Shown: positions 1 through 64,000 of the stretch, in pieces
How positions within the stretch are numbered: the first letter of the stretch is position 1
How the letters are laid out: each line of letters opens with the position of its first letter
Assembly (NCBI RefSeq): GCF_037042905.1
Contig: NC_087251.1
Coordinates: 34,784,001-34,848,000, forward strand
Reading direction: 5' to 3'
Length of the DNA stretch: 64,000 bases
Source of the DNA: Lytechinus pictus
Taxonomy: Eukaryota
Position numbers and translations under genes: made by a program
The notes under the pieces: model-generated
Database searches by the model: none
The model's input: the letters and a program-made list of their open reading frames with translations, nothing else
Told to the model about the DNA's origin: nothing

Positions 1-1640
1 GCCCTTTGATAATAGAATTAACAGTAATATTATGAGAAACTGTCTCCACCACTTTACTAAATGTAAAGAAATGTGGATTTGTATTAAAGTGTCAAATCAA
101 AATTACGAAATTTTAATAACAGCATGTTAATAACGAATTATAAGATATAGACTGATACCATTGATTGATGTATACAAAGACATTGTAATAAGAGTACTAG
201 TGAAATTAAACTTACCGCGATAATTCAAACGAACGAGACGATCGGTGCTACGTATTCAGCATGATGACTAAAAGCAAGAAACGAATGATCGTACGAGAGA
301 CTCAACGAATGAACGAGTAGACGGACGAAAACGTAAAAACAAAATAAACGGTTTATGTTTTTTCCTCGTCGAAAGTAAAGGCTTAACTAGAAGACGATTT
401 CAACTAAAGCGCCACCTCAACCCGTTTCAGGAATAGTCGTACTATCCCAGTCGCGTTAAAAAGTAAATAACCGTCGGGTATAATTCAGCAATCTTCTTGA
501 CATGATACTATGAATTTACTGAGCAAATTTAGTCAAACCCCTATACTAAGGCCCTAGATGTGTGATTTTTTTCTGCAAACCATGGCATTAATATTCGCCT
601 CACAAACCAGCTCGACAACATTCATAGATTCATTAATATCATGACGTGATGCAAGTATATTGTTTTCCGGGTATACATGACCATGATGACTGAGGTTTCA
701 AGTCACTCAGGTTGGGAAGACGACGAAAGCTGCAAATGTTTTTCTTTTACTGTCCAAATACCACCTTGCTAATGCTGGGTAAATATTTTTTGGGTATTCC
801 TTACCTGAAACATAAACACAATAAATCCATGTTAATTAAAATCTCGATTCTGATAATTATTTCAGAATGTGATGATTATGCACTAGATCTACAAAATAAA
901 ACCAAATTGTCTCTTCATCATTACATTTTACATTAATTTTCTTATAACTTTTTTAATGTATTCATTATGATATTTATATGATGTGCCTACAACCTTTTAA
1001 ACGAGAAAGCTACATCTGCTGCTTAATTCATGTACAATTTTGCATAATCATCAATAAATGCCATTCTTGAATTGAATTGAATTGAACTGAATTGAACAAT
1101 AACCGGCGTTATTATCGCCAGTTCATAATCATCATCATCATCTCCATGCGGTAAATATTTTAGGGTGTTAATTATTTACGAATGTTTCATCTAGATACAA
1201 TAACATAAAGTTAGGCCTATGTTTAAGTCATATATTATACGATTGTTACAATTTGTTCCTTAACCGCGCATATAATGGCCCTTTCCCATTCAAAACCCAA
1301 GATCCTTTGAGCAACAACCATGGTATAGCAAAATATTAATTTTCTGTATAAAATAACAAAAATATGAAACGGCTGGATAGTCTATATTCAGTAATGCCAA
1401 CACGACACATGATGTCCAAAATGGTAACGATGTATAGATCTATTACTTTTACGTGCATGGGACTGTCAATTGTTAGAACTATTAACTGTCCAAAAAGAAT
1501 TACGAAAATTGTACAAAAACAATCTTAGCATATCTATATGTAAGAAGAAGTGTAATATTAAACTATTCTAATCCTTGGTCTTCTTTTGACTTTGAATTTT
1601 GGTTCTTTATCAGTTTCTATATCGATAGGCCTATTCAGGA

Positions 1641-2293
1641 AAGAAAACGTTCTTTCCGCCCCCACACGAGTAGAACGGGAAGGTTGTGACGACGAAGGGC
1701 ATGGGAGGGGGGAGGGGTTATGGGGAGGTGTAGAGGATAGGGGGACACATGCTTTGGGTTGGAAGGGGGTTTGTAATCTTTTGCTTCCGTGTTTTTTATT
1801 TCCTTTTTTTCTTTCTTTTTTGTTTTTGTTTTGCTTCTTGGCTATTTTCAAACTCCTTTATATAACAACATAGGGTCGGGGGGGGGGGGGTGGTAGGTAT
1901 GTAGGGTTCAGGGCCAGATGCTGATGTTGTTAGAGGATATGAAATATTTGAGGAATGAGGCCAAGGTGGGGAGGGGGGGGTGGGTTATGGAAAATCCTTG
2001 TTAATGGCTTCAATTCGACTAGGTTATATTAATGATTGGCTTTGTGTATTTGGAAAATTTGTTATGTTGTGAATATTTTGACACTAGAAAAAAAATTGAG
2101 TACGTTGAGTTTTATTAGGTTTTATTGTAACACTAAAGGAAAAAAGAGAAAATGTAAAGTGTTAACTATATGAGTTTACAATGTATTCATATATTAATTT
2201 GTAAAGATATATTGTATTGACGTATGTATTTTATTTTGTATATCACATGTATGAATTGAAGTTGTTGACAAATAAAAACTTCTTAATACAAAA
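1641..2293 (+). mobile_element. Probable 5'-truncated retroposon 3' end inserted in duplication copy A only
   Basis: Absent at the homologous site ~13598-13601. Ends with AATAAA...ACAAAA and is flanked by AGGA direct repeats (1637-1640, 2294-2297). Confidence 0.6.
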
Positions 2294-2753
2294 AGGATCC
2301 ATCCATTCGCACTCACATTTTTTAGGATTACCATGGGAAAATAATTCACCATGAGGTTTACAACTCGATCTACTATGGGACTGTGCACTGAATCACACTA
2401 TTATCCTTATAAGTAAAGTAGAAATTGTATGGAAATTCAGAAAAGGATATAATTGGCATGCTATCAATATTACACAAAAGTACTTACTCAGCACTTAGTT
2501 CCTCCTGCACTAAGAAGTGAATGGGGGTAGCAAGCTGCCCCAAAATCAAACAAACGAAAAATAAAAAATAATCAAACATACAAAATAAATGTAATATATC
2601 TCACCTTTTAAACGTTCGTTACGGATGTTCCTACGAGGGCAAACGTAATGCCTTTCATTTACGAAATCGATTAACGCCCGAATATCGAATAACATTTATT
2701 TTTCTACGATAATTTCACCTGCCATAATCTTGGCATGTGAAAATATTTTTACC

Positions 2754-2980
2754 CAGGGGCGGCGCCAGGGTATAGGGGGCAAGACAACCAAAAGGTGACG
2801 TCAGTTTGTTGGTTTTGTTTTTCATTTGAATAATAGTGTTCTAATGGAGTTCAAGGAACTAATACGATCTTTTATTTTTTAAATTCGTTTTTGTATTCTT
2901 CTCCTCTTTTGTAATTTTCTTTAAGTACTTTAAACAAAGGGGGAAACGCCCCCACCCCCTCACTGCCGGCACCGCCCCTG
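2754..2980. mobile_element. MITE (paralogous copy at ~14061-14269)
   Basis: Terminal inverted repeats (TIRs) CAGGGGCGGCGCC...GGCACCGCCCCTG. Confidence 0.75.
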
Positions 2981-3349
2981 TAAGGAATTACACCGAATCC
3001 TTGCTAACAATTCAACGAGATTTGTAGGGGAAAAGCCTTACAACCTTTTTCTTTAAAAAAAAGTTGTAAAGCTTTCGGCACATATTCATTAAAAAATATG
3101 AAATGAATTCGGTTACCCGTAGGTGACAACAAAGCAATCTTCTTGATATGACACAATAACATTTATGGAGATGGGCTAAGATCAAGTTTCGGTCAGGCTC
3201 CTATGGGGGACCCTATCATTTTGCCAAATTAACTTACTCTACAAATCCTGGCACTAAAACCAAACCGTAACCTATATCCATAAATGTCAAAGTTTCATTA
3301 AGATCAGTAAGTGATATTGCCGTGTTGTTCTAGGGGTAAAATGACTCAC

Positions 3350-6300
3350 TCATACAAATGTTCAGTCTGACATCTGTCCTCTCTCTTATATCGGCATGTA
3401 TCCATGTCCACAGGAACATGATTTTAGCTCCAAACAAAATTTTCCTCTAAGATCCAGTGTTTTAAATATTTATCCGCAGCTCCACAAATAAGTCTCTGTC
3501 CGCTGATGTTCACAATATTATCAAGTTCAAATGGGTAAATCAAGGGGAGAACAACCGTCCAGAGACCAATCGACAAACCTCCCGTGAGGTTCGGATAAGT
3601 CTCGGCGAAGTTCTATCTTAAAAATGATGTCTAGTCCGTACACGAAAACTACAGGGATCCGTCCAAGAAGAAATTTGTTGACTGATTCTGCATCTGGAGT
3701 TCTTCGGAAAGTATTGTGTCCAAAAAGTAATAGACATTTATCCAGAACTTGGAACTTGAAGTCATCAGGATTTGTTTCTCAAGTTCAACATTGGAGGAGG
3801 CGTGGTGGATGAAGCGAAGTCAATGATAAGTAAATAAGAACACAAACTTCTCCGGGAACTGAGTCTTTATTGTGGAAACGTTCATGGTACTTTCCATTCG
3901 ATCTCCTTGTCCATATTACGAAAAAAGTTCAAGATAGCTTCCGGAATTTAAATTCTGTGAAAACTGTGAAATTAAAAAGAAAAAGAAAAAGTATCATTAA
4001 GACCAATGCAAAATCATAATGAATACCGGTACAAAAAAGGCGTCACAAACCAACGGGGGGGGGGGGGGGGGGCATCAGCCAGTAATCGGGTACATGCCGT
4101 TAAGTTGAACATTTTGGGTTGATTAACAAAATGTGCAATTACCAAAATGCAATATTTATGGCACAATTAGGAAACTGCACACTTAGTTGATTAGTGACTA
4201 CTCGACTTATTACGGATTTATCAATATGGATCCTGGTCGACTAGCAGTTGGCCTTTGGTTGACCAAAAAGAAGGGAAATGGCATGACCTAAGGAGCAAAC
4301 TTCCCAAAAAGTTGAGAGCCAGCAAAATCAATTTTAAAATCAAAATACAATTTTGTGATATATATCAAGATATAATATTCATGAATTGATGTCACCATTT
4401 TCCCTTTTTCTTTCATTTTCTCCCTTGATTTTCCTTGTCTTTCTTAATCGTTGAACTTTTGAGGGGCATCACCTCCTCCCACCCCCATACATACACCTGT
4501 GGAATGTGAAAGTGATAAAACAGACATTTAAGATAACCTTTTTTAAAAGAAGAGAACATAATCATGAAAATCGTTATATTGGATGAAGACAAATATATAA
4601 TATCCGATGTAATTTTACCTCCTAAATTATGTTTCTATAAAATTCAGAATGGAACGAATTCTAGTTCTCCGAGATGCATTGGCATGATTGGAGATGAATA
4701 AGAACTATGCAGGTAAATGATACTTAACACATGTTCTGGCAAGTATATCAGCGAAAACAGATTAAAATCTAAGTACAAGCTTAAGACGAGTCTTTAGAAA
4801 AGTTTGGATGAGAAATCTTTCCCTCACATTAGTAAATACAAAAGTGACTTGATATGTTTGAAAAGAGTACTACCAAACTTCTTACCTTGATCATCTTCGA
4901 AGTTTTGGCGGGTGGCACAAAATTATTCAGCGGGCCACAGTTTCAGATCTCACGAGAATCCTAAGCCTGTATTCACATATTTTGCTAAAAATATTTTGTT
5001 AAATGGGAATTTCTGTCTATGAATCAGCCACTCTGGTTTTGAGAATGAAAGAATGGAATAAATCGTACCATGTTCAATAGCAGGGTACGCTGGAACTCCA
5101 CCAATAAAAGTTGAAGTGGCTACCTATATGTAATTAAGAGTTATTGTTATGTTAATCGGTTAATGGCAATGATAGCAAAGGCGCCGGAAAACCACTACTA
5201 AAAGTTGAACTGACAACATGGAAAAATAAATAAGAGTTATTATTAAGAGTAAGGCAAATTATTTGATTTCATTAGTAGGAAAGATGGAAAACTGCCTATA
5301 ATAGCTGAAGTGGTTATCCTTAGTAAAAAAAGAGAGTCGTCATCAATATTAATGTTTAAAACGTATAAAGCCTGAAAAGAGAATAAAGATCTTAAGATCC
5401 AAGTTACGAAAATTACATGCCAAAATCAATTATTTGATAATATATGATTGAAAGGGAAATTTTGAAGCATACTTTTCCATTCTTTTCAGCAACTCTGCTT
5501 AAAGTGAAAGAAGAGAAACAATAACATACATTAGCATAGCCGATGGAAGACAAAAAAAAAAATATTATACACCACAGAAAATAAAGGTCTTTATTAAGGG
5601 TTATCTTACAAATGCTAACGAAAAATAACGGTCATCACTAATGTAAGAAGGATTAATCGAAAACCACCAACATCAGTTGAAGTGGACTCCCTTCGTAACG
5701 AAGGAAATAAAACAAGTCTGGAAAAAAAAGTGAGACGTATACAAAGAAACGGAAATATACTTGGATAACATAATAAATCAATTATAAATTTCAATCAGCA
5801 CATAATATTGGACTCTTGTTTTTGTATCAGCCGCCCTGCTTCTAAGAATGAGGGAAAGAAACCAAAGCATATCGTGTCAGTAGGACACGGAAGCATGGTT
5901 AGGGGAGTGCTAGTAAGACAGAGAAAAGAACGTTAATAATAATCTGAAAAGGTTACCTTACATTAAAAAATATATTGTTAATGGTAATGATAGCAGGGTC
6001 GCTGGAAAAAAAACTATCAAAACGGAACTGTCTAACCTGGAAAATAAGAGCCATTATGAATATTCATGTTTAAAAAGTATCAAGCCTGAAAAGAGAAGAC
6101 AATAAAGATCAGAAGTTAAAAGTTGTATAGAAGACGGCCGATACCAGCTGAAGTGGTGTTCCCTGACGAAAAAAAAAGAATCATTGTTCATAATATAAAA
6201 ATGCATCCAGAAAAGAAGAGAATCAGAAGTGGGAAAACAGAAATACACTGGTATTAAATAGTTAATCAATAATAATTTCACTAAGTATTATTGGATTTTT

Positions 6301-9300
6301 TTTTTCCTTTTGATCATCCGCTCTGTTTCTGAAAGAAAGAAAAGAAAGCATATCATGTACGCGGGGCAAAATTAAGGGGGTACTCCTAAGGCTTTATTAA
6401 AAAATATTGCCTATGGTTTTGTAAAGGGTCAGTACAAGACCGCCTTTCGCTACATGTGTAAAAAGAATAATCATTATTAATATTATAAATATTAATATTA
6501 TAATTAAAATGCATCGAACCGCTGGAAAAGTGCTTGCAAAAACCGAGTGGCTACTTTCTGTAAATAGAATCATAGATATTGTATAATATTTTAATTAGGA
6601 CAAAATCATATCAAGTTGGGTCCACTGAGAGATGTTTGCCTGTTTGGGTAACGTAATTTAGAGTTGTTAGCATTTGTATCATGATATATTCTCTATTAAA
6701 AAAAATGTACTACTTTCGTAGAAGACTGTCAATAAACGCTGACGCGAAGTGGCTAACCTGAGTAAATAAGAATTACTATTATTATTAGCATTGTCTTTAA
6801 TCTTATCCAGCCTAAAAAGAAAAAAAAATAGCACATAGAGTTACTGATTCTGCTGTTGAAATCATCGTGACAGTCTTCTCTCTAGGTCTTTGTTGCCTTG
6901 AAAACAGTGATTACTTTGTCAAAAGATATCTACTGAATAAAAAGGAAATATCGATAAATCTAAGCTGAAATTAAAGTAAAGAGAAAATTAACATTTCAAA
7001 CATTAACTTCAGATTTTATCAATAATATTTTATGCTTTTTTTATTCCAGCTTGGCCTGGCACAAGGAACAAGATTTTTTTTTTTTTGGGGGGGGGGGGTG
7101 GGACCGCGGGATTTTTAGAAATCATGGGATAAACTAAGTTAATCATATCTATGAAAATGAAGTTCATAAGATAATTGAGTTTCTCATGAAGTTTTGAGTC
7201 TCAGTTTAATTGTAACCTTAACTGTAATATTGATTTTGTCATACTTATTGGATACTCTTTGACTTTAATAGTTGCGTAATATAATGATATGGAAACAGCT
7301 TAATGGCTTTCGATTAAATGTGAAAAGGAAGTGGAATTACATTGAAATTATTTATTTTTTCTTACCTTTATTTTGACGAAGGGTGAAATGATCGATAGAA
7401 ACAGCAGAGCTTATTGACGGAAAAATGTTGAAGGGGATCATGGTAAAAGCTAGACTAGCTGCTCTCTTACGAAAAAGTGTTTATGCACAAAAATATTGGT
7501 CGATAGATGGAAACTGGTTGCTCTCTGTTAGATGGAGTCTAGATGCTCTGTGATGAAAGGATGACGAAGATAGTGGTAGGAAGGAAGGAGACTAGACATT
7601 TTCTGATTAAACAGTGACAAAACTAGTGGTAGATGGAGGGAGATGAGCTGGCGGAAGATGGAAGGAGACTATTTGTTGTCACATGGAATGTGAAAGGGTG
7701 AAGAAGCTTCTGGTAGATGAAAGAGACTACTACGAAATTAGTTGAAGAAGGAAGGATGCTAGTTTCTCCCAGATGAAAAGGTGACGAAGCTTGAGGTAGA
7801 TGGAGACGAGTGGCTCTCTGACGAAAAGGTGATGAAACTAGAGATAGATGGAAGGGGACTAGTTGCTCTCTGATGAAAGGATGATAGAGCTTGTGATAGA
7901 TGGAGGAGACAAATGTTCTCTGATTAAACGGTGACAAAACTAGTGGTAGATGGAGGGAGATGAGCTAGCGGTAGATGGAAGGAGACTATTTGTTCTCTCA
8001 TGGAAGGGTGACGAAGCTAGTGGTAGATGAAAAGAGGCTGTAATGAAAAGGTGACAAAGCTTGTTGTAGGAGATTAGTTGCTCTCTGTGCAAGGGTGACG
8101 AAGCCAGTGGTAGCCAGAAGGATGCTATTTTCTCCCAGATGAAAGGGTGACACAGCTAGTGATAGATGGAGACCAGTTCCTCTCTGATGAAAGGGTGATG
8201 AAACTAGTGATAGATGGAAGGGGACTAGTTGCTCTGATGAAAGGATGATAGAGGTAGTGGTAGATGGAAGTAGAATACTTGCTCACTGACGAAAGGGTGA
8301 CGAAGCTAGTGATAGATGGAAGAGACTCTCTGATGAAAAGGTGACGAAGCTAGTGGTAGATGGAAGGAGACTAGTTGCTCTCTGATGAAAGGGTGACGAA
8401 GGTAGTGGTAGATAGAACGAGACTACTCGCTCTAAATGGTTACGAAACTGGTTGAAGGAAACTAGTTGGTCGCTTGTGTAAGGGTGAAGAAGCTAGTGGT
8501 AGATGGGAAAGAAACTAGTTGCTCTCTGATGAAAGGATGAGGAAGCTAGTGGTAGATGAAAGAGACTACTTGCTATAAATGGTGACGAAACTAGTTGAAG
8601 AAGGAAGGAAACTAGTTGGTCTCTACTGAAAGGGTGACGAAGCCAGTGGTAGATGGAAGAGACTGTCTGATGACAGGGTGATGAAGCTGTGGTAGATGAG
8701 AGACTAGTTGTTCTCAGATAAAAGGGTGTCGAAACTAGTGGTAAATGGAGTGAGACTAGTTGATATCTGGTAAAAGGGTGACAAAGCTAGTGTTAGATGG
8801 AAGGAGATGAGATGGCGGTAGATGGAAGGAGACTATTTGTTCTCTCATGGAAGGGTGACGAAGCTAGTGGTAGATGGAAAGAGGCTGTGATGAAAAGGTG
8901 ACAAAGCATGTGGTAGGAGATTAGTTGCTCTCTGTGCAAGGGAAACGAAGCCAGTGGTAGCCAGAAGGATGCTATTTTCTCCCAGATGAAAGGGTGACAC
9001 AGCTAGTGATAGTTGGAGACCAGTTCCTCTCTGATGAAAGGGTGATGAAACTAGTGATAGATGGAAGGGGACTAGTTGCTCTGATGAAAGGATGATAGAG
9101 GTAGTGGTAGATGGAAGTAGAATACTTGCTCTCTGACGAAAGGGTGACGAAGCTAGTGGTAGATGGAAGAGACTCTCTGATGAAAGGGTGAGGAAGTTAG
9201 TTACAGAAGGAAGGAAACTATTTGCTCTCTGATGAAAGGATGAAGAAGCTAGTGGTAGATAGAAAGAGACTACTTGCTGTAAATGGTTACGAAACTGGTT

Positions 9301-12300
9301 GAAGGAAACTAGTTGGTCGCTTGTGTAAGGGTGAAGAAGCTAGTGGTAGATGGGAAAGAAACTAGTTTCTCTCTGATGAAAGGATGAGGAAGCTAGTGGT
9401 AGATGAAAGAGACTACTTGCTATAAATGGTGACGAAACTAGTTGAAGAAGGAAGGAAACTATTTGGTCTCTACTGAAAGGGTGACAAAGCCAGTGGTAGA
9501 TGGAAGAGACTGTCTGATGACAGGGTGATGAAGCTGGTGGTAGATGAGAGACTAGTTGTTCTCAGATAAAAGGGTGTCGAAACTAGTGGTAAATGGAGTG
9601 AGACTAGTTGATCTCTGGTAAAAGGGTGACAAAGCTAGTGTTAGATGGAAGGAGGCTAGATGTTCTCTGATTAGACGGTGACAAAACTAGTGGTAGATGG
9701 AGGGAGATGAGCTGGCGGTAAATGGAAGGAGACTATTTGTTCTCTCATGGAAGGGTTACGAAGTTAGTGGTAGATGGAAGGAGGCTCTGATGAAAGGGTG
9801 ATAAAGCTTGTGGTAGGAGATTAGTTGCTCTCTGTGGAAGGGTGTCGAAGCCAGTGGTAGATAGAAGGATGCTAGTTCCTCCCAGATGAAAGGGTGACGA
9901 GAGCTAGTGGTACATGGAAGGAGACAAGTTGCTCTCTGATTTAAGGGTGACGAAGCTAGTGATAGATGGGAGGAGACTAGTTGCTCTCGGATGAAAGGGT
10001 GACAAAGGTTGTGGTAGGAGATTAGTTGCTCTCTGTGAAAGGGTGACGAAGCTAGTGGTAGATGGAAGGAGACTAGTTGCTCTCTGATTTAAGGATGACG
10101 AAGCTAGTTGAAGAAGGAAGGAGACTTCTTGCTCTCTGATTTAATGGTGACGAAGCTAGTGGTGGATGGTAGAGACGCTCTGATGACAGGGTGATGAAGC
10201 TGGTGGTAGATGGGAGACTAGTTGTCTCAGATGAAAGGGTGACGAAACTAGTGGTAGATGGAAGGAGACTAGCTGCTCTTTGATGAAAGGGTGACGAAGC
10301 TAGTGGGGGATGGAAGGAGGAGACTAGTTGCTCTCTGATGAAAGGATGACGTAGCTAGTGGTAGACAGAAGGATAATAGTTGCTCACTGGTGAAAGGGTG
10401 ACGAAGCTAGTGGTAGATGGAAGGAGACTAGTTTCTCTGATTTAAGGGTGACGAACCTAGTATAGATGGAAGGAGACTAGTTGCTCACTGATGAAAGGGT
10501 GACGAAGCTAGTGGTAGATGGAAGAGACTCGCTGATGACAGAGTGATGAAGCTGGTGGTAGATGAGAGACTAGTTGTTCTCAGATGAAAGGGTGACGAAA
10601 CAAGTGGTAGATGGGAGGAGACTAGTTGCTCTTTAATGAAAGGGTGATGGTATTAGTGATAGATAGAAGGAGGAGACTAGTTGCTCTCTGATGAAAGGAT
10701 GACGTAGCTAGTGGGAGATGAAAGAGACTACTTGCTATAAATGGTGACGAAACTGGTTGAAGAAGTAAGGAGACTAGTTGCTCTCTGATGAAAGGATGAC
10801 AAAGCTAGTGGTAGACAGAAGGATACTAGTTGCTCACTGGTGAAAGGGTGACAAAGCTAGTGGTAGATGAACGAGACTACTTGCTATACATGGCGACGAA
10901 ACTAGTTGAAGAAGGAAAGAGACTTGGGCTCTCCTGAAAGGGTGACAAAGCCAGTGGTAGATGGAAGGAAGCTAGTTGCTCTCTGATGGAAGGATTAAGA
11001 GGCTATTGGTAAACGGAAGAAGACTAGTTGATGTCTGGTAAAAGGTTGTCAAGGCTAGTGGTACAGTGAAAGAAATAAATTAGTTTCTGATGAAAGGGTG
11101 ACGAAACTATTGTTAGAAGGAAGGAGACTAGTTGCTCTCTGACGAAAGGATGACGAAGCTAGTTGAAGATGGAAGGCGGCTAGTTGCTCACTGATGAAAG
11201 GGTGACGAAGCTAGTGGTAACTGGAAGGAGAATACTTGCTTTCTGATGGGAGGGTGACGAAGCTCAGATTAAAGAGATTACTAAATTAAACTAGTTTTGA
11301 CAAATCGCTGCTGGCAGGAAACCTGTGGAATAAAATACTTATACATATCCTGGCTCTCAAACAATCTAACATTACAACTAAAATCATCAAACTTAGTTAC
11401 ATTTTTTTTACAGTTTGTGTATATATCGTCATTACTCATTACGAGTTATCAACCAAAATAGTCAACCCCACAATCAACCATACCCTACCAGAATACCAAA
11501 TATCTGGTATATTAAATTAGTTTTCATCCCTTTCTAAGGATGTGATAAATTGTTCAGCCGTATTAAACCTCTTTGGTTGTATGAGCTTTGTTGGATATCA
11601 GTGAAAAAAACTGATGTATAATTGTTCCACAGGAAGATTACTCTCGCGGAGCTTGTTAGATTTTCAAGAGGGTATTTGCTAGTCGATATGGTTGCAGAAG
11701 CTTCTCTTCCAAAGCGCGTGAAGATGAAGGCCCCTATTCATATCCAACACCTGGAACATAAACAAGAAAATAGTAATAATGGAAAATAGTTTGTTTCTGA
11801 CGACTGTTTGGCATTTGATTATACATAAACCACGCACCAAATATACAAACCTCATGGTTTGTTGTCACTTGATAATAATCATCCATTTAAAAAAATAATA
11901 TTTCTATTCATTTTCTAGATCTATCGATAGAATAAATATCAAACCTATTTCATTGCTAGTTTGATTTTGATCATTGATTTCATAATTTCTAAGTACCTAA
12001 TTTGTCTAAAGCCCTTTGATAATAGAATTAACGGTAATATTATGAAAAACTATGTCTCCATCACTTTACTAAATGTGAAGAAATGTGGATCTGTATTAAA
12101 GTGTCAAATCAAAATTACGAAATTTTAATAACAGTTATGTTAATAACGAATTTGAAAATATAGACTGATATCATTGATTGATATATACAAAGACATTGTA
12201 ATAAGATTACTAGTGAAATTAAACTTACCGCGATAATTCAAACGAACGAGACGATCGGTGCTACGTATTGAGCATGATGACTAAAAGCAAGAAACGAATG

Positions 12301-12400
12301 ATCGTACGAGAGACTCAATGAATGAACGATTGGACGGAGGAAAACGTGAATACAAAGTCAACGATTTATGTTTTTCCCTAGTCCAAAGTAAAGCCAAAAG
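3350..12400 (-). ncRNA. Putative spliced lncRNA (or decayed gene) unit; candidate exons ~12400-12229, 11322-7366, 5123-5069, 4966-4886, 3963-3350
   Basis: Canonical minus-strand donors (GCG|GTAAGT, AAG|GTAAGA twice, TGA|GTGAGT) and YAG acceptors flank blocks richer in GC than their surroundings. No continuous reading frame was found. Confidence 0.45.
7480..11270. repeat. ~52-bp minisatellite array, ~3.8 kb, purine-rich on +
   Basis: Consensus GATGAAAGGGTGACGAAGCTAGTGGTAGATGGAAGGAGACTAGTTGCTCTCT repeats with many shortened variants. Confidence 0.95.
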
Positions 12401-15160
12401 ACGATTTTAACTAAAGCGCCACCTCAAGTCGTTTCGGGAATAGTCGTACTATTTTAGTCGCGTTAAGAATAAGTAACCGTCGGGCGATAATGCAGTAATC
12501 TTCTTGACATGATATCATAAATTTACCGAGCAAATTTAGTCAATCCCCTATACCAAGGTCCTAGATGTGTGACCTTTTCTACAAACCGTGACATTAAAAT
12601 TCGCCTCACAAACCAGCTCGACAACATTCATTAAGATCATGACGTGATACAAGTATATTGTTCTCTGGGTATATATAACCATAATGACAGAGGTTTCAAG
12701 TCACTCAGGTCGGCAAGACGACGAAAGTCGCGATTTGTTTTGCTGTCCAAATACCACCTTGCTAATGCCGGATAGACACTTTTGGGGGTATTCCTTACCT
12801 GAAACATAAACACAATAAATCCATGTTAATCAAAATCTCGATTCTGATAATTATTTTAATGTAAGGATTATGCACTAGATCTACAAAAAGAATCAAAATT
12901 ATATTTTCCTCATTACATTTTACATTGTTTTTCATATAAATGTATAATGTATTATGATGTTTATATATTGTGCCAACAACCTTTTTAACAAGAAAGCTAC
13001 AGCTGCAGCTTAATCCATGTACGATATTGCATAATCATCAATAAATGCAATTCTTGAATTTAATTGAATTGATCAATAACCGGCGCTATTATCGCTATCA
13101 TAATAATCATCATCATCTCCATGCGGTAAACAATTGAAGTTGTTAATTGTTTGCTAATGTTTCATCTAGATATAATAATATAAAGAAAGTTAGGCCTATG
13201 TTTTTATACGATTGTTACAATTTGTTCCTTATAAGCGCATATAATGGCCCTTTCCAATTCAAAACCCACGATCCTTTGAGCAACAACCATGGTATAGTAA
13301 AGTATTAATTTCCCCCATAAAATAACAAAAATATGAAACGGATGGATAGCCCATATTCAGTTTTGTCAACACGACACATGATGTCCATAATGGTAACGGT
13401 GTCTAGATCTATTACTATTACGTGCATGGGGCTGTCAGTTGTTAGAACTATTATTTGTCCAATTAAGAATTGTACAAAAACAATCTGAGCATATCTACGT
13501 GTAGGAAGAAGTGGAATATTAAACTATTCTAATCTTTGGTCTTCTTTTGACTTTAAATGTTGGGTCTTTATCTGTTTCTATATCGATAGGCCTATTCATG
13601 ATCCATCCATTCGCACTCACACTTGACTTTTTGAGGATTACCATGGAAAAATAATTCTCCATGGGGTTTACAACTCGATCTGATATGGGACTGTGCACTG
13701 AACCACACTATTATCCTTATAAGTAAAGTAGAAATTGTATGGAAATTCAGAAAAGGATAAAATTGGCATGCCATCAATATTATACAAAAGTACTTACTCA
13801 GCACTTAGTTCCTCCTGTACTAAGAAGTAAATAGGGGCAACAAGCTGCCCCAAAATCAATCAAACGAAAAGTAAAAAAATAATAATCAAACATACGAAAT
13901 AAATGTAATATATCTCACCTTTTAAACGTTCGTTACGGATGTTCCTAGAGGGCAAACGTAATGCCTTTTATATACGAAATCGATTAATGCCCGAATATCG
14001 TTAATGCTTTCTACGATAATTTCACCTGCCATAATCTTGGCATGGGAACGCATTTTTACCCAGGGGCGGCGCCAGGGTATAGGGGGCAAGACAACCGAAA
14101 GGTTGCGCCAGCTATAGTGTTCTAATGGAGTTCAAGGAACTAAAACGATATTTTAATTTTGTTTAATTCGTTTTTATATTCTTCTCCTCTTTTGTAATTT
14201 TCTTTAAGTACTTTAAACAAAATTCAAAGGGGGCAACGCCCCACCCCCTCACTGCCGGCACCGCCCCTGTATGGAATTACGCCGAATTACGCCGAATTCT
14301 CGCTAACAATTCAACGAGATTTGTCGGGGGAAAGCCTTACAACCTTTTTCTAAAAAAAAAAGTTGTAAAGCTTTCGGCACATATTCATAAAAAAAATATT
14401 TAAATGAATTCGATTACCCGTAGGTGACAACAAAGCAATCTTCTTGATATGACACAATAACATTTATGGAGATGGGCTAAGATCAAGCTTCGGTCAGGCT
14501 CCTATGGGGGGACCCTATCATTTTGCCTAATTAACTTACTCTACAAATCCTGGCACTAAAACCAACCGTAACCCATATGCATAAATGTCAAAGTTTCATT
14601 AAGATCAGTAAGTGATATTGCTGTGTTGTTCTAGGGGTAAAATGGACTCACTCATACAAATGTTCAGTCTGACATCTGTCCTCTCTCTGATATCGGCATG
14701 TATCCATGTCCACAGGAACATGATTTCAGCTCCAAACAAATTTTCCCTCTAAGATCCAGTGTTTTTAATATTTATCCGCAGCTCCACAAATTAGTCTCTG
14801 TCCGCTGATGTTCACAATATTATCAAGTTCAAATGGGTAAATTAAGGGGAGAACAACCGTCCAGAGACCAATCAACAAACCTCCCGTGAGGTTCGGATTA
14901 GTCTCGGCGAAGCTCTGCCGCGAAAATGGTGTCGAGTCCGCACACGGAAATAAAGAAATATGTCCACAAGAAGAATATTGTAAAACTGTTTCTGCAGCTT
15001 ACGTTTTTTCCTTAAGTATCGCAAAGAATGTTACCAAATGTTCTTCTTTCTTCGTTGCCATAACCAAATAGTACAAATGGATGTCAGGCATTGCAGTCTT
15101 CTAACTTGCAGTTATCAGGTCTTGTTGGCTATATTCTCAAGTTCAACATTAGAGGAGGCG
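12011..15160. repeat. Segmental duplication copy B (paralogous to 1-3810)
   Basis: Colinear with copy A, shares the MITE, and lacks the 1641-2293 insertion. Confidence 0.95.
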
Positions 15161-15250
15161 TCACATTGTAGATGTAGTGAGGTCGGCGATGAATATATTG
15201 GAAATTCCATCTCAATGTCCATAACTTTCATTCCTCATTCCGTGAAAACG
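14652..15250 (-). other. Exon-like block, paralogue 2 of 3350-3963
   Basis: Acceptor TTTTATTATTCCAG and donor TATGA|GTGAGT; frames are interrupted by stops. Confidence 0.55.
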
Positions 15251-15418
15251 CTGGAATAATAAAAACACATAAAAATGGATGATAAATACCACAAGAATGA
15301 TACAATAATGCTTCAAAAATCTACAGGCGGTTCACGCAGGGGGGGGGGGGGGACTTCAGCCCCTGTTCGGACACATTACGGTAAATTGCAAATTTATGAT
15401 AAATTAAAAAACAAGATT

Positions 15419-16568
15419 ATGTAACTATGATAAAACCATTCTTAAGACTATATAAAAAAAAATACTTATATTTTATGGAGAGGTTTTGCACGCATGGATG
15501 ATGATAAGGTCTCAGGTATGTCTGGAATATAAAGAGCATGAAAACGAAAAAAGCTCGAGAGATTTTATGATTTAATCAAAGTATAATGTTAAATTGGCAG
15601 AATGTTTTATTATAGAGACTGGTATAATGCTGGAATCCTATTTTCAAATGATTTAATTGAAAACGGCTCATTCAATATTACAGAACAATTTTTTGGTGTG
15701 TTGAGAACGAGGAAAAGTAAAGCAACTTTAATATTTGATTATATGAAACTCCAGCAAGCTATACCAAAAGTATAAATACATCAAATCACAAATACGAATG
15801 CAGAATATCCACTAAATAAAAGAATGGAAGTCCCCTGTATTATTGTTAACAAAAAAGAAAAACGAATTTTATAGATTAATTATGTCTTGTAATAGGATAC
15901 CACTCGTAAATATGCACTGTTTATTTTGTGAAACAAATGTGTCTATTAATATTACATGGTCGAATGTTTTCAAAAGATTTTTCTTGAATCTTCAGGAAAA
16001 CAAACTACGCGAGTTCTGTTTCATTTTTTTTTATAACTTACTACCAACCCAGCAAAACCTTCATAAATGGGGTATTGCAAACGATAACAAATGCCTACAT
16101 TGTAAAGTTGAAGAAGATGTTATCCATGCATTCTTCACTTGCGAGTTAAATGAACCCTCTTTTGTTTAATTACAGAGAGTTATCAAAGATTTTTTTCATA
16201 AAGAAATAAAAATCGACATAAATCGTTTATTCATTCTAGAACATGAGGATTTATACATCGTTTTAGTAGTAGCTCTATGGTGTATTTATAAGTTTATTCT
16301 GGAAAGAAATTTAACTAAGTATGATAGAAGAGAAAATGGTCTTATTTATGTGTTTAGAAGAGAGATTTTAAAAATTCGATTAAATGAAAAGATGTAAAAA
16401 GTAGACAATAGGCTACCAAGAAGATTATTTCACTACATTTGAATTCATCTGATATAATATTGTATATGCCATTATGATCCCTATAGGATACTACCTTGAT
16501 TTTTATATTTTGTATTGCTGAATTTTATTTTGTTTCATCAATAAATCCTCGATCATGAGGGAAATACA
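15419..16568 (+). mobile_element. 5'-truncated L1/Tx1-type LINE, decayed ORF2 C-terminus
   Basis: Zinc-finger-like motif CLHCKVEEDVIHAFFTC, AATAAA near the 3' end, and a 13-bp target-site duplication (TSD) AAAAAACAAGATT at 15406-15418 and 16569-16581. Confidence 0.85.
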
Positions 16569-19500
16569 AAAAAACAAGATTCAGCTCGCGCTTCGCGCTC
16601 ACATTATATGCTAGGTAAGATATGTATTCCCCCATGGGTCACTTTAAGCAGTCCTACACTGGAAATTTTTTCTTGTTTTCATGTCAGTTTTTAAAAAATA
16701 GTAGCTCACGCTTCGCGCTTGCATTTATTCAAATACCCATCCAGATTATGATCACAAAATTGCTCAGAATGTTTAATTTTTAGGTCTAAATACAATAAAA
16801 TATACAAAACTTTGAGCTTGCACTCGCTTTCCAAAGTTGTTTAAAAGATACCTTATTTGGTTCGTAATTAATATGTTAAGATGTACTTAAAACATAAAAA
16901 ATTGTTAAATTTAGGGGAAAATGTATATTCCGGCCCAATATGGGCGAAAGTTGGATCCGCCCCTAGGAGTAACGGAACTGAACTTAGGTATGAAACCACT
17001 GGTGTACAGATGGGGGCTAGGGGCATGGACCCTTCCCCCCAAAAAAATGAACAAAAAAGGAGAAAAGTATAGAAAACAAAAAGGAAAGGCAAAAGTGGTG
17101 AAATATATCATTTTCTTAACATTACATCAAAATCTATCACAATTTTTTTTGTATTGAAAAGGTCAAAAGTTTGACTCACTTTCTTCACTCGCTCGCAGTT
17201 TTTTCTCAATTTTGCCTCGTACGCATTATGTCTGGCCCCTTCAAATTTTTGACTCATTACGGGACTGTACGGAAGAGATCATAAACTCTGAAGGTCCACT
17301 TTTATAATTCGGAAGCCCCCGGTCCCCCTAAAAATATCAAGGCTACTGGCCCGTTTTGTAACTAGCGGCTAACCTTCAGAAAAGACGTGGTACTTCTATA
17401 CCCCATGGTTCAAAGAAAAGGTATTTGAGTTACTGATGAATTAATCCCCAATATATATCTCTCGTGCTTTTTTTTCTATCCATTTTATTCTACGTCATTA
17501 GCTACAAACATTTCTAATTAAAATAACATAGCAAACTGATCAGTATTGTATTTCCAATATGAATTACCTTATTTTCAGAAATTGAATGAAAGGTCAGCTT
17601 TAAAATGTTTTAAGATTATTTAAAATGTTAAAATCTTTCCTTGTTAAAATCTTTCCTTTCTACAATCTTTTCCTCTTATATGGATAAATCAATATCAAAA
17701 TAAATGTTTTTTCCCTTATTCAAATAAGTTTCTGTCAATAATTACACTGTCTTAGGTTTTGAATATCGACAAATATGAAAATTTGTAATCAAAATGCGGC
17801 ATTGCACGATACAAGTAGAATCATTTAAAAATTTGATTAGCTTTCTGAAGCCGTGTTGTAATGTATAGTAAAAATTCAATTTCGCGTTACTTTTTACTTT
17901 CTTTCCGTTTTAAATCTATATCGTATTTTATATACGAGCAAGGACAGTGAACGAGAGAAAAAAAGAAAACACTATTTGTGATCATAAAAGTGTAATTTCT
18001 TCGTACATCATGGCTCTAAGAAATATCTTGTCATTTGGCTTATCAAATTTCATACATTTTCTGACCATCCTGTATCCATACAGACCACGATCGAGCGCAG
18101 CGAGCGAGGAAAACCAATAAAACACCCTAAAAAGGGAAAGAACATAACTTCCGTCAACTTCAACTTGGGCATGATTCTGATCACCTCGCTCAGCATGTTC
18201 AATGAACCCATTTTGTCACATCCTGTAGCGTACTACTGAACATACGAGCGAGAAAATGTGACATTTTGACTGTGAATATTGATCTCTTATTACTTTTAAC
18301 TTGAAATATTTTGATTTTCGACAGTTTAGAATATTGTAGTTCGTATAATTTCCAATCAGATATCCAATTTGCAACTGACCATTATTAGCATTATTATCTT
18401 TTTTTTTTTTGGGGGGGGGGGGGGGTATTACCTGAAAGTCGGGGGCAGTAGATTGGCAGTATAGTAGTTACGTCACAGTCACCTCTTCTCAGTGAGTGTT
18501 GTTTCATTCTCATCTGTACTATTAAATAAGACAAATTTTATCCCTTTTCGTTATTGATAAGCGATCCCTGATTTTCTCTTAAATTAAATACTAGTATAAC
18601 GTTTGCTCACAATATTATACCAAAAGTATGATCAACCTTTAAAGCGATGGAAGGGTGATGTTTGTTTATCTTTCTGGGTAGACATTGTTTCAGTAGATAG
18701 TCAACGAGGGTGTGAAGCGTTTGAGTGGAGAGTTGTGGACCAGTGGATATTCTTCGGACTTTATCGCTGCACTCAATCCAGGTGGGTGAGGTAAATGGGA
18801 ACCTCGGAAGAAGTTATCCCTTGAAATGCTTGTGCGCTGTGTGAAAGGCCTGTCTGGCTGTCTAAAAGTGGAGCTTTGAGCAGGTGGAAAGTGATGATGG
18901 GGGGGGGGGGTTCATTTTTTCCATTCCTTTTATTTTTGGAGTTGCGTGGCATGATGACAGGTGACACGTGCCGCATCGATTAAAATAACGCGTATGGTAA
19001 TTTACAAGTCTTTTTCAATTAACGCATACTTGCACGCTTGAAATGTACATAAACCCTCTGCTGGAACGCAAAACTCTTTTGTTAATCTATAAACTGATTG
19101 ACAGCTAATTACATTTTAAAATGTGAGCTCTCGGGATCGAAGACGGCGAAAGAAAGACGGAGAGGACCGAGAGAAAGAGTGGATGATTTGATGTCTTCTG
19201 CATGTTTCGCTTTGAACACAAAATAATTCATTATTTCAAGATCAGAAAAAAAGATCACCTTTTCACGGTTTCAGAAATTTAGGTAGGGGTTCCCGATACG
19301 ACCATCAAAGCTAATTAACATTTTTGTAATTGGTTTCTGACAGAGTTAGGGGTGAACCCCCCCCCCCTTCCAAGGATCCTAATTGGAAAATTGAAGTAGG
19401 CTTATTATTTTACCAGATGACCCCACCCGAAAACGATCTATAGGCCTAGTTATGAATTTAATTTCACTCATCGTACGACATGCTAAATCGATGTTTAATA

Positions 19501-20881
19501 TTTCGCCAAAATCATAAGACACAATATTTATGGGGTCTCACCTAAAATCATATTGTGAAAATCCACAAATTTACAAAAAGATGGCCCCTATTTTGACTAA
19601 ATTTTATATTTCTAATACCAGATTCCCCTAGATGGGTTCAATTAAAACAAATTAGGTACCATGTAATAAAACATTACATTTCGCCAAAAGTCATATTACT
19701 TTAATTACCTTTTGAGACTAGATACATTCTGGGTAAAAATACGAGAAATTGGACAATATTTTTCAAAGGTATTATCTGGAAATAAAAGGTATAATAAAGA
19801 AAATAAGGGGACTGTTATTTTAATATCTGAAAAGATACAAATAAATGCGAAAGTGAAAACGAGTAGTATTACATAGGTCTACTTCAAAACCTTTTCTGAT
19901 CCCACCACATTTCCATTATATATTTTTTGAATTGTTTGTACTGAGTCCTACATATTTTGCTTTTTATGTTTTTAATGAAGATGTGGAAATAAATTGAATT
20001 CTATCCACATAAATTTAGATATCGCACCGGAGAATACCAATAATATAGAAATTATTTAGACATTAAAGTCCTCCCTGGGGTCCTGATCGACTAATAACCA
20101 TCTTTACACTATTTTATAATAATTACTCAACCTTTTAGCGTAAATCGAAAAAAGTAGGGGTTTTTTGGTACTGAAAATGATTTGAAAGGTTTTTCAAAAA
20201 GTTCAGGGACTCGAATTACACAAATACTATTTTTCACATGCAGGGCGCCTGTAAAATCCCATAGACTGACATACGCCAACGGCGCATGTTGTACCATAAC
20301 CCAGGTGGGCTCCGCCGCGAAGCTTCCCGGCACCTGGCTTAGTTAAAGAGTCTATCTTAGTTGCGGACAAAACAAGAAAAAATCTCAAAATATTTTTTCA
20401 AAGAAGCAAATCTCCAGAAATGATGAAATAATTACGTTAACCCAAGGTAAGAATCAAATTAACTTACAAAATATGACAAAATGCTAGTCTCTTGACTATT
20501 TTAAGATCTAACTTGGATATCGCTTCGCACTTTATTAATTCATGGAAGCCCGTTTTACCGTCTCATTTTTCTTCTAAAGGAAGAATCTACCCTCTTAAAA
20601 AGCTAAATACAGAAGTAACGATAGATCTATAAAGCTTAGTTGTCAAAATTTACCAATAACTCCTACTAACGTTATCCTTAGATGGAAAAAGAGCACACTC
20701 CCCCCACCCCCCAAAAAAAGACTTTCCCGAAGGTTTGCTAGATCTAGTCATGAAATTGTCATAAAAGAGAAGGGGTGATTAATACTAAGGACCACTTTTC
20801 AAGTTCGTTATTCGAATGAAAGACGAGGATCGTTTTTCATAATACACCATGAGAGGTAATTCTACGGGTAAAATGACTCAC

Positions 20882-21359
20882 TCATACAGGGACGTTTCTG
20901 GAGTCTCGGCATCCTCAAAACTATATCGACCTCCTCTCTTTGAAGATCGATAGCATCGTCATGCATCCATGTTTGAAGGAACACGAATTCAACACCATAA
21001 CAAATTTCCATATAAGATCCAGTGAGAAAATATTTCTCAAAAGCTCCACAAATATGTCTCTTTCCGCTGATATAAGAACATCATAAATAGCAGTCTAGAT
21101 CAATCGTAACAAGGGTAGGACGACCGTCCGGAGACCATGCAAACCTCCCGTGAGGTACGGATGAAGTCTCGGCGGAGCTCTGTAGTGAGAGTGGTGTCTA
21201 TCGTCCGCACACAAAAATGACGAGTTTTGTGTCCAAGAAAACTCCAAGATAATTCCAAGAAAACTCCAAGATAACTCCAAGAAAACAGTTCTCTGTTTTA
21301 AGTCCATCTTGTTAATATCCAAACGTATGATCATTTCCTAACTGCCTTGAAAATAATTT
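20882..21359 (-). other. Exon-like block, diverged paralogue 3 of 3350-3963
   Basis: Shares GGTAAAATGACTCACTCATACA, TAAGATCCAGTG, AGCTCCACAAAT and AAACCTCCCGTGAGGT with copy 1. The acceptor is AAATTTCAG. Confidence 0.55.
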
Positions 21360-21804
21360 CTGAAATTTAAATTGAGTAGCTCCGGTTTTGCTGGACGTGC
21401 TTGACCTCTCCTCATCTCGGGGAAAAATGATTCCGATTGATTGATCACGTGATGAGAAAAATGACGTATGAATTTTGTAAAGAATATTCAGTTAGCGCCA
21501 ATCTACATGACTATAACTGAAGTGCACCTGTACATTGATTGGATTGTGTCACCAAGTGCCCGCCCCATCCGACTTGCCTGAAGGTTCGCTAGTCATAAAA
21601 CAGAAAGGGGGTCATTTGTCAAAGAGTCATTACGACTACTAGTCAGAAGGTTCGTTACCAGGTTGTTCAGGATAAAAGATGAGGGTCGTTTCTAATAATC
21701 CAACATGAGGGTCATCAATCATGAGGTTCGTTAGTCCGAATCCAAGATGGTTACTATTCAAAATATCAGAAGAGGATAGCTAGTCAGAAAAACGTAAAGG
21801 GTTT

Positions 21805-23250
21805 CAGGGGGCGGATCCAGCCTTCGCCATTAGGGGGGGGGGGCGGAATTTTTAAGACATATTTTCCCCGATCGGCCGCTCGAAGATAATTTTTTTTTTC
21901 TTTGAAGGGGTAGTCTTAATAGTCACTTCTTAGCTTTATTCTTATGAATAAACATAAATATATAATATCATTATCCTTATTTATATAATGCGAGCGCAAA
22001 GCGAGCAAAATTTTTTGGGAAATCTTAAGTAATTTTTCCTAAAATTTTGAACATTCTGGGCAATGTTTGTTATCCTGAAAAAAAGTGTATATGGAAATGA
22101 ATAATTACTACAAACGCGAAGCGCGAGCAGAAATGAACTGATGGAAAAGGTACCTGTTAAAGACTGCTTGCAGTTAGCCATGAAGAAGTTACATATTTTT
22201 TTGACATTCTTCTAAGCACTTTTTGTGACTTAAACAGAATAGGTATATAACTAAATGATGCGACGCGAGCGGAAAATTTCGAGATTTAGACCTACTGAAC
22301 GAGACACTATTCATGTTTTATAAATCATGAAAAGGATGAGTAATTGGGGATCTTCCTAACATTAATAATGCGAACGCAGAGCGCGAGCAGAATTTTTTTA
22401 TATACGTTTTGAACTGATAGAAATGGTACCTGTTAAGGACTGCTTGAACTTAGCCACAAAGACGTTACATATTTCAACAATCAAATAATGCGAGCGCGAA
22501 GCGCGAGCTGAAAATTTTTGACATTTCTACATAAAGAATGTACAATTTTAATCAATTTTTGTAATCGTGAACAGAATAGCTATATAACTAAACAATTGAT
22601 GCGAGCGCGAAGCGCGAGCGGAAAAAATCGAGATTTAGACCTAAAAACGGGACACTATTCATGTTTTGTAAATAATGAAAAGAATTAGTATAATAGGGGA
22701 TCTTCCTTTATTAATAATGCCAGCACAAAGCGCGAGCAGAAAATTTTAGATATTGTGATCTGAAACTGGATGATTTAAATAGAGAACAAGTTGCGTATCT
22801 GAATAAACATGCGTGCGCGTATTTCATATTTAGACCTAGAATCTAGGCATTCTAAATACATCTTTTATTATAAAAATAAAAGCGAGCGCGAAGCGCGAGC
22901 TTAAACTATTTGATATTCCGATCTGAAAAAAGAGTAACTTTCAGCTCTATATTTCAAGAACTTTATAGGAAAATTGTAAGGTGGATATGGATCGCACTTA
23001 ATAAAGATATGAAAGTAACCTAACAGGCAATGCGAGCGCGAAGCGCGAGCGAAAATTGTATAAAGTGACATAAAAAAATATTTTTATTTTCAACTCTTAC
23101 CTATTTTATTCACTCGTCTTCCTCCTCTTCTTTCCCCCTCTCTTTTCCCCCTTTTTCCCTTTTTTCTTTCTTTCTTTTTTCCCCTTTTTTTTGCTTCGCC
23201 AATAGGGGGGGGGGGCGGGCCCCTCGCCCCCCCCCCTGGATCCGCCTATG
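21805..23250. mobile_element. Non-autonomous TIR element with internal GCGAGCGCGAAGCGCGAGC repeats
   Basis: Ends CAGGGGGCGGATCCAG...CTGGATCCGCCTATG. The motif recurs about ten times inside; related reverse-orientation pieces lie at 16585-16965. Confidence 0.8.
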
Positions 23251-24292
23251 GGTTTATTAATGATAAAGGTCGCCAGTCATAATCAAATTAGAGGGTCGTT
23301 TAATGAAGAGGGCCTTATGTCATAATGGGTGAGGTGGGGCCATTATTCAAAATGGATGAAGGGGGTCGCTGGGTGTCACTAGTCGTCTTCAAACATTATG
23401 ACTCGCGACCCTCTTAATTAGTTGTTTCTGACTAGCAAACCCTTTAGAAGTCCCTGCCAAGAATCAATACCCCAAAAGCGCCCGAGAAGCCTGTAGCAAA
23501 GAAATCAAAGGCGTGTAAAAACCCAAAAAACTCAATACCCTTTTCTTGTATTATGATTAGAGATCAAGTTTTTTTTCACTGAAATATAAGGATACAGCAT
23601 TGATTACAACATTGGTGTACAGATAGGGCCATCCTCCCCCCCCCCCCAAAAAAAAAAAAAAACGACCAGGGAAAAAAAAATGAAAGGGGAAATGTAATTA
23701 TGGTGCTATTTTATGTTTTTTTTTTTTTAAGGCATCATGTAAAAACTATCACATAATCAGCCTTTCGTTTCCAAAAGGTCATTTTTTGCACGCTCGCTTC
23801 GGTCGTTTATTATTTGGCTCATCACGCCACTATGGGATTTTACAAGTGCACGTGGAAAAAAATAATATTTGTGTAATCTGGGTCTCTCAACTTTGCAAGG
23901 GCGGCACTAAGCCCCCACCCCATTCCTTTCCTCCCGTTGCCAACCCCCTCCCAGAAATTGTGAAAAATGAATATTTTTTTGGGGGGGTCCTATAGTTGCC
24001 CCCACCTTTAAAATCCTGGTGTCGCCATTGTAACTTTAAGACCTTAATCAATAATTAAAACAAGAAGATTCTATTACTTTCCGATTTATGTTAATACGTG
24101 GTTTTATAAGTTTTTAAAAACTCTTTGTTTTTGTGATTTATTCAACATAATTATAGGTATATACCTGATTTTATTTCCATATTTTACATTTTCGATTTAG
24201 CTCAAGAGTGCACTTTACTCAAATGGCAATAAAATCTTTATCAACTTGTAGGATATTTCATTTTCTATTCTTTTTGATATATAGTTACTTAC

Positions 24293-24499
24293 CCTACAGA
24301 GAAATGGCTTCCGGCAACATGACGCCATCGCAGTCTGGGTCAGGGGTACGTAGATACAAGATGCCGGCTTCACGAGGGCGTGGCCGATCGATCCCCTCTT
24401 CCTTGCAAAAGATCGGATTGGTCACTGGCTACTGTCTTGCCCAGTATCACAACTTTTCTTTGACAAATGACACCTTTATTTGAACAAATCTGTCGAATT
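24293..24499 (-). other. Exon-like block with stops in all three minus frames
   Basis: Acceptor TTTTGTATTTTGGTACAG, donor AGG|GTAAGT, and a GC-richer interior. Confidence 0.45.
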
Positions 24500-24943
24500 C
24501 TGTACCAAAATACAAAATGTCAGTCAAAATGTGGGTCCTTTTTATTCATATTTTAATCCAATCTAAATTTGGGGTCTTTAGCAACAAATCGTATAGACTT
24601 TTTTTTTTAATTTTTGTCTTATGATTTTTGCTATTAAATGTTTAAGAATGGTTTAAATACTGTCGAGAGAAATGAAACCACTCTTTTCTTGTTCTGGCAT
24701 TCTGGTTTAAGCGGAATCATGAATAATTCTTATATCATATGATCAACATATTTTATATTCAACCTTCAAGAAAAAGATTTCACTATTAACCTTCTTAATG
24801 CAATGCGAATGTAAAAAGCATTGACCATAACCCTACAAACCCAATACCTTTATCAGTTAAATTTCACTTTATGCTATAACACTTATTAAAATAAATGATG
24901 CAAACAATAAACAAAACACCTCTACTTGCCTTTCTGGTGATAT

Positions 24944-25470
24944 TTATACCCTTTTTACACAGGCTAAAATTTCCTTAACCCCGTACTATAGGTGGGGCTA
25001 AATGGCAATTTAGCCCCACCTATAGTACGGGGTTAAGCTTAGCCCACTTTCTTTTTACACAGCATTTTTGCAAAGTGGGCTAACCCCACCTTTAGTACGG
25101 GATTATTTGGCCCTGCAAAAAAGCAGGGTTATCCCAGCAATTGCGGTGCTAAGAGCGATAGTACGGGGTTAAGATCGCTAGTGTAAAACGAAAGTGGGCT
25201 AAGCTTAACCCCGCACTATATAGTACGGGGTTAAGGAAATTTTAGCGTATGTAAAAAGGTACGAGTGAAGTACTTGTACTACGAATGATCGACAAAAACC
25301 ACTAGTCCGGGGTTAGCGAGTTTCGTGTGTGAAAAGCAAGCATTCCTTATCCGGGGTTAGCGATAACAATTTGGCATGTGTGAAAAGGAAAAAAAATAGT
25401 ACGGGGTTAAGGATAGTACGGGGTTAGCGATAGTCCGGGGTTAAGAAAATCCTGTGTAAAAAGGGTATAA
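24944..25470. mobile_element. MITE with internal AGTACGGGGTTAAG repeats
   Basis: Perfect 20-bp terminal inverted repeat TTATACCCTTTTTACACAGG / CCTGTGTAAAAAGGGTATAA. Confidence 0.85.
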
Positions 25471-25919
25471 TTGTCTAACTCTCAATGATGCAACTGATAA
25501 AGGTGGAATTTTGATCCATCACATGCAACCTAACTTATCATAGTAACAATGTCTATTTTCTGTAATCTGATTAAAATGAACTGGAAGAATGGTCAGCAAA
25601 TGGTCAGTGCGCGGAGGGATATATTTTTACATCCAGGCAAATAGTAGGCGGTGCCTAAAACAAATGAATGGTGTTAATTCAAGTATATCTGATGTAGAAA
25701 CAGTGAATTCAGGGGATTTTACACGGCAATATGAAACGTAAATGTAACAGTCAACAATCGATGAAAGATCACAATAGGCGGATCGTACGGGAGTAGAAAA
25801 AAAAATTGCTAACCAGCCCCTCCCGAAAAATCGGTTATCACTATACAAAGTCATGATTCCAAATCTTATTTGTTAGGGGACGGACGGCCCCTTGAAATCC
25901 TCCAATGCACGGTCATAAT

Positions 25920-26079
25920 CAGGGGCCGCGGAACGGTTTCCAAAGTGGGGGGGGGGGGGGGCTGACCATGCAAAAAACCACAATCGTATGGTCATTTTTA
26001 CGTTTTTGTACATTGTTTTGGAAAAAAGTGGGGGTTGAAGTCCCCCACCAGCCCCCCCCCCCCGCTTCTGCGGCCCCTG
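25920..26079. mobile_element. Short MITE
   Basis: TIRs CAGGGGCCGCGGAA...TTCTGCGGCCCCTG with internal G and C runs. Confidence 0.75.
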
Positions 26080-27369
26080 ATAATGGGCATTTTTTCAACT
26101 ATGCCAGCTCTTATACAGGGTGAATTAGTATCAATCAATTAATTTGTAACTATAAAAGACGAAACTGTTAATCGAGTTTAAAAACAAACACGTATGATTA
26201 CTTATTAAAACCTACACTGATTTCTATTTAAAGATCAATTGATAAATCATAAAAAATGAAAAATCATTAGTATATAGGCGTGTTAAAACCGGAAAACAGT
26301 AGAGGAAACAAACTGATTTTTTTTTAAGGGACAACCACTTTTCAATGAGAGAGGGAGAAAGAAAGAGAGGGAGAGAGAAGGAGGGAGGAGACTCCGCTGG
26401 TGTTTCATTCCTATCATCATATATCTACATAACAAATTTGGGAAACTTCGTATGCACTATTATGTAACTCTTTCAAGGCCTCAGTTATTTTGTTATTCAA
26501 TTGGAATTTCAATTCAAATAAAACATTTGTTTTCTTCCATTTCATCACATATTTTTCTTGTAAACATAAATTCATACATAAATCAATTTGTTATGAAAAA
26601 TATAAATATGTATATGTTGGGATTAAGGAAGAAGGAAATCATACGGGCATACGGGTCATCTCGAACGCCCCCTGCCCTTTCCTCCATGTGACAGCTTTCA
26701 TTATTATATTGTCTGTGTATGATTGGATAAATAATAGACCATGTATTTGATATACATTGTGCACGTATTTGTTCTTTTTTTTTTCATTGTGAACTTACAA
26801 TGTAAGTCTTCGGTCTTGTTGATGAATATTTTCAATAAAACAGAATTGAATTTGAATAAGACGGGCATTCAGGTGCCACCACCCCGAGATTGTAAATGGC
26901 TGATATAACAAAAATATACAATTAGCTGCATTTTTTACTGACCAGTCAGTATCTCTGAAAACTGTTGCTATCAAATGGTTTGACCAGAAATTTTCAGACG
27001 CACCGCAGTTACTTTTAGCAGGTGTGTTGCATTCTTACGTCATAAACCAGACTTTTTTTCTCGAGGATTGCACGAGCGAAATAACAAATGGACGTGGATT
27101 CATCGCTCTGTGGTCTATTCAATGGCTTGTTACAATGAATGAATACAGTATTTGAATCGAATGCTCATAATAGGTCTTTGGCAAATGCCCAGATACAGAT
27201 GTTATAAATAATTCACCTCTCAAGATTTTATTTCGGTATCAAATGACAAATTAAAAGGGGCGTTTTTTTAAGTTTGCCTCCCCTTTCACCAGAATTTGTT
27301 TTCCATTGTGCTCTATCCTTTGTGATTAGTTTCTCCTTTCGAATTAATTTCTTCTTTTAAATCAACATA

Positions 27370-27570
27370 TTATTTATTATTTATTTATTCATTCATCCAT
27401 TCATTCATTCATTCATTCATTCATTCATTCATTCATTCGTTCGTTCGTTCGTTCTTTCGTTCATTCATTCATTTATTCATTCATTTATACATTCATTCAT
27501 TCGCTTATTCATCCATTCACATTTTTATTCATTTATTTGTTTATTTATTTATTTATCTATTAATTTACTT
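27370..27570. repeat. Compound microsatellite (TTTA)/(TTCA)/(TTCG)
   Basis: Directly visible tetranucleotide repeats. Confidence 0.95.
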
Positions 27571-28538
27571 GTTTGTATGCTTGTCGGCTAACTATGTATG
27601 ATTATATATCAAATGGGTCCCCGGGGGAGCGTTTCATGAAGGACTTGTTTTATTCGACACTGTTTTATCCGAAAGTTGCCATAGAAACAGTGATCCTCAG
27701 CCGATCAAAATCAAGAAAAATTGTCAGATCTGACAACTTATTGGATGAAAATGTTGATCAAACGCTCTCCGGGTCTAAAATTTTCATATGTAAATAACTA
27801 AATTTACAAAGAAAAACGCTGGAGATTTCATTAAATCTGATAATAAAAAAATGACGAAATTATTATTGAATTTTGAAAGCTAAGCAACATTTTAAGAGAA
27901 TCGTTTAATGCACGCCGCCATGAATATTCATTAGATGTGATGAGATGTCATATCCTCACTTTCCTTTTTCTTATGTGATTACTTGAAATCATAATTATTT
28001 CAGATTTTCACACATTTCTGCACGATATGCCTCCATTGTAACAGAATGAGTTACACAAATGAATATTTTATGCAATCAGATGTCAGTTTCCTCATTCTTG
28101 GTAGACAAATTTTTGAATAAATTTACAATTTATAATAGACTATAAAAGAATAAGTAGGGATATGATATCGCCAGCGTTCTCATAGCATATCCATTTCGAC
28201 AGTCATAGACTGCTTCACCGAAATTATGCAAAGCTTTAAATGGTCATCACTATGTTAATCATTGTCCAATTTTGATCAAAATGTCAGTATTTTGTTTGAC
28301 TGATTTTACTTACTATTATTATATATTTACATGTTATTTCTCATCCTGGAGTACCCCCATAACAAAGACTTTACCTATCCCCTTAAAATATTGTTATTAA
28401 TTTGAACTAACTCCAAAGAAATAAAACTGTCCAGTCAAAGGATATTGATAATATACAGATGTAAGGAGTTTTTTTTTATTTAATTAATTAATTAATTATT
28501 TTTTTCTATTTTTATTTTATTTATTTATTCATTCATTC

Positions 28539-28569
<31 letters not shown>

Positions 28570-30776
28570 TTTTTTTTTTTTTGGGGGGGTCAAAGATATC
28601 TCCCAGATCGATGGTTTACAAACATCTAAACATGCATGACAATATGTAACTTTATCCCAAACTAACTCAGTCACAAAAATATTCAAAAATTAACTCACAC
28701 AAAAATTAACCTCCAACCTAAAATAACAATGAGTAGCTTCCTTGTGATAGTGTGGAGTATATTGTGATTTTTTTTTCATTACTGTGACATCGTGTTTTTT
28801 TAATTGTAAGTTGTGGGATCACTGGCTGCCATTTCGAGTGTGAATGGGCGAGAAGGTATAACTTTGTTTACGAATAAGCCGAAGACTGTTGCTATGAATG
28901 GACTCTTGGTATTTATATTCCCAATGTCAGGAGGTGACAAATTATTCCAGGCTCCTTGTTTTTCGACTCGCTCACATTCTTCAGATTGTTTAAAAGAGAG
29001 ATGCTGTACATAGGGAAAACGGAGAGAGAGAGAGAGAGAGGGAGAGGGGGAGAGAGAGTTATGTAATGTGGGGTAAGAGAATTGTAGAAAAGAAGTGAAA
29101 AGGAACAGGTGAAATAGATAACTATGGCGTGGCAGATGCTAGGAAAAAGAGATGACATCTTTGAGCCGATTGGCTGTTTGAAAGACGCAAGTTGGAATAT
29201 CGAAGAGAAAGAGTGGATGAGAGAGTTACGTAAATATAAGGAACAATGGCGAGCCGGAGAACTCAAATTTGGAAAATCAATTCGTTAAGTAATCAAGTCC
29301 CGGTTTCTAATGTTGAGGAGGAATAATCTGACACACTGCGTCGCGGTGACGTCGCGCGGTTTTGGGGCATAAAATTATGAAATGGAAGTGATTTGCTTGA
29401 AGTTAATTTTGTGAATTATGCTGGTTAATTTTCAGAGTTATACTTAATTTTCTAAGTTATGTAAAAGTTAGTTTCCGAGGCTAAATTATTGTCATGTTCT
29501 ACATGACTACAACTTAGTATAATTTAGCCTCAGAAACTAACTTTAAAAGAAAATGAAACCCCAAAGTTAATATCAATATCATTGATAAATACAAGATAAT
29601 CAAAATGAATAACCGAATCCGATTTTACTTCTTTGATCGAGGGAATGGGGGAAATAGAGAAAGAGAGGGGGAAGGGAGGGGGAGAGAGAGGGGGGGGGGG
29701 GGAAAAAGACGACGAAAAATGAAAATGAATAAAAGGGTGGAAAGAAAAAAAGCAGGGAATCTGAATTACAAAGAGAAAAAAAACACAAATGGTTGGTGGT
29801 GTTGTGATGATCTGATCTTAGTTGACTGGTGTTGTTACGTCATCACATCACAGTGATGATGTCATGTCCCACTTCCCTTTTTTCTTATTTGTTATTACAT
29901 GAAATCATGATTATTTCATATTTTTACACATGTGTGTATGTCCCCCTTGTGACAAGAAAAGTTGCAGCAAAGATTATCTTACACCCTAAATCAGTAGCCA
30001 ATCCACTTTTTCATTCTTGGAGACCAAAATTCGAAATTTCATATAATAAAATACAAAAGAATAAGTGGAGATATGACATCATCAGCTCATTGCTCATACT
30101 GTTTCACCGAAATAATACCAAACTTTGAAATGTTATAACTTTGTTATTCCTTGTCCGATTTTGATGAAATTTTCAGTATTGTGTTTACCTGATTTTACAT
30201 AAAAACTCCAGACTTGAGGACTACCACCCCTCTAAACTGAAAAAGAAACATATCACTGTCCCATTTTAGAAATTAAAATATAAAATTCATCTCGCGCTTC
30301 TTGCTCGTAATTTTTAGATTTATATATCGCTCTTTTCTTATATGAAGCAAAATAATGTAATGCTCTTACAAGCTAGAAAAGTCTGTTAGGTTTTCGAGAT
30401 GACCTTTGGGGTGCATTTTGTTTGATTCCTATTCCTTTTAAAGCAACAATGGATGGAATGGATTCAGTTAAAAAAACGTTTAACAAAATATTTCTTATGA
30501 AAGATTCTTACTTGATATTCGGTATAATAGCAAATGAAATTGTTCGAAATCATGGATATAATTTTTGAAATACTCGGGAAGTGATCGTACTATACTCCTA
30601 CTTTGAAAGACTTAAAGAATGACTAACAAACAACGATGTCTGACAGACAGAATGACTGACAGACAAAAGTGTCTGACAGACAGAATGGCCGACAGGCAGA
30701 ATGACTGACAGACAAAGTTTATAAACTAAACTAAACTAATTTATAAATGGTTAAGTGATTAGGCCTATATCACAGA

Positions 30777-31914
30777 TCACATTTGTAAAATGATTTCGAG
30801 AAATATTGGTATCATAAATAAAGTAAAAATTTTCTTCCCCACCCATACATTATTTAATTTGTATTCAACTTTGATTCTGCCGCACTTAAAATATGGTATA
30901 ATAGCATGGGGGAATTGTGCTGACAGCCTCGTCAACAGAATTCTACTTTTGCAGAAAAAGGTTATGCACATTATTTGTCATACAGATTTTCTTTCACACA
31001 CTGATGCTCTTTTCTACAATCATAATATTTTGAAGGTCGGTGATTTATATAGTTATATATGTAATATGTATACTTTAGATAGAAATGAACTACCAAACGT
31101 TTTTTATTCCATGTTCACTAAAAATGCCAGTATTCATCACTATCCAACAAGGTCCGCCGGACTATTTCACCCACCAAGAGCTAGAACAATCCTTCTGAAT
31201 AAAACATTTATTTTTACCGGTACAAAACTTTGGAACTCTTTTTTGGAATCCGTTTCAGTAATGGGTTAAAGAAAATTCTTCTCCACAAATATAAACCGCA
31301 GAACTCCAACGTCTTCACCTGTAAAGCATGCAGCTTCCTCTTCTTTTTCTTTTTCCTATTCTCTCTTCCCCTCTCCTCACACTTTTGTCTTCTCTTTTAA
31401 TTCTTAATGTGCAGTTTTCTTGTTTGTTTTGTCTGTTTTGGTCTTTTGGATTGTTTTCTGTAGTGGTTTTGTGTGTGTGTGTTTTTTGTTTCTCTGTCCT
31501 GTTTTGTCCTGTCTTGTCCTCCTCTGAACAGTGTCTTTGTTTTAATTTCTGTTATTAATATTCCGTCTTGTCTTGTCTAATTTATTTTATAAACACTATC
31601 TGAATCGTTGTTTTGTATATTTTCTTCGATACCATGGGTATGTGATTGTATAATATTTTGTATTGTGCATAATCATACGAAGCTTGACCCCATTAGTATT
31701 TTTCAATTATTCTACTGAACATTGTTGATTTCCATTTGTATTTGATAAATTTTAATCAGTAATTTATTTCAGGGGACTCACATAAACAAGCGATGCTTTC
31801 CAGTGAGTTCCCTTTTTTCATTTCTGTTATTCATATTCTGATTTTTTCCTACTTACTTTGTCAATTTGTTTGTAATTAAGAAGAATAAATTCAATCAATC
31901 ATTCAATCAATCAA
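30777..31914 (+). mobile_element. CR1/L2-group (Crack/Daphne-like) LINE 3' fragment
   Basis: ORF 30790-31269 LYSTLILPHLKYGIIAWG..LQKKVMHII..YPTR..GTKLWNS is a typical post-RT domain. It ends in a (TCAA)n tail. Confidence 0.85.
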
Positions 31915-33518
31915 TATATAGGTCCAGGAAAGGTACGCATTATTATATAAAAATATATATATTTTTTTCAAACCTGATGATCTGAATTGATTAAATTCAT
32001 CTATCTTTAAAAAAAATCACTTCACCCCTTTGAAAGCATGTAACCTTTAAGAATTCAACTATCAAATTCCAAATAAGAAAAGAAAATCATTTGACGCTGT
32101 CTCTCATATATTTGTTCTTTCAAATTAAATATATCGTATAGTGTTTATGTGTGTTGGTGATATATAGGCTACTTTGATGTTTATTTTTCTATAATGCAAA
32201 ACTTTAAAATGCCACAACTTGTTATTCCTTCCTTGTCCGAATTTGATTAATTTTGATGTTTTCTGATTTTATTTGTTCAAATCATAATCATTTTCAGCCT
32301 GGATCCCTTTAATCTCTTATTCATGAGAATCCATAGTGAACTGAAGCTTCTTAATAGTACAATAGGTAAGAACTTTAAAGCACTCGTTTAATATCTCACT
32401 TAATCATATAGGATTTGGTGATTCCGTCACACAGTGTTAGTCGTTTCGAAAGTTGGACATCATATCCTCGATCACCTTTTAATCAATCTTGAAAATTAGT
32501 GAAAGAATGACTGACAGACTAAAGTGTCTGACAGACAAAATAACTGACAGACAGAATTGACAGACAAAATACAGACAAAATGACCGGTCGACAGGCAGAT
32601 TGACTGACAGACAAAATGTCTACCACATTATCTGTTTCTTTTTTAACTCTCTCCTATCCTTCTTCTTATGCTTTGTTTATCAGGGGTTGGGTGCGGCCGG
32701 GGTGTTTTCTTTTGTGTCTGTGTATCATTATTATGACTTCCTCATTGAAAATGAAAAAAAAAATCATGTTCAACTTGAAAGATTATAAGTGTGTTTGTGT
32801 TTTATAATTACATTCAGAGAATGAAATCATGTTTAATTGTAGTTGCGTGAATTCTGATTTAATTATGTTAATGATTTTGTGTTATTCATTACTTTAACAT
32901 GTTATGTATGAGAGGAAGAAAAAAAATGTTTCAGGGGGAATCTATTCTAGATGGAGGGCGCCTTTTGATGGGCACAGTAAGGTGCCTCCCCACATTTTAA
33001 AGCACCCCACCCCCCCCCCTTGTCCACCATACGAACTCATTTTCAGGGAGGGGGTAACAGAGATTAGTGTTATATTGTATCAGCAAGATAATAGGTTACA
33101 TTATTCTCGTGGGGGGGGTCAGAAAATTTTGAATCACTCTTTCAAATATCTAACTTCTGAAAAATGCCCTCTTTCTTATGCACGAGCACTACCAGCTGAT
33201 TTCGCAATACGAAATGTTCTATCGATTTAATACTCTAATACAAGAGTAATAATCTACAATAATAATATGCGATTTTGTTATCATTTAATTGTAATTAGTA
33301 TAAATAAAATAATTAAAGTAGAATAATATATTCAAATTAAGATTTTTGATGATTAAATTCTGATTGTATTTTTTTTTTGAAAAAAATATTTACAATCTGT
33401 GACTCAATGATATGAGGTGGAGAATTTGCGAGTGAAAAATATAGCAGCTAGAATCAACTGTACACACAGCTGATTTTATTTGTCAGAGAGAATAACACTG
33501 ACTGAACTGTCTTTTAAA

Positions 33519-41018
<7,500 letters not shown>

Positions 41019-41826
41019 GGAATCCAACTTGTGATTATTATCATCAATCGCTTCATCCCAGACCCATCAGCCGTGTGAATCATGTACGCCCCCTTGATGC
41101 TGACTGGTCAATATCTGACTGGTCCCTATCTGACAGGTCCATATCTGACCACTACATTTTGACCGGTCCATTTCTGACCGGTTCATACCTCTTGACATCC
41201 TTTCCTTCCTGCTGAAGTTCGTATTTTCAGGTGAAGCACCCGGTACAGAGTATATCGTGAAAGTCATTATTATTTTTTTTTTGGCTGTATTTGATAAACC
41301 AATCAATATGTGGTTATAAGCTACTGTTAAAAGCTATTGAAATTGTGCCATTTGAATGTCTGAGAGCAAATTTGCTATTTTCCAGTAATATTCAAGGAAA
41401 AAGTATCATTGCATTGATATTCAATTAAAAACATCTCGGTGTTTCAGTTACATATATGCAATGCATGTTCACCATGTGAATAACCACTGAAAGCAGACTA
41501 GGAGGTTTATTTTATTGATGGAAAAGTCTTATTGCACAAAATTTACGTTGATTAATGCATCCTGTATTTTAGATATAAATCTACTCAGATATTTTTCACC
41601 ATTGCTTGGAAACTGACTTATTATTTTTGTTTTATTTATTTTTTTTATTATTATTATTTTTTTTGGGGGGGAGGAGGGGTGGGGGAGCAATCATAGCCTG
41701 TTAAGTATAGTTGAAATGGTACAAATACAGGTTAAAAATGTTTTGGGTGGAGGTGGCCAGATTATCATCTGAACTTTGACTTACATGTACAATCTTTTTT
41801 TGCAATAACTCATGTATATATACATT

Positions 41827-43151
41827 AGGCCTGGGACGAATGTCAATTTTACCATTCGATTATTTCCTGAAAAAACAATCGAATCATTCGATTGTTCGTT
41901 GGGAAGATCGTCTTCTAAGCCAATAGTTGACCTAATTATGAAGACCTCCCAAAAAGGGTTTCAATAACATCTAGGGTGGAGTATTATATGTTCCTTATAA
42001 ATGAAAGTAAGCCCCTTCTCTTTGAGGTCTATTACAAAAGAAACTATATGAAATGAGATTAAAACTTTCACTTTATTGTTCCAATGAAAAATCTTTCCTA
42101 AATCAATGCTTGTATTATACATCCCTCCAAGTGCAACACCCCTGCATATGAATGAATCAGCCTACCATCTTAGGTCCAAGTTACGTCTCTGTAAACAACT
42201 CATTCATGAAGTATTCTTTGAGACAGACACGCATGTGGTACATTTTACTTAAATAGAAAAATTTCATCCATTGCCCACACCATGCCCCAACCCCCACCTG
42301 TGGCAATGCCCACGATGTTAAAAATATTTTGCAAAATATTTTTCATTTGAAGTACCTCTCAAAATTGCAATATTTTACCATTTGAACCTATAACTGGGTC
42401 TATTTTAGTAGACTAGCGACATCTACAATTAGGTGATGGGCGTGTTGGAATATTGGTTTGATTGTGTGAGTGGGGGAGGGGCCGTGGCTAAAAAGAGATT
42501 GCATTGTTTTGAAACATAAAAAGAATGTTTGCTTCCACCGCTATCTTTCTCTCTCACACACACCCACACACAGAGATGGGGGGGGGGGTCAATTTGTTTC
42601 TAAAGTCATGACCTTAGTGGCTTCTTCTTTGTCTCCCAAAAGTTTCATTGGCCATCGATGGTCCAATCACATATCCGATATGTGATTGGACCATCGATGG
42701 CCGATGAAACTTTTGGGAGACAAAGAAGAAGCCTCGGCTCAAGTCAGCTACATGTAGTTGTGTGTGTGTGTACTTTCTGTTTTAAGCACACAGACATGCA
42801 ACCATAGTTATATTCACCTATGCATACAACATACATTGTGTATTGAGGGCATGCTAGGCCGGGTGGGATTAAAATTTTCGGACCTCTTTCCGGTTGGTGT
42901 TTAACAGTGAATGTGATACAATCATTGTTCATTTTTGACAAATTACATCGGTAACATAATTTTTAAACCTGTATCAAGTAATTAAAAGCAATTGTTGTCA
43001 TTTTGTTACTATTACTTGAGTATTTGAGTTATCCCAAGTGTCTAATCGGGGTCTGCTGAACATTCGATTAGTGTAAATTTTGCTTATCGGTTAGCGATCG
43101 GCGACAAGCCATTCGAACCATTCGATCAATCGATGTTTACTCCCAGGCCTA
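41827..43151. mobile_element. Non-autonomous TIR element downstream of the Rab4 stop
   Basis: Ends (T)AGGCCTGGGA...TCCCAGGCCTA with subterminal ATTCGAT repeats. Confidence 0.6.
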
Positions 43152-44829
43152 ATATACATCACAATAACAGGAGCTTACATATACTTCCAAGTGTGTTGGA
43201 TTAATGAGGAATTGGTCTCAGTGGATAATACTGTTATGCTTTATGCTAATTACTCTTTTCATGGAAGAGAAAAAGTCTCAATTATTAATCCTTCATGTAC
43301 AGTATGTACCTCTGTTAATAATTGAAACAAAGATCCAAGATCTATGTGATCTTTGATAATGACCATCTAGGGAGACTATCGAAACCGCATTGTTGATGGT
43401 ACAAAATTACATATTATTTTTGTTGGTTTTAATATTTTCACATATCTTTCCCCTTCATGTATGGCCATGCATAGGTCCTTATAATACACATTATATCTTG
43501 CCTGTACATAAATGTTGAAGAAAAGTACTTTTACTGAAAGTTTTGACAATACAAGCATGACATCACATTGTTTTTTAATTTTTCTTATCATTAATTTATT
43601 GTGATAGATAATAAGATATGATCTAAAGATCTCACACTACATGGAGTGATTTGTGGAACTGATGAAAACTGTTGAATAGCCTGGTTTACAATATGTTAGC
43701 TCTTTCAATGTTTGCCATTGGTGAGAATAGTTTTATCATGAATTATTAGTTCTGAATGAATTCAATGAATTAGGAAGGCAATGTTAGAAAAGTTGGTGCC
43801 AACTAATGGGGCAACCATTCTTGTAATGCTTGTTTTATTTTGTTATAAACACTGCTTATATTGTATGCTTTTAAAGTGTATTCCTTGTATTCCAAGATCC
43901 TACATTTTCATTATGGTACCAAATATATCTTTGAATCCATATAGAGGCTTTATTACAAATTATAGTTATTTTATAGCAAAATTGCAGATAATGGATTAAC
44001 TTATGATTATTGTAAATACTACTATCAGATCATGTAGATTTATATATGCATGTCACAAAACAAGCATATATCTTTAATTGTGGTAATATAATTATTCTCT
44101 GTATAATATAATTTGTGCGCCTTTATGTCTGTTTTCATGTCATGTACAAGTAATCGTTATCATCTAGTAAATTTTATTTCACAAAGTAATTAAAGGATAT
44201 CGTTCTTGTATAGTTCAATTATGACATTTTTTTCATCCTCTACATGTATTTCATGAAATAGTTGTATATCAATCGGATGTTTAATGTGTTTCTCTTTTAT
44301 TATCACTTCATTAAATTAATGTACTACCGGTAATTATATGCACTTTCTTTACAACTACAAAAGACCCCTGAAATTGGGTTGTCATTACACTTGATACAAA
44401 ATTTAATTTTGATTGAACAAATGTGGGAACATTGTCCACATATTTGAAATATTTAAAACCCTAAAACTTATTGAGAAAATTAAAATGCATGAGGGCAATT
44501 CCATAAAATATGTACGTCTGACCCCCTTTATGTGGGACCTTCATTAAATTTGTTATCTCTGATTTCTTGTTCTTTTGACAGTCTGTAATGTTCTCAAAGG
44601 ACCATGACTTGGTCAGTTTATAAAGTGAAGTAAGACTTGAGAAAACTGTTGGGGGGGGGGGGTCGGACGTACAAAAAGGTTGATCATTTTATGGAATTAC
44701 TCATGAGATACTATTATATACGAGATTTACATTTACTGGAAAAATTGTGTACTTTTATTCAGCGTGCAAGTTAATCGTAATGAACTAGCAAATCAAATTA
44801 ATATATCCCAGTTATTGACAGTAAATTAT

Positions 44830-45057
44830 GATATATTCCAAGGCGCGTTATCATTAGCCTTAGCTCAGTGCATTCAAGGAATTATTCTTGCTAGGTACCA
44901 ATTCACCTCATCTGGGTTGAGTGCACCACAACGTGGGTAAATTTCTTGCTATGTGGATGAATTTTTTTGCTGAAGGAAACATGCCATGGCTGGGATTCAA
45001 ACTGATGACCCTCTGATCTAGAGACGGGAGTCAGAATGACTAGACCATGATGCACCC
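44830..45057 (-). mobile_element. Decayed tRNA-derived SINE, same family as 52657-53340
   Basis: The reverse complement gives GGGTGCATCATGGTCTAG..TTTGAATCCCAGCCATGGCATGTTTCCTTCAGCAA, matching the + copy. Confidence 0.7.
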
Positions 45058-45377
45058 ATTATAAATCTAACCTGACTAACAAGATGGAGTCATCTGCAGA
45101 TTATTGAATATTTATCTTTTGCTATCAAATTTTGCAATTGTGTCAATCAATGTAAAGTTGTATTCATGTGGAATATTTTATTATATCTTTGTTTTATGGT
45201 TAACTTTATTTAGTCCATATATGTATTTTCACCTAAAAACCTGAGAGTATAAATGTGAAATATCTGGAGTATGGGCATAATGATTTAGGTGTAGGTTTGT
45301 TGAACTTGAAATAGGGTGGCAAATAAGTACTATTCATATGCACATGTACATTGTAGGTAGATAAAACCTACATGTAG

Positions 45378-45522
45378 ATGTTCCTTTATGGTTCAAAAGT
45401 TCTTGTCTACAATTGTGTTTGTTCTTTATGTTCCTTTATGGTTCAAAAGTTCTTGTCTACAATTGTGTTTGTTCTTTATGTTCCTTTGTGGTTCAAAAAT
45501 TCTTGTCTACAATTGTGTTTGT
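45378..45522. repeat. 50-bp tandem repeat, ~3 copies
   Basis: ATGTTCCTTTATGGTTCAAAAGTTCTTGTCTACAATTGTGTTTGTTCTTT repeated. Confidence 0.95.
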
Positions 45523-47341
45523 CTCATGTACAGCAGAGCGAGTTTACTGACACCTGTATCAGTGATGGCATCTAAAGTTTGAAAATGGGTTGGTACCGGC
45601 CCAGTTCATAGGTTGAAAAGTCAATGAACTTCTGCAAGAGCACTGCGATGTGAGTTAGCATCAACATATTCATAAAATCGTTATGTCACTTGAGGGCACA
45701 GATTGAGTTAGAAATATATGTCAAAAGGTCAGTTACATCATTGAAAGCCCCATAATGATTGGCAATTGATATTTTATACCTTTAAGCAAGACTGTTTGGC
45801 TTTTGGTTTAATTTATTGTATTTATCAACAGTAATGGATCAATCACAGTCTATAACTCATGCATCCTCTCAGGTCACAAAGGCACAGTCGCTAACTGAAC
45901 TTTGTAATGAATGATATTTTTTTCTAATTTTACTAGTGTACCTAGGTGTTGTAATGACCTTGTCAGTACTGGTGCCCGTTTCATAAAACTTGTTATAATA
46001 ACAAAATTGCAATAACAGTTAAAAGCTACTGAAATCCTTCAATCTGATTGGCTGATAGTAAACTTGTTATTATAACAAGTCTTTATGTGATGATGATGAT
46101 GATGCACAGCATTTGTATAGCGCCATATATCTGTCAAAGACATTCAAAGGCGCATTTTTGGAGGAGCCAGCCAATCTGGGTTGCCTAGAAGGGCGCGCAC
46201 ACAGAACTGTGACCCGCAGGTCTCTCCTCCCGATATAACTGATTGGGGGAATGCAGGTGGACCACTACACCGGGATTTCCCCCTAACAGCACCCTGGTTT
46301 TAAGACATTCTACTTTGTTGAAAAGTGATTGGATCATGAACTACAATCGAGGCAAAATCCAAGCAATATCTAAGCACTCTAGTATGAAATTCACTGGTCC
46401 CCTACGAGAAATGGTAATAACGTGCATTTGTGGATAATTGATTTAAGGAAATTGATTGAAGGTGTGTGAATTCAGAAAATACTGCACAGCATATCGAGAC
46501 AGATACCATGATTTTATGCACAACCGATTTATGAAATCAGTAAAGCAGCTCCTTTTTGCCTGGAAAATTATTTTAACCAAAAAATAACTGTGATGTTTAA
46601 TGAAGACTTGATTAGATAGTATATGTTTATAGTTTTAATTCTGTAATAAAGATATAAAGTATGTGTAAATAATTGTGTTCATGGTTGCTTATTGTACATG
46701 CAGTCGCAAATATATATATATGTGTATCTCCGATTCCCTGTGCTCTTTTTCTATATTACGAACTATCAACATTTTTCTTTTTCTTCAGTAGTGGAGAATG
46801 TAAACCGATGTAGTTTTCTTTTCATTCAAAACAAGGATTGAGAATTTGTTTTCTTGTGAAATATATATATATTTTTTGATAGTTTATTTCCATCTTTCTC
46901 TGTTATCGCAGAAACTACCATGTAATGAATATGTTGGTGTGATTGTTGAATGAAAGCCGAGTAGAGAATACTTTGCCATGTAATAGTACCAGAGAAGAAT
47001 GTATCCATGAATGAAATGAACATATTTGTTATATAAAATAAATGTTATAATAATGAAGAAAAAAAAATTGTGGTAGTGTTATTTCTTTGTGTAAGATATG
47101 CACTAAAAGACTGTCTTGTGATTGCTTATTTGATTCAGTACAATTAGGCTGGCAGAAAGGCAGTAGGAGGCTTGTGCGTGCAGCTGGAATAAGGGCGTGA
47201 GCTCAAGCATGCTTTACGCCAATTGTACGATGTGCATGAGAGTTAACGTTCTTCTGTCGGACAGAGTGGGAACTGACGTAGGCATAAATCCCAAAGCCCT
47301 TCTACCAGCTAAGTGATGAAACAAAAACAGTATTATTTCTA

Positions 47342-49171
47342 CAGTGCATATCAAAAAAAAGTTTACACTTAGAAAAAATCCTGTAAAATTGTACATTTGT
47401 AATATCCTGAAGATATTTCCACATTCTAACATTAGTACAGATCCATTTAAGCAAATGACGATATAACTGTCGAAAAATATTTCCGCTTGAGTGAGCACCA
47501 CTTACTTTTGAAAAGTTAGTGAAAAATGATTTGCACAGAACTTTGAAATAGTTATGCAAATAAAAGTAACCTTAATCATGAAGTACACATAGAATTTAGC
47601 TAGTAAAATTGATTTGAAGATATCTTTTACCTTTTTTAACTTGTTTCCTTGCCCAAAACACTTCGAAGAGTGCATTGCACCCCATCCCACTCCCCCACAC
47701 ACTGAGGCCATCGTGACGATATTTGCTTTACACTGAGCTGTGATTTACATGAAATGGCTAAGGCTTGATTTTCATTTTGTTAGACTAAAAAAAATCCTTC
47801 CATTAAATGTATGTGTTACTTTGTACCACACAATGATTTCACCGTATATAACTTATTGTATTACTGTATGGGGTAATTGTGCGAAATACCTTATCAATAG
47901 AATTTCCATTTTACAAAAAAGAGCAATTAGAGTAATCACAGATAGTCATTATCTTGCTCATACTGATCCCCTTTTTAACAAACTTAAAATTTTAAAAGTT
48001 CATGACTTGTACAATTTGCAAACGGCTTGTTTTGTGTTTTCAGCAATGAAGAAACTCCTACCTCAAGTATTTAATGATTATTTTGTGTATAGATATTTTT
48101 TTAATAGGTATAATTGCCGTAACTCTTATGATCTGAATATCCCCTCATGGGGTTATCAATTTTCTAGAAGTACTATATGTTATAGTGGACCTGTTTTATG
48201 GAATTCTTTGCCCCAAGATATGAAGCAATGCCCAACCATAAGTAATTTTAAAAGAAAATATAAGATATTTTTATTGAATTGTTACATTAATAGGTAAATT
48301 CAACTTATTGCATTTTTTTCTTTTTTTTTTTTTTCTTTCTTTTTTTATGTAGGGTCTTTCTTTTCTATTTCTATTAAATCCAATAACTGGTTTCTTTTTT
48401 GCAGTATACAAGGGATCAGCCTAGACAGGCCAACGGCTTATTGCTGATCCCCCACATCCACTGCTACTTAATGTTATTCACTCCTATCTGTCCACTTTTT
48501 TACAATTGATTTATCGTGTATTTTTTTTTCTTTGTTTCTATTGTGTATATTTGTATGAATATGTTTTTATATTGTATTTGTCATTTGAATGTTTTTATGA
48601 GAGATGTGAAATAAATGAAATTGAATTGAATTGAATTGAATCATCGTCAAGCTCGGAAAAAGTGTGGAGAAACAAGTATTAAATGAAAAATGAAATGTAA
48701 AACCATTTTAAATGATAAAAACTTAGTGATAAAATGCTGGAGATGTCTGATATAAGTTTTTGTTCAGATTCAGTTAAGTCCTAAGATCCAGCTGGCACAA
48801 AAATGGTAAAGGTTGTGCTTACTAAGTGTTGAAATTTCAATTTGGGTGGCAAAATTGTTACAAAATACTTGAATGTATCGGTTTTATTTCAATTGACTAA
48901 AAGTGCAAGGGAAATTTATGAGAAATGTTTCGCACGGTAAGTTTGATTTTGCCCTTTCCCCTTGACACAGCGTGACTGAAAACCAGCATTTCTGCGAGCT
49001 TTACAAAAATGGACAGTGCTCACTCAAGTTTAACATTCTGTCAAAACTTTTACTTTCATTGGATAGATGAGACCCAACCCAAGATTATTTGTGAATAAAT
49101 TACCCACATGTTGTATATTTTTTAATTCCCAGGGCTTTTTCAAAGTGTAAACTTTTTTTTGATACGCACTG
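47342..49171. mobile_element. Tc1/mariner-type MITE interrupted by a LINE
   Basis: TA-flanked TIRs CAGTGCATATCAAAAAAAAGTTTACACTT / AAGTGTAAACTTTTTTTTGATACGCACTG. Confidence 0.85.
47715..48641 (+). mobile_element. CR1/L2-group LINE 3' fragment
   Basis: ORF LYHTMISPYITYCITVWG..LQKRAIRVI..GPVLWNSLP..FKRKYK, an (ATTGA)n tail, and CATCGT direct repeats at 47709-47714 and 48642-48647. Confidence 0.88.
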
Positions 49172-52062
49172 TAGAGTGCTGAATATGCTCACAGTCACTA
49201 GATCTTAAAGGGTTTGATTTGTTGTATGGTTTAAATCAATTTTCATATATCACATTGAAACTGCAGATAGATTAATGCAATGGAATGAAAAAGGGATTTA
49301 AAAAAAATATTTCTCATATTCTCACTGTCTCTCCCCCTCTGCTATCTCCTCCCCTCTCTCCTCCCCACCCATCTATCCCATTTGATTATTCTATCCATCC
49401 CACTCTCCTCTCTCTCTCTTTCCTTTCCCTTCCTACGTTTCTATTCATCCCCATCTCCCACAGCCCCTCTAATTTTCACCTTGTATTTCTAGTAGACTAA
49501 AATCATGTTATTTCAGCTCTGGTTGCTTGCTTTAATTTCATTTCTAGAAAATATCATGAAATCTCTCACTATTAGATATATATATCAAATTGGGAGGACA
49601 GATCCTCCATGAACTTTGCATTTAATTGTAGTTGAATAACCATAAAATCATTAGTCTGTTGGGCCCGTATTCTGAAGTCGGGTTTAACTTAAACTCGGGT
49701 TTAACGTTGTGGTTTAAGTATGGATAGCCGATTGTTACATAAATCACTTAACGGTAGAGTATCATATTTCAGCTCATTTGGCTCTCAAATCATTCATAAA
49801 TGTCTGGAATTATAAATAGATGATTGTCTTCACTATCGATGAATCAGGAAAGAACACAGTAAACATAATAAACATACAACTTAATAAAAAATTTGACACT
49901 TTTGGCTTCCCATAATTTTAGCACAGAGTTAGACCATGGTCCAAGTTAAACCAGACTTCAGAATACGGGCCATTAAGTCTACCAGTTCTGAATTGGTACT
50001 GTTGATCCCTCATTGATGAATTAAATTGATGTAGTTCCGATTATTAGAGGAACTAATTATGAACCAACGTTGAAGTATTAAAGCAAGTGATGGATGGACC
50101 AAGTACTGATAACCAAATTGATATTAGACCAAGTGGCAGGTATTCTGAAGTCAGGTTTAATTCAAACTCTGGTTTAAAGTTGTGGTTTACCTATGGATAG
50201 CCAATAGTGGCATAAATCTCCAACAGTATAATTTAAATGTATCAGCTCATTTTTATCTCAAATCATTTTTAACTGTTTCAGAAGGATAGATAAGATAGCT
50301 TTCTTCACCATTCACGAGCTAGGAAAGAGTACAGTAAATATAAGAAACATACAATGTAAGGAAAAATTTTGAGGAATTTGGCTTTCCATAGTTTCAGCAC
50401 AGAGTTAGACCATGGTTTAAGTTAAACTGGACTTCAGAATACGGGCCAGTAGGTTTAGCCATTACTATGTTGGACAATCTGAAATTTAGACCATCTGCTA
50501 GTAGAGTGAAATACTATGAGCTTTCAGTAAAAGAGTTAGTGAAAAAGAGCTTGGCAAGTTGGGTTAGGGTTAGTAAAGTGAAAAAAGTTAACTACGAATA
50601 TCTGTACATGGAAGAATGCAAAATAACTCATTTATTGGAGTAATAATTTTACCTTTAATATATACTTTGCCTAAATTCGAATCATTCATGATACAGCTGC
50701 AATTCATATTACTAGTGCTGGGATTGAATTTAGGAAGAAAAGTTGTAAAATAAGAACAAAAATATGCAAGTGCCTCACTTTCTCTCAAAGTATATACATG
50801 TATAAAGATATAATCACATGTATTGTTAAGATAGGTTAGGAGGAAAACAAAATGATGGTGGGAACAAGGACTTGTAAAGAAGATTTTGCAGTGAATAGAA
50901 ATGCATCATGATCAACAGTTTCAGTAAGTTCTTCACGACTTGTTAGTTACTGTGTCGTATTATATTTTATATCCACCATCTATTTTATAAATCAAATTTA
51001 GGTACTGTTTCTGGATTTGCATGACTGAAAACTAGCTTAGAAAATTAATATTTCTCATTAAAAAAACCACCATCAATCATCTTCATCCCAAATTATAAAT
51101 ATTGTAAAGTATTTACATATATAGAGGTTCAAATAATAAAATATATATATATATATAAATGGGTGTCTTTGTTTTGCATTCTTTATATTATAAACTACTG
51201 AGTTGAGAATGTATTAGGCACGATTCAATATTTCCCTCAAGACAGTCAGAAGTTTGACTGATGCTCCACTGTATATCTTATATACTCTACAAATTTATAG
51301 GTTTCTAAAGTAATCCTGATTGCAAGTGCTATGGCAGGGGTGTTTCATAAAGTAAAATCAATTTAACAAAATTCATATTGAAATTGATGAAACATATGGA
51401 CCTGGTTGTGCATGTAATGCAGGTAGATTGAAATCTATTCCCTTAAATATATAACTTCTTAATGTTTCTATGACAGAGAATGGATAAGTAGCAATGTGGA
51501 TGCTTCACTGTAGTATTCTATCTTGGACATGTGTTTCATCCTGAAAAGGGTCCATCCAAAATGGCTGTTTCGGCACATATGTTCTTCTTCTGAAAAAGCA
51601 AGGACAAACTTGCTGAAACATTGAGGTTTGGCGGTCCTTTCCAGGACAACACATGTCCAACAAAGAATATATGTTATCCCCTACTGAGGGGTGGGGTGGG
51701 TTGGGGGCACTATAGGCACCATGTTTGTACATGGACTTTCAAACTTGATCCCAAACAAGTAATTATCCACCTTAGATTTCATTAAACAAGAATTTGTCAT
51801 GATTTCATCGCCTGAATAGTGCCTCAAATATTTTGTTTTCATGATAGGGTGAATGAAAAGTACACCCTTTCTCCTTTGCAGTTATGGCAATGATGGCAAA
51901 TACCCTAACTGTACTTGCGTACATCAGTCAGAAGTGAAAAATAACTTGTTTACATGCTTTTGTGTCAGAGCATGGTGTTTATCTCATTATCCCCCCCCCC
52001 CCGCCCCACCTCCCACAGTATCCCCTATGAACATTCCAATGTTCTAATATCATAATTTTTAA

Positions 52063-55000
52063 TCATCTCCTGGCTGATCTCCGAGTCGTTTGGGGCTGGG
52101 CCGTATAGTTTCTCTGGTATTCGGTCGTCCAAGCCGTATCATCAGGGGGTGGGATGTTGAAGGCGGCGCGTAACCGTCTCATCTTGAGATTCTCCCGCCT
52201 CTTCTGCTCCTCCCGATACTCGATGGCATACTGGTTTCTCCTCATCGCACGAAGGGCTGCTGGGAAGACTTGGGTGTTCTGTAAGACATCAAAGTCACAA
52301 AGTTACTGAATTATCTTGTATTGTATATATTTGATTTACATTAATAAGCAAGACATGCTTCCAAACATGAACCCTATAACATAAAAGCGTAGTGATTGCC
52401 CATGGGAGTGATTTCTAAAATTGATTAATGATGAATCATAAAAATCAGCCCCACTATTAATCGATACGCTTTGTGTTCTGGGGCCTGGGCAATCGGGGGG
52501 GGGGGGGGGTTCGTAAAATAAAAATATATTTTATAACAAATACCCAATGACATTTTGTTTTGATTATTTGTTTCACAATGGCCATCATTATCAATTTCTC
52601 ACAATATATCTCATTAAAAATTTATTCATGATTCATGTGTCTTGTCAACTTTTAGTGGGGGCATCGTGGTCTAGAGGTTAAAGGCCACCGCACACCTTAC
52701 GACTGTTTGCGATCCGATTTTGGAACAAATCGCATTTTGCTCATTTTCTGAAAATGTGAATGGAACATGTCATTTTCTTTTAGGTTAAAATTAATTGAAA
52801 GAATACTAATATAGCCATTTTATAAGATTGTAAGCCTTTATTTTGGAGTAAAGGCCAAATTAGTTTCAAATCGTAGCCAATCGTACGACTGCTATGACGT
52901 CATTACGACTAGATATAAAATTTGCTTTTATTCTAAAGAAGGATGTTAGCATAAATTTGAACATAGGGATTCGTACGATGATTTCGAACATTACACAGTA
53001 AGTTATTCCAAGTCTCAATATTAGCATCAAATTCTACTACGTTTTATTCCAAAATTGAGTCGCAGACCAATCGCAAGGTGTGCGGTTGCCTTAAGACTCT
53101 CATCTTTCAATCTGAGGGATGTGGGTTCGATTCCCAGCAATGGCGTGTTTTCCTTCAGCAAGAAATTTATCCACATTGTGCAGCACTAAACCCAGGTGAG
53201 GTAAATGGTTAACGGCAGGAAGTAATTCCTCAAGAAGCTGGGAGCACTGAAATAGGTAGACTAGCTTAGCCGGGATAATATAGGAGCGCCTTGAGCACCT
53301 AACAAGGTGGATAAATGCGCTATATGAACCCTATATTATTTCTTATTTATTTCATAACCTTGAAATAATAATGGCACGTGTATCTCTATTAACAGGTAAC
53401 CCCAATCTTTGTAATTCTACTTCTTGTAATAGTCAAGTCAATGTAAAGACAATGACAGCATCTACATAATCCGTTCCCCTGGGATTCAAATAAGCTTTTA
53501 CATCATGATCTTTTGTGAACTACCATAAAATCATCACAAAGCAGGCTACACCACCATGTACATCGGTTCAAGTTGAATCGAGGTGATACAGGGTGACCGA
53601 TATATCTCAACATCAATCTACTTGTGTGATTCTCTGTCATTCTTAAGTTAGATAGGACTCCAGTCATAACGGTAAATTCTAATGTTGAAATAACACTAGA
53701 ACCACACACAAAAAAAACATTGTTTTGAATTTGAAAAAAACAAACACATATTTTCCAAATTACGGGTAGTTTTGTGTGGTATTGTGAACATTGGCGGCGG
53801 AAGCCAAACAATTTAGGGGGGGACCGACAAAATTTTTTGACAAGCAAAAAAAAAAAAAAAAAAAAAGGTCATTAACGAACAATTTAGGGGGGACATGTCC
53901 CCCCCGCTTCTGCCGCCTATGATTGTGAACAAGTCTCTGTCAGACATCAAGTCAACTTTGCAGAAGTCAAATTCCCATTTGTTGAAACTTTGCCCGGTAC
54001 TGTGTCATTACTCCAACTGGGTTCCGTAACACAAAGGTTAGCAATTAATCGTGATTTTCACGACTGATTGTACATTTTCGTCAATCGAATCAATCGTAGA
54101 AAAATGTTCTATGATCATTGCTAAGCTTTGTGTTACAGGCCCCAGATTTGAATTATACTACAGTCACACCAACAAAACCAGCTCCAGGGGCCCGTCTTAC
54201 AAGGAGTTAGGATTGATCCAATCAATCGTAACTCTTTGGAAATCCATCAGTGTCATAATTTTTTCTGCAGGAATTGCAGAATGTCCTTTGTAAACAAAGG
54301 AGATCACTCCAAATTGTCAAGAAATCAATGAATTTATCGATATACATTCATATCTAAAAAAAAATTTGAACAAACATGCATTTTATATGTTGACTTTGCT
54401 GGCTTTCCAACTCTTTGTAAGACGGGCCCCTGAATGACCATGCCTAATATGGTATTTCCAAGGACATACTACAAGGGGGGGGGGTTCACAGGGATTTAAG
54501 TATGACTTACAGTCGCACTTAAGTGCCGAATTGTGTGCGTTAGAAAAGGCATGACCGTATTGGTCAGATCTTGTCAAGAGCACGCGCACTACTACGTTTT
54601 AATCAATAACGTTGTGCGTTGCACATCATGTACGTGTCAAAATTTCAGTGCGACTCTAAGTCATACTTAAATCTTTGTGAAACACCCCCCGGGTCGCTTT
54701 GGAGTTTGCTTGCTTGGTGTGACCGTTCCATAGGGAAAGTTAAACTGCACTCACGTCTCCATGTGCTGATGCTCTGACATTGAATGTCTTCTTGCATCCC
54801 ATGTCTTTCTTGCTGTCGGCCCAACCAAAGGCAAGCAACGGTGGTCTTGTTCCTTCTGCTCCTCCCCCTCCTCTTACCCTCTCTAAGCTTGTCTTGGGGC
54901 GGGGTGTCGTCTCGGGTACCTGTCTTTCTCGTTTTGAGATATCTGGGTGGACAAGAGCAAGGAGAGGTATTAGCATGTTATGAGTGGAGAGCCTACATGT

Positions 55001-56946
55001 ACCAGCCTTTTCTTGAAAATATATACATGTATGTACTCATCATCAGTGGTCTGTTTCATAAAGATAACGTCATAGTAAGTTTGAAATTATGGTAGGCATC
55101 ATAGAAACATTGGCCCGTATTCTGAAGTCAAGTTTTACTTAGACCATGGTCTAACTCTGTGCTAAAATTATGGGAAGCCAAAAGTGTCAACATTTTTATT
55201 AAGTTGTATGTTTCTTATATTTACTGTGCTCTTTCCGGATTCTTCAATGGTGAAGACAATAATCTATTTATACTTTCTAGACAATTATGAATGATTTGAA
55301 AGCCAAATGAGCTGAAATATGATATGATATATATAGAGAAATATATCTCTACTGTTGTAGATTTATGTAACAATTGGCTATCCATACTTAAACCACAACT
55401 TAAAACCTGAGTTTAAGTTAAACCCGACTTCAGAATATGGGCCATTGACTTTGATTGGCTACTAAGCCATGCAGGGTTTTCATAATGACAGACTTACCAT
55501 AACGTGAGTCCTTTATCAAATTGGCCCAAGGGGATTCATCAAGGCATTTTGATGGGGTGGGAGGGGGGGGGGGGGAAAGATGGGCAAGATTTTTTTTCAC
55601 TACGTCTCCTGTGGCAATGCTCCTGCTTATCGCAAAATAATGCATGAATAGATATATGCTGAAAGAGGAAATGTAAAGGCACTTAGACAACACTTTTTAG
55701 GAAGTGCTGTGCCATAATTTCATAAGGAATTGCAAAGGCCCAGCTCAGCTAAAGAATAAGAGAAGAACTATTAAATTCTGATGAAAATACATATATTTTA
55801 ATACTAAATAGGTTCATTATTGCGGACTGAAATAATCGCTAGAGTGTATTCATTTGTCTCGCAATCTACTATGGTCAACAAGGAAATTCGTGATCACTCT
55901 CGCAAAAAGAGAATGCCTCAAAAGTATGTTCTGCTGATGAAAAAATTAACAATGAAAAAAAGTGTTCACTAGCTTTCTAGGAAATTCGTGATCACTCTCG
56001 CAAAAAGCTTGTGAACTTGTAAGCTAGTGAACACTTTTTGCGAGAGTGATCACAAATTTCCTAGAAAGCTAGTGAACACTTTTTGCGAGAGTGATCACGA
56101 ATTTCCTTGTTGACCATAGTAGATTGCGAGACAAATGAATACACTCTAGCGATTACATATATTTTGTTAATCATTTCTATTTTTCTGACAATTTAACATA
56201 AAATTATACTAATTTGCATGGCTAGCAGAAATAGGCATTAGCTTGCACTTTCCATTAACTTGTAAGTTGGACAAGGGGCAGAATTTTGTGCAGTCCATAA
56301 AAGAGAATGCCTCAAAAGTATGTTCTACTGATGAAAAAATTAACAATGAAAAAAATTGAAATGGTTTACAATCAAATTTATACAAAAACATTCAAGGTAC
56401 CGACACCGGAGGTATTTACAGATGATATAGTCATGCTATGGTCATTTTTTTCCTTGATTAAAGGCATGACTTAATCCATGCTTGCAATTTCCACAATTGT
56501 ATTAAACAAATGCATTTCATAAAGTTGTAAATATCTTAATTTCTATTGTGATCCTCTATTAATATTTACTTGGAATAATTACCTCTGGAGGATCCACTTC
56601 TCCTTCTCTTATTACTGTTCTTCCCACTGCCCCAATCTGGTGTCTGCACTTCTCTATCAGCCACACCCCTAGCAGCGATGGCTTCCCCCTCATTCACATG
56701 CCTGTTCCAATGGTCCTCTGGCATTGAACCCGCAGCTTGGACCTGCTCCGGTCTGTCAGCCCCTTCCTTTCTTCCATCTGCTCCTGTTTCACTCTCCGTC
56801 TCCCAGTCCCATTCTACAAAGTTGTGGTGGTGCTCTAGTTGCCTGCGGTAAGCCCTGTAAGAGACCTGTTGCCTGTAGTAGTCTTGGTACGTGTCCCAGG
56901 CGGGTTCCCGGTACTGACGACCGTACTCACTGCGTCGGAATCCCAT
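52063..56946 (-). CDS. CCSAP: Centriole, cilia and spindle-associated protein homologue, spliced CDS: 56946-56583, 54942-54755, 52278-52063 (768 nt, 255 aa)
   Basis: GT-AG introns in phases 1 and 0 join three ORF pieces. Motifs match human CCSAP as I recall it: N-terminal SEYGRQYREPAW..YRAYRRQLEHHH..W (human SEYMKRYQEPRW..YRLGRRLLEQAH..W), AFGW..KTFNVRASA (LYGW..KTHNVCASA), ALRA, and C-terminal AWTTEYQRNY (PWMTEYMRCY). Confidence 0.9.
52657..53340 (+). mobile_element. tRNA-derived SINE split by a PIF/Harbinger-type MITE (52682-53091)
   Basis: A box TGGTCTAGAGG, B box GGTTCGATTCC and an (ATT)-type tail. The insert has TIRs AGGCCACCGCACACCTT / AAGGTGTGCGGTTGCCT with a TAA duplication. Confidence 0.8.
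53790..54690. mobile_element. Cluster of four short MITEs in a CCSAP intron
   Basis: TIR pairs at ~53790-53922 (GGCGGCGGAAGC), ~54019-54143 (CGTAACACAAAG), ~54187-54430 (GGGGCCCGTCTTACAA) and ~54481-54690 (TTCACAGGGATTTAAGTATGACTTA). Confidence 0.7.
55833..56155. mobile_element. Rearranged palindromic element with ~75-bp terminal inverted arms
   Basis: TAATCGCTAGAGTGTATTCATTTGTCTCGCAATCTACTATGGTCAACAAGGAAATTCGTGATCACTCTCGCAAAAAG and its reverse complement. Confidence 0.8.
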
Positions 56947-58477
56947 TCTAATTCTATATCATGGGTGCCTTTAATTTCTAAGAGAAAGAAAAAAAAAGAA
57001 TCAGTATGTAACTCGGTATTACCGATTACAAATAAATTTATTCACATATTAGTACCACTGATCATGAATGCAACTGCTTTGATGGTGAGACCAGTCTTTA
57101 TACTTTTGAATAAATTTACTTTTATTGCAATATTTAAATCAATGTCCCATAATTTAGACATCTACATGAAGGTCTTTTTTCAATATTTGGTTTAAAAAAA
57201 AGGAAATGAAGGGGAGATCTACAACAGAAAACTGCATGCCACAAATGGGAAAATAAACTTGGAAGGAGCTGCAGATTTCAGATGATCGAAGGGACACAAC
57301 TTGCAATTTCAGGACCCTAATTGTGCCAGGTGCCAATTTTCTTAGATCGCTGCCATTGAAAGTATCAAATTATTTATGAAAAGTCATAAGAAATCCCAAC
57401 TGAAATCCATCTTTTGTTTTGGTATACTTTTTTCCCTTTCGCCTCCTACACAGATAGCAAGCCAGCTCGCACACAGTGTTAGGGTCCTATGCCCCATAGG
57501 CTCGATGGGTGATTCCATTTGTGTCATAAGGGACATTTTTCTTTTTTATCAAAAGTTAGCGGGTAGTGATGTGAAAAACTGATCAAATCAAAAAAAATGT
57601 TAGAGTACGGGTGAATTAAAGGTGAAAATGTTACGTGTTGTACAGGACTCATTAATGTCCCGTACAACATGTAACATTTTCACCCCTAATTCATCTATGG
57701 AAAAACATACTTTTGTTGGTTCTTTTTTTTACATGACTACCCAGTAGTACTTTAATATTACCACAAAACAAACTGAAGTTCCTTGTTTGTTTGGACAGCA
57801 GGTTGAAAAGTGTTGCGAAAATGGCTGATTTTTCTAGCATGGAATCGCCCAATGTATCATGGATTCTGATTCTATTACATTGTCATTGATTCTTATTTTG
57901 TTATAAAATTGCAGAGGCAGTGTTGATTTATTGATTCTGATTACTTTGAAACTGCGATCATTCATGGATCTATACTTTGGTGAAAGTTGTCATGAGCAAA
58001 AACATCTTTAGTTTATGTAAGGAGGTGTAGTGAAGCAAGACGTAGTCCAGCGGAGTAACCGACAAAACAGAGACTGAAGCTTTTCAGTCAAATTTTCACC
58101 TAGACCCAAATATTCAGTTTCTACCAGTTTCACAGCAATCCTCAAATTGCCTACTTACATACATGTAAGAATATCAGGAAATAGAGTGATATTTGTATTT
58201 TGTTATTCTGCTGAACTGCGTTGGCTTCTCTGGGGATGATAGTAAAATGTCAGAAATTGTTAAATAAATCCCCAGAAACGACAGTTAGACCTATTCCTGT
58301 CTATACGGAAGTATACAATTTCTATCGAGTGGAGGTATACAGCTGTTAAAATACATTTCTATTGTTATAGTCCATGCCTGGGTTAAACCCATTTTGCCTT
58401 CAGTTTAGTTTTGTGAATTCGATTTTGGACCCCTCTCTTGGGAGTCTCTGATTTTTTTTATATTCTTGCCAATTTTA

Positions 58478-60200
58478 GGAATGCCATCACACTGTCCATC
58501 GAGATCAACAGTAGCTACAAGAACTCTACCTATGTTGCATTCTTAGATGCTCAAAAGGCATTTGATTGTGTGTGGCATGATGGCCTCTTCAAGAAGATAT
58601 GTGACACCACTGTTCATCCTTCAATTGTGGCCCTCCTTGCAGAATCGTACAAAGATGCTAACAGCAAGGTTCTCTGGGAAGGAAGAGCATCAAATTCAAT
58701 TCTACTGGAAAAAGGCATGAGACAGGGTGCTATACTCTCACCATCCCTATACACACTCTTTGTCAACAACCTGATAAAGAGAAAGGACTAGGATGCAGTT
58801 TTCAGGGGAGGTATACAGGGATAATCGTTCTTGCGGATGATGTAGCCCTACTTGCCACCTCTGCTGATGAACTACAAGAGATGCTATCTGTCATCCATGA
58901 GTACACCAAGAGGTGGCAATACTCCATCAACCCCTCCAAAAGTGCTGCTGTTGTCTTCAGTGAGAAGTACACCCCTCGTGACAAAAGGCAACAATCTCCA
59001 TGGATGCTGGCTGAGGGTCAGTCCATCAATAAGGTGTTACAACATCCCCACCTAGGTATCACCAAGTCTTCAATGCGATCTGACCCTACCATAGACATCA
59101 CTGCAAGAGGATTTCAGACCTTCTACTCTTTCCATGGTGTCGGGGTGTATACTATCTCCACACCTTTGTGCAAAGCTGTGGACTATATTCTGTGTCCCCA
59201 GGATGTTATATAGCACCTCTATCTTCTCCTTAACATCCCACCAGGCTAACCGCATAAACATCGCCCAAAACCAGTTATTCAAGAAGATTCTGGGAATCCC
59301 AGTGTGCAGCGAATGAATCGGTGTTCCTTCTCATGGGCATTACTCCCCTCATGTCACAAGTAGAACTGGATAGCCTCCTCATCATAGGTCAGCTAACATC
59401 ATTACCTGAAGACCGCTTTTAGAAGAGGGCACTTGTACATGCTTCTATCCACGGTGTACCTCTTGTGAAATCCTGGAACCTCCTTCTTTCCAAGTACAAC
59501 TTACCAACTCTTCTCTGCCTAATTGAACACCCGATCCCATATCACAAGTGGAAAGCCATATGTAGGAAGTCTATCCAGTCAAAAGTGCTGCAGGACACTA
59601 CTAATGCCATTGCATCTAAGTCATCGCTGTCCTTTTGGAAAGATATTGACAGTCTCCCACCATCTTCTCTGCTATTTCCAGAAGGATTAGCCCCTCATCT
59701 CCGTAAGGCACAGATTATCAGAGCTCAGCTCCTCACCCAAACATACCCCACCCAGAAGCGTCTCTCAAAAATTGGCAAATCCCAAACTGCCTGCTATGCA
59801 AAGATGGTGATGAAGACACCCTTCACTTTATCTCCTCTTGTAGCCATCTACATTCTCAGCGAGTTGCCTTTATGGCAAATGCCAACAAGATGCTGCCTGA
59901 CTTGGGGATGAGTGCCAGTCTCCACATAGATGACCCCCTAGCATTTGCCCTGCTAATTCTCCTCCCAAACCAAGACCTCTCTGCAAACACTGTGAAATCT
60001 TTTACCACACTTGCCCTCAATTTCTTGCTGAAAATCTATATGTTTAGATCATCTACACTTGAATCCTAGTCCTCTCTGCTGAATACATCTACCTTCTCTG
60101 ACTGACCCCTCTTACAATACATACTAAGTTACATGTACTATTTGTGCAGGATCTCTCTGCTGATCTCCGAAGCTAACGGAGGAAGAAGAAGAAGACGAAG
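58478..60200 (+). mobile_element. 5'-truncated, frameshifted non-LTR retrotransposon (RT plus C-terminal Cys/His motif; possibly RTE-X/L2-like), antisense in CCSAP intron 1
   Basis: RT motifs FLDAQKAFDCVWHDGL, GMRQGAILSPSLY and IIVLADDVAL; C-terminal CLLCKDGDEDTLHFISSC; (GAA)n tail at ~60181-60200. Confidence 0.9.
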
Positions 60201-61250
60201 ACTTGCTAATATTTTTTTGGGGGGTGAGACACCAGATCAAATTGAAATCTGACATAAAACAAAATCACTATTTACAGTAAAAAAAACCCTAAAACATGAA
60301 AAAACACACTAGACTAGGACTATTTTTTTTACTTAGTAATACGTGTCAGTTTTATCTTTCACACATCTGCACATCATCAAATTATCTGTTTTGGGGCACA
60401 GCTACTAAGCTAGCATTCGCAATAGACCAAAAGCTTCTGTACCTCTGTTTGGTTGTTCTGCTGAACTCCGTTGGCTCCACTCACCAATTACAGAGACCAA
60501 AGTTCTTACTCGATCTGTACAGGGACTCAATCATGTCAATGGCCATATGTTTATGTACTATAAGTTCGGACAAACCAGGGAAGTGCGAGTTGCGCGACAT
60601 CCGAATTAGGCCACTTTTTCCCGTTTTGGTGCATTTCAGGCCAAAACTGAATAATAATCTTTATTTTTGTCCAGTTCTTTATGAAATAAAGACAAAAATC
60701 AATGAGCCCCGTCAAGGGGATTTTGCATTGTTAACCCCTTAATGGCGGCTGCACGATCGCGAGCCGTCTGTGTACGAGGAGAAATTAAATTAAAAAATAA
60801 TATTTTTAATTTTAAAACTCCTCGAAACATATTACATTTACAGACGGCTGCCAGCTGTCTAGCATTAGCAATGATATGGAATAGCCAAACGCAATTTGGG
60901 GGAGTTTACCAAAACTAAGTAAAGATAGGCTTGAAATTTCAAAGCCAAAGGAATTGCTTAAGCTTGGCCTCGAGCCGGGGCTCGAATGCTTCGAGCGGCT
61001 TGGCAAAGCTAAAGGCAAAGCGGGGCGTCGGCCCCGCGGCTGCGGCCGGAGCCGAGCCTCGAAATGACGCCAACGCAGCTCCACTCCAGACCAGAGTCCA
61101 GTGGCCAGTCAAGTTTCGGCCAAAGTCATGCATTCTACTAAAAATAAGATAAAGATAACATGTAATCCGTTGAATTTCAGATGGTATGCAATGGAATTAG
61201 TTGTTAACCAATAAATTATTACAGGATTTTAAAAACTTAAGTGAACTTAC

Positions 61251-61330
61251 AAAGTTTCAGCGAGTTGTCCTGGCTTGAGTTTCATTCGCATCGGATCCAC
61301 ACGTACTGTACTCGTTCGCGTTTGAATCAT
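61251..61330 (-). other. Probable 5' non-coding first exon of CCSAP (upstream boundary approximate)
   Basis: Donor TT|GTAAGT at 61250 lies in a CpG-rich zone. A matching polypyrimidine-TAG acceptor at 56978-56979 sits 31 nt upstream of the CCSAP ATG. Confidence 0.55.
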
Positions 61331-61335
61331 GCGAA

Positions 61336-61385
61336 TTAGTTTTGTTTGTGTCACGTGATTTAGTTTTGTTTGTATCACGTGATTT
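61336..61385. promoter_or_regulatory. Tandem 24-bp duplication carrying two TCACGTGA E-boxes in the putative CCSAP promoter
   Basis: TTAGTTTTGTTTGT(G/A)TCACGTGAT occurs twice; the E-boxes are at 61351-61358 and 61375-61382. Confidence 0.5.
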
Positions 61386-61889
61386 AAAGGTACGAGAACG
61401 GCTTGTCAGTCGTGCAGAGGTCCATGCTTGTACCGAAAAGAGAATGGGAAAGGGAATAAAAGAAATATATTATTTTGAATATAATAAAATCAGCCATAAG
61501 AGCGACGTAATGATAAAAAAAGGGCACATCATGATTATTCTGCAGACACAGCCCTTTGCATGGTTTCGCACATGCAGCTATAGTCACAATGCAGAGTCTG
61601 AAAAGTTCAGACAGCTCGAGTTTGAAATCTAGTCCTCGTTGGTCCTCACAGATGTACTCCTAAAGATGGTTTGTCAACATAACTTTGAATACCTGGCTCC
61701 ATTATAAAGCCAGGAAAATACGAGGGCGGTGGGGGTAGCCCCCCCCCCCCCACACACATAAAATTCCCCAAAATAAAAGGGAAAGGAGGAAAAATATATA
61801 TAATATATATATATAAAAAGCGACTGGAAAAACTGAGATAAAACGGTGGCTCTGTGGGTTTCCTTCTAATTTCTAAACAAACATAACGC

Positions 61890-62408
61890 TGCAAATTTCA
61901 TCGAAATCGGATGTAAAATAAGAAAGTTATGACATTTTAAAGTTTCGCTTATTTTTCACAAACAGTTAAATGCACAACTCAGTGATATGCAAATCAGAGA
62001 GTCGATGATGTCCATCACTCTATTTCTTTTGTTTTTGATTGTTTGAATAATACAATATTTCTATTTTACAGATTTGACAATAAGGACCAACTTAACTTAA
62101 CCATAAACTGTTAAAACAATGGTAATTCCACATGTTCAGGGAGAAATTAACCTTTGTTTTACTTGACAAGGAGGAGAAAATTAGAATATTTCGTATTTCC
62201 TATAATAAAATACAAAAGAAATAGTGATTGGGTGACGTCATCAGTCTGCCAATTTGCATACCGACCAGGATGTGCATACATGTAACTGTTTTGTGAAATT
62301 AAGCGAAAATTTTAAAATGTCATAACTTTCTTATTTTACATCCGATTTCGATGAAATTTTTCAAATTTTTTCAAATCAACTTTTTGTTTGGGTGGACTTG
62401 TCCTTTAA
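61890..62408. mobile_element. Kolobok-like MITE fragment; relatives at ~27830-28360, ~29840-30200, ~40370-40700
   Basis: Internal inverted repeat AAATTTCATCGAAATCGGATGTAAAATAAGAAAGTTATGACATTTT and a terminus ending CCTTTAA. Confidence 0.6.
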
Positions 62409-64000
62409 AAACAATGAAAACCCGAACGAGACGTCTTTTTTCTCACCCATCCTCATGATTTTTTCCCGGGATTTTTCCAGCGCTACGGTGCATGGGATAA
62501 CACAATTCGCTCCTGGGACAATGATATTGCTCAGGGCACAATTTCGTCTGAGATGTAGGGCTAGGTTTGCAATAGGGTTTTATGTTAGGGTTATAGGTTT
62601 AGTACTATAGGGTAGGTATTAAACCCAGGTTTGAAGTTGGTCATTCAAATAGTGTGTGGAATAATTTAGAGCGGAGCAATATATTGTCACAGGGGCACGA
62701 ATGTCATGGAACCGAAGATAATTATAATGCCGTTCCTCTTTGTTTCCGACCGTCAATCGCAAGGTCAAACGTATTTAGGATATGTTTTTTTTTCCAAAGC
62801 TTTTTTGTAAGACTATAGCGAAACGTGTTTAGGGTATGTTTTTTCCCCAAAGTTTTTTCCCCGGGGTCATATTCTGGCGACAACTTGTTTAGGGGCCAAA
62901 ATGTGTAAATAAAGCCCGCGAAAAAATTGTTAAGGTTTTTTTTTTGCACACAGAGAAAAACTCGTTTAGGGGGTATTTGGAAATAGTTTGAGAACGCGTG
63001 TGTACAGCAATACATTTGACCCCCCCCCCCCCGGGTTTCCCCATATTATTATACCCAGTTTTGCCCCGCTTCGCATATCGACTATATTTTGGGCATTGAA
63101 ATAGCTAGAAGAAAAACTAGAATTTGGTCGAAGTTATGTGAATGATCTCTATTTAATCATGTGACACAAAATTTTCGCGTTTTTCTCCAACTTACTTCCC
63201 CCATTCTACAGGTCAATACTTTTGGCAAGCAGATTACTCGGTTTTTTTAAGAGGCTAGCATAAAATTCGTGTCGTGTTATATATAAAGAAATATACAAGA
63301 CTTCTATTATCATGATTATATTTGATGAAACGTTTAACGTTATCATCGAGGAAAGAACTATCTTGTATAGCTGTCAGGGTAAGAAAAGATTTTAAAAATA
63401 AAGAAAGAAAAAAAAAAAGAAAGAGGGAGGGAGGGAGGGAGGAAGGAAGGAAGAAAAGAAAGAATTATAATGAAAGAAAGTATAAAGAATCTGAACTAAT
63501 CCGTCGCGTGCTTGAGAAATATGGCGCAGATAAATCAATTTTAATGACGTAATTTGTATTTTAGCGGGTATTTTGGTGAGTGATAGCGCCTGTACTTCGA
63601 TGTGTGTTACGATGATTCTTGACTGTGCTTGTGTTGGGGTGAATGCATGTGTGCTGGGCATGGGGATGTGATTGACTGTGCTGGCGCGACATGTGAATTT
63701 GTGAAATGAGTTGAATTTTCTGGCGAGTTTTCTAACGTCAGCAGGCAATGCATTGAATATCAAAAAAATTATTTCAAGATTGAAAATCATTAATGGGATT
63801 CCAGTAAGTGCCAATTCTGTTCAAATTTGATAAACTTCATTCTTCCTTGGGCTATTCGATTTGATGGACAATTGTAAAAATAAGTTATAGATCTAACAAT
63901 AACAGTTACAAATATTGAAATAATAAACATTATGTGAATAATTAACAATTAATTCAATAATCATTTAACATTTGAACAATTGAACAGTATTAAACATTAT

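What the first reader, a model, noticed from the sequence alone, without database searches (positions are those of the whole stretch)
216..29003. Candidate tandem family of multi-exon, repeat-containing non-coding genes on the minus strand, divergent from Rab4
Seen: across ~29 kb, GC-richer blocks are repeatedly bounded by minus-strand YAG acceptors and strong donors (exon ends at 216, 3350, 4886, 7366, 12229, 14652, 18432, 20882, 24293; an acceptor with a (CT)n tract opens a block at 29003). Paralogous blocks keep their splice sites, yet the larger ones I translated have stops in the frames tried. The CpG-rich first-exon-like block (12229-12400, 216-400) offers only ATG-CTN-AAT-ACG-TAG. Inference: this is a duplicated spliced lncRNA locus whose exon architecture is retained without coding capacity, or a decayed mucin-like gene cluster.
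Basis: partly seen in the sequence, partly recalled or inferred. Interest (0 to 1): 0.72.

Follow-up and report, generated by a model that had tools for sequence, protein, structure and literature searches.

The report
Spliced repeat-rich sea urchin non-coding locus
Beside a sea urchin's Rab4 gene lie about 29 kb of partly duplicated DNA that show no protein-coding signal yet keep their splice-donor motifs between copies, so this is likely a spliced long non-coding RNA gene carrying a 3.7-kb repeat block, though no RNA data could be obtained to confirm it.

Summary
The listed motifs are real: 9 of 9 donors and the 29003 acceptor are there. The DNA is sea urchin, Lytechinus-like. Gene-like layout on the minus strand is modestly above chance: 21 strict donor motifs against 12.2 expected, 9 on plus, and a T-rich minus strand mirroring Rab4. 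All 10 GTRAG motifs survive in both recent copies (P 0.0005-0.07 by null). Nothing shows coding, past or present: no codon periodicity, frame-breaking indels, no Pfam or credible protein homolog. The 'mucin' block is a 52-nt minisatellite with no codon signal. The 'gene family' is overstated: one 3.7-kb duplication plus a third copy of one block; the rest is single-copy, so one internally duplicated gene fits as well. One stem-loop is kept in all three B copies. Best reading (0.5): a lineage-specific spliced, repeat-bearing lncRNA. Transcription is untested: no sequencing run was listed. New member of a known kind.

The parts
216..480 (-). A1: CpG-rich block ending in a donor; either a first exon with promoter or a 52-nt internal exon (216-267, acceptor at 267); holds the 4-codon ORF MLNT
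   Evidence: CpG o/e 2.28, as high as Rab4's 5' region at 1.55; donor and acceptor; only ATG; 51 of 52 nt identical to A2
805..888 (-). X1: candidate 84-nt exon with the strongest donor of the region (CAG|GTAAGG); could also be a recursive AG|GT site
   Evidence: kept in copy 2
1641..2295 (+). Insertion present only in copy 1, ending in AATAAA and an A-rich tail; likely the 3' end of a retroelement (inferred)
   Evidence: gap in self-alignment; edges
2488..2630 (-). Two candidate micro-exons (2488-2509, 2605-2630), both borders kept in copy 2 (13798-13819, 13919-13944)
3014..3090 (-). 21-bp A/U-rich hairpin, arms identical in copy 2 (14322-14381); may be a small palindromic element
   Evidence: z -4.5 and -7.1
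3113..3345 (.). Palindromic MITE-like element just behind the B1 donor (copy at 14414-14640); an older relative at 468-681
   Evidence: inverted and direct self-matches at about 60%; MITE label is inferred
3350..3963 (-). B1: 614-nt candidate exon, acceptor TTTCACAG, donor TGA|GTGAGT, 6-11 stops per minus frame
   Evidence: no homolog
3541..3620 (-). Stem-loop kept in all three B copies (also 14847-14919 and 21114-21192)
   Evidence: 49 of 54 columns identical B1-B3 against 167 of 244 elsewhere; 2 of 150 shuffles fold as well on minus, 12 of 150 on plus; 0 of 24 pairs with a two-sided change
4886..5123 (-). C: 238-nt candidate exon, donor AAG|GTAAGA
5150..6790 (-). Seven further degenerate copies of the acceptor edge of block C (about 90 nt each, 58% mean column identity over 8 units)
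   Evidence: alignment A4; 7 of the 12 best-scoring acceptors of 1-34500 lie in 5371-6811
7366..11322 (-). D: 3957-nt candidate exon, acceptor TTCCACAG at 11322, donor AAG|GTAAGA at 7366
7550..11290 (-). Minisatellite, about 70 units of 43-55 nt (52 commonest) with higher-order blocks; minus strand 65% C+T, 11% G; 47-60 stops per minus frame
   Evidence: same array read by Lytechinus pictus model XP_054759221.1
11642..11750 (-). E: candidate exon with a good acceptor at 11750; donor uncertain
12229..12490 (-). A2: second copy of block A
   Evidence: CpG o/e 2.18
12799..12880 (-). X2: second copy of X
14652..15250 (-). B2: second B copy; 3' part 96.6% and 5' part 78.9% identical to B1 over aligned columns
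15816..16394 (+). LINE remnant (zf-RVT domain) between B2 and F
   Evidence: Pfam PF13966, E 2.8e-08
18432..18760 (-). F: weakly supported block; donor CAG|GTAATA, no acceptor found
20882..21340 (-). B3: oldest B copy, 73-79% identical over about 330 nt; donor kept, 5' border unresolved
24293..24499 (-). G: 207-nt candidate exon, 49% GC, acceptor TTGGTACAG, donor AGG|GTAAGT
28783..29003 (-). H: block opened by a (CT)n acceptor; donor uncertain (28976 or 28783)
33519..41018 (+). Neighbour, not part of the finding: Rab4, seven coding exons, intact 210 aa
   Evidence: Pfam Ras on one exon

Best explanation
This stretch holds non-coding blocks bounded by splice motifs on the minus strand, partly duplicated, and is likely one spliced long non-coding RNA gene (or two or three in tandem) that would be transcribed away from Rab4 and would carry a 3.7-kb pyrimidine-rich repeat exon. 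Shown: motifs, duplication, closed frames, absence of codon signal, retention of donor motifs, strand skew. Inferred: RNA polymerase II starts at the CpG-rich A blocks or near the Rab4 promoter; the blocks are spliced in the order H-G-B3-F-B2-X2-A2-E-D-C-B1-X1-A1; the RNA is not translated beyond short ORFs; selection acts on 5' splice sites (U1 binding) and perhaps on the B stem-loop, not on codons; the weakly folded C/U-rich 52-nt units would act as a multivalent landing pad for pyrimidine-binding proteins, making a nuclear or egg-stored RNP in the way repeat domains do in Xist, Rsx and Firre. The locus grew by segmental duplication (B3 first, then B1/B2 with later homogenisation of the 3' part), exon-edge duplication and minisatellite expansion.
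For: Donor motifs enriched on minus and not on plus: 21 vs 12.2 +/- 4.4 expected, 9 vs 14.1 +/- 3.8; 21:9 split P 0.043. AT skew: minus strand T-rich in 28 of 38 blocks of 3701-27300 (P 0.004), the mirror of Rab4, where 22 of 27 blocks are T-rich on plus (P 0.0003). All 10 minus-strand GTRAG motifs in the duplicated 2.9 kb are kept in both copies with no gain or loss, against 2 of 5 on plus and 52% for 548 control patterns (4 of 338 controls with 9 or more sites keep all); P 0.007 stratified by region, 0.0005 to 0.074 with local-flank nulls. No coding signal: B1-B3 differences by codon position 26/24/28 in the best frame, 11 of 36 single-base changes synonymous; 1 of 20 indels a multiple of three; longest ATG ORF 41 aa in the 5.3-kb chain A2-E-D-C-B1-A1 and 79 aa in the whole 7.1-kb chain, no longer than shuffles. 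CpG o/e above 2 at both A blocks. One stem-loop more conserved than the rest of B (permutation P 0.016; 2 of 150 fold shuffles).
Against: No transcript was seen; every exon is predicted. Each statistic is modest and several were tried. The matrix score did not separate strands for donors. Acceptor-like motifs are not kept above background (TTNYAG 6 of 12). Seven of the 10 kept donors lie in a stretch that is 95% identical anyway, at least three are poor donors, and one lies in a hairpin arm; patchy gene conversion could mimic selection. Introns are as alike as exons between the recent copies. The 23-nt identical run over the B donor is borderline (P 0.05). The stem-loop has no two-sided compensatory change, paired positions are not significantly better kept when single-sequence folds are used (Fisher P 0.09-0.23), B3 alone folds no better than shuffles (z -0.8), and long hairpins are no denser here than in the rest of the window (20 in 1-30000, 38 in 30001-64000). 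Skew and donor bias would also be left by a dead gene.
Confidence: 0.5

Rival explanations
1. Unprocessed pseudogenes of a fast-evolving, lineage-restricted protein (mucin-like or otherwise) that lost coding capacity before the duplications and now drift; splice motifs and skew are leftovers.
For: Exon-sized GC-richer blocks, a very large repeat exon and S/T-rich readings resemble mucin layout; one B frame has no stop shared by all copies and slightly more conservative changes; lncRNAs derived from genes rarely keep detectable similarity (PMC5577775, passages).
Against: No codon periodicity in B or in the array; unit 52 nt; S+T 10 of 17 reached by 13% of 400 shuffles; no Pfam family at E 0.01 or better in 30 frame translations; only two weak WD40 matches among 1.84 billion proteins for one B1 frame; nothing for a second frame among longer proteins or in the PDB. 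Pure drift does not predict 10 of 10 donors kept.
Confidence: 0.2
2. Not a gene: ordinary intergenic DNA made of a segmental duplication, a minisatellite, MITEs and LINE scraps, with splice motifs picked out by eye.
Against: Three partly independent strand signals agree on minus; A blocks look like unmethylated promoters.
Confidence: 0.13
3. Block A1 is the promoter and non-coding first exon of a protein-coding gene lying left of the window; A2 is a duplicate of it, and the other blocks are alternative 5' leader exons or debris.
For: A has promoter-like CpG content, a strong donor and a 4-codon upstream-type ORF; the A1 donor points out of the window.
Against: A multi-kilobase leader with a 4-kb repeat exon and many upstream ATGs would be very unusual (own knowledge); it does not explain B, C, D or G. 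Not testable: no genome was held.
Confidence: 0.12
4. A host transcript for small RNAs (novel miRNA, snoRNA or piRNA), kept spliced so that these are released.
For: Two strand-favouring hairpins in the duplicated unit (z -3.2 and -4.7 for B1 and B2; -4.5 and -7.1).
Against: 0 Rfam matches at gathering score in 64 kb, one sub-threshold match (SNORD99, E 0.33) in 1-34500; no tRNA; the B hairpin has a 4-nt loop and its loop end is the best-kept part, unlike a miRNA (miRNA geometry from own knowledge).
Confidence: 0.03
5. An intact coding gene broken by assembly indel errors.
For: A 4-kb repeat is error-prone.
Against: Rab4 is intact over 7 exons; unit lengths recur in higher-order blocks; B1 has 6 stops of three kinds in one unbroken frame; the L. 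pictus model changes frame within the array in the same way.
Confidence: 0.02

Closest known systems
Repeat-bearing spliced lncRNAs: Xist, Rsx, Firre (PMC6316617, abstract and outline; PMC7734150, passages; PMC6633197, search listing only)
   Same: Multi-exon non-coding layout with a large local tandem repeat that could gather RNA-binding proteins; splice-site conservation is a recognised sign of constraint on lncRNAs (PMC7734150).
   Different: No homology; no RNA, localisation or protein partner shown here; part of the locus is itself duplicated in tandem.
lncRNAs derived from lost protein-coding genes (XIST from LNX3, JPX, FTX; PMC5577775, passages)
   Same: Exon-like architecture without an ORF next to a conserved gene pair (Rab4, CCSAP).
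   Different: No ancestral protein or syntenic coding gene could be identified; origin from a gene is neither shown nor excluded.
U1-motif-rich chromatin-retained lncRNAs (bioRxiv 10.1101/310433, abstract and section 11)
   Same: High density of 5' splice-site motifs (3.4 per kb in the duplicated unit against 1.3 per kb elsewhere), donors kept while acceptor-like motifs are not.
   Different: Shown in mouse and human cells; here only motif counts, and whether the motifs are exonic is unknown.
Sea urchin egg interspersed-repeat, non-translatable poly(A) RNAs (Costantini 1980; Ruzdijic and Pederson 1987; Calzone 1988: titles and one sentence seen in PMC6146417; papers themselves not read)
   Same: Long, non-translatable, repeat mixed with single-copy sequence, sea urchin; an association with U1 RNA is named in one title.
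   Different: The citing paper describes them as polyadenylated intronic sequences; expression in eggs is untested here and no sequence comparison was possible.
Gel-forming and membrane mucins, PTS-repeat exon (recalled)
   Same: One very large repeat exon with C-rich, G-poor sense strand and S/T/P-rich readings.
   Different: Unit not a multiple of three, no open frame, no codon signal, no SEA, EGF or vWD domain found.

Membership tests
Spliced lncRNA gene | A transcript longer than 200 nt is made | not testable with these tools
   No sequencing run was listed; only indirect strand signals
Spliced lncRNA gene | No protein-coding capacity | tested here: met
   Stops in all minus frames of 9 of 9 blocks; longest ORF of predicted chains 39-79 aa, not above shuffles; no codon signal; micropeptides not excluded
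Spliced lncRNA gene | Splice sites are used or under constraint | tested here: inconclusive
   10 of 10 donor motifs kept, P 0.0005-0.074; acceptor-like motifs 6 of 12; use not observed
Tandem gene family | Two or more complete units, each with a start and a 3' end | tested here: not met
   Only A, X, micro-exons and B are repeated; no minus-strand AATAAA between 7372 and 15611; a further unit left of the window cannot be excluded
Mucin (pseudo)gene | In-frame PTS tandem repeat, unit a multiple of three | tested here: not met
   52-nt unit; 13 of 69 units are multiples of three; substitutions 111/105/107 by codon position, synonymous 27 of 100 distinct changes against 28% possible
Mucin (pseudo)gene | Flanking SEA, EGF, vWD or CysD domains, signal peptide or membrane helix | tested here: not met
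   No such Pfam family in 30 frame translations at E up to 1; two unrelated sub-threshold hits
Unprocessed pseudogene | Recognisable intact parent or ortholog | tested here: inconclusive
   None found for the frames searched; C, E, F, G, H and most other frames had Pfam only
Gene-derived lncRNA (Xist type) | A coding gene at the syntenic position in relatives | not testable with these tools
   No echinoid genomes held; metagenome scans found 0 loci
snoRNA or miRNA host gene | Known or canonical small-RNA precursor inside | tested here: not met
   0 Rfam matches at gathering score; lineage-specific small RNAs would be missed
piRNA cluster | Strand-biased 1U small-RNA output | not testable with these tools
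   No small-RNA data
Egg interspersed-repeat poly(A) RNA | Stored in egg, polyadenylated, off polysomes | not testable with these tools
   No RNA data; features recalled or taken from titles

The most novel reading that the evidence does not exclude
This is a selected, U1-site-rich, repeat-scaffold lncRNA of sea urchins, convergent on the Xist/Rsx design, with a three-copy stem-loop module, and is a defined genomic source of the long non-translatable, U1-associated repeat RNAs stored in sea urchin eggs, whose genes and purpose have stayed open since the 1980s.
Probability: 0.08. Interest if true: 0.7.

Novelty: new member of a known kind. Interest (0 to 1): 0.38.

Why it matters
Sea urchins have more than 5,000 predicted lncRNAs (PMC7854572, passage), so one more is ordinary. 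This one is of some use because its internal duplications act as a built-in comparison: donors appear kept while codons are not, which is the sign of a constrained spliced RNA, and it offers concrete targets (junctions, a 52-nt repeat for FISH and pull-down, one stem-loop). If it proved egg-stored or chromatin-bound it would give an invertebrate deuterostome case of repeat-scaffold lncRNA and a handle on the egg's non-translatable repeat RNAs. The array also seems to cause a false protein annotation in Lytechinus pictus.

Tried and rejected
RNA evidence: the look-up of sequencing runs on 3300-7700 listed no RNA holder; this is no evidence either way, and no reads were laid. No genome was held. 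Protein searches: B1 first frame, 0 of 263 candidates among longer proteins; 2 hits among 1.84 billion representatives, both WD40 repeat proteins matching one 20-25-residue stretch, judged chance; second B frame as a three-copy profile, 0 of 983 candidates and 0 PDB sequences; Atlas scores 0.81 (array ORF) and 0.76 (third B frame), at the level of shuffles. Pfam on 30 frame translations: two sub-threshold hits only. Selenocysteine or stop read-through: rejected, B1's six stops are TAA, TAG and TGA mixed. Mucin ancestry of the array: rejected as unsupported. HECTD1 as parent gene: rejected, no match in the window outside the array. Rfam, tRNA: nothing. Further copies of the B stem-loop: only the 3 training copies score well among 14 matches. 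Structure in the array: 1 of 3 minus-strand samples folds better than shuffles. DNA pattern scans: 0 loci in viral contigs and 0 in two metagenome scans. Extra conservation of the A exon: weak (P 0.03). Literature: 10 searches listed no paper on this locus; only the top listings were seen and most subscription papers are not held. The splice weight matrix used recalled generic frequencies.

Full report
Setting. The window is sea urchin DNA. Rab4 lies on plus at 33519-41018 and splices to an intact 210-aa frame; CCSAP exons follow on minus. Earlier notes on this genome call it a sea urchin, and the only protein hit to the repeat array, 1 of 1500 candidates, is a Lytechinus pictus model. No genome was held and no sequencing run was listed, so all exons below are predictions.

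The observation. All 9 listed donors and the 29003 acceptor exist. Acceptors can be assigned to B1 (3963), C (5123), D (11322), E (11750), B2 (15250) and G (24499), but not to F or B3. In the non-redundant part (3701-30000 without the array) strict donor motifs number 21 on minus against 12.2 +/- 4.4 in local shuffles (2 of 60 reach it) and 9 on plus against 14.1 +/- 3.8; the minus sites tend to sit at a drop in GC (rank P 0.005; 6 of 19 above a 0.10 step, P 0.11). A matrix score built from recalled frequencies did not separate the strands for donors. Base skew agrees: the minus strand is T-rich in 28 of 38 blocks (P 0.004), and the sign flips in Rab4 (5 of 27 blocks positive, P 0.0003). Both A blocks have CpG o/e above 2, Rab4's 5' region 1.55 and its body 0.47. 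So a minus-strand gene-like layout is modestly more than chance.

What is duplicated. 1-3700 matches 12011-15000 at 87-89%, introns included, with a 655-nt insertion in copy 1; a third B copy at 20882-21240 is 73% identical. B1 and B2 are 96.6% identical in the 3' part and 78.9% in the 5' part, which points to an old duplication with later homogenisation (inference). C, D, E, F, G and H have no second full copy. There is no minus-strand AATAAA between 7372 and 15611, and A has an acceptor 52 nt before its donor, so B2-X2-A2 may be internal exons. A family of complete genes is therefore not shown. The acceptor edge of C is repeated seven more times in 5150-6790, like the exon-edge repeats noted elsewhere in this genome (e1-7787436, unchecked).

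No coding signal. Every minus frame of 9 blocks has stops. Between B1 and B3 differences fall evenly on codon positions in all six frames (best frame 26/24/28; 11 of 36 single changes synonymous) and 1 of 20 indels is a multiple of three. Predicted chains give longest ATG ORFs of 39-79 aa, no longer than shuffles. Pfam found nothing credible in 30 frame translations. One B1 frame gave 0 of 263 candidates and only two weak WD40 matches among 1.84 billion proteins; a second frame, as a three-copy profile, gave 0 of 983 and no PDB match; the third scored at shuffle level in the Atlas. Blocks other than B and D were searched by Pfam only.

The repeat block. D holds about 70 units of 43-55 nt; 24 of 69 are 52 nt and 13 of 69 are multiples of three. 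Dropping one base from the consensus gives a reading with 10 Ser+Thr in 17, which 13% of 400 shuffles reach; substitutions by codon position are 111/105/107 and 27 of 100 distinct changes are synonymous against 28% possible. It expanded as non-coding DNA. The last 85 residues of XP_054759221.1 ('HECTD1-like') match array readings at 16 of 16, 28 of 33 and 37 of 41 residues and pass through the same changes of frame; HECTD1 itself has no match in the window. It shows the array is not an error of this assembly, unless both come from one source, which I did not examine.

Signs of constraint. In the 2.9 kb aligned between recent copies, 10 of 10 minus-strand GTRAG motifs are shared with no gain or loss; plus strand 2 of 5; 548 control patterns 52%, and 4 of 338 well-populated controls keep all. 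P is 0.007 with region-matched controls, 0.0005 with local flanks and 0.074 in the most cautious form; 89 of 90 bases of the nine-base sites are identical. Acceptor-like motifs show no excess (6 of 12). In B, a 54-column window is 49 of 54 identical between B1 and B3 against 167 of 244 elsewhere (permutation P 0.016) and folds as a 24-pair stem-loop (2 of 150 shuffles on minus, 12 of 150 on plus), with 2 one-sided and 0 two-sided changes. Against it: B3 alone folds weakly, paired positions are not significantly better kept under single-sequence folds, and long hairpins are common throughout the window. No Rfam family or tRNA matches.

How it most likely works. Shown: motifs, duplication, closed frames, donor retention, skew. 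Inferred: minus-strand Pol II transcription from A or from near the Rab4 promoter (donor-like sites at 34130 and 34308 in Rab4 intron 1 would make it overlap, not diverge), splicing of the blocks, no translation, selection on U1 sites and perhaps the stem-loop, and a C/U-rich, weakly folded repeat exon (65% C+T) binding many copies of pyrimidine-binding proteins. I put this at 0.5; neutral pseudogene relics 0.2; no gene 0.13; promoter and leader of a coding gene left of the window 0.12; small-RNA host 0.03; assembly error 0.02.

Comparison. It would work like repeat-bearing spliced lncRNAs (Xist, Rsx, Firre: PMC6316617 abstract; PMC7734150 passages) and fits the U1-motif enrichment reported for chromatin-bound lncRNAs (10.1101/310433, abstract and section 11). 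It is homologous to none. It fails the mucin tests. Origin from a lost gene, as for XIST (PMC5577775 passages), cannot be tested here. The egg interspersed-repeat RNAs are known to me from titles and one citing sentence and from recall. Ten searches listed no paper on this locus; annotation databases were not available and may already list it as a lncRNA. Look-ups of earlier findings by place and by sequence gave nothing for this locus; one loosely similar fungal case was returned.

Verdict. Observation partly confirmed; non-coding reading partly supported, mucin reading not. New member of a known kind, interest 0.38. Stranded RNA data decide it.

Noticed in passing
window 52066-56958, minus: Three CCSAP exons (Pfam PF15748) face Rab4 tail to tail. 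RAB4A and CCSAP are neighbours in the same arrangement in human (recalled), so this may be microsynteny kept across deuterostomes.
   Followed up: partly
P0008 (XP_054759221.1), residues 816-900: A Lytechinus pictus RefSeq 'HECTD1-like' model ends in 85 residues read from this non-coding minisatellite; likely a chimeric annotation, or a second copy of the array beside a HECTD1 fragment.
   Followed up: partly
window 5150-6790, minus: Seven old, degenerate copies of the acceptor edge of block C, giving a ladder of alternative acceptors before C.
   Followed up: partly
window 805 and 12799; 18432, minus: TTTCAG|GTAAG(G) and TTTCAG|GTAAT read as acceptor and donor at once, the form of recursive splice sites.
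   Followed up: no
window 33700-34400: CpG-rich stretch inside Rab4 intron 1 with two minus-strand donor-like sites (34130, 34308); a possible antisense start overlapping Rab4 exon 1.
   Followed up: partly
window 3014-3090 and 14322-14381, minus: 21-bp A/U-rich hairpin with identical arms and differing loops in the two copies; candidate novel small-RNA precursor or palindromic element.
   Followed up: partly
window 58417-60066 plus; 47737-48294 plus; 15816-16394 plus: Broken non-LTR retroelement pieces: reverse transcriptase matches at 58417-59210 and zf-RVT at 15816-16166; the 47737 frame looks like a LINE C-terminus but had no Pfam match.
   Followed up: no
window 24961-25045, 29461-29540, 36535-36948, 42632-42720, 55833-56155, 57615-57690: Near-perfect palindromes and MITE-like inverted repeats, and a four-copy element at 36084, 49636, 50109, 55086.
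   Followed up: no
window 42000-47050: AT-rich stretch behind the Rab4 stop ending in AATAAA near 47036; possibly a 3' UTR of about 6 kb (by eye).
   Followed up: no
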